A DNA stretch of 64,000 nucleotides from Chiloscyllium plagiosum (Eukaryota): positions 21,426,892 through 21,490,891 of the forward strand of contig NC_057719.1 of the NCBI RefSeq assembly GCF_004010195.1, in the 5' to 3' direction. This document shows positions 1 through 64,000 of this stretch, piece after piece. The stretch's first letter is position 1, and every line of letters begins with the position of its first letter. The notes under the pieces are model-generated. The model did not search any database, was not told the DNA's origin, and was given only the letters and a program-made list of their open reading frames with translations. Made by a program: the position numbers and the translations under genes.

Positions 1-1002
1 AGTGCTGACCCTTCCGCTGGCATGAAAAGAGTGTGGAGCGGTGGTTGTCAGGGGGATCAATGCTGGAATAATCCTGTCCAGACTCTGCCACGGGGTCAAC
101 AATCCGAATACTGGAATTGCAGTGGTCCTGGTCCTTATGAGGGCGTCCCTGGGGTAAAGGAGTTGTGGGATGACGTTGTGAGGCAGGGAGGGCCTGCTCC
201 AGATGGCGTATTTTGGATATGCGGTAATCAGGCATATTCCAAACTGCCCATGGGATGGGCTGGGGTATGCTTCCTGGGTCTAATACGACCTGCGTTCTTC
301 CTATTACCCCGGGAGGAAGGCGATGATTTGGGAGTTAAACTCTTTGACTCCCTGCGTAGGTCGCCAAGGGATATCCAAGTCGGTGATTGGGGGGATGAGT
401 GGCCACCGGCCCGTATTATTGAATACTACGGGCCTGCTACGTGGGCACAGGACGGATCATGGGGATACCGTACTCCTATCTATATGTTAAATCGAATTAT
501 CAGGCTCCAAGCAGTCGTAGAGGTCATTACTAATCAGACCGCCCTGGCCCTGGAGTTGCTGGCTAAGCAGCAGGATCAGATGAGGGCTGCTATATACCAA
601 AACCGGCTTGCCTTGGATTATCTGTTGGCCTCGGAAGGGGGCGTGTGCGTGAAGTTTAACCTGACTAACTGCTGTCTGAAAATTGACGATAATGGTAAAG
701 CGGTTTTGAAGATTTCCGATAAAATTCGGAAATTGGCCCATGTGCCGGTACAATCCTGGCGTCCTCTTGGTGGTATCGGATGGTGGGATGGTCTCCTAGG
801 TGGTAGTTGGTGGCGCACGGCGTTACTGGTGGCTGGGGGGGGCGTAGTGCTTCTACTCATCTTACCCTGCCTGATCCCCTGTGTTCAATCTTTAATCCAG
901 AAAAATATTTCCCAACTCCAGGCAGTGGCGGTACCCCAACATGGAACGCAGGAATTTAAGGTGCTGTTGCTGCGAAAGACCAAGGATTTCCCAGGCCCTT
1001 GA
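1..1002 (+). CDS. env: Endogenous retrovirus envelope glycoprotein (C-terminal SU + complete TM), ERV3/HERV-R-like gamma-type Env; 5' truncated by the window edge
   Basis: Frame is open from base 1 (SADPSAG-MKRV...) to TGA at 1000-1002. SU motif WICGNQAYSKLPMGWAGVCFLGLIRP; minimal furin site RRSPR; WPPARIIEYYGPATWAQDGSWGYRTPIYMLNRIIRLQAV block as recalled for ERV3 Env; immunosuppressive domain YQNRLALDYLLASEGGVC followed by CX7CC (CVKFNLTNCC); hydrophobic membrane anchor ALLVAGGGVVLLLILPCLIPC; short cytoplasmic tail. Confidence 0.95.
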   Translation, partial: SADPSAGMKRVWSGGCQGDQCWNNPVQTLPRGQQSEYWNCSGPGPYEGVPGVKELWDDVVRQGGPAPDGVFWICGNQAYSKLPMGWAGVCFLGLIRPAFFLLPREEGDDLGVKLFDSLRRSPRDIQVGDWGDEWPPARIIEYYGPATWAQDGSWGYRTPIYMLNRIIRLQAVVEVITNQTALALELLAKQQDQMRAAIYQNRLALDYLLASEGGVCVKFNLTNCCLKIDDNGKAVLKISDKIRKLAHVPVQSWRPLGGIGWWDGLLGGSWWRTALLVAGGGVVLLLILPCLIPCVQSLIQKNISQLQAVAVPQHGTQEFKVLLLRKTKDFPGP

Positions 1003-1035
1003 TGGGAAGAGGCTTATCTTTGTCATGCACATCTT

Positions 1036-1054
1036 AAAAAAAAAAGGGTGGAAT
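1036..1054 (+). other. Retroviral polypurine tract (PPT)
   Basis: AAAAAAAAAAGGGTGGAAT lies immediately before the TG that starts the LTR, 33 bp after the env stop. Confidence 0.85.
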
Positions 1055-1503
1055 TGTGAGAGATGATTTCGGTACAAACAATTGAGATGTGCATGACCCC
1101 AAAGTCTAAGGGGAATAGAGCCATAGGGGTAGGGTAAAACATGCTTCTCTATAATAAAGGACGAGACATCTGCTGCTACGGATTGATAAGACCACTCACA
1201 TAGACAGAGTAGAAAAACAAGTCCTTGATTGATAAGACTACAGGGTAGAAAAACAACTCGGGAAACGTCTGCTGCAGACTTTGTGATAAGGGATGGAAAA
1301 ATACTGACTGTTTAGAATGTGAACCTCGTGACTCTTTAGAGCTATAGAGGGGAGGGACTTGTCCTGTATTTAATCAGAAACATTGTTAGCCTCGGGGTGC
1401 CTTTTTCTCAGAAGGGTGGCCAACTCTGCAGACTTGCTAATAAAACTTTGTTTTCCTGAATTTGTCTAGAGCGATTATTGAGAAGCGATTTTCGTTTCTA
1501 ACA
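1055..1503 (+). mobile_element. 3' LTR of the ERV (~449 bp)
   Basis: Starts TGTGAGAGA right after the PPT and ends TTTCTAACA (imperfect TG...CA inverted termini). TATA-like TATTTAA at 1367-1373, AATAAA at 1439-1444, internal U3 repeats (GATTGATAAGAC x2, GTAGAAAAACAA x2). CR1 sequence resumes at 1504. Confidence 0.88.
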
Positions 1504-1984
1504 CTATGCATCCTAAATCTTGCCTAATCACATCATAATTGCCTTTCCCCCAGCTATAACTCTTGCCTGCGGTATATACCTATCCCTTTCCATCGTTAAA
1601 ATGAACATAACTGAATTGTGGTCACTATCACCAAAGTGCTCACCTATCTCCAAATCTAACACCTGGCCTAGTTCTTTAACCAGTACCAAATCCCATGTAA
1701 CCTCGCCTCCTGTTAGCCTGTCTACATACTGTGTCAAGAAACCCTCCCGCACACATTGCACAAAAACTGACCCATCTAAAGTCCTCGAATTATAGTGTTT
1801 CCACTCAATATTTGGAAAGTTAAAGACCCCCATAACAACTACCCTGTCATTCTCACTCCTATCCAGAATTATCTTTGCAATCCTTTCCTCTACATCTACT
1901 GAGGTAGTATGGGCTGAGGTTAGAAAGAGGAAAGAAGAGGTCACCTTGTTGGGAGTTTTCTATAGGTCTCCAAATAGTTCCAGG
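1504..1984 (-). mobile_element. CR1 LINE ORF2 endonuclease fragment with inverted 5' segment (1898-1984); host of the ERV insertion
   Basis: Minus-strand translation VVVMGVFNFPNI...DLVL...GEHFGDSDHN (APE endonuclease motifs). 1898-1984 reads TEVVWAEVRKRKEEVTLLGVFYRSPNSSR on the plus strand. Confidence 0.9.
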
Positions 1985-2330
1985 AACCATTTCACCCTGT
2001 CCACTCTGTTTAGTTTTCTGAACAATTTGAAAACTTTAATCACATTTCCTCTCAGTCTTCTCCTCTCTGCGGAAAATAGTCCCAATTTCTCCAACTTCAC
2101 AAAAGAAGTTTCTCCTCAACCTCTTTTGTACTCTCTCCAATATGGTCACATGCTTCCTAACGTGTGATGTCCAGAACTATAAACAATATTCTGTAACTGA
2201 TGTCTAACTCATGTCTTATACAGGTTCAACATAGTCTCCATGCTCTATATATTCGATGCCACTGTGAATAAAGTTAGGATTGCATGATTTATTAAAAAGA
2301 CTCTCCACTTGTCCTGCCTTCTTTCATGAC
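1985..2330 (-). mobile_element. Degraded CR1 LINE 3' region
   Basis: Antisense CR1-like motifs (tgtccagaactataaacaatattc ~ EYCVQFW; tcttctcctctctgcggaaaatagtcccaat ~ LGLFS.ERRRL). Confidence 0.6.
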
Positions 2331-2944
2331 TCCTGTCTCTCAGTAGTATGGAAATCCTTGGCCTTTCTCCCATAAATAGCCTCTATCTAATGGAGCTAAG
2401 AGACAATGCCTACACAATTTCAAGGTGTAGGGGGATGTCAGTGTTTTACTGCATGAGTCACAATAGCTTATTATACAATACAGCATGTAACCAAGAAGGC
2501 TAATGGGGATATCCTTTATTATGATAAATCATTTTCATCATTGGAAGAAGATGGGATATAGAGTTATGATTTTAAGCGTATATGCAAATGGTGTAAATGT
2601 CTTCACTGAACAGGAGACGTAAAGCAGCCTATGACCCGAAATCTGTTAATGTTGGTGGTGGTTGTTGTGTGTGATGAATCCCTAGAGCAGTACTCTATGT
2701 TGAACATTGTGTGTATAGAGAGTATCCAACTTATGAATGCTCATACTTAAGAATGCAATCCTATACAGAGGTGTAATTTAAAAGACACATAATATGAATA
2801 TTTCCTGTACTTACAAATGGCTGCTTTACATTGTTCAACATTATATTCCGACTTGCATACAAAACTGCTTGTAAACTGACTCCGGAATGGAACCCGTTCA
2901 CAATCCAAGGACTGCCTGTATGCTCTGGTCCTCAGTTACATTGA

Positions 2945-3142
2945 ACGTTAGACTCAGTTGGCTGGACAGTTGGTTTGTTAACCAGTCTGATGCTGAAAGT
3001 GTGAGTTCAATTCCTGTACCAGCGCAGATTACCCAAAAGGACTCTCCTTCTCAACCTCTCCCTTTGCCTGAGGTATGGTGGCCCTCGGGTCAGATCACCA
3101 CCAGCCATCTCTCAAAAATGAGAGAGCAGCCCTATGGTCACT
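2945..3142 (+). mobile_element. tRNA-derived SINE with conserved central domain (possibly MetaSINE-type)
   Basis: A/B-box-like head (agactcagttgg...gagttcaattcc), followed by a core ccttctcaacct...cctgaggtatggtggccctc...caccacc...atgagagagcagcc that recurs at ~27165-27250. Confidence 0.55.
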
Positions 3143-5226
3143 TGACTTGTAGCTTACTAATATCCACTGAGTTAGAAAAGCAAAAAACAAGTATCACAGC
3201 ACATTGTGACATGGTAAGCATGGTTATCTTATTTCGTTGTAATGAAATGTAACCTACAAAAGCACTGAAATATTTTCTTCTGCCTTTTAATCTGTACATA
3301 CCATGCAACATTAAAGCAGACGGTGGGACATATTGAACACTCAGCCTCTGAATTCGTGAATGTTATGGAACTGATGGCATTCTGGTTTAAAAATGAACAT
3401 TGGTGCAATTAGGAGAGGGAACACTTGGCGTATCTGCATGACTTCCTTCCAGCTGCTCTTTTAACAGAGGCATTAACCTACTTTAAAAGGCTTTTTGCCT
3501 CAAGTCAATCAGAGCAAGACTTGTTAAGTGCTCACTTGCCAATAGCAGTGACAGTCATTTCCAGCAAAGCAAGTGCAAGTCTGCAAGTGCGTAATGGGAG
3601 TTAACCCAAAACAACTTGCATAAAGCCATTCTCTCTGCACCTTAGGGAAAAAAACACAAATAAGCTTCTGCATTTGGTTGTGACTATATATATCTATATA
3701 TAAAAATACTGCTACTCACCACATCTATCTCTATGCACCCAAAGCGAATCAGGGCAAGGCAATGAAAATGCTGGTCATTACAGAATCTGACAATTACACT
3801 GCATAAAAATGGTACCAGTATAAAGCTCACAAATTGTGTTTCAAGTGATGGAAAACTAGGAGCCAGTCATCGTTTTTCTTAATTACACTTCAATGACTGT
3901 TATTTGACACTGCAATGATCTGACAGCCTTGCACAAAACCAGTAGTGATTGACAGCTCGCTGCATTATCACCTCATAACTTAGTGCGATCATGTTCCAAT
4001 TAATTTTTAAAAGCTACATATTAAAAACTCAGAAATGACTTTGAATTGCAATGTGATCTTCGCTTCCAAGATCACATCACAGCATTTGAACCCAGTGACA
4101 GGAATAAATGAAATGCAACTTTGAATACCGCAAACATGTTCTCTCGAAGATTTTATAAACTTGAGCAAACAGGGATAAAGAAAATTCAAGAGTCATTTCT
4201 GCTGCACAGCACTGATCACTAATGCAAACCTTAAATCTAACAACGTAAAGTGTATCGGTGAAGGACTGAGACTTTACAGTATCCATACAGTTAGCTGAAT
4301 TATTCCAAATATGAGTTGCAGCAGTTGAATATGCTGCAGCAACTCCTTCAACTGTAAAATCTACATTTTTATATAAACAACCCTTACGACAATCTTCAAT
4401 TACTTTAGAACAGATGCTTATGCTTCCTGTTTGATGGACAGGATGATTGACATAACTAATAATAGATGCACACAAGGAGATGTTGCAAAAAGTGCTGTAA
4501 CTGCCATGGATGGAGAAAATAAAGTAGCACTTAGTCTCCAGATTATTAAAATAGAAGATTTTGCAATAATTCCCTTTCAAATTAAACCAAGTCTTGTTGT
4601 TATTTGTCATTCTACAGCAGAGAGCAAGAATTATATTGCTTATTACAAGTAACAAACTAAATATGAAGTGTCAGCAGTTCATGAATTGCAAATTTTGTTT
4701 CGAGTTTTGTGCTAAAATCAGAGACTCTTACAGTCAACATGAATTTACGAAAAGTAATTTTATTTTTTGCAAATTTATTAGTGGTTATTGAGGTGGTTAA
4801 GGACAACCAAATGTGTATTCAGATTTTCAAAATAAGTGTTTGTTAAGATGCCCAGCAAAAAGATAACACAAAATTAGAGTTCTTGAGGTTGGGGACCATA
4901 CATTGACTTAGAGTGAGGATCAGTAAGTTGTCAGGCAACCTGAAAGCAGATGCAAGTTTTACATTTTTGCAATGGCAGGCTGTAATTAGTGAGATACCAC
5001 AAACAATCACTATTGAAGACTGGGATGTAATGATTGAGTCTCATGTCTCCAAGTGTAATTATGATATAAAGACAATAAAAAATAAGCTCTGAGAAAGCAA
5101 AACGAGATGGAGAAGTTAAGCATATAGAGAATTGGAATACAATGTAACAAGGTCTGAAGTTATCCAATTTGGAAGGAAAACTAAAAAAAAACATAATACT
5201 TCTTTCAACAGTATGAAGTTGGAAAA

Positions 5227-8200
5227 TAGAACATAGAGCATACAACAGTACAGCACAGTACAGGGCCTTTGGCCCTCGATGTTGTGCCGACCTTTTATCC
5301 CATTCTAAGATCAGACTAACCTACATACCCTTCATTGTACTATCTTTCATGTACCTACCCAAGAGTGGCTTAAACATCCCTAATATCTCTGACTCCGCTA
5401 TGACTGTCGGCAGTGCATTCCACACACCCACCACTCTCTGTGGAAAGAACAGACCTCTTGACATCTCCCCTAAACCTTCCTCAATCACCTTAAAAATTAT
5501 GCCTCCTTGTGATAGACATTTCTGCCATGGGAAAAAGTCTTTGGCTATCCACACTCTCTGTGCCTCTCAACATTTTGTACACCTCGATCAAGTCATCTCT
5601 CATCCTTCTTCGCTCTAATGAGAAAAGCCCTAGCTCCCTCAACCTTGCTTCATAAGACATACCCTCCAGTCCAGGCAGCATCCTGGTAAATCTATTCTGC
5701 ACCCTCTCTAAAGCTTCCACATCCTTCCTATAGTGAAGCGGCCAGAACTGAACACAATATTCCAAGTGTAGATTAACCAGGGCTCTATAGTCTAACCAGT
5801 GCTCCCCCGCTAATGAAAGCCAACACACTATACACCTTCTTAACAACCCTATCAAATTGGGTGACAACTTTGAGGGATCTATGGACATGGACCTAAACAC
5901 TGCCAAGAATCCTGCCTTTCACCCTGTATTCTGCATTCAAATTTGATCTTCCAAAGTGAATGACTTCACACTTTTCCAGGATGAACTCCATCTGCCAGCT
6001 CTGCATCCTGTTAATGTCCCAATACAACCTACAACAGCCCTCCACACTATCCACCATTCCACCAACCTTTGTGTCATCGGCAAACTTACTAACCCACCTT
6101 TCCACTTCCTCATCCAAGTCATTTCTAAAAATGAAAAAGAGCAGAAGTCCCAGAACAGATCCCTGCAGAACACCACAAGTCACCAAGCTTCAGGCTCAAT
6201 ACTTTCCATCTACTACCACTCTCTGTCTTCTATGGGCCAGCCAATTTTGTATTCAGACAGCCAAATTTCACTGTAACCCATGCCTCCTTACTTTCTGAAT
6301 GAGTCTGCCATGGAGAACCTTATTACCCTTATCACCTTATCGCCCTATTATAGGAAAGATGTGGATCCAATAAGGTTTGTGAGGCATGACCTGCCCCTCA
6401 CAAAGCCATGCTGTCTATCTCTAATCAAATTATGATTTTCCAAGTAATCATACAACCTATCTCTCAGAATCCTTTCCAATACTTTGCCCACCATTGACAT
6501 AAGACTGACTGGACTGTAATTCTCAGGATTATCCCTTTTCCTTTTCTTGATCAAGGGAATAACATTTGCCGCCTCCAATCATCTGGCACTACTCCAGTGG
6601 ATAGTGAGGACCCAAAGGTCAATGCCAAAGGCACAGCAATCTCTTCCCTCACTACCTGTAGTAACCTAGGATATATCCCATTTGCCCCAGGGGATTTATC
6701 TATCCTTATGCTTTTCAAAATTTTCAACACATCTTTCTTCCTAACATCAACCTGTTCGAGCATATCAGTCTGTTTCATGTTGTCCTCAGAAATATTAATG
6801 CCCCCTCAGAAGTGAATACTGAAGCAAAATATTTATTAAGGGCCTCCCCTACTTAAAGTCATAGAGTCATAGAGGTGTACAGGACAGAAACAGACCCTTC
6901 GGTCCAACTCGTCCAGGCTGACCAGATATCCCAACTCAACCTAGTCCCACCTGCCAGCACCCAGCCCATATCCCTCCAAACCCTTCCTATTCATATAACT
7001 ATCCAAATGCCTTTTAAATGTTGCAATTGTACTAGCCTCCACCACTTCCTCTGGCAGCTCATTCCATGCATGTACCATCCTCTGAGTGATGCCTCTTAGG
7101 TCTATTTTATATCTTTCCCCTCTCACCCTAAATCTATGCCCTCTAGTTCTGGACTCCCCCACCCCAGGGAAAAGACTTTGTCTATTTATCCTATCCACGC
7201 CCCTCATGATTTTATAAACCTCGATAAGGTCACCCCTCAGCCTCCGACGCTCCATGGAAAACAGCCCCAGCATATTCAACCTCTCCCTATAGCTCAAACC
7301 CTCCAATCCTGGCAACATCTTTTCTGAACCCTTTCAAGTGTCATAATATCTTTCCAATAGGAAGGAGAACAGAATTACACACAATATTCCAACAGTGGCC
7401 TAACCAATATCTTGTACAGCCGCAACATGACCTCCCAACTCCTGTATTCAATATTATGACCAATAAAGGAAAGCATACCAAACACCTTCTTCACTATCCT
7501 ATCTACCTGCGACTCCACTTTCAAGGAGCTATGAACCTGCACTCCAAGGTCTCTTTATTCAGCAACACTCCCTAAGACCTTACCATTAGGTGTATAAGTC
7601 CTGCTACGATTTGCTTTCCCAAAATGCAGCACTAGTTCTTCTGACTCCAGGAGTAAGTTCCCTCCACTAAGCCTGATCGGCCCACCCTCATTCTGGCTAT
7701 CCTCTTGCTCCTCACAGAAGAGTAGAATGCCTTAGGGTTTTCCATAATCCTACCTCCTAAAGCTTTTTTATGCCCTCTTCTAGCTTTCCTAAGTCCATTC
7801 TTCAGTTCCTTCCTGGCCACCTTGTAACCTTCTAAAGCCCTGTCTGATCCTTGCCTCCTCAACCTCAAGTAAGTTTCCTTCTTCTTCGTGACTAAATGTT
7901 CCACATCCCTTGTCACCCAAGGTTCTTTCAACCTACCATCCCTTCCTTGCCTCAGTGGGACAAACCATCCAGCACTATCAGCAAGTCCTTCTGAAACAAC
8001 CTCCACATTTCTGTCATGCATTTCCCTGAGAACATCTGTTCCCAATTTAGGTGTCCCAGTTCCTACCTAATAACATTGTAATTCCCCCTCCCCTAGTTAA
8101 ATCCTTTCCCATACTGTCTTCTCCTATCCCTCTCTATGAGTACAGTAAAGGTCAGGGAGTTGTGATCACTATCACTGAAATGTTCTCCCACTGAGAGATC

Positions 8201-8780
8201 TGACAGCTGGCATGGTTTTTGATTTGCACCCGTACTGACTCTGTGGGCAAACCCTCCTTCATGATCTCTCTTTTTGTAGCTGTGATATTATCACCGATTA
8301 ACACTCCTCCACCTCTTTTACACCCACTCATTTCTTTTAAACCCTGGAACATCCAACAACCATTCCTGCCCCTATAATATCCAAGTCTCTGTCATTGTTC
8401 TAAGTACTGATCCATGCTCTGAGTTCAGCAGCCTTATTCCTGATACTTTTTGTAATAAAATCGACACACCTCAACCCATCACACTGACTGCAACTTTGCC
8501 CTATCAAGTCCTTCATGTACAGCTCCCATCTTGCCCAGAAGATATCCCAATAATCCACATATCTGCAGCTCTCCTTCCTACACCAGCCCTGCAGCCATGT
8601 ATTGTTCTGCCCTCATTGTCTATTCCTAGCCTCACTAGCATGTGGCACTGGTAGCAATTCTGAGATTACTAATCTGCTCGTCCTGCCTTCTAGCTTCCTA
8701 CCTAACTTCCTCTACTCTCTTTTTAGGTCCTTCTCCCTTTCCCTACCTGTGACTTTGTACCGATGTGTACCACGACATGT
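5227..8780 (-). mobile_element. Long CR1 (HER1-like) LINE: ORF1 esterase remnant, endonuclease, RT and 3' UTR; frameshifted
   Basis: Minus-strand ORFs: LEYCVQFW..HYRKDVEALERVQ, GVLQGSVLG..KFADDTK, ANVIPLIKK..PENYSPVSL, IDKSPG..GIYPRLL, NPKAFYS. The SGNH-esterase-like ORF1 remnants VVVHIGT (8757-8777) and RLVISELLPVPHASEAR lie at ~8620-8700. TAGAACATAGAG tail at 5227. Confidence 0.93.
6857..7632 (-). mobile_element. 5'-truncated CR1 LINE nested inside the long CR1
   Basis: Has its own (AGAGTCAT)n tail at 6857. ORF MLPGLEGLSYRERL..LGLFSMERRRLRGDLIEVYKIM. The outer element resumes collinearly at ~7636. Confidence 0.92.
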
Positions 8781-9509
8781 TAGTCCCTGGGTGTCCTTGG
8801 ACATGATTCACAAAATGTTATGAAGTGTAGGTGCAACAGTAATTAGGAAAAGGAGTGTCATATTAGTCTATTACAAAAAGATTGGAATGGAAGAGTGGGA
8901 AACTGTAATTGTATGAGATGTTGGTGAGATTATAACCAGAGTACTGTGTACAGTTTTTGTTTCCTTATCTGAGGAAGGGTACGTTGACCTTGGAGGTAGT
9001 GTAACAGATTCACCGAATTGATTCTTTGGAGGAAGGTTTTGTTCTATGTATGAGATTAAGTTGTCTGGGCCTATCATCATGAAATAGAGGAGAATGAGAG
9101 GCAATCTCATTGGAGTTGTGTAATTCACAAGTGGATTGATGGGGTAGATGATGGATGTGTCCTCTGGTTTGGGCATTCTTGACTTTCAGTGACTCAGAAT
9201 AAAGACTAGCCATTTAGAACCTCAGTGAGAAATTTCATGATGTGGAAGGCTATGAAAAGGCTCAGTTGGAGGTGATAGGAGTCTAGCCTATCAACTGTAT
9301 AGCAGGTGGAAGCCCCATATTGTTGCAATATTAGACTTATCCTAAACTACTGAATATCAATGCCCACTTCGACAGGATACAAAGGATCATTCACATGACA
9401 GGCTGGGCAATCTAAAACAGCAGTGAGAGGACTAAGATGCACTATATTCAGCTCCTAATAACTATGATTTCTCAGTAGTTAATTCTTAAATTAAAGCACA
9501 TTATTTTTG

Positions 9510-9790
9510 GTATTTTTGTTCATTCATGGGATGTGGACATCACTTGTAAGGCCAGAATTTGTTGCGCATTTATAATTGGCCTTGAACTGAGTGGCTAGTC
9601 ATGCAATCTCAGAGTGCAGAAAAGAGCCAACCACATGCTGTGGGTCAACAGACACATATTGATGTCTTGCTTTGAAGGACAATGGTTGACAGCTTTCATG
9701 GTCACCATTGCCAAGACTGGATTTTCATTCTAGATTTAAGATTTGAAGTTAAAATTTCATTAAATGCCATGGTAGGATTTGTACTCTCTT
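9510..9790 (-). mobile_element. Degraded SINE with LINE-derived tail; related copies at 23555-23900, 32000-32340, 54040-54140
   Basis: Shared motifs attcatgggatgtgg...ggccagaatt..., caaccacat..tgtgggtc, aaatttca..tgccatggtaggatttg among the copies. Confidence 0.55.
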
Positions 9791-10347
9791 GAACGTAAGC
9801 TTGCAGGTATACCCATAGGGAAGGTAACCATGGACATTGCATTGGATATTACCTTCACAACACCATCTCTTCATCAATGTTTGTGTTGTTTGTGTGAGGT
9901 TGGTACATTCATATCCAGAAAAAGGAATGGCACATCCATCAACTTATCTGGGAAGATCCATAACATTGATTAATGTTCAGAATATTGTTTAGAGCAGGGA
10001 TAGGCCTTTCCTGAGGTCATGGACCTTCAAAGTGGATGTCTTCCATTGAAAGGGAATTCCACCAAGGAGGTGATTGTGACTTGTATGACATCCATCCATG
10101 GCCTTGTGTCATTGCTGGAGCTGAGGACGCCGTTGAGAGCGGTGTCTCAGGAGTGAGAGGTTTGGGCAGGGGAGAGGGGGTTGTCGACAATTGGGAAGGC
10201 AGCTCTCAGCAGCCCCCACCCACATATTGGCTCACACAAGTTCGCTTGTTGTCTTTCCCCCCTGTGCACAAATGAGTTAGTACCAGTGGCAATAGGATGA
10301 CTCCCTTAAGTTTTCATCGATGGATTTAATCAGGGAGAGGTGGAAAG

Positions 10348-11273
10348 GTAAAACCAATGACTGCAGATGCTGGAAACCAGATTCTGGATTAGTGGTGCTG
10401 GAAGAGCACAGCAGTTCAGGCAGCATCCAAGGAGCTTCGAAATTGACGTTTCGGGCAAAAGCCCTTCATCAGGAATAAAGGCAGTGAGCCTGAAGCGTGG
10501 AGAGATAAGCTAGAGGAGGGTGGGGAGAAAGTAGCGTAGAGTACAATGGGTGAGTGGGGGAGGGGATGAAGGTGATAGGTCAGGGAGGAGAGGGTGGAGT
10601 GGATAGGTGGAAAAGGAGATAGGCAGGTAGGACAAGTCCAGACAAGTCATGGGGACAGTGCTGAGCTGGAAGTTTAGAACTAGGATGAGGTGGGGGAAGG
10701 GGAAATGAGGAAACTGTTGAAGTCCACATTGATGCCCTGAGGTTGAAGNNNNNNNNNNNNNNNNNNNNNNNNNNNNNNNNNNNNNNNNNNNNNNNNNNNN
10801 NNNNNNNNNNNNNNNNNNNNNNNNNNNNNNNNNNNNNNNNNNNNNNNNNNNNNNNNNNNNNNNNNNNNNNNNNNNNNNNNNNNNNNNNNNNNNNNNNNNN
10901 NNNNNNNNNNNNNNNNNNNNNNNNNNNNNNNNNNNNNNNNNNNNNNNNNNNNNNNNNNNNNNNNNNNNNNNNNNNNNNNNNNNNNNNNNNNNNNNNNNGG
11001 TTGGAGGGGTTGAGTCTGAGGGCGGAATTGCGGGATGTGGATGAGATGCGTTGGGGGGCATCTTTAACCACGTGGGAAGGGAAATTGCGGTCTCTAGAGA
11101 AGGAGGCCATCTGGTGTGTTCTATGGTGGAACCGCTCCTCCTGGGAGCAGATACGGCGGAGGCGGAAGAATTGGGAATACGGGATGGCATTTTTGCAAGA
11201 GGTAGGGTGGGAAGAGATGTAATCCAGGTAGCTGTGGGAGTCGGTGGGTTTGTAAAAAATGTCAGTGTCAAGT
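10348..11273 (-). mobile_element. Penelope-like retroelement, 5'-truncated (RT C-terminal region + 3' pLTR with hammerhead core); spans an N gap
   Basis: Minus-strand translation TDIFYKPTDSHSYLDYISSHPTSCKNAIPYSQFFRLRRICS is typical of PLE RT. The pLTR at 10348-10600 carries CTGATGA-AGGGC-TTTT-GCCC-GAAACGTC. 12-bp direct repeat AGAGGTGGAAAG at 10336-10347 and 11379-11390. Confidence 0.9.
10445..10472 (-). ncRNA. Minimal hammerhead ribozyme core (PLE family A)
   Basis: Reverse complement reads CUGAUGA-A-GGGC-UUUU-GCCC-GAAA-CG-UC, with the conserved HHR core, stem II and a palindromic ACGU in place of stem III. Confidence 0.7.
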
Positions 11274-11596
11274 CTGGACATTACATGCCCCCATTGGGTG
11301 TGTTTTCAGCAGATGGACACATAAAGTAGATGGCTAGTCCATGACCTTCCCACCTGTTCCAGAGCTCATTGCCATACTAGAGGTGGAAAGATGGTGGAGT
11401 CCCTGACCCATGTTCTCTTGCCCAATTAAATATCCCACAATCAGCAAAGTTGCCGTGCAGAAGTGCTTCAAATTCTCCCTCAAGGGCTGGACATTACATG
11501 CCCCCATTGGGTGTGTTTTCAGCAGATGGACACATAAAGTAGATGGCTAGTCCATGACTTTCCCACCTGTTCCTGAGCTCATTGCCATACTAGAGG
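11274..11596 (+). repeat. Direct duplication of 110 bp (11274-11383 and 11487-11596)
   Basis: ctggacattacatg...gccatactagagg occurs twice with 2 mismatches. Confidence 0.95.
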
Positions 11597-12649
11597 GTGG
11601 GCAGTCTCTGAAATCGATAGGCCTGCCATCATTTATAAATTTAACATTAAGGTTCAATTGAACCTTTAAAAACTCAATTGACCCCAGTAACGGATAGCCC
11701 ACACCAAGACACCTTTGGCATGGACAGTCAGGCAGACGTAAGCAGCTCCTTCATTTTACAAAAAAAGTTTTAAAAGGATGGAAGGGAATGTGGTAGGAAA
11801 GCATCTTTCTTCAAATGGTGCCCTTTACGCAACAGGGCATTGTTAATACCCACTTCCTTTCGACCTACTTTGTCCAAAATGCACGTCCCCAAAACCCCAC
11901 CTCCCTAAGCTTATCAAACTTTTCCCTCTAGGCAGCACGCATTCCAGGATCCATCAGTGCGTTCCTGCTGGGTCTACGAATAGTACCATCAGCACCCACT
12001 CCTGACGTTGTGGGACTGCTGGGACTATTGGAGCTGACCCCAATTGAGAGTCGGGTTTCTTCCCCCGGTGAGCGGCAGAAGTTCCATTTTTCCCTTGTCA
12101 GAGATTGCTGTTGGCTGGATTTTTATTTTTGACAGTTTCTGACTGACATTTTAATTGGGAGGCCAAGCAGTCCACCCTTCCATGATATACAGCCCCATGT
12201 TTTCAAAGGTTTTTTTTTACAGGAATTGAGAGACAGCCGGTAACTGTTGAGTAACCACAAGCAATGTGCCCCCTGACCTCAGTAGTGCTCCCAGTAAATC
12301 ACAACTATTTAAATGAGTTGACCTTACATTATTGTCTGCAGTCAGTTCAGGCGAATACAGGTGCACACCATGCCAGCCTAATCAATGGATCTGCAAGTGC
12401 TGCTACCCCTAAGCGTTTTTCTAATGCAAATTCCTTTTTCAGCCAAAGTCTTTTTTAAAATTTCAATTTTTGATTCTCCTCCTCTAAAAACATCACCAGA
12501 TTGAGTTTGGTTTCTCAGTTGAGAATCACTCTCTACTGCCCAACCTAAATGTACATTCTGGAAGGGTAACCAGGCACAATAATGGTTGATCAACTGTTCG
12601 ATTTAGCAACAACATAGTTGAATCTAAGCCCGCCTTCATGCCACATGAC

Positions 12650-12790
12650 TAAACACACATAGACACAAATGTGCAAATACATATAGTCAGACATATACAT
12701 AATCACACAAACACACAGACACAAAGCAGCCTACACAATCACATGTATATGGACAAAAATATGTACACAAACACAAAAAAACCCCACAAC
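12650..12790. repeat. Degenerate CA-rich low-complexity/microsatellite
   Basis: acacacat/acacagac-type runs. Confidence 0.6.
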
Positions 12791-15084
12791 TATACTTGCT
12801 AACATGCAATCCTTCCAAAGCAGTCATTGAAGAAAACCAAAGAACGATTTTGAATGCCTTTTTTTCCCCTCTAGCTCAGGAGTGTTAATTCCAATTTTGA
12901 TGGTTGTTTTGCTCACCATGCCAAAGGCTCGTTAACACAGCACAGCAGACCAAATCGGAGCTGTTCCCCTTCTGAATCTCTCAGTTCCATACCTGACATG
13001 AAAGTTACCAATCCACCTGTCACAAAGTTTGATGCTTGACATTTTTTTTAAAGGAAGCAACCAAACAGCAAAATTCCAATGTGAAATAATATAATGCAGG
13101 AACAAAGTGATTCACAGAGGACTAGTTTTGCAGGAGATTTGCACATGGACCTTTGTTCAAAGTTGGAGGAAAAAGTCAAGTGTGAAACATATTACAGTGG
13201 TCACAAGATTGTGTTTTGTTCAAAGTAGGAGGCTGGTATGCATGGCACACACAGACACACAAAAACATATTGTTCCACTTAAGCACAATTTCCTCCTGAG
13301 TGTAATTTTCCCAAGTACCCATTTTATGATCAAAGAGCAATTTGAATTGCGGTTGATAGCCTCAACTAACAGTTGGCTTATGGAAAAGCAGTTTGTTTTT
13401 ATCGTGGTAACAGCTGAATCTTTCTTTACTCCTCTGCATTATAATAGCTCGATTCAGTTCATTTGTATGATGTGTTACATAAGGCTTACTTTTGAGATTC
13501 AACATCTTGATCTCTTAATTGTGTCCGATTATATTGCAGTCATATTACAGACTTCAAACCGTGGGCCAGAACTGCTGGATTTCAACACCAACGACTTTGC
13601 TCTCATCCAGGCTCAGCTTGAGGCACAAAATGAATTTCAAGTCAATTCCTTTCTCTGAAACATAAATATTCTCCATCTTTAACAAGTTTTTTTTAAAGTT
13701 GCCAATTTCCCTTCTAATCCATGGCTTATTTTGTTACAATAGTGCATGGGACATACCTCCTCAGTTCTGAATCTTATTTTTTCCATGAGAATGTGGATAC
13801 TCACTTTCAGATGCTTAAAGGCTGCCTTAATTATTGTCTGGCTTGTTCTTTGGCCTCCAATCCACCAGGGTCATTATTTTAATCACCGGTTTTCCTCACT
13901 ACTTCCCATGTGTTTCTTTCTCTGTTTGGTGCTGTCACTGTGTCACACATATTCTGGTGGCAGCACCTCTCCCAACAACTTCATGTTATGTAACCAATTA
14001 TTCTGCCTATTGAAAGTACCTTACTCATGGGAGAAACATTCTTTATGTATCTTTAAAGTCCCAGTCACTCACCACTAAGTTTCTAGCAAGAAATTACTAA
14101 TTGAACTTGTGAACCTGATTGTTTCATATATTATGTGCTCAAGTCAACACAAAACAGCAGTGGCCCATTTTGATATCCTCTCTCTCTGTCTCTCCTCTCA
14201 ATGCAGCATATGTATTACTTTCCGCTGTGACAAATACCATGTGTGACATGTTCTGACATCAAAATAAATTGTAATTTTGCAACATTCATTGTTCTTAATT
14301 ACGAGCCTTGTAATTTGTTCACAAAGAATGCATAAGAGCCAACTAATACTGTATGTTCTATGAATAACATGGGTATGAATGATTTACTAAAACACACACT
14401 GTATAGTTGTTAGATTTGGGCTTGTGTGTGTGTCATAGCTGCCTGGACCAACCCTTAAAATACCGCAGGACAGTAGGTATCTTTGTACAGCGAATCAATC
14501 GTTTCATTTCCCAGGGTAATGTGAACCTGTACATAAAAGGGACTGGGTTTTCAACATCTGTTTCCAATCAGAATATAAGATTGACTCTAACTTGCTCTCA
14601 TTCTGCATAAACTCTTATTACATGTAGTTCCCTCTCAGGAAGACACTGAAAACAAAAGTAAATGTCTCAATAAGTTCTCCTGAAACATGGTTTGCATTAT
14701 TCATACCGTTCATTAATGCACTGGGAACTTTTGGCTTCATTCAGATTGCCAGCAGGAATTATTTCAGTGTGGTTTCAGTGGTGATTCAGTCTGATTTCCC
14801 CAGCTGAGTTACTGAGCACACAAAGAACAGAATGTAAAAACAGGGGAAGATTAAGTTCATATTTTACAAACATCAAAAGAAGCAATTAAGCTACTAAAGA
14901 GGAAACCCTGATAACTCCATTTATCGTGCACTGCCAGATTTTCCACCTTTCATTTTGAAATTCAAAATTGTAGCAAATCAGTTATTAAGGTTTATGGTCA
15001 CAATGTTAAATATCCAAAAATGAATCTTTATAGTTAGTGTTTAATACAGAACTCAATTGTTCTCTCCATTCATGGAACAAGAAG

Positions 15085-15340
15085 CTGTCTTTGGGATGAC
15101 ATGTTAAATTGAAGCCTCGACTGTCATTTCAACTGGGCAGAAAAGATCCCTTGGTGCTATGCTGGGGAAAAGTAAGGCTGTTACTCCCACTGTCCTGGCC
15201 AATGTTTAACCCACAACAAACATCTAAAACAGATGGGCGAGGCATTCATTTCATTGCATATTTTGCATAACTTGTCTGATTACTTCAACAGTACTTCTTT
15301 GACTACTGTCAGGTTGTGAAAGGTGCTGAATAAATGCAAT
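15085..15340 (+). mobile_element. DeuSINE (SacSINE1/AmnSINE1-like) relic
   Basis: Deu-domain-like gatgacatgttaaa...aaaagatccc...tgtcctggccaatgttta..caacaaacatc and tail gtgaaaggtgct..ataaatgcaa. Confidence 0.7.
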
Positions 15341-15774
15341 GAGCCTTAAGAGTGGAATACTGGTTTTGTAAATAGCACAGGATTTGTCCCTTTTACTCTT
15401 GATGACTGCCGAAAATAAAAGAAAATTTAGAAATGAATTGGACACACAGAGTTCACAGGATGGCTTGTCAGCCTTCTCAAATTCCCCAAAGCTACGCAGT
15501 AATATGTAATGACAACAGGAAATCTTTGCAGTATGACAGCAGCTGTAATTGAATTTTATTTGGAATAAATGAGCATCTCTTGTATTCACAAACTGATTGT
15601 GCACTGTCTTTCTCTAACAGTGATGAGAACAGAGGAATGCAAAATGGGTATTGAAGTCCAGGCGCCTTTGAGTGAGGCTTCATTAATGATCTTCCTTATG
15701 TTAAAGACAGTGACTTCTGACTAGGAATTTTCACATTAAAGCATAAGCTTGCTTTCCGTAATACTTTATTTAGA

Positions 15775-16650
15775 GATTCATAGAAATGTACAGCATTGAA
15801 ACAGACCCTTCAGTCCAACCCATCTATGTTGACCAGATATCCCAACCCAATCTAGTCCCACCTGCCAGCACCTGACCCATATCCCTCCAAACCTTTCCTA
15901 TTCATATACCCATCCAAATGCCTCTTAAATGCTGCAATTGTACCAGCCTCCACCACTTCCTCTAACAGCTCATTCCATACACGTACAACCCTTTGCGTGA
16001 GAAAATTGCCCCTTAGGTCCCTTCTATATCTTTCCCCTCTCACCCTAAACCTATGCCCTCTAGTTCTGGACTCCCCGACCCCAGGGAAAAGACTTTGTCT
16101 ATTTATCCTATCCATGCCCCTCATAATTTTGTAAACCTATATAAGGTCACTCCTCAACCTCCAATGCTCCAGGCAAAACAGCCCCAGCTTGTTTAGCTTC
16201 TCCCCATACCTCTTATGCTCATATCCAAATCATTTATATAAATGACAAAAAGTAGAGGACCCAGCACCGATCCTTGTGGCACTCCACTTGCCACAGGCCT
16301 CCTGTCTGAAAAGCTACTCTCCACCACCACCGTCTGTCTTCTACCATTGAGCCAGTTCTGTATCCAAATGGTGAGTTCTCCCTGTATTCCGTGAGATCTA
16401 ACCAGTCTCCACTGTCGAACGCCTTACTGAAGTCCATATAGATCACATCTACCGCTCTGCCCTCATCAATCCTCTTTGTTACTTCTCCCCTGGCTTGTCC
16501 TTACTACCCTTCTTAAACAGTGGCACCACGCTTGCCAACCTCCAGTCTTCCGGCACCTCACCTGTGACTATCGATGTTACAAAATCTCAGCAAGACGCCC
16601 AGCAATCACTTCCCCAGCTTCCCAGAGTTCTAGGGTACACCTGATCAGGT
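15775..16650 (-). mobile_element. CR1 LINE fragment with internal deletions
   Basis: ORFs GESRTRGHRFRVRGERY..., [23 protein letters not shown]. Confidence 0.9.
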
Positions 16651-17597
16651 CCTTATTTGTTCTAGTTTTAGAAGGTTTGTTACTACTTGATCAAATCAAT
16701 GGAGGGAATCCAAAGGGAAATTTAAACTTCAAGAAAGAGGAGAGGAGATCACAAAGTCCACAAATATGAAGGGATCTTTCTGACACCACTAGAAAATCAT
16801 TTGACAGTCCTCACAACCAGTGAAGTTAAGATGTTCGATTGTGTCACCACTCACCTCAAAAAGAAGGTAAGAGTGCAAGAAAATTTGCGTGATAACAGAA
16901 ATGGATATTCCTGTAGATTTCCCAACAGTGTAATATTCCAGCTAGAACAATGGGGTCATGTTTTAATAGGATTTCTTCCAATCCATGCTGTGACTTTGCC
17001 ATAAAATCAGAGAAGATGCAAGAGGAACAAAGTCAATGGTATTTGCACCATTTCCTTATGATTTCTGATGAAGTTATGGATGGCTAATTGTTCTATGTGC
17101 TGTGATGCCAACCACCAGCTAGTGGTTCAGATTGTTTGCTGTCAACATGTTCTTTGATTGACTAGGTCGAAGGGCTTAGCTGGTTTACACTGGTAGAAGA
17201 AACCCACTAATGAGTCTTAGCAAGGGAAGACTCTTGTTTTAAACAAGATGTAGTTGGCTACATGATAGCAATCAGGTACAAATTACATCAGTAAATGAGA
17301 CATTGTTGCTAAGATGTTTGGGAAACCTGCAGATGTAGGTCATCATCCTAAAAGATCTTAAACTGTTCTGCCTTTCCCCACCCACATTTCTATTACACCA
17401 AACAACTAGGGAGCGCTTAATGTTAGTTCAAAATTAACTCTTACAATTGTTTCCTGATTATTACCGCACAAGGTGAGTTCTATAGACGTTGTACCTTTTT
17501 GTTTTAGAATTGAGTGGGAAGCTCTTTTTTGATGAATATTCAAAGAAGGTTTAGCTGCACTGTCCTCCAATAAAATGGAGGCTGCAGAATTGAGCTA

Positions 17598-17778
17598 GGA
17601 GAAAGTGAGGACTGCAGATGCTGGAGATCAGAGCTGAAAATGTGTTGCTGGAAAAGCGCAGCAGGTCAGGCAGCATCCAAGGAACAGGAGAATCGAGGTT
17701 TTGGGCATAAGCCCTTCTTCCTGAAGAAGGGCTTATGCCCAAAACATCGATTCTCCTGTTCCTTGGATGCTGCCTGAC
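17598..17778. mobile_element. Fold-back PLE-terminal mini-element with 16-bp TSD
   Basis: TSD CTGCAGAATTGAGCTA at 17582-17597 and 17779-17794. 60-bp inverted arms 17661-17720 and 17723-17782 with one mismatch. Hammerhead core with CpG decay starts at the loop (17721). Confidence 0.88.
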
Positions 17779-18149
17779 CTGCAGAATTGAGCTATCTGAC
17801 ATGGGGTACTGTAATTGATTCCTATGACAGGATGAAGAGGAGTATTTGGAGACCAGGGAAAGAATTGTAAGAGAGAGGTTGACAGACAGAAGAGGAAAAT
17901 GAAGCTGTCAGGAGGGAGGGCAACTGAGAAGGAGGGGCCAGATAGGGGCTGACAACATTCACTGATCAAGAAGATCCTACTGGATCCACACAGTTAGGGA
18001 GAATGTACAAACTTCATCTACACAACACATGAACATCGTCTCTTTTGAGTCTGCAGATCATACATTGGACTTATCAGCCATATCATTGAACTGGAGTGGA
18101 TGCTAATCAATGTCAATGTCAAGGAATCAACTGAGAAGAATAATGTGTG

Positions 18150-19440
18150 AGGCTGAATCTTAAATTATTTTGCTGAAGTGTCAGTGTCATTGAGTTTTAT
18201 TAGAGATTTTTTTTGTTGCAAAACCTTGCAAGATCTCTCATCATGGTTAATCAATTCACCTCATTAATTACTTACCACAGTCCTATGGCGTCTCTCACAC
18301 CCAATTCTTGCTTCATTTTCCCACGCACTGTTCGTGGAACAACCCTCCACTACTCAGTGCACATTTGCCAAAAAATTGGCATCCCGAGCACAAACACCAC
18401 CCTGCTATGCAACCGGAAAGGTGTGGGCAGACCAGTGTTACCCTTCACCAGTAACATAATGGCACAGTTGTCACAAAAAAATCATGTTGCTCACAGCATA
18501 CTCCCTCTTACATACAACCCTTTCTCTCACCCTAGTCACTGTTTGAACCCAAGACCTCAGTTAACCTGCCTTTAGCTGCAATGTGTATCCACTTTCCTTC
18601 TTTAGGTCACTGCTGCACTTTCCCCAGCACCCATTGGAGACCAACATCTTGTCATTGTCCATTAGAGGAACATCACATGCAGGAGAGCAAGTGGATAATT
18701 CCAGACATAAGTTTTTGCTTACAGCCACCACAAAATAATAATTGAGTCTGCAATTCACTCCTACAATGTCAATCAAATGCTGGAATGATGGCCAATGACT
18801 ATGTGAATGCATAGTCTGCTTTCCTGTTGGGCTTTTCCAGCCATATGCTAATCTTGGCCAATGACAACGCCACTGTCCACGCTGGTCTGCTGCACCCAGC
18901 TTTCCCCTATCCTAAGCAAGTGTCAATCCGATCCTGTCCGGCTTGTAGCACCCAACACAGCCAAGCTGTGTGATGTACAAAGGAGGCTTCCTTATTCCCA
19001 ATGTTCTCATCCTCCTCCCACTCTCATTACAAGATCCAATTGGGCTGAGCACGGAACTCTAAGATGGTCCTGTAATTGTTAGGCTGAAAGTGCCCAGCAG
19101 GTTCTTTAAGATCTGATCAAAGTTAATACAAGTAGACATGTGTACATTAGTATCGAGCAAATTCATTAGCTTAATCGACTTAATATATATTAGAGACACA
19201 TGCAAGTTAATGAGTGAATCTGTTCGCTTAAACTATATGCTATACTTATGTAAACAAGTGAGTCTCCCACAACCTTCTATCTGTCAGGGACTTTGGTGAT
19301 GGTGGTACTTGAAGCTTTATCTCAGATTCTACAGTACGGGTCTTGCGAACCCCAGCCCAATGGTGAAAAGTATGATGCATGGGGTGAAAAGTCCCTCACA
19401 TTAATACTATTCATAATATAAAGTTACACGCCGAATCCCC
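18150..19440 (+). mobile_element. Degraded putative Harbinger-like DNA transposon relic
   Basis: 5' portion resembles 54860-55000 and (inverted) 23380-23550. A very degraded Myb/SANT-like coding remnant lies at ~18600-18800. Confidence 0.3.
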
Positions 19441-19729
19441 ATTTTGTTATAACTTCAGTACTTTTCCAGTCCTCAAAAATCCATGGAAAACAAGTCCAGG
19501 TGACCTCATATAGAGTGTACAAGTAGACGATTTTCACTGACCCTCAAGGTCAAACAGTCTCCCTCCCCTGTCAAACAGGCTGTTTTTGCATTAGTCCTGC
19601 TTTTCACATACATTTCCACTTTACTTCAATTGCTCATTACCCAATTAACCCTTAATTCAGCCGTAATGGTTTGGATTGCAGATAGCATTTTTAAACCCAA
19701 CACGACAGACATGGCAGACTCTCTCTGGA

Positions 19730-20035
19730 TTGGAGGTCACAGTCTAAGAATAGTCGGTGAGACTTTCAGGACTGAGATGTGGAAGAGTTTCTTCACTCAG
19801 AGTGTTTTGAATTTGTGAATTTCTGTCCCACAGCAAGTTGTTGGGGCCAGTTTATTAGATATATTCAGGAGTGGGCTGGACATGGGTTTTGTGGCTAAAG
19901 GGATCAAGGGGTTGGGAGATGAAGTGGGAATGGGATCCTGAAATTGCGTGATCAGTCATGTTCATGTTGAATGGTGGTACAGGTTTGAAGGGTCAAATGG
20001 CCTTCTCCTACACCTATTTTCTATATTTCTATGTT
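19730..20035 (+). mobile_element. CR1 LINE 3' end
   Basis: GHSLRI...FRTEMWKSFFTQ motif followed by the CR1 3' UTR (atcagtcatg..gaatggtgg..gaagggtcaaatggcct). Confidence 0.8.
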
Positions 20036-20061
20036 CCCCAGTCCAAGATTTGGAATCATAC

Positions 20062-20265
20062 CAAAGACAGAAAGTGCTGAAGAAACTCAGCAGTCCTGGC
20101 TGCATCTGTAGACAGAAAAACAGAGTTAAAATCTCAAGTCCAGTGACCCTTCATCACTATGTTAAATCTGATTTTCTCTGTACAGATGCTGCTGGACTTG
20201 CTGAACTTTAGCACTTTCCATTTTTGTTTCAGAATTCCAGCATCCACGGTTCTTTCTTTTTATTT
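20062..20265. mobile_element. Older, degraded fold-back PLE-terminal element
   Basis: Imperfect inverted repeat (aaagtgctgaagaaactcagcag..gcatctgt / acagatgctgct..ttgctgaactttagcactttc) centred near an antisense ccttcatca HHR remnant; ends ttccagcatcc..ttcttttt like other pLTRs. Confidence 0.65.
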
Positions 20266-20804
20266 CAGTGGAATCATATCTCCAGAAGCCCAGTCATCTG
20301 CTCCACCATGGGCATGGTGCACCAACTTGGTATTGGTGCCATGCCGGCCGAGTGACCACCTCATTACATCCAAAATGGAGTGCCAGCTGCACCCTGACTA
20401 TTCCAGACCCACATCGATTGTTCAACATGTCATTGCATTCAGTAGAGTTCATTGTAATACATGATGGATGATAAAGCAATTTTCTCCATCTTGCACAATA
20501 CTATTGAACAATTCACAAGTCAAGGCTTGCTTTGGCCAGCACTTGACTCCTTATAAGTAATTTCTGCATCATTCAGATACTAATGATCATTTGCAAGGAT
20601 AATGGCATCGTGAAAAGCATATTTGGCTACCACATGCAGCATATGCATGTTCCCTCTGCATGTGCTTCAAATAGGCAAAGAAATTATTAGAAATTAATAC
20701 GTAGCTAGAATGTGCTTCACGTATTTGTCCTTTCAATGTGTTACTGTCCAGTAGATGTGTACCCCATGCTTTCACGCATGAAACAGACACTGACTCTGCC
20801 CAAT

Positions 20805-20905
20805 CTAAATAGTCTTTATAGGAAGCAAAGTGTTAGGGTGTTTTATCAAGGTAACTGTGGAAGTCGGTGGGTTCTTAGTGGATACTAGTGGCCAGTCTAT
20901 AAAGA
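20805..20905 (-). mobile_element. Degraded Penelope RT fragment
   Basis: Minus strand RLATSIH*EPTDFHSYLD..HFASYKD, homologous to the RT at 11200-11273. Confidence 0.6.
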
Positions 20906-20913
20906 AACAAAGT

Positions 20914-21226
20914 GGGCAGCACGGTGGCACAGTGGTTACCACTGCTGCCTCACAGGGCCAGAGACCCGGGTTCAATTCCTGCCTCAGGCAACTGTTTGTG
21001 TGGAGTTTGCACATTCTCCCCGTGTCTGCTTGGGTTTCCTCAGGGTGCTCTGGTTTCCTTCCACAGTTAAAAAATGTGCAAGTTAGGCGAATTGGCCATG
21101 CTAAATTGCCCATAATGTTAGGTGAAGGGGTAAATGTAGGGGAATGGGTCTGAGTGGGTTGCTCTTCGGAGGGTCAGTGTGAATTTGTTAGGTCGTAGGG
21201 CCAGTTTCCACACTGTAAGTAAGTAA
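20914..21226 (+). mobile_element. HE1 SINE (V-SINE)
   Basis: GGGCAGCACGGTGGCACAGTGG tRNA-like head, V-domain GTGTGGAGTTTGCACATTCTCCCCGTGTCTGC, CR1-derived tail TTTCCACACTGTAAG. Confidence 0.92.
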
Positions 21227-21239
21227 CCAATGCTAGGCA

Positions 21240-23550
21240 TTGTCCTAGCCATTTTCCAGTGCAGTTAGCAACTGGAGAGCAGCAAGTGTTGGGAGGGAAT
21301 GAAGTTCGTGGTGGACACAACCATCACCAACCTCTCCCTGGTACCAATTTAATCACCACACCCCCATCTCCTCCCTCCCATCCCCATCCCCTGAACCTCC
21401 GTGTCCCCTTTGACCTTGCACTGCCCTAAGAGTTCATCTTCACCAATCTCCCATGTGGAGACACATCACATTGAACTTTTCATCAGCTGTGCTCCCTCCA
21501 TGGAGACCACTGTGAAGGTGATTGCCAATAACCCAACATCCTATGGCCCAAAATGCCTTTTGCTGGTGTGCTGCTTACACCCTTGTATCTTGAATGTCCC
21601 CTCATCACCATCTGTATGCCCACCTGAACACTTGCCTCCATTTTCCAACCAGCCTTGACTGCCCTACCCCATATTTGCCCCCACATCCAATCCCAATTTG
21701 CGCATTCTTCAATAGTCAATGTGCAGACCTTTAGGACTGTATTCACCCAGTCATTTGACCATCCTTATCGAGTAGACCCCAGTCATGACTAACCAGACCC
21801 CTGACCATTGTCTCTGCATCTCCTGATCAATGGTATACAATACCCATGAGTGCTTGTGGCCATACAAGACTGACTGTTGTCCATTCCCCAGGCTGTGGCC
21901 AGTCATCTCCCTGAGTGGGACCAGCCTGAATGGACAACTGGTCATGATGAAACCTTTGGATTGTGCACAGACTGTAACCTTTACTGATGGTATTGGACCC
22001 TTTCGACTGACAGTGGTGCCCCTTGACTAGACTGAGGCCTCATATACCCTCAGCACCCACTGCCCAACATGGCTGTACAGTGTGGCTACCAGGCAGGCAG
22101 ATGGCACATTCTGTAGATGTTAGATTGATGTCTCAATGCACGATACAGCAACAGGTTAAGACCATAAGACCATAAGACATAGGAGTGGAAGTAAGGCCAT
22201 TCGGCCCATCGAGTCCACTCCGCCATTCAATCATGGCTGATGCGCATTTCAGCTCCACTTACCATTACATCCGATTTTGCCTTCTCCCTTTCAAACTGCA
22301 GACTGAACTCTATCATATTATGGTTGCTACTTCCTAAGGGTTCCCTTACTTTAAGATCTTTTATAGAGTCTGGTTCATTGCAAAGCTCTAGGTCCAGAAT
22401 AGCCTGCTCTCTTGTGGGCTCCATGACAAGCTGTTCCAAAAAGCCATCGTGTAAGCATTCCATGAATTCCCTTTCTTTAGATCCACTAACAACATTATTT
22501 ACCCAGTCCACCTGCATATTGAAGTCTCCCATGATCAATGTAACCTTGCCTTTCTGACATGCCTTCTCTATTTCCCGGTACATGTTGCGTCCCTGGTCCT
22601 GACCACTGTTAGGAGGTCTATACACAACTCCAATTATGTTTTTTTCGCCTTTGTGGTTCCTCAATTCCACCCACACAGACTCCACATCATCCGACGCTAT
22701 GTCATTCAATACCATAGATTTAATTTTGTTCTTAACTAACAAGGCAACCCCATCATAATCATTCACTATTATCTGTGCCATTAGTTCATCGGCTTTGTTA
22801 TGTATGCTACGAGCATTCAGGTAAGGCTCCCAGCCCCTGACTTCATTTAGATCCCTATTGACAAGAGGGCTGTCTCTGTGCATTTGCACAAAACAGCATA
22901 TCATACGGCAGTACTGACAACCTATAGGTTCTGGCTGAAGCAACAATGCACTAACAGATGCAGTATGGAAAGGCAAGATATGGCATTGTTGCTGCAAGCA
23001 TGGATATAGGAGCTAAATAAGCAAGCTCTAAGAGAGCAGCCCTGAGTTGCAACCTGTTTCAATCCATGAGCTGGGTGCCTGACCCAATATGCAAATTGCA
23101 GCAGTATTTCATGCTAGTTGCTAGTGTGGCCTGTAATGCAGATCTGTGCTTCCCAAATATATGTCAGTGGATCAGAGAGGTGCCATGAAGATCCTGAGAC
23201 GTTGGCAAATATCAGATGCTAATTTCTGTGGATGAGGCATGCACGCAGTTAGTGCTGGTAGATAGGTGTCTGGAGATGCTGTTTTGTTCTGAGCAACATG
23301 AAGGCTGTTCACAACCAATGGTGCCAGCTAACTGCTGTACTTCCCTATTGAAAACTGTCAGCACCTAGTTCACTCGGCAGGTTTGGTAAGATAGGAAGTT
23401 GCATGAGAATGAGGCAAAGTGTGCCATTAATAAAGTCATTAACAAGTAATAAACCTCTCTCATAGGCGGCCTGTTGAAAATCACAGCTCAGTTGTATATA
23501 AATTGGAGTGAGTTACTCCTGATGTCAAAATAGGCCTCATTAGATTTCCT
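21240..23550 (-). mobile_element. Degraded putative Harbinger-like relic interrupted by a CR1 mini-element
   Basis: Minus strand at ~22830-22890 gives SPLVNRDLNEV, similar to FADRDLKDL at 55165; 5' region resembles 18150-18280 and 54860-54930. Confidence 0.3.
22159..22822 (-). mobile_element. Internally deleted CR1: ~100 bp of 3' end fused directly to the endonuclease region
   Basis: (AAGACCAT)n tail and 3' UTR at 22159-22260, followed by ORF YLNARSI..ESVWVEL..GVVYRPPN..MGDFN..PTREQAILDL..LGSSNHNMI. No RT between them. Confidence 0.88.
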
Positions 23551-24369
23551 ATGCATTTTTTAATTGATTCATGGTATAAGGGCTTTGCTTACTAGACCAG
23601 CATTTATTGTCTATTCCAGAGAGCACTTCAGAATTAACTATGTTGCTGGGTCTGGAGTCACATGTAGTTCAGACCAATAAGGATGATAGCTTCTTTCCCT
23701 GAAGGTCATTAGTGAATCAGATGGATTTTTCCAACAATCAACAATAGTTTCATTGTCATCATTCAACGCTTCATTACAGATTTTTATTGAATTCAAATTT
23801 CACCATTTGCCATAGAAGGATTCAAACTCAGGTCCCTAGAACAATACCTCGGTCTCTGGATTAACAATTCGGTGATAATACCACTAGGCCGCCACCTCCC
23901 CTAAATTTCTGTCAGGTACCTCACAATCGCCCATGTCCTTCAGGTGCCTATTCAAATATGTCCATTGAAAAAAGTTTTCCTGAACAAACTAACATTTTCA
24001 AGAATAGGAGCAATCCCTTGAAGGAACATCAGTTAGATGCATGTGGCCCAATTCTACTTGTCCCCAGGCATTGCAATTATGTACAGTGTGCCTTTCTTAA
24101 TATGGCACTTTGTACTGTCCTGGCACATGATGCCAGTCACATTGGATGTTTCAGTGACTCAGGCAGACTGCTGTGGAATTTCTAGACTAATTGAAAATTG
24201 TAAACAAGACATTGCATTCGGATCCTTTGAGTTTGAATTGAATTTATTGCAAGTGGCATCATGAATAAATTTGGGATTAGTCCTTGGTTTAGATAACTAA
24301 ATAAAAATGCATTCAGAATAAAAAAAATGACAGGTTTGTGGAGTAAGAGGTTAACACAAACCTATAAGG

Positions 24370-24545
24370 GTGATCGTGTCAGAAACCCTCACAACATTAA
24401 CAAGTATTTGGAAGTGCACTTGTGATGCTAAGGTGTGCAAGGCTATGGACAAAATGCCGGAAAATGTGAGTCAGGTGCTTATTTTTGACTGGCACAGACT
24501 CAATGGGTTGAAGGGTCTTTTTCTGTGCTGTGGACCTCTGACAGC
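24370..24545 (+). mobile_element. CR1 3' UTR fragment
   Basis: ggcacagactcaatgggttgaagggtcttttt ctgtgctgt tail motif. Confidence 0.6.
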
Positions 24546-25334
24546 AACTGACCATCCAACCTGAACACTTAGTGAACAGAGGTTGGGATAGAGACTGTGA
24601 GAGAAACAATACTCTGTACTGGACTGTTTCAATGTATTTAGTGTGGAATTAATTTACCATGCCCACATTGAGGTCACTGGTATAGCAGTGCAGGATTACC
24701 TACTGGATTACCACTGAGATGACTTGCCGAAGGCTACTAGTTAAGGTTGGGAGCAGAACTGACCATGGTGCAGAACTCCCTTCCCTGGATTATTGTTCCC
24801 AAGCCAGTAATCTTGGTCTTCACAGTCTTGTCACACATCTAAGAATACAGGAGCTGCAGTAAAGGCGATGGCAAACATATTCAAGTAATTAAATACATGA
24901 AATGACTTAGAAGTAATAAAGAAGATAAGAATTATAATGAAAATCTGAGAGACAGAGGGGAGCCAAATGCAAATATTAAGTCTTAAAAATAATATTAAAT
25001 GTTTAAAACTGAAGTGTATGGAGTGGTGCCTCCACTCAAACACTGGAGAGAAAACCTTCAAATCAATATATGAAGCAACATTGGCTAGCATCGTGCACAG
25101 TAAAGCTCAGGGTTTAATTGTCTGCCTTTTAAATCTCTTTCAACATTCCTTGGCCATTTATATCTTGCAAATCCATCATAAATCAACTGGGAATGTTTTA
25201 TGTGTTTGCAGCAGATTGGAGGCAAAGTTGCCATGGTAATATGCCAACCTGGGTTGTTTTAGACATGTAGGAAAGGCATCCATCATCAAACTGTTTGCAA
25301 TTTTGCAGTGTCCTATCTCAGATTCGACTTAGAC

Positions 25335-25657
25335 GCTCAACAGTGCTGAAGCAGGCCATTTGGCCCATCAAATCTGCACTGACCCTCAGAAAAGCATCTC
25401 ACCCCTGTACCCTACAACCCTTCATTACCCATCTAACCTACACATCCCTGCATACTATGGAAAATTTAGAATGGGCAGTCTACCTAACCTGCACATTTTT
25501 GGACTGTGGGAAGAAACCAGAGCACCTGAAGGAAACCCACGCAGACACAGGAAGAATGTGCAAACTCCACACAGACAGTCACCTGACAGTAGGATTGAAC
25601 CCAGGTTCCTGGTGCTGTGAAACAACAGTGCTAACCAATGAGACACTCTGCCACCCC
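25335..25657 (-). mobile_element. HE1 SINE (V-SINE)
   Basis: Antisense V-domain GGAAACCCACGCAGACAC..GTGCAAACTCCACAC. Confidence 0.88.
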
Positions 25658-25859
25658 TACTTGGTTCTCATTCACTAAGTGGGATTATTAAATGTAGATA
25701 TTTTGCTTATTATACATTATTATTTTGCTATCTAGCTTTGCTACACTGTAGCCACCTGATGCTGTTCGAAATTTTGAAAACATTTTATCAAGTGTATTTC
25801 AATAATAATTGATGAACTACAAAATATTTCAATTGACAAACATTAGTAACACAATGAAT

Positions 25860-26390
25860 CATTGAGTTGCAGAACGTACAAAAGGCTATTTAACCCCTTG
25901 AGTGGCTATTATTTATTTTGAAAGGAAATCCAGTAAGTCTGCTCCCCTGCCTTTCCACACACTGTGTTGTAACATTTTTTCCTTCAAGTATTTAAGTAAT
26001 GCTATTTTGAAGGTTAACGTTGAAGCTGTTTCAGTGATTCTATCAACAGAATATTCGATCCTAACTACTTATTGCATTAAGAAGTTTCTCCTGTTGCCTC
26101 TGCCTCTTTTGCCGAACAGCTTAAATTTGTTACTTCTCGTTATTGATCTGTCAGTCATTGTGAACAGTTTTTCTTCATTCGTTCTACATTAAACCCTTCA
26201 CGGTTTAAAACTTCTTTCTGGAAAATCACAGTTTCGCCAATATATCCTTGTGAATGTAATTCCCTTTAATTCTGAAACCTTTCTTGAAATTTCTCTTCAT
26301 CACCCTCTCCACAGTATGGTACCCACAGCTGAATACAATACTGTAGTTGAGGCCAAATTGTTGTTTTAAACAGGTTGAGCATAACTTGCT
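25860..26390 (-). mobile_element. Old CR1 3' fragment
   Basis: Degraded antisense CR1 3' motifs (ccacagctgaatacaatact ~ EYCIQLW). Confidence 0.5.
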
Positions 26391-26420
26391 GGTTTTTGTG
26401 TTAAAAAAAAACAAAGCATC

Positions 26421-26692
26421 GGGGCGGTGTGGTGGCACAGTGGTTAGCACTGCTGCCTCACAGCGCCAGAGAACTGGGTTCAATTCCTGCCTTGGGCAAT
26501 TGTCTGTGTGGAGTTTGCACATTGTCTGCATGGGTTTGCTCCAGTTTCCTTCCACAGTCCAAAGATGTGCAGGTTAGGTGAATTGGCCATGCTAAGTTGC
26601 CCATCGTGTCAGGGTGGGTTGCTCTTCAGAAGTTCGGTGTGGACTTGTTGGGCAGAAGGGCCTGTTTCCATGCTGTAAGTAGCCTAATCTAA
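26421..26692 (+). mobile_element. HE1 SINE (V-SINE)
   Basis: Head GGTGGCACAGTGGTTAGCACTGCTGCCTCACAGCGCCAG, V-domain and tail. Confidence 0.9.
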
Positions 26693-26696
26693 ATTG

Positions 26697-26812
26697 TGGG
26701 TGCTGGAGACCAGAAACAAAAAAAAAAATTGCTGGAAAAACTCAGCAGAAATCTATCCACAGATGTTGTCAGACCTGCTGAGATTTTTTTTGGAAATTCT
26801 TGCTTTTGTTCC
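26697..26812. mobile_element. Degraded fold-back PLE-terminal element
   Basis: gtgctggagaccagaaac..tgctggaaaaactcagcag / cctgctgagattttt..ttttgttc imperfect inverted repeat. Confidence 0.5.
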
Positions 26813-28239
26813 CAGCTTTTATTCTTAGCAATAATCCAAATTGAATGTTGGAACAGACACAAGTGAGAGAAAAACCTGTCTATGCCAATCTATTCAAGTA
26901 GACATCAAAGAATTCATGACATGAGTTGAAAAAGAGTAGACACATTGTCTGTTGTTTAGTTAACATTATCCCTGGAATCACAGTCCAAATTGAGCATGGC
27001 ATTACTTTCTTTAACTATACCCTCCATTATAATGCAGTGAAGGGCCCATTTCAAACACTGGATATGTTTTCCTCTTCATTCATTATCGATCCCCCCTGTC
27101 TATAACTATTGTCGAAGGAAAGGGCTATTGAACTTAAATCTAAGTATCTTGTTGTATTGTCTTGCCTTCCCAACCTCACCCATACACTTCCTTGTGGTGT
27201 GGCAACCCTCAGGTTAACCCAGCCAGTTCTCCATAATGAGAGAGTGGGACGATGGTGAACTTTGAGTTTTCCTGAAGGAGCTGATGCAGATAAGCAACAG
27301 AACCTCTTAATGTCCTCAGCCATCTCTGATATTGCAGTTAGTTCCTCTGCTGGATGATACATTTGATTACAATTCATGGAATCTCTGTTCTGACTAGGCA
27401 GTTAAATTATAAACATTATCCTCACAATCACCTTTCCCCCACCTCTCATCACCTTATTTCTCCTCAGGAATAAAACAACTTAGTTAGAAGGGTGCCAAAT
27501 GGGCTCTTTCTCCTTAGGTCACTGCAAATTCCTCATTGGCAAAGAGGTAAACATATCCTTGATGTTTGGGCAGTGTCAGTCAAATATAATTATCATAGCA
27601 ATTACATCATTATCCTGAGGTGTTAATTGGCAAGAAATGCTTTCCAGCTGGCAATGACCATTAGCGGTGACTAAAGTGATATCACTGGAGCAGAATAATA
27701 AAAATGAGTGTTTTGATTGCCATCAAACTATGTTGTTGAAAGATGCAGATTTATATGAACAGCAAATAGCATATTGCAATGGCTATATAAATCCTACAAG
27801 TTCAGCTAAGTCAACATTTTTTGTCCAATTTCTTGTACACTGTTCTCTTCTAAGATTTTGCACTGTAGCAAATGAGGGATTGTCAGATATAGCCCTGAAG
27901 ACAAAAGCTCAAGGAAACCAGGAGCTCCCATGATAGATTGTGTCAGCAAGAACCTTTTGCTGGGATTATGGGAGAAATAATGATGAGTGAGGTGGCCAAG
28001 GTTATCCTCTTGATTCTGAATTGCTTCTCAGTAATGCGCCAACAGGATTTGGCACAGCAGAAATAAAGACTAAATAATAATCCTTTCTGTGTCTCTTCCA
28101 GTTTAGTGGAGTATCCAAAGAATTTTGTTTGGCAAAATAATTGAGTTTAACGTGTGGAACTGTATACCATAAGTTATTACACAGCACATTTGTAATATCA
28201 GCATAGGTCAATTGAGAGCATGTTCATATTTCTGTAAAA

Positions 28240-28830
28240 AGGTTGCAGGTTCATAATCCCACTCTTGTGGCTTGAGGTCAAAATCTCGGCAACAGTAGTA
28301 TCATATAATCTCCACAGTGTGGAAACAGGCCATTTGACCCATTGAGTCCAAAGAGCATCCCACCCAGTCCCTGTTGCCCTACATTTCCTATGGCCAGTTC
28401 ACCTAACCTGCACATTGCTGGCCTGGGGAGAATGTGCAAGCTCCACACAAATTGTCACCCAAAACTGGAATCAAACCCAGGTCCCTGGTGCTGAGTTAAC
28501 CACTGGGCCACCATGCCACCCCAGTACTGAAGGAATGTTCCACTATTAGATATTCCACTTCTGGGATGTGCTGTGAAACTGCCTTCCCTTTCAAGTGGAT
28601 ATAAAATATCCAATGACATTGCAGGTAAAGATGAGCAAAGGAGTTTCCCCAGCGTTCTTGTTTTTAATATTTATCCGTCAATCATTATGACTGTAATTTC
28701 AGTGCTGACTGTGTGCTCTTGCTGTGCACAAATTGGAACTTCAATAATTAAATTCCAAAAGTACTTTTGTAAAGTATTTTGGCTTGTCCTGAGATAATGA
28801 AAGGCACTATATAAATATAAGTTCTCCCTT
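28240..28830 (+). mobile_element. DeuSINE relic interrupted by a minus-strand HE1 SINE (28303-28522)
   Basis: Deu-like core (gtggatataaaatatcc..gagcaaaggagtttcccc..aatatttatcc) and tail (tgaaaggcactatataaat); the HE1 antisense motifs lie in between. Confidence 0.7.
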
Positions 28831-29542
28831 CCTTGCATTATCGTCATTTTTGATGTTCAGACGTTTCCCTCTTCAATTCCTAACACTTTGATGGACAATG
28901 CTGCTTTTGAAGTTGGCAGCACTTGTAATTCGTTTTCTTTTTGTGATTCTTTCATTGGTTTTTGCGGTGAATCATGAATATCCTCAATAGTCACATAGAC
29001 CATGATTGTTTACAATTCAAAATGTTGCATTGATTGTATTATTTGCCTGAAGTTCCTGAATCATTCATGGCATATCTCTTTAACTCTGTTGTTACAGAGA
29101 TTTATTTGACAGATAATGTTATTCAAATTATTTTCAGATTTGATTTGCACTTTTTGGAGCACAGTTTCACATTTACCTGCAACTGCAATGATAATCAGAC
29201 ATACCCTTTAAGGATTGAGGGTTTCAATACACCAGGTTACCAGAGATGACTATCCCTGCATAAACTCAGTATACAACAGAAAGTCAGAGGCTGATTGTTC
29301 TGTGGTGAATGATTTACCTCCTAGCTCCACAATGCCTTTCCAGCACCAGGAAGCATTAAGAGTGTGATGGAAAACACCTCACAAGCCCTGCCTGCTTTCA
29401 ACTTTAACAAAACTGAAGGAGTTTGACACCAAAGCAACCCGTTTTAAGGGACACTTACCCACAACCTTAATCTCTCACTCTCTGTGCCACTGATGCACAG
29501 TAGCAGTAGTGCATACCATCTATAAGATACAATCTGATACTT

Positions 29543-29729
29543 TAGATTAGATTACTTTACAGTGTGGAAACAGGCCCTTCGGCCCAACAAGTCCACACCG
29601 ACCCGCCAAAGCGCAACCCACACATACCCCTACCTAACACTACGGACAATTTAGCATGGCCAATTCACCTGACCTGCACATTTTTGGACTGGCCGGAGCA
29701 CCCGGAGGAAACCCACGCAGACATGGGGA
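29543..29729 (-). mobile_element. 5'-truncated HE1 SINE flanked by a 238-bp direct duplication
   Basis: Tail TAGATTAGATTAC..CAGTGTGGAAACAGGCC; flanks 29305-29542 and 29730-29967 differ at about 5 positions. Confidence 0.93.
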
Positions 29730-30190
29730 GTGAATGATTTACCTCCTAGCTCCACAATGCCTTTCCAGCACCAGGAAGCATTAAGAGTGTGATGGAAAAC
29801 ACCTCACAAGCCCTGCCTGCTTGCAACTTTAACAACACTCAAGGAGTTTGACACCAAAGCAACCCGTTTTAAGGGACACTTACCCACAACCTTAATCTCT
29901 CACTCCCTGTGCCACTGATGCACAGTAGCAGTAGTGCATACCATCTATAAGATACAGTCTGATACTTGCCAAAGCTTCTTCAGAGTACCTTCCAAAGTGC
30001 AACCTGCACAAAGGACAGCAGGTATATGGCAACCCGATGACTTGTTGATTCCCCTCCAAGTTGTATGGTGTTTTTCAGTTGGTCCTTTGCCAGTGGGTCC
30101 AAGTCCTGAAATTCTCACAGTCATGTGGGAATACCATTCTCAAATTGCTGAAGAAAATTGTTTACTACCACTTTCTCAGGAGCAGTAAAG

Positions 30191-30585
30191 GTTAGATTCT
30201 CTACAGTATGGAAACAGGCCCTTCGGCCCAACAAGGTAAAAACAATGACTGCAGATGCTGGAAACCAGATTCTGGATTAGTGGTGCTGGAAGAGCACAGC
30301 AGTTCAGGCAGCATCCTTCGGCCCAACAAGTCCACACTGACCCTCGAAGAGTAACCCACCCAGACCCATTCCTTTACATTTAACTCTGACTAATGCACCT
30401 AACACTGGGCAATTTAGCATGGCCAATTCACCTAACCTGAACATCTTTGGACAGTGGGAGGAAACCCACGCAGACACGGGGAGAGTGTGCAAACTCCACA
30501 CAGACAGTCGCCTGAGGTGGGAATCAAATCCAGGTCTCTGGCGCTGTGAGGCAGCAGTGCTAACCACTGAGCCACTGTGCCATCC
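30191..30585 (-). mobile_element. HE1 SINE containing a nested 79-bp PLE terminal fragment (30236-30314)
   Basis: 16-bp TSD CCTTCGGCCCAACAAG at 30220-30235 and 30315-30330 flanks GTAAAAACAATGACTGCAG...GGCAGCAT. Confidence 0.92.
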
Positions 30586-31059
30586 AAGGCTTAGCAATGC
30601 CCATAGACTTCCTATTGCCTTTGGATTTGACTAATGACTGGCACAGTGTCAGTCTCATTGCCAGTCCTTTAGCCAAATGAGATCTATAAGTGGCCAATGA
30701 ATGGGCACTTTAGCTCCCCCTCCCAGTACAGCGTTGTTTTGCCTATGGCAGGTGTGCCATTGGCATGCGGCTAATTCATCAGGTAAGTCCTGGCAATCTT
30801 GTTGGAGAGAGGTCTGTGCCCAATGGTCACTATAGTCCCCTTCCCACTCACCCTTTTATGCTTCCTCTCCCCTCCCTGTCTTCTTGATCCTAACCTTTCA
30901 ACTGCAAATCTGATCGCCAGCAAAATCCCTCAATCATCTGTGATCCTGACTGCAACAATGATGACATTAGTGCAGTGTGATTAAGTGTGTTAACTAAGTC
31001 TCATCAGGGGTTAAGCTGCAGTAATCTGTGATATCCTAGAAGGCAGTGACATGCCAACT

Positions 31060-31920
31060 CATGCATGCCAACCAAATATCCGATATAAAACTTGTCCCCT
31101 TTATATCCATTTAAACCCTTCCTGTTCATGTACCCATCCAGATGCCTTTTAAATGCTGTAATCGCACCAGACTCTATCATTTCCTCTGGCAGCTCATTAC
31201 ATACATGCACAACACTCTGCATGAAAACGTTGTCCCTTAAGTCCCTTTTAATCTTTCCCCTCTCACCTTAAACCTATGTCATCTCATTTTGGACTACCCC
31301 ACACTGGGGAAAAGACCATGGCTATTTAGCCTATCCATACACCTCACGATTTTATAAACCTCTATAAGGTCACCCCTCAGCCTCTAATGCTCCAGGGAAA
31401 ACAACCCCAGCCTCTTCAGCCTCTCCCTGTACCTCAAATCCTCCTAGCCTGACAACATGGTTTTAAATCTTTTCTGAACCCTTTCAAGTTTCACAACATC
31501 CTTCCATTGGAGTGAGACTAGAACTGCATGCAATACTCCAAAAGTGGCTGAACCAATGTTCTCCTATACAGCCACAACATGACCTCCCAACTGCTATACT
31601 TAATGCACTGGCCAATAAAGGCAAGTGTACTAAACAGCTTCTTCACTATTCTATCTACCTGTGACTCCACTTTCAAGGAACTATGAACCTGCACGTCAAG
31701 GTCTCTTTCTTCAGCAACACTCCCCAGGACCTGACCATTAAGTGTATAAGTCCTGCCCTGATTTGTCTTTCCAAAATGCAGCAGTGCACGTTTATCGAAA
31801 TTAAACTCCATCTGCCACTCCTTGGCCCATTGGCCCATCTGATCAAAATTCCGTTGTACTCTGAGGTAACCTTCTTCGCTGTCCACGACACCTCCAATGT
31901 TGGTGCCATCTGCAAACTTA
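31060..31920 (-). mobile_element. 5'-truncated CR1 LINE
   Basis: KFADGTNIGGVVDSEEG...LLEYCMQF. Confidence 0.9.
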
Positions 31921-33123
31921 ATCTGACATTCCAAGTAGCATGAACATTAGCTTGTGTAGAAGAGTGTATTCAGAGGTTCTAATAACTTGAGGGAATTGAT
32001 TTATTCATATGTGAGATTTGGGATGTCAGTAGCAAGGCCAGAACTTGTAGCTCATTCCTATTTACCAGTGATCAAAGTAGATTCCTCAGTCATTTCAGAG
32101 AGAAGTTAACAGTCAATCACATTTCAGAGGCTGGAGTTCTCGTTTTTATGTCAGGTCAGCAAATTTCCTTCCTAAAGGGCAGTTGTGCTTTTGCAACAAA
32201 GGACAATGATTACATGATTCTAAATCTTATTGAATTCAAATTTGCCATGATAGGATTTGAAATCATGTCTCTAGAATGTTAGCCTGGGGCTCTGCATTTG
32301 TGTACTTGTTGCAGTACCACTCCACTACCACCATCCCAGTTCTTAGTCTCTGATACTCATTGAAACCACTCCAGGAGAATAGCTCAATAATGTAGTTAAG
32401 AGCTGATTGAAATCCTGTCTGTGGTCAACCATGCTCAGTGGCAGTGCGGGCTGTATCGAATTACTGGCATTTTGATTGAACAGTAGCCATCAGAGGCAGA
32501 ACGTTTTCTCGATAGGACTTAAGTATAATCATGAATTAATTAACAGCCTGGCCACCAGAAAACTGATTCACTGTTTCTCAGCGTGTCAGGTTGGATTCAT
32601 CCTGACTGGTACGTTAATGACAGTGTTACTGCCTCCACATAAAATTCCACCCATTGACCTCAAAAATCCTAATTCTTGTTTCCAAATACTTCTGACCCAC
32701 CTCTGCGTCTCCATTATTTGCAACAAGTCATGTACTTCACATTTCCAGTTCTGACTCAGCCTCCTCTAACAGTATAACAGCTGCAGCAGACCTTTCAACC
32801 AGCTTATTGCTGAAATCTGGAATTGTCTCCTTAAATGCTTAAATCTTGCCATTTATTTCTCTATTGCCAAACTACAAATGACTGATAAATGCTCTATGAT
32901 TGTTTTGCTTTGTTGACAGCCCGTGACATTCCTCACATTAAATTTGTCATGATGAGTTGTTGTTGTAAAATGCTGATGTTCATCCAACTTGCTCTGTGAC
33001 TGTGGTTGATGTTTCAAGAGATCAAAGGTGGAATGACAGAACATTGAGCTGCGGACTGCTGCACAGAAATGGCAAGTTGTAGACATTGCCATAGCACTTG
33101 AATCAGCTTGCCAGTCCAGAAGA

Positions 33124-33410
33124 CAATAAGACCATAAGACATAAGAGCAGAAATTTGGCCTTTTAGCCCATCAAGTCTGCTCCACATTCAATCATGGCTG
33201 ATGAGTTTCTCAACCCCATTCACCCGCTTTATCTCCGTAACACTTGATTCCCTTGATACTGAAGAACCTAACCATCTCAATCTTCAATATACTCAATGAC
33301 CTGGCTTCCACAGCCTTCTGTGGAAATGAATTCCATAGATTCATCACTTTCTGGCTGAATAAGTTTCTCCTTATCTCCATTCTAAAAGGTCTTCCCTTTA
33401 CTCTAAGAAG
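33124..33410 (-). mobile_element. CR1 LINE 3' end
   Basis: (ATAAGAC)n tail followed by antisense CR1 3' UTR. Confidence 0.85.
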
Positions 33411-33841
33411 AGTCAGGAGAGAGCATGCTGGGGTGGTAGATGAGGACTATTAGCGAGCCCAGGAGGGATGAGTTAGGCAGTAGAATGAAAGTGAGTTGTG
33501 AATGACAGAGACTGCCCATTGTCCTGTGGAGCAAGGAGAAGAAGCCTTGGTCCTTGTGATCTCAAATTCAGCCATCATTTTGGTGCTGGCTTCCATTTTC
33601 TTCAAACCTGCCTCTTGAGCAGCTATACATCTGAGAGAACTGAACACAGCATATACAGCAGTTGACCAACATTCCGAAAGAATGTTGATAAAGAGCCTGA
33701 AGCATTCTCTATTTATATAGACTCACTGCTCCTTTCAGATGCCCTAACCAATATTGCCTGCTGTACACTCCCTAAAAGGAATCAGTATGTACATACAATA
33801 TTGGATCTATCATTGCTTGTTTTTCTGACCAAAACTTTAAG

Positions 33842-33941
33842 AATAAATAGAGTAAAGTGCATTTTTAAAGAAGACATTTCATTACTAATTAAAACTAATA
33901 ATGAAATGTCTTCTTTAAAAATGCACTTTACTCTATTTATT
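33842..33941. repeat. Perfect 43-bp inverted repeat with 14-nt loop
   Basis: 33842-33884 is the exact reverse complement of 33899-33941. Confidence 0.95.
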
Positions 33942-35121
33942 GGACATTGGACATAACAAACCTTCAAGAGAGACACAGACTCCAAACTGAACAGCTTATT
34001 TTCCATTTTGATTTAATCTATTCTATTTAGTTGTTTCTAGACAATAAAGCCCAATGTTCCTTCACATGTTTATTTGCAGAGGGTTTGCGAGGGGGGAGGC
34101 AGTGGAGAGGAGGATGAATATCAGTAATCTTCCAAACAAGATATTATTCATAATTCACTCAGTTCCAGTGGCTAAACAATGGTTTCCTATCAAATTAACA
34201 GTCTTTCCTTTGCCGTAGCCTATATATTCCTTTCTTTAATCAATCTTTAGTGAACCATTGGGCCTTCAGATGCCAAAATATTAAAAATCTGTTACGCAGA
34301 ATAAATTATTTTCAGGCACTTTGCGTTTCTTGGAGAATTGAAAGCATTGGATTTTGATCTCTCTAAAAGTAAAGGCTGTGAGGCTGAAGCAGTAGGAAGA
34401 TGTTATTTTGAGCACCTCTCCATTTAACAGCGCAGCCAACGCAATGGATTTTAATCTCCCATGAGTTGTGGTGGAGGGATTTCATGCTGCTTTGCTATAA
34501 AGGAGGTGGGAATGACTGATCCAGTTTAATGCTACACATCATGGAGCAACAACAACACTTGCTTCTGTAAATACAGACACTCCTCTTCTCAATAAAACAA
34601 ATACAATCTCTTTCCCTTAATCACCAACACACCCCTTACTTATCACACAATTATTCTTCCACGGGACGAAGTGCTTTCTTTGCTTGTAAGTGAGAGCACA
34701 CTCTCTCTCCTGAGCATCAACAATCCTCCTTCCCGTATTTCTATATTTTGAGTTTTAAATGTGAGTCTTTTAATTCCTCATCGCAATATACTGCTGCTAA
34801 GCAGGATAAGAGTTTGATTGCAATTGATTATTAGTCATCGAAAAATATCATATTCAGTGGAAGTCAGGGGGTGGCATATCTGTTGTAAATATTTTCACAA
34901 AATGGATGGTAGCAGCATGCATTCAGTGTGTATGTTTTTCAATATTTATACAAATAAAAATAAGTGCCCATTAAGCTGGGATGCTCTTTTGAGAGTTGGT
35001 GCAAATGGGCTGAATGGTCTGTTTATGAACTGTCAGGATTCTCCGAAGATAGGCTCTTTGTTGGTGAGGGAGTCAAAGAGTATGAGAGTAGGTAGGAAAG
35101 ATCAGCCATGATCTTTTGGAG

Positions 35122-35443
35122 TAGTACAGTGGTTCAGTGAATAGCACTGCTGCCTCGTAGCACCAAGGACTTGGGTTCAATTCCAGCCTGCGTGACTGAG
35201 TGGAGTTTGCACATTTGCCTGTGACAAAGTGAGTTTCCTCTGGGTGATCTGTGTTCCTCCCATCCCAAAGATGTGCAGGTTAGGTGGATTGGCCATGTTA
35301 GATTGCCCATAGCATTCAGAGATGTGTAGGCTATGTGGATAAGCCATGGAAAATATAGGGTAAGGGTGGATGGATTTGGGTGGGATGCTCGTTTGAAGGA
35401 TTGGTGTGGACTCGATGGGTTGAATGGCCTGCTTCCACATTGC
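35122..35443 (+). mobile_element. Older HE1/V-SINE
   Basis: Head agcactgctgcctc.., gtggagtttgcaca, aaagatgtgcaggttaggtggattggccatg, tail. Confidence 0.82.
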
Positions 35444-36181
35444 AGGCTTTATACAACCTTCTCAGTTGGGAGAGCCAGCTCTTGGAGCTGAATTACCTAC
35501 TCCTGCTCTTAATTCATATGTTTATATTAGAAAAATGTGAGTGACACACCTGTGTATTAGTAAATATAGTAGTGCAGGAACTGTCAACTCTTTAGTGGGG
35601 AATTTTCTCTCAATTGCTGGTATGAAAGATAACACTCCTGAGCATTAACTAATGAGTTAGAAGCTGGACTGGACTTGAGAGTTTCCAAATCCATCATCAA
35701 ATTATAGGAAAGAGATTCTCCCAAGCATAGCCGAATTGGTTCCCAAAATTAAATTCAGCAAGTGGAGAATGGTTACATAATACAAATAATGCGCAGATGC
35801 TCAATCCCCATCACAACAATCCGGTTGAGATTGACAGGGGAAATACCAATGATCACCATTCTGACTGGGATTTGTGGGACTGGGATTTTCCATCTCCTCC
35901 GGGGGTGAGGTTGAGTGTGGGTGTGCTCTGAACGTAGTGCTCCAGGATTCTGTGTCAGTCTTTGATGAAGCACTGGAAGTTTTAAAGGGATAGTTGTGGG
36001 GATACAAAATGCATGGCTTTGATTAACTTGGTATTAGGATGAGCTTGTTAATAGGCTAGAGAGGGTCAGAATCAAATTTTCAAAGTTAAGAATGGGAAGA
36101 GTCAATGGCCTGGGACATGTTAGTGTACAGTTGTTAAGTGCACATCACTGTCATTATATTGATTGTAGCTATTCAATATGG

Positions 36182-36395
36182 CTGTGGGTTTTGGTTTGGT
36201 GGTGGGGGGTGGGGTCATGGTCAAGGGGGCAGTAGGAGGAGGTATCTGCGAGCTGGCGTTTGGCCTCAGCGGTGTAAAGGTCGGTGCGCCAAACTACTAC
36301 CGTGCCTCCTGAAGAAGGGCTTATGCCCGAAACGTCGATTGTCCTGTTCCCTGGATGCTGCCTGACCTGCTGTGCTTTTCCAGCAACACATTTTC
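36182..36395. mobile_element. Chimeric PLE insertion: antisense RT fragment fused to a sense hammerhead/pLTR piece
   Basis: 15-bp TSD AGCTATTCAATATGG (36167-36181, 36396-36410). Minus strand of ~36208-36309 reads GGTVVVWRTDLYTAEAKRQLADTSSY, the PLE RT N-terminal region. Intact CTGAAGA..GAAACGTC at 36309-36336. Confidence 0.85.
36309..36336 (+). ncRNA. Minimal hammerhead ribozyme core (PLE family A)
   Basis: CUGAAGA-A-GGGC-UUAU-GCCC-GAAA-CG-UC. Confidence 0.7.
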
Positions 36396-36429
36396 AGCTA
36401 TTCAATATGGTCAAACTGCAGTGACACAA

Positions 36430-36642
36430 AGTCAAGAGTGTGGGGCTGGAAAGAACAACAGGTCAGGCAGCATCTGAGGAGCAGGTGAATGGATGTTTCG
36501 AGCGTAAGCCCTTCATCGGGAATGACAGCTTATGCCCGAAACATCAATTCTCCTGCTCCTCAGATGCTGCCTGACCTGCTGTGTCTTTCCAGCACTACAC
36601 TCTCGACTCTGATCTCCAGCACCTGGAGTCCTCACTTTTTCC
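36430..36642. mobile_element. Fold-back PLE-terminal mini-element
   Basis: Inverted arms (gtcaagagtgtggggctggaaaga..caggtcaggcagcatctgaggagcagg / cctgctcctcagatgctgcctgacctg..tctttccagcactacactctcgac) turning at ~36518-36527, at a decayed HHR core. Confidence 0.82.
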
Positions 36643-37094
36643 TGAGTCCTTGATAAGTAAGCGTTTGGACACTTGTGTGGACTGTAAGGACTCTGACGCT
36701 TTACTGGTCTGCCTGCTCCATTCCTGCAGACAATGGCAAGTCCAGGAGATCTTGCTACTTGCTGTTTAAACAAGTGCTTTCATTCTCCCCGTGCCTGTGC
36801 TCCTGTCGTTTGGAAACCGATCCTGTCAATTAGAGTTTTTCCCTTTGAAAATCATATGTGTCACTGACAAAATGCATGGTTCGGCAATTGTGTTCCTAAC
36901 CCTGGATTGAAAATCAATCATATGGTGGCACAGTATTCAACATTAAATTAAACATCTTTTGATCACTTTGAACTTCTTTTATAGCACAACACATCTAGTG
37001 GGGATCCATCACTCCTTTCACACATTCTTATCTTACTTTCCATTGTATCCTTGTTGAAGTTATTGCACTGGTCTTCCTTAACTTCGCACAGGTA

Positions 37095-37363
37095 AAAATC
37101 ACACAGCACCGGGTTATAGTCCAACAGTTTAACTGGAAGCACACTAGCTTTCGGAGCGACGCTCCTTCATCAGGTGGTAGTGGAGGACACAATTGCAAGA
37201 CACAGAATTTATAGGAAAAGTTTACAGTGTGATGTAACTGAAATTATACATTGAAAAATACCTTGATTGTTTGTTGAGTCTTTCATCTGTTCGAAAACCA
37301 TGATAGTTTCACTTCTTTCTGGTGTTGTGTGATTTTTAACTTTGTACACCCCAGTCCAAATCA
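37095..37363 (-). mobile_element. PLE family B terminal element with hammerhead and partially inverted end
   Basis: 12-bp TSD TTCGCACAGGTA (37083-37094, 37364-37375); aaaaatcacacagcaccgg ... ctggtgttgtgtgattttt inverted ends; same family as 58702-58898. Confidence 0.82.
37142..37176 (-). ncRNA. Minimal hammerhead ribozyme (PLE family B)
   Basis: Reverse complement CAC-CUGAUGA-A-GGAGC-GUC-GCUCC-GAAA-GC-UA-GUG: stem I CAC/GUG, 5-bp stem II, palindromic AGCU. Confidence 0.78.
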
Positions 37364-38946
37364 TTCGCACAGGTAGTTTAGCCTATTGTTTTCTCTGTTT
37401 CAAATGTTTTATTGTCCCAGAGAAACCTGCTAAGCTCATAAAATTGAGGTGTGACAATGCTGGGGAATGAATATTTAATGGACAGTTTTAATAATACTTG
37501 TATGGAGATCTGATGGTCCATCATTCAAATGGATTATCCCCCTTTTGTTTGACATTGTTCCTAACTCCTCAGCTTGAAAGGGTTTTGCACCACAAAATAA
37601 GGGTGAAGAAGGAAATAACTTTTTATAAGGTATAGAATGATCAATTAAGAAAGGGTGAAAAGATAAGAGTGACTGGAATAGAAAGGTTGCAGAAGGGGAA
37701 AGAAAAAACAATGCAAAACTGTTAAATTTACCACATTTAAAATATTTTAAGTACAGTTGGCTACTGACAGGAATAAAACACCACTGTTTCAATTGTTTTT
37801 TTTTCCTTCTTCGGCTAGAGAAGTTGAAGAGTGTTGTAGGTACACTCATTATTAAATGAGGTATTGCTTTGTCAAGTTTTACCTCTGAATTTCTACAGGA
37901 GATTGAATGCGCACTTATCTCAGAAATACCACAACTTCTTGTAATAAGTGGGAGGTTGATGGTGAGGTAATGTCTCCATGATGTTTATAATGGAATGATG
38001 CAAAGCAGAAATATCAAGTGAGTTACAAATTGACACAAACTGCTGAGTAATTTACTCACTAAGAATGAGATGAACAATTAAATCCACCTTCTGGACCATT
38101 GCCTTTTCATTTCAAAACATTTATCATTATTCACTTTAGTCAATATTTCGCCTTCAATAATTTCAGCGAATATGTAGCTGTATGTAAAACCTAATCAATA
38201 GCTCATAAGGTCTATTTGCCTCTTCGCCCATTAAATCAGCATGAACGTATAATCATAACATTTTACAGAACAAAGCAGAGCATTTAAAAAACAGCAAGTT
38301 GCTGTGAGACCCAAATCAACCCGAGTGCTGATTAATATCCACACTTAATGGAAGCACATTTATAGGCTGAGTTCCCATCATATCCATAAAGGATGTTTAA
38401 CTTCTGTCCCAGGGGCTAACCATTTGTGATATTTATAGGTGAAAGCCACTGCCACTATTTCTAATTGCTTGACTGGATCAAAGGGCCCATCAGGTTTACT
38501 GGAGTAGAGGAACAACCACTAAGTCTTCACAAGAAGAGGCTATTGTGTTGACAAGATACAGTTTTGTGTATGGTAGAGGTGAGGAGAAGTTACATTAGCT
38601 AGTTATCAGAGCATTGTTGCTAAAACAATTGAGAGGCATAGAATACACATTTATCTCTTTCTAAGGTCAAGCTATTTTTCATGACTTTCACATCCAAGAT
38701 GGCATGACATTATCAGGTTGGGTAGACCTTAATGAAGTCTCCAACACGACCCTTTCAGAACCAATACATTATAAAGCAACTGCAAGCTAGAGAAAGCCAC
38801 TTTCTCATTTTCCTGCATCTTTGTTTCTTACATGTTAGTTCCAATTCTAACAAATTCAGAATTTAAATGAGTTAAAATTTTGCTCAAGTGTGTCAGGATT
38901 TTTTATTCCTTGGCTCTATTTACTCACTGTACTTGAGCTCAAACTT

Positions 38947-39069
38947 AGGTAAAAACAATGACTGCAGATGCTGGATTCCTGATGAAGGGCTTTTGCCCGA
39001 AACGTCGATTTCGCTGCACCTTGGATGCTGCCTGAACTGTTGTGCTCTTCCAGCACCACTAATCCAGAA
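38947..39069. mobile_element. PLE-terminal mini-element with internal inversion and 14-bp TSD
   Basis: TSD TTGAGCTCAAACTT (38933-38946, 39070-39083). The first ~28 bp are antisense pLTR end and the rest is sense pLTR beginning at the HHR. Confidence 0.88.
38979..39006 (+). ncRNA. Minimal hammerhead ribozyme core (PLE family A)
   Basis: CUGAUGA-A-GGGC-UUUU-GCCC-GAAA-CG-UC, intact. Confidence 0.72.
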
Positions 39070-40270
39070 TTGAGCTCAAACTTGTCTATTGCATTTGTTA
39101 GAGGATGATTAAGAAGCTTTACAATGGAAAGATTAGATTGGCTTCCTTGTGATGTAATAAGACTTAAAGATAGGCAGAAGAAGAAATTACAAGAAGCAAA
39201 TATTCACAGAAGAAATCGAAGGCTATAATTAATTTTTACTTGATGTGGTGAAATCAGCAGAGTGGAAAATAAAGTCCAAAGTTAGAACTACATAATTCTT
39301 TAAAATTCAGTTGCTTAAATACCAATACTGTGTTGAATATAGACACCTTAATTTAAAGACATATTTTATAATAATTATTAATTCTCCAAGGGCTATTAAA
39401 ATACCACTCTGCAGCCCTGTCATTCCTCAACTGTATGAGTGCAGAATACTATCTGGATTTAAAAAAAAATGTTTTAATTCACTTCAGTCAGCACAGATTG
39501 GGAATATTGTCCCTAATTAACATGTCACTTGCCAACATCCCAATCGAATTAATAGAAGTTGGTGGGAGGCATCTGCATACCAGTTAAAATTAGCAGCAGA
39601 AAGCAGGGAATTGAGTAGAAGAATAAGAATTGATTTCATCAAGTGCAGAATTATGTAGTATAAAATTGAACAGGATATGGGTAGCAACCGGTCCATGCTC
39701 TACTTAAACCTTCTCCCAACCTTTCTTATGCAAATCCATCCAAATCTCTCGTTTTTGCCCCATATCATTACCTGGCCTCACTTTAAATGCATCTATGCTA
39801 TTCACTTCAACCAGATACAAATGAAACAAATCCTACACTTTCACCACTCTCTTCCTAAAGAGATTTCTTCTGAATTCTGAACTGGCGATTTGTTTTTTCT
39901 TTTGTTCCTATTCCACACTTCACTCAATCTCCAGCTCTCTTCACATTAAGAGGCCAATCTCTTAGGACATCATCTCTTCCACCACCTATGAAGAAGAATT
40001 CACAGATCCCTCAGAGATACATGAGCAAGGCTGCCTCTTTATCCTCCACCAATGCAGATACTGATGCTTTGGCAGTATGTTAGCTAGATGAGAACTGGGA
40101 CAATATGCTGGTGAGCTGTTTGGGGGTTTTTCTTTTTCCCAGCATCGAGAATCTCATTTTTTCTGATTTAACCATATCTTCCAACTGGCTCAGCATTACT
40201 AACATTATCCAGGGGCTAGGATAATTCAGACCTGGGATTGGGGATCACAGATTCAGGATGATATGAAGAG

Positions 40271-40613
40271 AGATTTAGATTTAGATTTAGATTTAGATTT
40301 AGATTACTTACAGTGTGGAAACAGGCCCTTCGGCCCAACAAGTCCACACCGACCCGCCGAAGCGCAACCCACCCATACCCCTACATTTACCCCTTACCTA
40401 ACACTACGGGCAATTTAGCATGGCCAATTCACCTGACCTGCACATCTTTGGACTGTGGGAGGAAACCGGAGCACCCGGAGGAAACCCACGCAGACACGGG
40501 GAGAACGTGCAAACTCCACACAGTCAGTCGCCTGAGGCGGGAATTGAACCCGGGTCTCTGGCGCTGTGAGGCAGCAGTGCTAACCACTGTGCCACCGTGC
40601 CACCGTGCCGCCC
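40271..40613 (-). mobile_element. Young full-length HE1 SINE with (AGATTT)n tail
   Basis: Nearly identical to the inverted copy at 55642-55950; CpGs retained. Confidence 0.95.
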
Positions 40614-40874
40614 ACTAATTTTGAGATCATGTTTCGTATAGCTAGCTCCTTCACCATTTTCAGTTGGTCTGTCTCTGTTTGAAGTTTCTTTGACACCTTT
40701 AAATGTTACATCTCTTTGGTCCCACACAGAGATTTCACCACCAATCACTGAATTTATACCAGTAGCCATTTGTCTCTGCAGCAGTCCTCATTCAATATCA
40801 CAACTTGGAACTAAAGGCTAAAATTATCCATCCTATTTTGAGGTTCTGACTTATCACCATAACACATTGTACAC

Positions 40875-41945
40875 CAGTCCCACCCCCCCTCCCATTTATC
40901 TCACCATTCCCTCAGCTTGAAGGGCTTTTGCCCAAAATGTTGATTTTCCTGCTCCACGAATGCTGCCTGACCTGCTCTGCTTTTATAGCACTACATTCTC
41001 GACTCTGATATATCGCATCATCCTTCGCCATTTCTGCCACCTGAAAACCTACCAGAGATATATTTCCCTTCCCACCCCTATCCGCTTTCTGAAAAGACCA
41101 TTCCCTCCACGACTCCCTCTTCNNNNNNNNNNNNNNNNNNNNNNNNNNNNNNNNNNNNNNNNNNNNNNNNNNNNNNNNNNNNNNNNNNNACACCACCCCC
41201 ACCAATCAGCTTTCCCCTCCTGGAACTTTCTTCTGCCACCATAGGAATTGCAAAACCTGTGCTCACACCTCCCCGCTCACCTTGGTCTAAGGCCCAAAGG
41301 AGCCTTTCGCATACATCAGAGTTTTACCTGCACTTCCACATGTATCATTTACTGTATCCATTCCTCCCGATCGGTCTCCTCTACATTAGGGAGACAGGAT
41401 GCCTACTCTCAGAGTGCTTCAGAGAACGCATCTGGGACACCCACACCAACAACTCCACTGCCCCGTGGCCGACCAGTTCAAGCTCCCCTCCCACTCTCCC
41501 AAGGACATTCAGGTCCTGGTTCTCCTCCATCACCACTCCCTAACCACCCGATGCCTGGAGGAAGAACACCTCAGCTTTCGCCTTGGGACCCTCCAACCCA
41601 ACAGCATCAGTGTGTATTTCACCAGTTTCCTCATTTACCCTCCCCCCACCTTATCCAAGTTCCAACCTTCCAATTCAGGACCATCCTCATGACCTGTCCT
41701 ATCTGCCCATCTTCCATCTCACCTATCCGCTCCACCCTCCTTTCCGACCTATCACCATTACCCCCACCTCCATCTACCTATCGCACTCTCAGCTATTTTG
41801 CTCCCAGCCCCACACCCCTCCCATTTATCTCACGACCCCCTTGGCTCACAACCCCATTTCTGATAAAGGGCTTGTGCCCGAAACATTGATTCTTTTGTTT
41901 TTTGGATGCCGCCTAACCTGCTGTGCTTTTCCAGCACCACTGTCT
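40875..41945 (+). mobile_element. Penelope-like element 3' half: partial upstream pLTR, GIY-YIG endonuclease remnant, 3' pLTR
   Basis: FTCTSTCIIYCIH...LLYIRETG..LSECFRE (GIY-YIG-like, frameshifted), RLGTLQPN; pLTR with decayed HHR at 40917-40942 and 41860-41890. Confidence 0.88.
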
Positions 41946-42019
41946 TGACCAGAAGTGGACGGATAGATGTTGAAGGTGTTATATCTGGTACCATTAAAGT
42001 GGGTGTTTTGCGATCAATG

Positions 42020-43245
42020 ATAGAGTCATAGAGATGTACATGACGGAAACAGATCCTTTGGTCCAACTTGTCCTTGCCGACTTGATATCCCAACCTAATC
42101 TAGTCCCGCTTGTCAGCTCATATACCTCCAAACCCTTTCTATTCATATACCATCCAGATGCCTTTTAAATGTTGCAATGTATCAGCCTCCACCAGTTCCT
42201 CCGGCAGCCCATTCCACACACATACCACCCTCTGCGTGAAAAAGTTGCCCTTAGGTCTCTTTTATATCCTTCCCTTCTCACCCTAAACCTATGCCTTCTA
42301 GTTTTGGACTCCCCAACCCAGGAAAAGACCTTGTCTATTTACCATATTCATGTCCTTCATGATTTATAAACCTCTATAAGGACACCCCTCAGTCTCCGAC
42401 GCTCCAGGAAAAACAGCCCCAGCCTGTTCAGCCTCTCCCTATAGCTCAAATCCTCCCACCCTGGCAATATCCTTGTTAATCTTTTCTGAGCCCTTTCAAA
42501 TTTCACAACATCTTTCCGATAGGAAGACCAGAATTGCTTGCAATATTCCAAAAGTGGCCTGACCAATGTCCTGTACAGCCACAACTCCTGTACTCAACAA
42601 GGTAAAAACAATGACTGCAGATGCTGGAAACCAGATTCTGGATCAGTGGTGCTGGAAGAGCACAGCAATTCAGGCAGCATCCTGCTCGTCGGATCCTGTA
42701 CTCAATACTCTGACCAATAAAGGAAAATATACCCAATGTTTTCTTCACTATCCTGTCTAGCTGCAACTTTACTTTAAAGGAGCAATGAACCTGCACTCCA
42801 AGGTCTTTTTGTTCAGTAACACTCCTTAGGACCTTCCCATGAAGTGTATAGGTCCTGCTAAGATTTGCTTTCCCAAAATGCAGCCCCTGACATGTATCTA
42901 AATTAAGCTCCATCTGCCACTCCTCAGCCCATTGGCCCATCTGATCAAGATCCTGTTGTAATCTGAGTTAACCTTCTTTGTTGTCCACCATACCTCCAAT
43001 TTTGGTGTCATCCACTAACTTGCTAACTATACCTCCTACATTTACATCCAAATCATTTATACAAATGATGAAAAGTAGTGGACCCAGCATCGATCCTAGT
43101 GGCACTCCACTGGTCACAGGCCTCCAGTCTGAAAAACAACCCTCCAACACCACTCTCTGTCTTTTACCTTTGAGCCAGTTCTATATCCAAACGGCTAGTT
43201 CTCCCTGTATTCCATGAGATCTAACCTTGCTAGTCAGTCTCCCAT
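42020..43245 (-). mobile_element. CR1 LINE 3' half with nested PLE terminal fragment (42598-42693)
   Basis: [33 protein letters not shown]. The nested fragment is flanked by TSD TCCTGTACTCAA (42586-42597, 42694-42705). Confidence 0.9.
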
Positions 43246-44610
43246 GATGTCAAGCTTCTTGAATATTGTTGGTGCTGCATTCATTCAGGCAAGTGAAAGG
43301 TGTTCTGTCATTCCTGACTTGCAACTTGTACATGGCTGGCAGACTTGGATGTGTTAAGAGATGAATTGCTTGTTGAAGAATCCAAGGCTCTGACTTGCTC
43401 AATCCAAGCCTAGTCCAGCTTCTGATCAATCAAAATCCCCAAGATGTTGATAGTGGGAGCTTTTAGTGCTGTTAATGCCAATAAATGTCATGACAATTGT
43501 TAGATTCTCACTAGTCGGAGATGGTTATTCCCTAGTATCAATGTGCCATGAATGCTAATTTCTACTTGTCAGCTCAAACTGGACATTGTCATGTCTCTGC
43601 CTAGACCTGGCAGAGATGATTGAGATGGTAGTTACCTTCATAGATGTCTGAAAACAAACCTTCAAGCTCAGCAAGCTAACTTACATACTTATTCATAGAT
43701 GCTTCTTCAGTTTGGGCAGATTTGGGTAAGGGATTCCCAAGAGTGAATGGGGATGTTGTTTTCATTTGGATGTGGACATTGCATTTGGATGTGGACTGCT
43801 TCTGCACCTGAGGAGTTGTGAATGATTGTAAACATTTCATAATCATCAGCAAGATTCCACTTCTGAGTATCGGATAGCGGGAAGTCATTGACAAAGTTGG
43901 TGATGTTAATTGGGCTTAGTACACTACCCTGAGAAGCTCCTGCAGAGATTTCCTGGGGCTGAGATGACTGACCTCAAACAACCATCGGCACCTTTCTTTG
44001 TGCCAGGTGTGATTCCAACCAGCAGAGAGTTTTCTCATTAACTCCAGGTTTGCCCCAGCACCTTGATAGCACAATTCATCAAATGCTACCTTGACCAAAG
44101 GCAGCGTCACTCCCAATTCTGCTCTTTTGTCCACGTATGAACCCAGTCTTTAGTGAGGTCAGGAGCTCAGTGGGCTTGATGGAACCCAAATTGATGTCAG
44201 TGACCATGTTATTGTTGAATAAGTACTTCTTGAAAGCACTGTTGATGACACCTTCCACCACCTGATTGCTTGATTGATTTATTATTGTCACATGTACCAA
44301 GATACTATGAAAAGTGTTGTTTTGTATGCCATACAGGCAGATCATACAGTACCAAGTACAGCACGGTAGAGAACAAAGTGCAATATTATAGCCTCAGAGA
44401 AGGTGCAAATAGAGAGAGAAAGTGATCAGAATCATTTTGCTGATGATTGAGATGAAGCTGAAGGGCCAGTAATTTTTTTGTCCTGCTTTTTTATAGATAA
44501 GACATGGTTGGGTGATTTTATATATTGTTGGGAAGATGTCAATGTTATTGCTGCACTGACAAAGCTTGGCTAGGGGCACAGCAAATTGCAGAGAGCAAGT
44601 CTTCAACATT
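43246..44610 (-). mobile_element. Old L2/CR1-clade LINE RT remnant; related pieces at 46710-47165, 49685-50350, 57435-57890
   Basis: Minus-strand remnants LKTC..LAVPLAKL..IFPT, NYWPFSFISIISK, KVAFDELCYQG, KKLDIIQDK. Confidence 0.7.
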
Positions 44611-44779
44611 AATACCGATACTGGGTCTGGGTACCACCTGTGACTTCATTTACAATTTACTCCCGTGACACTTTTCACTGGGTGTCAAAATTATGGCCGT
44701 TTTTAACATTTATGAGTGTTTTTTTTTTCCCTTTTTCAGGGATCCATAGTATTGTAACTTGCAGTACAACATACTCACA

Positions 44780-45150
44780 GTTTGCAACCAGAGGTTCAAG
44801 ATCCACTTGAACACATAATCAAGATGAACACTGGCAGAACTGAAAGAGTATTGCAATGCACCATCTTTCATGTGAGAATTGAAACCAAGCTTCCATCTGA
44901 TTACTCAATTGGATGTAAAACATCCCTCAGGACTATCTCAAAAAAGAGATGTTCTCACTAATGTCATGCTCAATACTTATTCCTCAACCAACACCTAAAA
45001 TTGATTATGTTATCATTATTAGATTGGTGTTTGTGGGGGATTGATGTGGGGCTGTCACATCTTCTTACATTCAACAGTGACTATTGATGTTAAACTGTTT
45101 TGGGATTTTGAAGTGATGCAGACACTTTATAAATCCAAGTCTTTTCTTTT
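44780..45150 (+). mobile_element. DeuSINE relic
   Basis: ggttcaagatccact head; ggatgtaaaacatccc..aatacttattcctcaaccaacac Deu core; tail cactttataaatccaagtcttttcttt. Confidence 0.65.
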
Positions 45151-45677
45151 CATTTTTGAAACTGTTCGGTGAATTGACTAACAATTGCTTTGGGTCAGTA
45201 TGCTATGTGTAGGAACAAAACAAGTTCCCTTTCCAGCTCATTGATAGAATGATAGATTACAGCAGATATTCTGAGTGACAGAATTTATTCAGCGAAGGAA
45301 CAGTTATGATGTTTGAGAGCATATGATGTTATAGAGCATGCCTTCTTATGGTGCTCAACATCCTTTCTTAATGTGCCCCCTGTGATTCATGATTTTCTAC
45401 ATATTGCTTGCTCATGCATTGCAATTAAGTATATCCGAGTTGAGGGGTTATGAGTAGAGTTTGAACTGAGCCAGCTCGTGGGTAGCCTGTAAGTCAGACA
45501 ACTCAATATTGTGTGTGCAGCAAAGAAACATGTCTGTCGTAATTTGAAGGGTATTCTGTGCTTTAATGAGCTGGGTCTCAATGGGTAAGTAGTTATTTGG
45601 TGCTTTGTTGTATTGTATGAAAAGAGTGGATGGAATATCATGCTCGATATATCAGTTAACAGTTTTTTTTCTGTGGG

Positions 45678-45810
45678 GTAAAAACAATGACTGCAGATGC
45701 TGGAAACCAGATTCTGGATTAGTGGTGCTGGAAGAGCACAGCAGTTCAAGCAGCATCCAAGGAGCAGCGAAATCGACGTTTCAGGCAAAAGCCCTTCATC
45801 AGGAATAAAG
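45678..45810 (-). mobile_element. PLE family A terminal fragment including hammerhead core (45775-45802)
   Basis: GGTAAAAACAATGACTGCAG...GACGTTTCAGGCAAAAGCCCTTCATCAGGAATAAAG; near identical to 10348-10480. Confidence 0.88.
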
Positions 45811-46399
45811 GTAGATGATCCAGGAGATAATTGTGCACAGTTGGTGACGTTGATGTGACACATCACATGACATGGAATATGATGTCGATGTCATAATAAG
45901 GCCAAGTTTGACTTGAGCTACAGCATGGTGCCACCTCATTTGTTTCGGCAGTGCAGAAAGTGAGTTGTGGCTACATGTAGACGTAAGAAGGTGTTGCAAC
46001 TTTAAATCACCTGTCTCTTGCAGCATTTTGTGACACCATTTCATAAGACGTTCAGGTGACAAAGAAGGTTTCTCTGAGAAATATGATATGTCTGAAAGGG
46101 GCAGTGAATGGGGTACATGGTCAACAACAGCTGAGCACTAGCAAACTGAAAAATTGTATGAGATCCCTTGTAGCTAGTTCACTTAGTATGCAGTATCTAC
46201 ATCTTTCCAGTGGCACACAGCCTTAGGTTCAGCTCTGTTCTGAATTTCTGACCCCTTATCCATTCACTCTACTGTCTCCTCCTTCCTTCTTCGCTACCTC
46301 ACACAGTTTGGAAGCCACTGACACTCTCAGCCATGATTAGTCACTTACCAATTATCAACGTCTGCTGCAAATGTCAATTCATCCAAATCTCTGTTCTTC

Positions 46400-46700
46400 T
46401 AATTCTATCCCACACTGGTCTCATTCACTTATCATCTCTGTCTTTGCTAACATATTTTGGTTTTACTTTCCTCAGGCATCAACACTAAAATTAACATCCT
46501 CCTGTTTAAATTACATTTTGGTTTCTCCCTTTCCTTTCCCTAACCTCTCAAGTTCGACCATCCTTCATGCCCCAAACTCAACACTTCTGTATTCTTCACC
46601 CCACACACCTGAGCCTTAAATTCCCACACACATCCTCTGGAATTCCCTCCTTAAACTGCCTTTCTTTCCTCTCCACCTTAAAGATCTTTTTCAACGCCAG
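46400..46700 (+). mobile_element. L2-like LINE 3' remnant; similar at 32570-32850
   Basis: atcatctctgtctttgctaac..tggtt..aaattaacatcct..ctggaattccctcc motifs typical of L2 3' ends. Confidence 0.45.
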
Positions 46701-47171
46701 TTTTGTAATATATTCACTCATGAAATGTGGGCATCATTAGTAAAGCCAGCATTTATTCCCTATCCCTGATGCCCTTGGTGGTGAGTTGCCTTCACAAACT
46801 ACTGCCACGGTGTGTGTGGAAGGGAGTTCCAGAACTTTGAATAATGACAATGTAGGATTGGCAGTGTCGCTCCAAACTAAGATGACCTGTGTCTTGGAGG
46901 GGCACTTTCAGGGGCGATTTTGTTTGTCTCAGTGGTGAATGTCACAGGTTTGGAAAATGCTGTCAAAACAACCTTAGTGAGTTGCTTGAGTGCATCTTGT
47001 AGATGCTACTGTTGCTACATGGCAGTGGTGAAAGGAGTAACTGTTGAAGGTGATTGATGAGGCATCAAATGAGCAGGCTGCATGGATCTTGGGTACAGTC
47101 AAACTGTTTGAGTGTTGTTGAGGCTATACTCATCCAAGTAAGTGGACAGTATTTGATCACACTGCTGAATT

Positions 47172-47482
47172 GGGCAGCATGGTGGCTCAGTGGTTAGCAC
47201 TGCTGCCTCATAGCACCAGGGACCCTGGATTCATTCTAGCCTCAGGTGACTGCCTTGGTAGAATTTGCACATTTTCCCGTGTCTGCTTGGGTTTCCTCCC
47301 ACAGTCCAAAGATATACAGGTTAGGTGAATTGGCCATGCTAAATTGCCCATAGTGTTAGGTGCATTAGTCAGTGGTAAAAATAGAATCGAGGAATTGGTC
47401 TGGATGGGTTACTCTTCGGAGGATCAGTGTGGACGTGTTGGGCCGAAGGGCATGTTTCCATACTGTAGGGAATCTAATCAAT
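47172..47482 (+). mobile_element. HE1 SINE (V-SINE)
   Basis: Head, V-domain and tail motifs present. Confidence 0.9.
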
Positions 47483-47789
47483 CAATCATGAGGTAGTTAG
47501 GCTTTGGGGATTCACATACAATGTTCTCTCTAAGCAGCACAATAATGTATTGGTACAATTGCTCAGAGGCTCCATGCACACCAGTTGGTGTTGCAATGCA
47601 TTGACTTCTGCACAGGGACGTTGAGAGTGCACAGATTTTAGAGTCCCACACAGCAGAAAAGAATAATTCAGGGGAATATTAGTTAGAATGATAAGGATGG
47701 TTCTGAATCAAAAAGAGCAAGTTAATTAGAAAAGACAGACAAGAGCAAGTCAGAGAATGAGGTAACTCTGAAGAATTAATTGGGATCAA

Positions 47790-49680
47790 ATGAATTCTTG
47801 AAGAGTATAAAGGGTGCAGGGCCATTCTTAAGAAGGAAATTAGGAGAAAAAAAGGGGATATAAGATAGCCTCAGCAGACAAGCTTCAGGATAATCCAAAG
47901 AGATTCTGCAAATACATTAACAATGAAAGAACAACTAGGGAGAGAATAGGACCCCTTAAAGATCAATGAAGTTGTTTATACATTGAACCTCAGGAAATAG
48001 GAGTGATAATAAATAAAAAATTCATGTCAATTTTTACTATTGGAGAAAGAAATGGAGGCTAGAGAACTCAGGGGAATACATATTGATGTCTTCATAACAG
48101 TTCACATTACAGAAAAGGAAGTGTTGCAAGTCTTAGAAAACATAAATGTGGATAAATCTCCAGAACCTGATCAAGTGTATTCCAGGACATTGTGGGAAGT
48201 TAGGGAGGAAATTGAAGGGTCCCTAGCAGAGATATTTGTACCACATAAAACCATGGACGAGGTGCCGGAGGACTAGAGGATGACTCATGTTATGCCTTTG
48301 TTAATGAAAGGTTGTAAGTCTGGGAACTATAGACCTGTGAGTCTGACTTTAGTGGTGGGTAATGATGGAGGCAATTCTGAAATATTGAATTTACATGCAT
48401 TTGGAGAGGCAAAGACTGATTAAGAATAGTCAGCATGGTTTTGTGTGAAGGCAATCATGTCTCACAAACTTGATTGAGTTTTTTCAGGAAGCAACCAAAA
48501 AGCTTGATGAGGGCAGAGTGGTAGGTATTGTTAACATGGAGTTTAGTAAAGCCTTTGGCAAAGTTCCACATGGTAGACTAATTTGTAAAGATAGATCACA
48601 TGGTATTCAGGGAGAGCTTGCCAATTGGATACTAAATTGGCTTGATGATAGGAGACACAGGGTAGAGGTGGAGGATTGTTTTTCGAACTGAAGTCCTGTG
48701 ACTAGTGATGTTCCACAGGGATTGGTATTGGGTCCACATTTGTTTATCAATTACGTAAATGATTTTGATGAGAATTTAAGTGATATGGTTAATAAGTTTG
48801 TGGCTAACACCAACGTTGGTGGTATAGCGGACGGTAAAGAAGATTGTCTAAGATTACGAAGAGGTCTTGATCAAATGGTCCAATGGGCTGAGGAATGTCA
48901 GATGGAGTTTAATTTGCATAATTGCAAGGTATTGCATTTTGGTAAAACAAACAAGGGGAGGACTTATACAATTAATGTTAGGGCCTTGGGTAGTGTTGTA
49001 GAACAGAGAGATCTCAGGATTCATGGAGAAAATCCTTTCAAAGTTGCATCACAGGTTGACAGGGTGATTAAGAAGGTGAGTAGTACACCTTCATTGCCTT
49101 CAATGCTCAGACCTCTGAGTGTAGGAATTGGGATGTCATGTTAAGGTTTTACAGGATGTTAGTGAGACCTCTCCTGGAATACTGTGGGCAGTTCTTGTTA
49201 CCCTGGTTTAGGAAGGATATTATTAAATTGGAGAGGGTTCGGAGAAGATTTACCAGGATGTTGTCAGGAATGGAAGATTTGAGTTAAAAGAGGTTGGAGC
49301 ATGAGAGGTTGAGGGCTAACCTTCTCAAGGTTTATAAAACCATAGATAAGCTGATTAGCAAGTGTCTTTTCCGTCGATGGGAGATTTCAAGATTAGAGAG
49401 CATATTTTTAAGGTGAGAGGAGAAAGATTTAAAAAGGACATGAGGGGCAACTTCATTTACACAGAGAATGGTTTGTATATGGAATGAACTGCCAGAGGAA
49501 GTGTTGGATGTAGGTACAGTTGAGATATTTAAATGACACTTGGATAAGTACATGAATAAGAAGCGTTTGGAGGGATATGGGCCAAACACAAGCAAGTGGG
49601 ATTAGTTTGTTTTGGGAACATGGTTGGCACGGACATTTGAACCGAAGGGTCTGATTCCATGTTGCATGACCCTGTAACTT
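47790..49680 (+). mobile_element. CR1 LINE ORF2 (RT) and 3' UTR, degraded
   Basis: VDKSPEPDQVYSRTL, EFSKAFGKVPHGRL, DVPQGLVLGPHLF, EQRDL. Confidence 0.9.
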
Positions 49681-50549
49681 TAGAAGGTGAGAATCCCTAG
49701 CTTCTGGCTTGCTTTTGTAACCAGTGTTTTTTTTTTTGACACATCCAGTTCTGTTTCTGGTCAACAGAAACCCCAGAATGTTGGTAGTCAGGAAATTCGA
49801 TGATGATAGTACCACTTAATGTCAAATTGCAATCATTAGATTCTCTCTTTACGAGTCACAGACTTGTGAATTATATGTGTAATTTATATATATATATCAG
49901 TCCAAGCCTTGACATCATCCAGGTCTTATGCGTGTGGACACAGACTGCATCACTACCTGAGGAGTTGGAAGTAATGGTGAACATTGTGCAGTTATCAACA
50001 AATATTCCATTATTATGGAGAGAAGGTGATTAAGGAAGCAGTTGAAGGGTCCTTGATGCCATTCTCAGTCAAGTGTTGTCTTAATGTCAAGGGCAGTTAC
50101 TCTTACCTCACCTCACCTCTGGAATTCAGCTCTTTTGTTCATGTTCAGACCAAGGCTGTAATGGTTTTTGTAACTGAGTGGACCTGGTGCAACCCAAACT
50201 GAGGTTATTGTTGAGTAATTGTTGCTCAATAGCACTGCTGATGACTTCTTCCATTATTTTGCTGATGAATAAAAGTGTACTGATGCACAAGTTTGATCTT
50301 GTGTGACCAAGATATCTGGGCAATTTCCTACATTGCTGCATAGCTGTTCTGGAACAGTTTGGTTTGGAGCACAGCTAATTCCAACACTTAACATGGCATT
50401 CATTTGGCATTTCTGGCTGAAAATTGAAGATCATCCCACTGAAAGCTTCACCTCCATAACTTGGTGCATTTTTGCAGTCCTTATTAAAACTCTTCATTTC
50501 TTCTGCTCTTGTCCCTAGCTGGAAAGGGCTACAGGTGTAGTGCACATTT

Positions 50550-50765
50550 TAGATTAGATTACACTACAGTGTGGAAACAGGCCCTTCGGCCCAACAAGTC
50601 CACACCGACCCGCCGAAGCGCAACCCACCCATACCCCTACATTTACCCCTTACCTAACACTACGGGCAATTTTAGCATGGCCAATTCACCTAACCTGCAC
50701 ATCTTTGGACTGTGGGAGGAAACCGGAGCACCCGGAGGAAACCCACGCAGACACGGGGAGAATGT
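50550..50765 (-). mobile_element. Young 5'-truncated HE1 SINE
   Basis: Near identical to 40300-40510. Confidence 0.92.
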
Positions 50766-52169
50766 GAAAAAATCTTAATTTTTTTTGTCAGTGAGTCATC
50801 AAATTAAACTGTTTCAGCATGATGAAAGACTGCATCTTTCTTTTACATCAATATTAGAGATGTTTTGTTGCTGAGAAAACATGGCAACATTTTATTGCAA
50901 GTTGGTGTGCATTAGCTTGTCCTTTTTTTAAGCTGATTAACCACACAAGACAAAATGATGTAAGGCCATCATTTTAACATTGTTCTTTCATCTTAGGTAA
51001 AAAAGTTGGCTATTAACCCACACTGTTATAATAGAGAAACATGTTGTCTTTGACATATAGAGAATTCACGCTGCAACACTTTTTTAAACATTGTAATATG
51101 TGCATTAACGTCAAAATCTATGTAATTCCATGCAGGAAATTAGAATGGTTGGCAGATTAGCTTTCAAAATAGACAAAATGAAAAGCAGAGCTCTTGAACT
51201 AAGGTTCTGTGTCACGAACAAAATTTTGTGAAAATGCTATTCTGAACAACAAGCAATGAGCAAATATACTCAATCCTGGCAGGACTATTACGCTTTAAAA
51301 TTTAATTTGCTTCAAGTGGATGAGTTGATAATTTCTCCCCTCGACAGGGAAACGAAACAACAAGATTTCTTTTAAGTGATGATCTCCCTCCAGTACTTTT
51401 TATTTTCTCTATTAGTTTAAAAGTGGCTCAAAGCTTTAAAAAATAATCTGCAGCTCAGCTGAATATTTATTCATCTGACAAGTGAGGGCACGAGGATAAA
51501 CTAAACTGCTTTCTGCTATTGGTTAAATTTGCTGTTAATGTTCTTTGCATTGTGAGATATTGCAACAATAATTGGAAACTGTCATTTTAATTAATGTGAC
51601 AACTGAAATGGTGTATTACTGCTGCATTTGTTAAAAAATACATTAATAAAGAATTTTATAACAATTTATACGGATTAATATAAGGCCATTTAGGAAAGGT
51701 TTACACCAATGGACAATATTGCCAAACTAATTCTAGTATGAAATATTAATGAATTTTATATTACATATTATCAATTCTAGGTTGGACCAGCTCACTAGTA
51801 TTTTTTGCAGTAAGATACTTGTCTCACAATATGATAATTATATTGAAATTAACTCCTCTGATGACCAATATTTCTGGTAAGTGTGCAGTGTGTAAAATAA
51901 AGAAAGAATATATTCAAACGTACCACCTTTCACATCCCTGGAACATTTCCAAATATTTTACTACCATGGAAGTACATTTGAAGACTTATTTGAAGTACAG
52001 TTGAAATGTGGCTTCTACCTTGTAGAGGATGACAGAGCAGCAGATGTTTGGGGATACAATCACCTCTGTCTTTATCTCAAGTCATACAGCATCCCAGCTT
52101 GCCTCGATTTCACCATTCCTTCATTATTCCTGGTCAAAATCTTGAAATTCTTTACTTCACAGTCTTAGG

Positions 52170-52722
52170 GTCATACAGTCATGCTGTATAGCGTGATAAC
52201 AGACCCTTCAGTCCGACTCATCCATGCCGACCAGATATCTTAAATTAATCAAGTCCCATTATCAACGTTTGGCCCATATCCCTCTAAACCCTTCTTATTC
52301 ATATACCCATCAAGATGCCTTTTCAATGTTATAATTGTACCAGCCCCCACCACCTTCTCTGGCAGCTCAATCTTTGTGAAAAAGTTGCCTCTTGGTTCCC
52401 TTTTAAATTTTTCCCTTCTCACCTTTAACCTATGTCCTCTAGTTTTGGACTCGACTATCCTGGTGAAAAGAGCTTAGCGATTCATGCTTTCCATGCCCCT
52501 CATGATTTTGCAAACCTCTAATAAGGTCACCCCTCAGCTTGCAACTCTCCAGGGAAAATAGCCCAAGCCATTTCAGCCTCTCCCTACAGCTCAAACCGTC
52601 CGACCCTGGCAACATCCTTGTAAATCTTTTCTAAACCCTTTCAAGTTTCACAGCATCATTCCCACAGCAGGGAGACCAGAACTAAATGTAATATTCCAAA
52701 AATAGCTTTCACAATACAATCT
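52170..52722 (-). mobile_element. CR1 LINE 3' fragment
   Basis: Antisense CR1 3' end, homologous to 6857-7400. Confidence 0.85.
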
Positions 52723-52727
52723 TGTAT

Positions 52728-52922
52728 TAAAAGAACTGCGGATGCTGGAATCCAAAATAGACAGGCAGGAGGGTGGAAGAACACAGCAAGCCAGGCAGCA
52801 TCAGGAGGTGGAGAAGCCAATGTTTTTGGGGCAGGGTGGGGATAAAGACAGGTTACACCAAAACATCGACTTCTCCACCTCCTGATGCTGCCTGGCTTGC
52901 TGTGTTTTTCCAGCCTCCTGCC
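52728..52922. mobile_element. Fold-back PLE-terminal mini-element (third variant)
   Basis: ggcaggagggtggaagaacacagcaagccaggcagcatcaggaggtggagaag..tgtttt / aaaacatcgacttctccacctcctgatgctgcctggcttgctgtgtttttccagcctcctgcc. Confidence 0.82.
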
Positions 52923-52999
52923 CAGCCACCATACAAACTGAAGCAGTTCAAGAAGCAAGTTCAGCACCACCTTCTCAAAAGCAACTTAGGATAGACAAT

Positions 53000-53905
53000 C
53001 TCGGTGTCCAGGTACACAGATCCTTGAAAGTTGCCACCCAGGTTGACAGGCTTGTTAAGAAGGCATACAGTGTTTTAGCTTTTATTAATAGAGGAATCGA
53101 GTTCTGGAACCATGAGGTTATGCTGCATCTGCACAAAACTCTGGTGCAGCCGCACTTGGAGTATTGTGTACAGTTCTGGTCACCACATTATAAGAAGGAT
53201 GTGGAAGCTTTGGAAAGGGTGCAGAGGAGATTTACTAGATGTTGCCTGGTATGGAGGGAAGGTCTTATGAGGAAAGGCTGAGGGACTTGAGGCTGTTTTC
53301 GTTAGAGAGAAGAAGGTTGAGAGGTGACTTAATAGAGACATATAAGATAATCAGAGGGTTAGATAGACTGGACAGGTCGAGCCTTTTCCAAGTATGGTGA
53401 TGGCGAGCACGAGGGGGCATAGCTTTAAATCAAGGGGTGATAGATATAGGACAGATGTCAGAGATAGTTTCTTTACTCAGAGAGTAGTAAGGGTATGGAA
53501 TGCTTTGCCTGCAATGGTAGTAGATTTGCCAACTTTAAGTACATTTAAGTCGTCATTGGACAAGCATATGGACGTACATGGAATAGTGTAGGTTAGATGG
53601 GCTTCAGATTGGTATAAACAGGTAAAAACAATGACTGCAGGTGCTGGAAACCAAATTCTGGAGTAGAGTGGTGCTGGAAAAGCATAGCAGTTCAGGCAGC
53701 ATCCGAGGAGCAGGAAAATCGATGTTTCGGGCAAAAGCCCTTTGAAGGACTTTTGCCCGAAACGTCGATTTTCCTGCTCCTCGGATGCTGCCTGAACTGC
53801 TGTGCTTTTCCAGCACAACTCTACTCCAGATTCAGATTGGTATGACAGGTCGGCGCAACATCGAGGGCTGAAGGGCCTGTACAGCGCTGTAATGTTCTAT
53901 GTTTT
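53000..53905 (+). mobile_element. 5'-truncated CR1 LINE
   Basis: LEYCVQFWSPHYKKDVEALERVQRRF, TRGHSFK..FFTQRVVRVWNALP. Confidence 0.92.
53616..53830. mobile_element. Fold-back PLE-terminal mini-element nested in the CR1 3' UTR
   Basis: 13-bp TSD TTCAGATTGGTAT (53603-53615, 53831-53843); ~85-bp inverted arms 53657-53741 and ~53745-53830 turning inside the HHR. Confidence 0.9.
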
Positions 53906-55146
53906 AATAAATAGCAATCAGATTAGCAATGCCCAAGTTAAAGGAATTATTCGTCCTTTGACAGCATTTTCTGCCACCTATGTTATGCTAGCATTTTCCT
54001 TTCCCAGGCATTGATTCCTGATGTTCAACATCTCAGTCATTTCATTTGTTCATGCCTAATTCCCCAGAGGGCAGCTGGAAGTCAACCACATTGTTGTGAG
54101 TCTGGACTTTTATGTGGGCCACATCAGGCAAGCATGAAAATGTCTTGGATTTGATGGTTTGAAGTATCCAATTTTTCAATGAACAATCTTATGTTTCCTA
54201 GCAAGGAATGTGACTTTGTGCAATTAGCACAATGATAAAGAAAGATCATCCGTGAGTCGTTAGAATATGGACCATGTTGTCAAAAGGAGTTATAGATTTG
54301 AAGAGCACTCATGCATTTAATGGGAAGCTGGAAATATACACAAGGGACACAGTAATAAAAGTGCAGGCTGCTTGGGTGAAGTTGGGAATAAACATTCCCT
54401 GGACCAGTTCAGCAATATGACCTGTTTCTTTGCTGTACATTCCATGTATTCTGAAGTAGCAAGGTATTCATTTTGCTAACGTTCACATTCCTTCCTTTAT
54501 GAAGAGCAAAGTCAAGTTGAAAATACCATTCAACAATTGACAGCTTCATTTTATCTCCAACTACCATCTGAGCCTTTTATCCTGCAGAAACACAGATTGA
54601 AATATTAAGCAGCATTAGACTCTAAACTAGCAATAATCTCCTCAACAGGGAATGCATTTGCTGATCTTATTCTTCCCGACGTGGTCTTTTAATGCTCACA
54701 GCAAGTGATTTGGTAAAGTGTGTTTTTATAGTCCAAAATCTTACAAGGTAACAATGGAAGAGGAAAGCCATTAGTTCATTGAAGTCTATCCATTCAGGAA
54801 GAAGTGATGTTCTGCCCCACTGAATCTCATTATCTTTTGGCTGAGTAATTTTCATTAAGTTTCATGGAGGGTTTCTCTGAATGAGGCTGAGTGAGTTTTC
54901 TCATGTGATCATCCGAAACTAACCTCATTACACTATCTACCCCTATGGCACCCATTTTATCCAATACCTGCCTGATTCTGCCACTTACCATAGCCATAAG
55001 TGTGCACTATTGTCTAGATATCCCAATTATGTACTGGCATTCCCAAAACCAGCAAAATATGTAAAACACTCTTGTGCACCTAGTTAAGTGTTGGCAGTCA
55101 GAACTGACATGCATGGTTTCACATATTCTTACTGGGCACAGCAGTT

Positions 55147-55322
55147 ATGGGCAAATTTGTGTTCCATTTTGCAGACAGAGACCTCAAGGACCTGGTGGTA
55201 GGAGGGCCACAGCACCAAGGGTACCCTGATCTGAAATGCCACCCATCAGTGCAGGCTCCACAGTCTGGAGATATGTCCAGCAATGCAGGAAGAACATTAA
55301 TGAACTTCTCTACTTCACCTGG
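55147..55322 (+). pseudogene. Frameshifted Myb/SANT-like (trihelix) coding remnant, probably from a Harbinger-like transposon
   Basis: MGKFVFHFADRDLKDLV... then, in another frame, WRYVQQCRKNINELL followed by a GTAAGT donor at 55323. Confidence 0.5.
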
Positions 55323-55641
55323 GTAAGTGGGGGCCAAAGCATCAGACACTGCCAACCTGATTGAATAGCTACCATCTCAACTGGGTCAACTTATCATCTG
55401 TCTCCCACCTCCACCAGCGCTGCTAATTATGCCATCTGCCTTCATTTTACTGAACCCTTTCCTTTATCTCATCACAGCAGTAAGCGGCCTGTAAGAACAG
55501 GGAAGTGGCAGAAAGAGTTAGATTCAGCTCCTCAGCCCTTATAAGGAGAGGATTTTGGCATTGAATAGCAAAGTTTGGGACCACTTCTGTGGGGACAAAT
55601 AACACTCCATGCCCAGCAACTAAATCAGCCACATCATTGGT

Positions 55642-55950
55642 GGGCGGCACGGTGGCACAGTGGTTAGCACTGCTGCCTCACAGCGCCAGAGACCCGGGGT
55701 CAATTCCCGCCTCAGGCGACTGACTGTGTGGAGTTTGCACGTTCTCCCCGTGTCTGCGTGGGTTTCCTCCGGGTGCCCCGGTTTCCTCCCACAGTCCAAA
55801 GATGTGCAGGTCAGGTGAATTGGCCATGCTAAATTGCCCGTAGTGTTAGGTAAGGGGTAAATGTAGGGGTATGGGTGGGTTGCGCTTCGGCGGGTCGGTG
55901 TGGACTTGTTAGGCCGAAGGGCCTGTTTCCACACTGTAATCTAATCTAAT
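55642..55950 (+). mobile_element. Young full-length HE1 SINE
   Basis: GGGCGGCACGGTGGCACAGTGG...TTTCCACACTGTAATCTAATCTAAT. Confidence 0.95.
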
Positions 55951-58059
55951 TCATTATTGTGCAACTCTCCCATTCCCCCACTCTATTTTAAGTTAAAACA
56001 CCACAACTTTACTGAACTTGGTTGTGACATTTCCTCTCTTGTCTCCCATGGGAACCAATGGGATATCCACAATGCTGAGATAAAAAGGGCTGCCCTGCAA
56101 AACATACACTTCTCAGCCTCTGAGGAAAAGAGCATAGACTCCTCACAGAAAGTGCCACCACCCACTCCACTCTCATCAGTTGGGCAGTTGTGTAGCTATG
56201 CTTAAATTGCAATAATCCTGCTTCTGAGTGAAAAAATGCAGACAGTTCCTGAAAATAGAAATCCTGATTTTAATTTCTGGATTTACATTGAATGGGATAC
56301 TTTTGCCTGCCCTTCATTGTGTATATTAGATCCCAGGGAAGCTGCTGTCAGTATAAAACTAACCATCCTATCAACTTGTATAAAGATTTGTTTGGTCATG
56401 GATAAAGCTTTCAAATTGTGATCTGTCACTCTGTTAATCAGCCTGAAAAGCTTACACTATTTCACATTATTCTCCAAGGCAAGACTGCAAAACATACAAA
56501 GTCAACAACATTGTAACGACAAATGATTTTCCTCATGAAGGTAATTCCTTATATAGTGGTCTCTTTGGACAATGGCTTCCCTTATGTAATTTAAAGCTGT
56601 CAGAAATATATGCAAACCTTTATCTGAGACCACACGTCTGGACTTCCCAGGCAAATATCCTTAGTACCTTTGATTTTGACATGAAACATCATACATCATT
56701 GCTCCTTCAGGATCTGTTGATGAATGCACTACACTGTCCCAAAAGATACTCAATGCATAACCACAGAGAATTCTCTCAGGTGTTTTTTGATATATGCTGA
56801 TAAAGTGCATCTGACAGACACTTAATACACCTGCCTCTTAACTGTGCAATTGTCGTTTTTTTTTAAATACTTGAGCAATAACAGCAACATAATTAAATGC
56901 AGTTGTACTGTAGGAAACCTTGTCAGACCATGTTATTGCGCTGGGAGCAAATGAGACCTTTCTTCATGAGTCAAAATCAACTGTTTGACAGCAGAGTTTG
57001 GTACCAGTCTAGTTTAACTGAGCTGAACTAAGTTCACGCTCCTTTTTTAGACACGACGGCATCGTTCTATTTAAGTCGGCACCCGGGCCTGACATGGAGC
57101 CATTCCATGAAAATGGAATAGATCAAATATTACTGATGCCAACAAAGAATGGATGGGATTAATATGAAGTAATTTATGTGGAAAATTTATTAGTGAAAGG
57201 ATTAAAAGGAAATTACTTGACATATTTTTCAAGAGACATTAAACCATCTGTTCTCCCAACTGGATGCAAAATATCCAACAACACTATCTCAAAGCGAAGT
57301 GGAATTAACTTGAATCACGGAACAATGTCCAAGTGGGAGCTGCTCCCATGGAGTCAGATTCATCTTGAACTATGCTGGGTCCAATATTGCAGTGAATTAA
57401 GCCATGGTCTGGGCTTTAAAATAAATAGCATTTCTTTTTTATTCACTCATCCAGCTCGAGCATTACTGGCTGGGCTAACATTTATTGCCTGTCCCTTGTT
57501 GCCCTAGAGAAACTAATGGTGATTTTACTTCTTGAATCCCTGAGCTCTATTTGATGCAGGTAAACCCACAATGCTGTGAGGGAGACAATTCTCGGATTTT
57601 TACCCAATGACACTGAAGGAACGGTGATATATTTCCAACAGGATGGTAAGTGGAGAACTTGCATGTTCTACTGTTCTCATGTGTCTGCTGCCCTTGTCCT
57701 TCATAAAGTGTTTGTGGGTTGGGAAGTGCTGCCTATGGATTGGCACAAAATTCAGCAGTGCATCTTGCATATAGTGCACACTATTGCTCCTGAATATCAG
57801 TGGTGGAGTGACTGAGTGTTAGTGGATGTGATGCCAATCAAGTGGCTGATTTATCCTGGATGATGTCAAGCTTCTTGATTGTTGTTAGAGAAAGTAATGA
57901 ATCATGTAAGAAGCGATGTGCAATATTAAAGGAAAACAATGAGATAATAGAGCTGGATAAATAATCTGGGTAATAATAACCAGAATGTGGCAGGATGGGA
58001 CAAAAAATACAAATTTTAGAGTTCACCAACCGATGAGGCAAAATGGCAAAATGGCACAG

Positions 58060-59780
58060 TTAAAGGCTCTGTATCTGAATGGACACAGCATTTACAGCAA
58101 AATTAATCAATTATTAGCACAGGTAGGGATAAACATGTATTTACTGTTCATTATCACAGACATCGGAAGCAGAAATTCCTTTGGGGATTTGATATAGTAA
58201 CTTTGACTGAAATGTGACTCAAGCCAGACCAGGACTGGATCCTCAACATTCCAGGTTGTAAGGTTTTTAGTAGAAACAGGGTGGGTAAAATAGGAGGAGG
58301 TGTAGCAGTCTTGGTCAAAGATACTAACATAGCCCTTGAGTACGCAGTTCTTAAGTGAGAATCTAAATGAGTGGAGGTGAGAAACAGGAACTGAGCTGAG
58401 ACCTTGTTAATTCTCAATCTCGCAATAGTTCAGAGGAAGTGGAAGAGATCATTTCTAGGCAGATTATGAAAACCTGTAGGACAAGTAAGATCATAATAGT
58501 TGGTGATTTCAATTATCCTCGGATAGATCAGGGGAAGAAAAACTGAGAGTGTGGGTCATTGAAGGGGAGAGATTGCTGCAATGTATGCAGGAGACCTTTC
58601 TGGAATACAAGTACTATCAGGGAGGGGTCAATGCTGGATCTGGTCTGAGGAAATGAGGAAAGCCAAGTGGAGAATGTCAAATTGGAGGAGCATTGCAGAA
58701 AAAATTTGGAGATGCTGGTGTTGGACTGGGGTGTACAAAGTTCAAAATCACACAACACCAGGTTGTAGTCCAACAGGTTTAATTGGAAGCATTAGCTTTC
58801 AGAGCACTGCTCCTTCATCAGGTGATTGTCAGCGCTCTGAAAGCAAGTGCTTCCAAATAAACCTGTTGGACTATAACCTGGTGTTATGTGATTTTTAACA
58901 TTGCAGAAATAGCACTCATAACATAAGAAGTTCACATTAAGTTGGAAAAGAATTAAAATCAGTCAAAGATTAAGATCCCAGACTGGCAAAGAGCGGGTTT
59001 TAATGGTCTAAAAGTTGAACTGGAGCAGGCTGATGGGAAATGCATTTTGGTGGATAAAACAACAGTTGAAAAATGGAATAATTTTAGTGAGAGATGAATA
59101 GGATGCAAATTAGGTACATATCCATGAGAAATAAATCCAGGGTATTCAAAGGTAGAATATCCTAGACGACTTTGATGAGATGACGATATTGATGACGATA
59201 TTGATGAGAAAAAAAGTAAGGAATGCCTACCAAAATAAAAATAGAAAGAGAAATGAGGAGGAGTATCTCAAATGCAGGAGAGAGGTTAAAGCTGGAATGA
59301 GAAAGGCAAAAAGGAAGCAAGAGAAAATGATGGCAGGGTGCACTGAAGTGAATATGAAGATTTTCTTCAAACATTTTAATCATAAAAGATTGGTAAAGGA
59401 TAATTTTGAGCCTACTAGGAATGAGCAGGGTAACCTGCTCACTGAAGCAAAGGATATGGCAGAGGTACTGCGTAGATACTTTGCTTTTGTCTTTACCAAT
59501 TTGGACAACAGTGACAATGACCCAGTTGAGCAACTGAGCAGTGGCAGTGATGGATAAAGAAGAGTTGCTAAAAAGGCTGGCAGGGGAATGGAGGATTGTA
59601 AATTTGACACTGTTGTTAGAGAAAGGGACAAAGGATAACTCAGAAAACTACAGACCTATCAACTTGATATCAATAATGGGAAAACTGATGGAGGGCATAA
59701 TACAGGATAAGATAAATATAAATATAAAAAGAAAATAAGTTAATACCAGACAGTCAATATGGCTTTGTCAAGGGGAGAAA
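58060..59780 (+). mobile_element. Degraded CR1 ORF2 (endonuclease to start of RT)
   Basis: LKALYLN..SI, GGGVAVLVK, IVGDFNYP, MAEVLRRYFAFVFT, NYRPINLISIMGKLME. Confidence 0.85.
58702..58898. mobile_element. PLE family B fold-back mini-element with hammerhead (58791-58824, minus strand)
   Basis: 11-bp TSD CATTGCAGAAA (58691-58701, 58899-58909); inverted arms ~58745-58810 and 58831-58896; reverse complement CAC-CUGAUGA-A-GGAGC-AGU-GCUCU-GAAA-GC-UA. Confidence 0.85.
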
Positions 59781-59961
59781 TGCAGCACAATAAATGTGGC
59801 TAGCTTTTTTATATATATATATTATATATATTTAGTCTGAGAAATTCTGATTGGCAAAGGTAACCTGGAAAATGAGCTCGTAATGTTAATTTGGTACAAT
59901 TTACCACAACAGTACATTTTGGTGCAAAAAAGTAAGCAAGCTATTCTAGATATAATTGCAT

Positions 59962-60430
59962 GACATAAGAAATCAGAGCAGGAGTAGGCAATCAGCTGCT
60001 AGTGCCTAATCGCCATTTCATATGCTCATGGCTGATCTTATCTTGGCCTCAACTGTATTTTCCTGCCAGCTTTTCATGACACTTCAAATTATTGCGAGTT
60101 AAAAATCTGTCTATCTCCTCCATAAATTTACTTCATATCCCAACATCCACCATATGCTGGGATAGTGAATTCAACAGATTTGAGACAACTAATTTCTCTT
60201 CATATGTATTTTAAAGCTGCTACCCCTAATCCCAAAACTATGGCCTCTCCTTTTAGATTTCCCTGCATGAGGAAATATCGTTTCTAAGTCTACTTTATCA
60301 ATTTCTTCAGCATCCTATATCTCTCAGTTCTCCTCTCATTCTTCTAAACTCGAAAGAGTATAGGACTAAACCGCTTAATCTCTGTTCATAAGACAAAACT
60401 CTCATCTCTGGAATCATTCTCATGAACTCA
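59962..60430 (-). mobile_element. CR1 3' fragment
   Basis: Antisense CR1 3' UTR and ERRRMRG-like motif. Confidence 0.75.
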
Positions 60431-60487
60431 GTGAGTATGGTAATGAGCAATGAAAGGTGTTTGATCAATAGCCTTATTGATTTTGGA

Positions 60488-60860
60488 AAAATGAGTGGTG
60501 ATCTTATTGAAAGATATAAGATTTTGAGGGTAGTTACTGGGAGGATGTTTCCTTTTGTGGATGAGTCTGGACCCAGGAGGGATCCAGTTTAAGAGTTAGA
60601 ATTGTCCCTTTTAAAACTGACATTAATATTCATTCTCAGTGTGTTAGTCTAGGGCTTTCTCTTCCCAAGAATGCTGTGGTGGCTGGATCATTGAAGACAT
60701 TCAAGGCTGAGACGGATAGGGGTTCTTTGACAGATAAGAGAACCGAGGATCATAGGGTGCAGACAAGAAAATGGAGCTGAGACAATAACTAAGATTAGCC
60801 ATGATCTTATTAAATGGTGGAGTAGGCTCAGTGGGCTGAAAAGCCGATTCCTTCTCTTGA
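60488..60860 (+). mobile_element. CR1 3' fragment
   Basis: MSGDLIERYKILR.. and 3' UTR agattagccatgatcttattaaatgg. Confidence 0.75.
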
Positions 60861-61119
60861 GTCCCAGGCAACTACGGATGGCCTGACCAATATTTACCTT
60901 TCTTAATCAACATTTTGGTGGATCTATGATAATTTATATAACTTCTCATCCTCAGGTTTGCTACATTATCCTTAGGCACATTCTAAGCCTTTTTTTGTTT
61001 AATTTGATCCTTGACTTATTGAATAAGCCCTGGCTGGATCTTTCATGCTGAATCTAATTTCTCATAGAAATCTCTTGCTGTTGAACGTTTAGAACTGTTT
61101 CATTAGTGTTTTCAAGATC

Positions 61120-61570
61120 AACAGCACAGAAAAAGGCCCTTTGGCCCATTGCATCTAAACTGATCAAAAACAATCACCTAACTAATATACTCCTATTTTC
61201 CAAAACATAGCCCATAGCCTTGTATGCCTAAGCACCTAAGTACTTTTTAAATATTATGCAGGTTCCTTTCTTTACCACCTTTACAGACAGAGAGTTCCAA
61301 ATTTCCATTAGCCTCTGGATGAAAATGTTTTTGCTCACATCTCCTCTGATGTTTTTGGCCTTACTTTAGATATACGGCCCTGTTCATTAATTCCCCCATC
61401 AAGGGGGAACGTTTCTTCCTTATCTATGCCCCTCATAATTTTATACATCTCAATCATGTTCCCTTTCAATCTCTTCTGCTTAAAGGAAACAATCTTAGTC
61501 TGCCCAATCTCTCTTCAAAACCAAAACATTCCATCCCAGGCACCATTCTGGTAAATCTCTTCTGCACCTA
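61120..61570 (-). mobile_element. CR1 3' fragment
   Basis: acagcacagaaaaaggccctttggccc tail; ccaggcaccattctggtaaatctcttctgcacc (antisense VQKRFTRMVPG). Confidence 0.75.
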
Positions 61571-62621
61571 TTATTCCATAAACGTAAACCAACTCTCCTC
61601 TCATACCTATCGAATTGACTTTGTTTACATTTTAAGATTCTCATCTGTATCTGCAATATGTCAGTTTTAATCTTAATATTATAATCACTTTTAATCTGCA
61701 TTTTTATTACAATGGTAGATCCAAAATTAATTTCAAAATGTATTGTTCCAGAAAACCACTGTGTGTAAATATTATATCTATTTGACTTCTGTACCACATA
61801 TTCCAAGTTGCAATATATATTTAAGACCCTTCATTATGAAGTTGCCAATGTAACAAACTTCAATATTTCCTACTTAATGCTCTGCCCAATCGATAACTGC
61901 TATTTGGATCCTATAAATTATTTACACTGGAATTTTATCACCTGTATTATTGTTAATGTTTCTTAATTATTCCTTATAATTCCTAACTACCTGTTATAAT
62001 TTTATTTGAATAGTCCAAGTCAAGATCCAGGCATACTCTTCATTATTTTTAAATGAAAAAAACAGATCAGTACCATTTTCTACTTGAAAACCAAGTAAAT
62101 GGAACAATTAATATTTCAGACATGTTCTTTTGTATAACTAATGTGCATGTTAAATCTGATAAATTGCGAACTTTTCGGGTGTATAGCACCATACAATAGC
62201 GCACAGATTCAGAGCAAGAGAGAGCACAGAAAGGGTCCATGTGGTCCACCATGTCTACTCCAGCCTTTTGAAACAGCTAGCAATTTAGTTATATTTGACA
62301 ACTTTCTTCTTGAAGACTCCCAATTTGATTTTATTCCCTGGTCAAGCATATTTCCAATATTCTTTTGATTAGTGTTAATGAATTCACATCTACATCACTT
62401 TCTGGCAATCCACATAATTCTCATCAAGTTCACTGATTGAAGACCTTCACAGAAAATGGACAAAGTAACGGAATTCAATTCTGATAATCTTAGAATATCA
62501 AGCTATGACAATGGTTCATTCTTTCTTACTACATCTTCAACATTAAGTGTTCACATACAGCTATGCTAATTTATTAGTTTAACGTTTTCATCCTGAAGCA
62601 GAGATGAAATGCCAGTTTCTC

Positions 62622-63264
62622 ATTACAAGATATTTCAATATCATATATAAAACAGAATTGATACATTGTACTTGTGGAAATACTGAGGCATATTGTTTCT
62701 CCTTGATTCTGATATATTTTATAATTTTCCTAAAATTGCCTCACTGAGCGCAAGGCATGGTATTTATAGCCAGGAGGAAGCTGCCACCTTTCCTCTCTCC
62801 TTGACTTGCTTTAAGGCCTGTTTTGGCTTACAATAATAAATGAAGAATAGCTAATGAGTAGTAATAAGGAGAAGCTTTGATCATGATAGAAGTTTATCAC
62901 ATGATAGCAATAAGGTACAAATTACATTAGCTATCTAGACATCGTTGCTAACTTCCTATAGAGATATAAATGACCCATGTGCCCCCTTCATGATCCAGAG
63001 CTATTTTATCCAATTATCCACCCCAAGACTCTATGATATCATAGATGAGGCGTAATTCAGTCTCTAAAATTATCTCTTTCAGAACCTGACTTTGTGCAAT
63101 ATCTCCCCCTAAGCTTTTCTGTTCACAGTTAACGTTTGTACATTTGGCAATTTTAGGAAAATTATAAAATATATCAGAATCAAGGAGAAACAATATGCCT
63201 CAGTATTTCCACAAGTACAATGTATCAATTCTGTTTTATATATGAGATTGAAATATCTTGTAAT
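62622..63264. repeat. 119-bp inverted duplication (62622-62740 / 63146-63264) bracketing 405 bp
   Basis: The arms are reverse complements with a single mismatch; no TSD is evident outside them. Confidence 0.93.
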
Positions 63265-63832
63265 AGGTCTTGCTTCCTCAGTGGCCTGTCAGCATAACAG
63301 AAGGGTTGGTAGATGCCAGTGATCATAGACAAAGGATACATGTGGTTGGAGCCCGTGGATTGTGCCTCAAGATATGTTGTTCAGTGTCCAGCATGGAGTT
63401 TTCCCTGGTTTCCTTGTCAGATTTTCCCATTGTTTAGGTTATTTATCAAGTTTGGTAAGGTGGTAGGTTGACTATTAATAAGGTGCATTGTAGCATTATC
63501 AAGGATTTAACAACCACTAATCCCTGTCAATTGGCATCCCAACATTGCTTGGCAGGAATCTCACCATGCCTCTTGCAAAAAGCACAAAAGGTAGAGTAAG
63601 ATGATCTCAATTTCTAGATTGGCTTTGCCAGACCTTCTTCCTGATTCTGTTACACATCTCACCATATATCAAATTGTTCAGACCCTTACAAAATTCTACT
63701 CAACAATCCTGAAACTAAAAACTTACCAACCTCCCAAGTCAGATGAGAATACACTCTGAAAAAATTGTGAAACCTCCAGACTGACTGAATGTTTGAAAAA
63801 GGCTTCGTGGATGGACATAGGTCTTGGTAATG

Positions 63833-63911
63833 ACGATTTTCCTGCTCCTCAGATGCTGCACCACTCTAATCTTGACTCTGATCTCCAGCATCTGCAGTCC
63901 TCACTTTCGTC
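63833..63911 (+). mobile_element. PLE terminal fragment with 10-bp TSD
   Basis: TSD CTTGGTAATG (63823-63832, 63912-63921); insert CGATTTTCCTGCTCCTCAGATGCTGC..CAGCATCTGCAGTCCTCACTTTC. Confidence 0.82.
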
Positions 63912-64000
63912 CTTGGTAATGTAATTATCTATACAAATGTACAAAAACGGTTTGTGTTATAGGGAGCAACAGTTACAAGTATTGAGAAGGTTGCAACAGG

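Follow-up and report, generated by a model that had tools for sequence, protein, structure and literature searches.

Envelope proteins (Env) of the EnvR supergroup carry a CX7-9CC motif in TM and are described from all classes of tetrapods (Hotzel, bioRxiv 10.1101/2024.03.17.585361). That account is confined to tetrapods, and the accessible portion of its main text makes no mention of shark, fish, cartilaginous or Chiloscyllium. Among cartilaginous fish, multicopy endogenous retroviruses (ERVs) with gamma-type Env, a CXnCC subtype and ERV-GA.a-Cpu among them, have been reported from six species (Chen et al., bioRxiv 10.1101/2021.11.23.469661). ERV3, HERV and CX7 go unmentioned in the accessible main text of that study, and the family treated here may belong to its catalogue. 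An ERV of the lemon shark allied to human ERVs has been put down to cross-transmission (as cited in the accessible text of Han 2015, PMC4422223). In addition, NCBI holds proteins labelled "ERV3-1 Env-like" from C. punctatum (XP_072436054.1), Hemitrygon akajei, Hemiscyllium ocellatum and Narcine bancroftii. These automatic annotations belong to the same family or clade as the locus described below and share its cleavage site, CX7CC and C-terminus, to which the present copy adds private substitutions. What is already known comprises gamma-type-Env ERVs of cartilaginous fish, a shark ERV near human ERVs and the NCBI labels; no published description of an EnvR/ERV3-type env in sharks or rays was found, subscription papers and preprint supplements lying outside the search.

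The window analysed here, a stretch of 64,000 nucleotides from Chiloscyllium plagiosum, very probably begins with the 3′ terminal part of a single provirus, which belongs to a multicopy class I bamboo-shark ERV with a gamma-type EnvR Env and a syncytin-Mar1-like SU; the class I status is taken from env, the SU layout is read from relatives, and the provirus could be broken upstream. Env, PPT, an LTR with TG...CA ends and a poly(A) signal follow one another in the order of a retroviral proviral 3′ end (Table 1). The original prediction, made from the DNA letters, had named a shark host and a provirus ending in a clean PPT-LTR. Both are borne out by this order and by the nearest matches, which are C. 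punctatum Env proteins.

Table 1. Features at the proviral end of the window and in its immediate flank
Feature	Position	Strand	Remarks
3′ half of env (end of SU, whole TM)	1..1002	+	open at window edge
SU/TM cleavage site R-S-P-R, residues 120-123	358..369	+	usual state in family
TM ectodomain: WPP..YYGPATW conserved block, long HR1 helix, loop, HR2	370..759	+	
Immunosuppressive-domain-like segment, residues 187-209	559..627	+	aligns with syncytin-1 and syncytin-2
CX7CC motif C216, C224, C225	646..675	+	Val217 private to window copy
Membrane anchor, residues ~274-292, then ~40-residue tail	820..876	+	hydropathy peak 2.7
Predicted RNA stem, arms 1022-1037 / 1082-1097, looping out PPT and U3 tip	1022..1097	+	
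Polypurine tract (PPT) plus two spacer bases preceding LTR	1036..1054	+	
3′ LTR, 449 bp, TG...CA, short U3 direct repeats	1055..1503	+	
Candidate TATA-like box in U3	1343..1348	+	pattern match
AATAAA (1439) and poly(A) addition site used by family copies	1439..1460	+	RNA reads
Host LINE fragment (endonuclease domain), provirus insertion target	1504..1983	-	Pfam Exo_endo_phos_2, E 9e-5, below curated cut-off

Frame +1 is free of stops from the window edge to the stop codon at 1000-1002. The 333 codons, as originally counted, exceed the longest frame in any of 2000 shuffles (242 codons; mean 90). A Pfam match to TLV_coat covers residues 183-295 (E 9e-13). The retention of CpGs was likewise recovered, with an observed/expected ratio of 0.63 in env vs 0.23 in the rest of the window, the env value being reached by none of the 62 one-kb flank bins. 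The ISD, CX7CC and TM called intact at the outset are all present (residues 187-209, which we take to be the ISD; C216-X7-C224-C225; anchor at about 274-292), where "intact" covers the env half inside the window, the 5′ half of env, gag, pol and the 5′ LTR falling outside. An AlphaFold model of low confidence (pLDDT 56) predicts helices at residues 159-211 and 231-246, and its best-supported part is a helix at 270-310, in the anchor region. Fold searches with this model returned no match at E 0.001, the best Foldseek hits being GP2 and syncytin cores at E 0.1. No hydrophobic fusion peptide is evident 3′ of the cleavage site (best 19-mer 0.99).

The cleavage site had been regarded as a minimal furin site and a possible functional defect. 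It is the norm in the family: of 30 C. punctatum proteins with sequence at this position (35 examined), 25 carry RRSPR, which rules out RSPR as a lesion. The motif is inherited within the family and presumably functioned as a minimal furin site. CVKF in place of CGKF in the cysteine loop, also remarked on beforehand, is indeed exceptional. All 274 proteins with a recognised loop pattern (330 examined) keep the X7 spacing, none of them shares Val217, and all DNA contigs aligned there differ from the window. Val217 would be either a private change of the window copy or an assembly error.

The nearest proteins form C. punctatum Env clusters of 11, 10 and 27 members with 88-95% identity, and the closest of them is identical at 306 of 327 aligned residues (up to 94%). 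Related families were found in stingray (41 and 9 members), Narcine (37 and 3) and Hemiscyllium (5). CXXC, CX7CC and the same C-terminus occur together in 10 of the 35 C. punctatum proteins examined. In the DNA runs, the depth of a difference-free env contig was compared with that of a unique flank contig and amounted to 4819 vs 13.6 (run X1) and 2640 vs about 17 (run X5). This excess of about 150- to 350-fold gives a rough figure on the order of 10^2 copies, depth not being equal to copy number. No relative turned up in viral and metagenome contigs (0 of 6 and 0 of 37 pattern matches).

Side observations concern the variation within the family. Over 504-799, the DNA runs contain a second subfamily with an identity of about 92% (in one contig, 16 of 206 bases differ). 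Run X15, which is labelled as another organism, contains the same subfamily as the window over 1-1343, about 99% identical (0-3 differences in stretches of 126-236 bases). It has no depth on the unique flank, which may point to a closely related congener, to mixing of samples or to low coverage. Four C. punctatum envelopes (P0171, P0172, P0173 and P0261) have a common N-terminus and TM, and their stretch from CXXC to the cleavage site varies in length (199-239 residues) and in sequence, which suggests SU variants or recombination.

Transcripts of the family were detected, and they come from other copies as far as their letters tell. RNA reads over the LTR bear other copies' letters at two sites (42 of 42 and 17 of 18 minus-mate reads). 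The two or three RNA reads over env differ from the window at no fewer than 7 sites and resemble the second subfamily (about 2% of one run). For this reason, no RNA read is assignable to the window locus. The reads do locate the poly(A) site in use by the family, since A tails follow position 1456, 1457 or 1460, 12-16 bases past AATAAA, in 38 of 102 aligned RNA reads (one run, about 2% read). The family's LTR thus polyadenylates RNA. Upstream, a 16-bp inverted repeat folds as a strong stem (z -4.9; 0 of 200 shuffles); this predicted structure encloses the PPT and could affect plus-strand priming or the handling of env mRNA. One contig of run X15 runs past LTR position 1503 into a putative primer binding site with three extra letters, which we take to resemble that for tRNA-Pro. 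The names HERV-R and HERV-I, in contrast, reflect tRNA-Arg and tRNA-Ile primer binding sites. A search of the window against Rfam yielded one match, under its gathering score. For syncytin-Mar1, no SPRE element is reported in the accessible text of 10.1101/2021.03.02.433518.

Membership in the EnvR supergroup is indicated by the loop spacing, C216-X7-CC, which falls within CX7-9CC, and by clustering with ERV3-1, syncytin-Mar1 and Env-Cav1. The window Env is nested among members of this group, in trees without main-group gamma rows, and the check by TM phylogeny proposed in advance thus came out in favour of an ERV3/EnvR-type Env. Searches gave E values of about 1e-85 to 1e-90 to ERV3 and syncytin-Mar1; for syncytin-2, found in a far smaller library, the value was 4e-17. 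The CXXC of SU lies outside the window and is seen as CWVC in full-length C. punctatum relatives, at residue 195 (166 in syncytin-Mar1, 292 in chimpanzee ERV3) and about 150 residues past the predicted signal peptide, the end of which was judged by eye. From CXXC to the WPP block there are 199-239 residues in C. punctatum, 223 in syncytin-Mar1 and 191 in chimpanzee ERV3. The full-length relatives accordingly show the SU spacing of group 3 (about 150 and 190-230), which is that of syncytin-Mar1 and accompanies the CX7CC common to both, and not the group 4 layout of ERV3 (about 260 and 175).

The original prediction had stressed closeness to primate ERV3, and to this extent it stands: the Env is of the ERV3-like group, and over 124 TM residues it is identical to chimpanzee ERV3 at 92 and to macaque ERV3 at 96 (74-77%), with CX7CC in both. 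A direct special link between the shark virus and primate ERV3/HERV-R is nevertheless most improbable, although this identity speaks for it. Over the same residues syncytin-Mar1 matches at 98 and Prinia, a warbler-like passerine, at 99. Chimpanzee ERV3 is equalled or beaten, at 92 or more of 124, by 11 of the 27 other tetrapod rows, including birds, lizards, echidna, hyena and bat; across the 29 tetrapod rows tested, identity in the TM block is 64-80%. ERV3 was not recovered as sister of the window Env and stands in another subclade, with two starred branches between them (one tree). A clade of elasmobranchs plus ERV3 is 19 log units worse (AU p 0.055), that is, disfavoured without formal rejection. 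Furthermore, ERV3-1 is a single captured gene with a larger, group 4 SU N-terminus and ends before the membrane anchor that the window Env possesses. Judged on sequence, the ERV3 likeness of TM is most plausibly a matter of tight constraint across the supergroup, with no special link from shark to primate.

According to the known mechanism of gamma-type Env, a furin-like protease would cleave a precursor with a signal peptide at R-S-P-R. SU would stay attached to TM through its CXXC, known from the relatives, and the last Cys of CX7CC, the disulfide being set out in the accessible text of Chen et al. (bioRxiv 10.1101/2021.11.23.469661). Refolding of HR1 and HR2 would lead to membrane fusion, the fusion-peptide step being assumed. 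The family probably multiplied by germ-line reinfection, because many copies kept long env frames; the window copy would have gathered its private changes since then and most likely undergoes neutral drift now. That the locus is instead a captured (domesticated) shark env gene, of the syncytin or ERV3-1 kind, had been raised as an option and is very unlikely, because the family is multicopy and bound to its LTR. The open frame with a membrane anchor would suit such a gene, and the supergroup was captured several times (ERV3-1, syncytin-Mar1, Env-Cav1), but the many near-identical copies do not look like a single locus outliving its family, PPT and LTR are intact, and none of 274 relatives has Val217. 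RNA reads carrying other copies' letters also count against capture, weakly at about 2% of one run.

The history of this provirus family in its hosts was addressed with trees of 80, 28, 17 and 29 rows, hand-picked from 330-467 proteins for named hosts and coverage; the 80-row tree is a quick version, and all rows come from within the EnvR supergroup. The rows from sharks and rays, together with a single row lacking a host name, were recovered as one clade (support 95/91 and 87/85 in two trees). In the best 150 of 960 matches of the representatives search there was no clear outgroup, and divergent squamate CX8/CX9CC rows served as the root. With this root, the elasmobranch clade nests inside tetrapod lineages (enclosing branch 82/95). 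Of the 124 TM residues, stingray matches the window at 115-117 and Hemiscyllium, the sister genus of Chiloscyllium, at 102-104. For the closest C. punctatum protein, identity over the SU N-terminus is 59% and 44% to the two stingray families and 39% to Hemiscyllium. A grouping of Chiloscyllium with Hemitrygon received 96/88 in one tree and 73/89 in another, and is absent from the full-length tree. AU tests reject none of the alternatives (shark monophyly, p 0.20 and 0.40; basal elasmobranchs, p 0.055).

An elasmobranch clade nested among tetrapods with stingray as nearest neighbour suggests host jumps, and cross-class transmission somewhere in the history of the group is the favoured, though unproven, reading. 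In its explicit form, a jump of the EnvR group from tetrapods to elasmobranchs with later movement between sharks and rays, it is compatible with the proviral interpretation and has, in our estimate, about an even chance. Besides the nesting on the squamate root, the stingray TM and SU N-termini, closer than those of Hemiscyllium, and the 96/88 support for Chiloscyllium with Hemitrygon argue for it. The latter grouping, however, is weaker elsewhere and missing from the full-length tree, shark monophyly and basal elasmobranchs survive the AU tests, and the root rests on long branches. Moreover, four elasmobranch genera are named among the matches and Narcine has several lineages, so that unsampled paralogues could mimic a jump. 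Co-divergence with the jawed vertebrates under extreme constraint on the TM block is the less probable course and in our view unlikely; it would span about 450 million years. It would account for the monophyly of the elasmobranch rows, it draws on the same unrejected topologies, and a TM block 64-80% conserved in the tetrapod rows agrees with it. Yet mammals, birds and reptiles are scattered in the tree, against host phylogeny, and the host names given for the 210 matches listed (best 120 of 234 and 90 of 90, many rows lacking a host name) include no ray-finned fish. Frequent host switching is also reported for most retroviral clades (accessible text of PMC6001957). The probability left over from jumps and co-divergence goes to paralogous lineages with loss.

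As a locus, the window holds an ordinary provirus end; its value is that of a marker placing the EnvR group, which mammals have captured repeatedly, in sharks and rays. The lemon shark ERV is reportedly a pol fragment of HERV-I type, and the old claim of cross-class transmission into sharks becomes testable with whole families in place of one fragment. Tentatively, and at somewhat less than even chances, we propose that the ERV3/syncytin-Mar1 Env group entered elasmobranchs once from land vertebrates, radiated there and then jumped between bamboo sharks and stingrays. If this is true, the multicopy families with long open env frames in four genera would be the trace of a lineage whose infections of sharks and rays lasted into the geologically recent past and which may be circulating even now.

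The insertion itself had been called recent, which holds in the sense that it is relatively young by shark standards. An age of about 20 million years is nonetheless allowed, so that it need not be recent in years. Among the 29 variant sites listed in 1-1503, there are 8 at which none of the aligned DNA contigs agrees with the window; these sites were taken from the best 40 of 79 rows listed, and rare variants are lost from contigs. Eight or more private differences correspond to roughly 0.5% and, loosely, to 20-24 million years at 2.2e-10 per site per year, some of the differences perhaps being pre-integration changes or errors. This rate was assumed by Han 2015 (accessible text, PMC4422223). 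In the epaulette shark the measured mutation rate is very low, 7e-10 per generation (accessible text of PMC10587355). Because shark mutation rates are very low, an open frame with retained CpGs does not imply a recent event in years, and CpG-rich open frames in genomes that mutate this slowly can reach ages of tens of millions of years. The estimate fits the 46 orthologous ERV insertions common to Chiloscyllium species, as given in the accessible text of Chen et al. (bioRxiv 10.1101/2021.11.23.469661).

Downstream of the LTR, read depth over the LINE fragment is very high, and contig ends lie loose at both 1504 and 1983. Two DNA runs gave 57 and 54 contigs that agree with the window from 1504 on and carry other sequence to the left; we interpret them as further copies of the LINE in the flank. 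The 3′ insertion boundary at 1503/1504 is fixed by them, because LINE copies elsewhere continue leftward without the provirus. The junction of LTR and flank is spanned by none of the contigs listed (24 of 15,871 records). Within the 64-kb window no further copy of env or LTR was found. At a threshold of 150 codons, no long coding frame of the host was seen in 1504-64000, which includes 317 N. This part is rich in LINE and SINE-like repeats, for example an endonuclease at 22230-23012 and an RT at 48692-49141. A reading frame split by a gap lies at 10513-11305 on the minus strand and presumably corresponds to the C-terminal part of a Penelope-type element.

Follow-up and report, generated by a model that had tools for sequence, protein, structure and literature searches.

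Palindromic pseudo-LTR stubs of Penelope-like elements in Chiloscyllium plagiosum, with inner ends at the front edge of the hammerhead

Results

Penelope-like insertions in the window

The window, by which we mean the whole 64,000-nucleotide stretch of Chiloscyllium plagiosum DNA analysed here (GCF_004010195.1, NC_057719.1:21426892-21490891), contains 16 mapped insertions of Penelope-like elements (PLEs), which occupy about 4.3 kb, or 7% of its length. Seven of these are palindromic, head-to-head pairs of the element's pseudo-LTR (pLTR). The remaining nine are single-armed, non-overlapping or tandem, and they have the same outer ends and target-site duplications (TSDs) as the palindromes. Counted by arms, eleven of the 16 insertions are two-armed and four have one arm only. 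Throughout, the first C of the CUGANGA box is position 0 of an arm, the ribozyme cuts after +27, and the reference pLTR is that of the A1 copy at 10348..11273. The insertions, palindromes first, are these:

17598..17778: head-to-head pLTR pair, subfamily A2; tailed arm (-) ends at +2..+5, short arm (+) runs from -3..0 to about +57; TSD 17582-17597 / 17779-17794, 16/16 identical
20063..20268: older head-to-head pair, further pLTR family D; short arm (-) ends at about +1, tailed arm (+) starts at about +23; TSD 20051-20062 / 20269-20280, 12 nt, 1 mismatch
26697..26831: old, decayed head-to-head pair without a hammerhead; arm ends at about +57 and about +35; TSD 26685-26696 / 26832-26843, 12 nt, 1 mismatch
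36430..36643: head-to-head pair, subfamily A3; short arm (-) ends at about -4, tailed arm (+) starts at +10; no TSD found
52720..52926: head-to-head pair, family C; arm ends at about +16 and about +8, spacer of about 17 nt; weak TSD 52710/52927, 10 nt, 1 mismatch
53618..53830: head-to-head pair, family A; tailed arm (-) ends at +6, short arm (+) starts at +4; TSD 53603-53617 / 53831-53845, 15 nt, 1 mismatch
58704..58898: head-to-head pair, family B; tailed arm (-) ends at about -8, short arm (+) starts at about +12; TSD 58691-58703 / 58899-58911, 13 nt, 1 mismatch
36182..36395: two-armed, RT-frame fragment plus pLTR; inverted RT piece 36182-36309 (-), short arm 36307-36395 (+) from -2..0; TSD 36167-36181 / 36396-36410, 15/15
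38947..39067: two-armed, non-overlapping, A1; the tail alone, +126..+97 (-), is fused to a short arm, -4..+88 (+); TSD 38931-38946 / 39068-39083
37095..37363: two-armed, family B; short arm (-) runs about 145 nt beyond the hammerhead, tailed arm (+) from +60; TSD 37083-37094 / 37364-37375
42598..42693: A1 tailed arm (-) ending at +44, plus a small inverted piece of about 13 nt (+35..+47); TSD 42586-42597 / 42694-42705
30236..30314: single A1 tailed arm (-), ends at +44; TSD 30220-30235 / 30315-30330
45677..45811: single A1 tailed arm (-), ends at about -10; no TSD found
63833..63911: single tailed arm (+) with internal deletion, starts at about +27, the ribozyme cut site; TSD 63823-63832 / 63912-63921
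10348..11273: 3' approximately 925 nt of an A1 PLE (-), comprising the end of the RT-thumb region, an N gap, the 3' UTR and the pLTR; TSD 10336-10347 / 11379-11390
40874..41945: partial tandem (+); pLTR 40874-41009, then a 5'-truncated PLE body whose GIY-YIG-type region is broken, then a second pLTR

An earlier note on this DNA had listed five fold-back insertions (at 17598, 36430, 52728, 53616 and 58702) and two older palindromes, at 20062 and 26697. All five are recovered as inverted repeats: 17661-17782 (60-nt arms, 98% identity), 52764-52922 (63-nt arms, 94%), 53657-53830 (86-nt arms, 95%), 58736-58903 (74-nt arms, 89%) and, with shorter arms of 55 and 28 nt, 36427-36611 (91% and 86%). The first of the older palindromes appears in the same repeat listing, at 20087-20204, and the second was found with a profile of arms. 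The palindromes are thus real, but they form only a subset of the PLE insertions. Likewise, the description of each as a PLE end joined to an inverted copy of itself holds for the inverted pairing and not for the arms, which are unequal, one of them carrying a tail of about 35 nt.

A TSD score of at least 10, which is reached in only 2 of 295 random boundary pairs, is found at 12 of the 16 insertions; of the others, one has a weak TSD and three have none. The weak one, at 52710/52927, has a score equalled in 13 of the 295 random pairs. Since the clear cases include the palindromes with duplications beginning at 17582, 53603 and 58691, the proposal that the palindromes inserted as units is borne out.

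Their derivation from PLE pLTRs is confirmed as well, because stretches of element body attached to this pLTR match PLE proteins. Of 64 candidate proteins, 45 match the piece at 11000-11272, the best at 85-88% (Chiloscyllium punctatum), among them single proteins that combine RT and GIY-YIG (e.g. P0014 and P0019). By tblastn, the endonuclease region is placed at 41051-41665, and the RT-frame arm 36182-36309 corresponds to P0002 aa 209-247 at 92%. All PLE coding sequence in the window consists of broken fragments, and a Pfam scan of seven of them gave no match; the attached body matches proteins with RT and, at the C terminus, a GIY-YIG domain.

Fixed outer ends and broken hammerhead cores

In the window alignments the outer ends of the arms are fixed, at +126 for tailed arms and about +90 for short arms. 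That is, most short arms end at one site (+80..+92), the two that depart from it being those at 17598 (+57) and 42598 (+47). We aligned contigs and reads of sequencing runs to the single A1 reference as a proxy for a census of copies, and the contigs of run X16 have loose-end peaks at 10346 (+126, n=185) and 10381 (+91, n=143); these and all other loose-end figures come from the best 18 of 965 rows. The window alignments and the X16 peaks together match the two outer ends to the two RT start sites that bound the tail in an anole PLE (PMC11167929; this paper, PMC8557442, PMC3846280 and PMC2377424 are cited throughout from excerpts).

A descriptor scan identifies a minimal type I hammerhead in the pLTR, with perfect cores at 10472, 36309, 37173, 38979, 45802 and 58821, one-mismatch cores at 17721, 36519 and 41860, and a stem II of 4-5 bp. 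Only one of the five hairpins retains an intact core, namely 58821 in the tailed arm of 58704..58898. The core at 17721 reads AAAA for GAAA, that of hairpin 36430 reads CCGA for CUGA, hairpin 52720..52926 has no CUGANGA box, and neither arm of 53618..53830 has a whole core. An Rfam scan of the window returned no hammerhead family, and its nine weak matches (miRNA-type hairpins and one viral element) all fall far under the gathering score.

Inner ends cluster at the front edge of the hammerhead

The earlier note placed the turn of four hairpins (17598, 36430, 53616 and 58702) at or beside the CUGANGA box, and the aligned turn points listed above agree. They do not agree with a turn at the ribozyme's cleavage point, since the actual turn lies about 15-35 nt upstream of the cut site.

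Of 27 arms mapped by hand, nine end before +16 and 18 reach it. Among the latter, 14 stop within -12..+16, against the 12% that the earlier rate predicts (binomial P 2e-10, or 8e-5 with the expected rate tripled), figures to be read with the provisos that the interval was picked post hoc, that two arms of one insertion are not independent, and that the arm ends of families C, D and 26697 are approximate. At least one arm ends in this interval in 9 of the 16 insertions. The turn points in the window thus cluster at the hammerhead, and DNA contigs from two species likewise show a loose-end peak at -4 (10476), about 30 nt upstream of the cut site, with 229 contigs in X16 and at least 268 in X1. 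Past -4 the continuations are long and mixed, with medians of 224 nt (X1) and 174 nt (X16) and agreement of 0.34 and 0.33. In their plurality letters these loose ends look like a sister subfamily, one that likewise loses its resemblance to the reference at -4. The contig peak is thus confounded in part by a mixture of subfamilies: one subfamily may account for some 10-15% of the contigs, and several could account for more.

YYANWYY is the initiator consensus. In A1 and in the copy at 41860 the A at -4 lies in such an initiator-like context, which 1.2% of window positions match; family B lacks the match. The A1 pLTR also reads ATT at -4..-2. Family B has no ATT at that site, yet one of its arms ends near -8.

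Two candidate causes of the inner ends were rejected. Ribozyme cleavage fails because, of 20 arms, only one has its end at the cut site (+24..+32; P 0.5). A splice acceptor at -4, an idea with a Drosophila precedent in an intron adjoining helix I (PMC4209133), fails because A1 has no AG before -4.

Junctions do not recur

The earlier note proposed looking for identical junctions at different loci. All seven palindrome junctions, drawn from at least four families, are different, and neither among these seven nor among the listed contig joints do we find the same junction and ends at many loci, as a SINE- or MITE-like element would show. Three strand-switch joints among the 15 listed of 65 have summed depths of 13-54 over 1-5 contigs, compared with summed depths of millions on the pLTR, although perfect palindromes may collapse in contigs. 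Nor does the window contain a tandem of the retrozyme type, in which at least two units would each hold a complete hammerhead: the arms are inverted, one core in five is intact, and the window's seven tandem repeats include no head-to-tail pLTR array.

Transcripts

The predicted RNA duplexes of the hairpins span 60-90 bp, with energies of -105 to -169 kcal/mol. If present in transcripts, the hairpins would add many such duplexes, which are possible substrates for editing or silencing. RNA reads of X21 fall about equally on both strands and 95% continue into unlike sequence; they pool many copies, so their letter differences are uninformative on editing. In the poly(A) single-cell library, no read starts or ends pile up on the A1 reference, and no RNA read matched the 15 listed joints (of 65). 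For the unique stretch 12000-17550 no RNA data sets are listed, and the exon-like candidate frame at 13530-13655 has no PDB match.

Discussion

How the stubs may arise

PLE origin, TSDs, fixed outer ends, head-to-head joining, varied junctions and 5' ends at the front of the hammerhead characterise these insertions. We favour, with modest conviction, the reading that the hairpins are cut-short insertions of endonuclease-bearing PLEs, each made afresh at its target by two-ended priming and run-off, with no hairpin master. A PLE protein would cut both target strands 10-16 nt apart, and each cut 3' end would prime RT on element RNA; in most cases one would use the tail start site and the other the internal start site. 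Many of the cDNAs would be templated by the pLTR at the 5' end of the transcript and would run off that end, whose first base lies at about -4. Trimming would then remove 0-20 nt from the two cDNA 3' ends before they are joined, in many cases at 1-3 letters that they share. Two long cDNAs would give a palindrome turning at the hammerhead, and if one stopped early or primed elsewhere, one of the non-palindromic types would result. The ribozyme would mark the turn through its position, not its cleavage. Two insertions argue for independent priming: at 36182-36395 an RT-frame fragment is joined to a pLTR arm within a 15-nt TSD, and at 38947-39067 the arms do not overlap. Weighing against this reading are the lack of any pile-up of RNA read ends that would mark a transcript 5' end, the missing initiator-like match in family B, and the four insertions with a single arm.

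Drosophila Penelope has an internal promoter, and its transcripts begin within the upstream pLTR (PMC2377424). The stubs could, somewhat more doubtfully, be an in vivo footprint of PLE integration, in which a dimeric protein primes both strands and 'strong-stop'-like cDNAs terminate at a transcription start that lies 4 nt before the core. This, if true, would explain the inverted pLTRs, the tail and why only with a tandem copy can an element move in full, and it could be read out directly from thousands of shark junctions.

The earlier note suggested instead that RT folds back at the ribozyme structure. Here a single cDNA would stall or end at the hammerhead and its 3' end would prime on itself or on an antisense template, the product being still de novo and dead on arrival. 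Such self-priming has been proposed before for PLE inverted junctions (PMC3846280). Arms within one insertion are mutual nearest or joint-nearest matches (1, 2 and 5 differences in 52 nt), as fold-back predicts, but this likeness is equally expected from two copies of one RNA; the short arms at 17598 and 42598, off the usual start site, fit fold-back too, but most short arms share a fixed end. Moreover, the RT-frame arm at 36182 and the tail-only arm at 38947 hold sequence absent from the partner arm. Fold-back may therefore apply to some copies, leaving those two insertions unexplained, and as the general explanation we consider it unlikely.

Less likely again is two-ended priming that halts at -4 because the element's own endonuclease cuts at the ATT there, or because a protein or structure acts as a roadblock. 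An anole PLE endonuclease favours 5'-ATT-3' near its own ORF-pLTR junction, its hammerhead is protein-assisted (PMC11167929), and A1 has ATT in the right place; the family B arm ending without one speaks against the cut, and at a structural roadblock RT should stop 3' of the motif, at about +31, where only one of 20 arms ends.

We think it very improbable that the hairpins are the non-autonomous, retrozyme-like family that the earlier note envisaged, that is, palindromic units transcribed and re-inserted as such by PLE proteins. The units carry their cis ends, pLTRs are able to mobilise other DNA in trans (PMC3846280), and animal retrozymes have been proposed to come from pLTRs (bioRxiv 10.64898/2026.07.22.740005). 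The units are also alike in size (181-214 nt), but like sizes follow from fixed outer ends. Against such a family stand the differing junctions, the low depth of the listed joints and their absence from RNA reads, the lack of tandem units, and the broken cores, together with a predicted fold that locks the 3' half of the one intact core in a long duplex. Rather, the hairpins and the other PLE stubs are likely dead-on-arrival insertions and not an amplifying retrozyme. Finally, although palindromes are hard for assemblers and 36430 lacks a TSD, an assembly artefact or post-insertion rearrangement is scarcely credible, given arms that diverge by 2-11%, TSDs abutting both ends in most insertions, and strand-switch joints in contigs of two species.

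Relation to known systems

The palindromic stubs are likely a known kind of structure and not a new self-spreading element. As elements they are ordinary though dense debris, and their value is mechanistic: the natural junctions that this genome supplies in large number can tell fold-back and two-ended priming apart and point to the template's 5' end.

The 'undescribed system' for which the earlier note saw a candidate is not supported. PLE insertion units are known typically to comprise a 5'-truncated copy, an adjacent inverted 5'-truncated copy and a 30-40 bp tail (Craig et al. 2021, PMC8557442; Arkhipova et al. 2013, PMC3846280), and the window has the inverted 5'-truncated copy, the 30-40 nt tail at one end and a partial tandem (40874-41945). 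Head-to-head pLTRs, TSDs of about 8-16 nt and a pLTR hammerhead are likewise shared with the units of those papers. What differs is that many window units are pLTR alone on both arms, with inner ends at the 5' edge of the hammerhead, a pile-up for which the excerpts of PMC8557442 and PMC3846280 give no count. By title and the start of abstracts, a scope that leaves out subscription papers (Arkhipova 2006) and Repbase, we found no earlier account of palindromes made of pLTR alone, nor of PLE twin priming.

The closest experimental counterpart is PAc, the Poseidon of Anolis carolinensis (Frangieh et al. 2024, PMC11167929), whose two RT start sites bound the tail, as the two outer ends do in the window. 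In vitro, both strands are cut and extended, hammerhead cleavage is dispensable for insertion, and a dimer is predicted; second-arm formation and junctions lie outside that study's scope, and later integration steps were left unvalidated (PMC11167929, in excerpt). In PAc, 126 nt of pLTR lie upstream of both the start codon and the hammerhead, whereas the shark arms mostly end at the edge of the motif.

The hammerheads resemble the minimal ones of metazoan PLEs (Cervera and De la Pena 2014, PMC4209133) in their CUGANGA, one unpaired base, short stem II and GAAA, in a palindromic CG that replaces stem III, and in occurring mostly as solo copies linked to truncated PLEs. Opposite-strand pairs 100-700 bp apart were already recorded there; the window's pairs, by contrast, abut, usually with one or both cores clipped and with a stem II of 4-5 bp. 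Like non-LTR retrozymes (Cervera and de la Pena 2020, PMC7229834; Li et al. 2026, bioRxiv 10.64898/2026.07.22.740005), the window units are small, non-coding, hammerhead-bearing and pLTR-related. Retrozymes, however, form head-to-tail tandems with a whole ribozyme per unit and circular RNA, whereas the window units are head-to-head, single and mostly core-broken.

In L1 twin priming, both target strands prime on the RNA, which leaves an inverted 5' segment inside one TSD. The insertions at 38947 and 36182 have this form. In L1, however, the segments are non-overlapping and the second priming site is variable, whereas the window's arms often overlap fully and begin at two fixed starts.

Identity of the repeat

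The repeat represents the 3' end (pseudo-LTR, pLTR) of Penelope-like elements (PLEs). The adjoining body (11000-11272) matches 45 of 64 candidate proteins, the best being from Chiloscyllium punctatum (85-88%), and the matches include single proteins bearing both RT and GIY-YIG domains; by tblastn, the endonuclease part lies at 41051-41665. These matches suggest a shark host. The pLTRs of the window fall into at least four families: A (divided into subfamilies), B, C and D. Each copy of the pLTR end within an insertion is called an arm, and its positions are counted from the first C of CUGANGA, which is position 0. A descriptor scan of the window finds minimal hammerhead cores with no mismatch in six arms and one mismatch in three, plus six additional one-mismatch hits off these repeats; the predicted ribozyme would cut after +27. 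In arms of subfamilies A1, A2 and A3 (45677-45802, 36528-36643), a reading frame begins with an ATG near +46 and runs through the end of the tail, as expected if the pLTR carried the ORF's first codons.

Insertions and their ends

With all arms mapped, the window contains 16 PLE insertions, about 4.3 kb in total: 7 are palindromes, 4 have two arms that overlap little or not at all, 4 consist of one arm and 1 is a partial tandem. The five inverted repeats described in the earlier note, at 17598, 36430, 52728, 53616 and 58702, are all present (arms 55-86 nt, complementarity 89-98%), and the older hairpins it reported near 20063 and 26697 are both real. Target-site duplications (TSDs), claimed for three of the five, are strong in three, weak at 52728 and absent at 36430; of 295 random boundary pairs, 2 attained a score of 10. 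Across the whole set, 12 of the 16 insertions are flanked by clear TSDs, 10-16 nt long. Outer ends lie at about +126 in arms with the ~35-nt tail, and at +80 to +92 in short arms. One A1 arm is hosted by a SINE-like repeat abundant in the window (30220-30330), 16 nt of which are duplicated, and a family C hairpin has a ~17-nt spacer between its arms (52833-52849).

Two inverted structures are unrelated to the pLTR. The pair 62622-62740 / 63146-63264 (119 nt, 99%, A+T-rich, 405 nt apart, no TSD) may reflect a small inversion or an inverted duplication of recent date; the other is a perfect 49-nt hairpin at 33842-33941 (96% A+T-rich), for which a search found no TSD.

Inner ends at the hammerhead

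Among 27 hand-mapped pLTR arms (excluding an RT-frame arm at 36182), 9 end before +16 and 18 reach it. Fourteen of these 18 end within -12 to +16, against 12% expected from the earlier ending rate (P = 2e-10; P = 8e-5 with the rate tripled), where the interval was picked post hoc and the statistic treats singly arms that come in pairs. The clustering of turn points noticed earlier is thus borne out, and the turn at the hammerhead exceeds a selection effect. Such endings occur in 9 of 16 insertions, three of them non-palindromic. The ribozyme cut site coincides with the end of just 1 arm among 20. A single arm at 63833-63911, from about +27, is the sole candidate copy of ribozyme-cleaved RNA.

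We also aligned DNA contigs of two species (sets X1 and X16) and RNA reads to the A1 reference, 10330-10748. The loose-end rows listed, 18 of 965, define a peak at -4 rather than a full profile, with at least 268 contigs in X1 and 229 in X16 and long mixed continuations; X16 also has peaks among them at +126 (185 contigs) and +91 (143 contigs). Part of the -4 peak comes from a sister subfamily that loses its resemblance to the reference at that position (one-subfamily model: about 10-15%). The RNA reads reach a depth of about 400 at +3 to +16 and drop to about 85 at -12 to -25 and about 45 farther upstream, in part because other subfamilies match the pLTR alone (A1 tail bin about 170).

Origin of the hairpins

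Hairpin insertions very probably arise de novo. The recurrence of identical junctions, as in an amplifying family, is not found: all 7 palindrome junctions differ. At three strand-switch joints, among the 15 of 65 joints listed, depth is 13-54, contributed by 1-5 contigs (X1 counted in part), against a summed depth on the pLTR in the millions; none of the 15 is present in the RNA reads. Two insertions discriminate between mechanisms, the first (36182-36395) having a 15-nt TSD around a pLTR arm, whose start lies between -2 and 0, joined to the following fragment:

36182-36309, minus strand: inverted PLE RT-frame fragment, second arm of a pLTR insertion (match to P0002, a candidate PLE homologue protein, aa 209-247, 92%)

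At the second (38947-39067), a tail-only arm (+126 to +97) is joined with an arm spanning -4 to +88. In both, one arm contains sequence absent from its partner and therefore did not originate as a copy of that partner; it appears that each of the target strands primed on RNA. We infer the same priming for the palindromes. That is, two cDNAs would start at two RT start sites, each extending toward the RNA's 5' end, and would then be trimmed and joined into a palindrome. In the anole PLE, as described in PMC11167929, the ends correspond to a pair of sites at which RT starts; the enzyme cuts and extends both strands of the target, and insertion does not depend on cleavage by the ribozyme. At the 10348 insertion, a ~105-nt near-exact copy of flank from ~100 nt downstream (11274-11378 versus 11487-11594) lies within the 12-nt TSD and is probably a templated insertion formed during joining.

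The earlier proposal that RT folds back at the ribozyme, making the second arm as a copy of the first, gains from two short arms that end away from the usual site, but it cannot account for 36182 and 38947; we retain it as a rather unlikely reading.

Under two-ended priming, the simplest reading of the stop near -4 is that it marks the template's first base. The A at -4 has an initiator-like context in family A, by what we take to be the initiator consensus, and lacks it in family B. Transcription of Drosophila Penelope begins within the upstream pLTR (PMC2377424), and the anole element requires ORF sequence beyond its start sites (PMC11167929); on an mRNA, such sequence would sit behind the 5' pLTR, where priming would yield a short run-off cDNA. 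Endonuclease trimming or a roadblock setting the stop is less probable still; ATT at -4 is the anole element's favoured cut motif in the same source. Both rivals are kept because of this motif, the two off-site short arms, and the lack of any transcript start in the RNA reads aligned to the A1 reference.

Comparison with known elements

In the literature as far as accessible, we found no earlier account of 5' ends piling at the hammerhead's front edge, or of the two-ended reading; inverted pLTRs are noted in PMC5753468 and PMC8969392, whose available text says nothing further on palindromes, and opposite-strand minimal hammerhead pairs are already recorded in PMC4209133. The tandem array is the defining form of animal retrozymes in the portions available of PMC7229834 and bioRxiv 10.64898/2026.07.22.740005, whereas no tandem array of pLTR units was found in the window. 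With 1 of 5 hairpins keeping an intact hammerhead core, distinct junctions and low depths at the strand-switch joints listed, the suggested retrozyme-like hairpin family is not supported. Nor is this the undescribed system once supposed, since the architecture is already known: the insertions share that of the published PLE unit, which is, as excerpts of PMC8557442 and PMC3846280 describe it, a 5'-truncated copy with a neighbouring inverted truncated copy and a one-sided tail of 30-40 bp.
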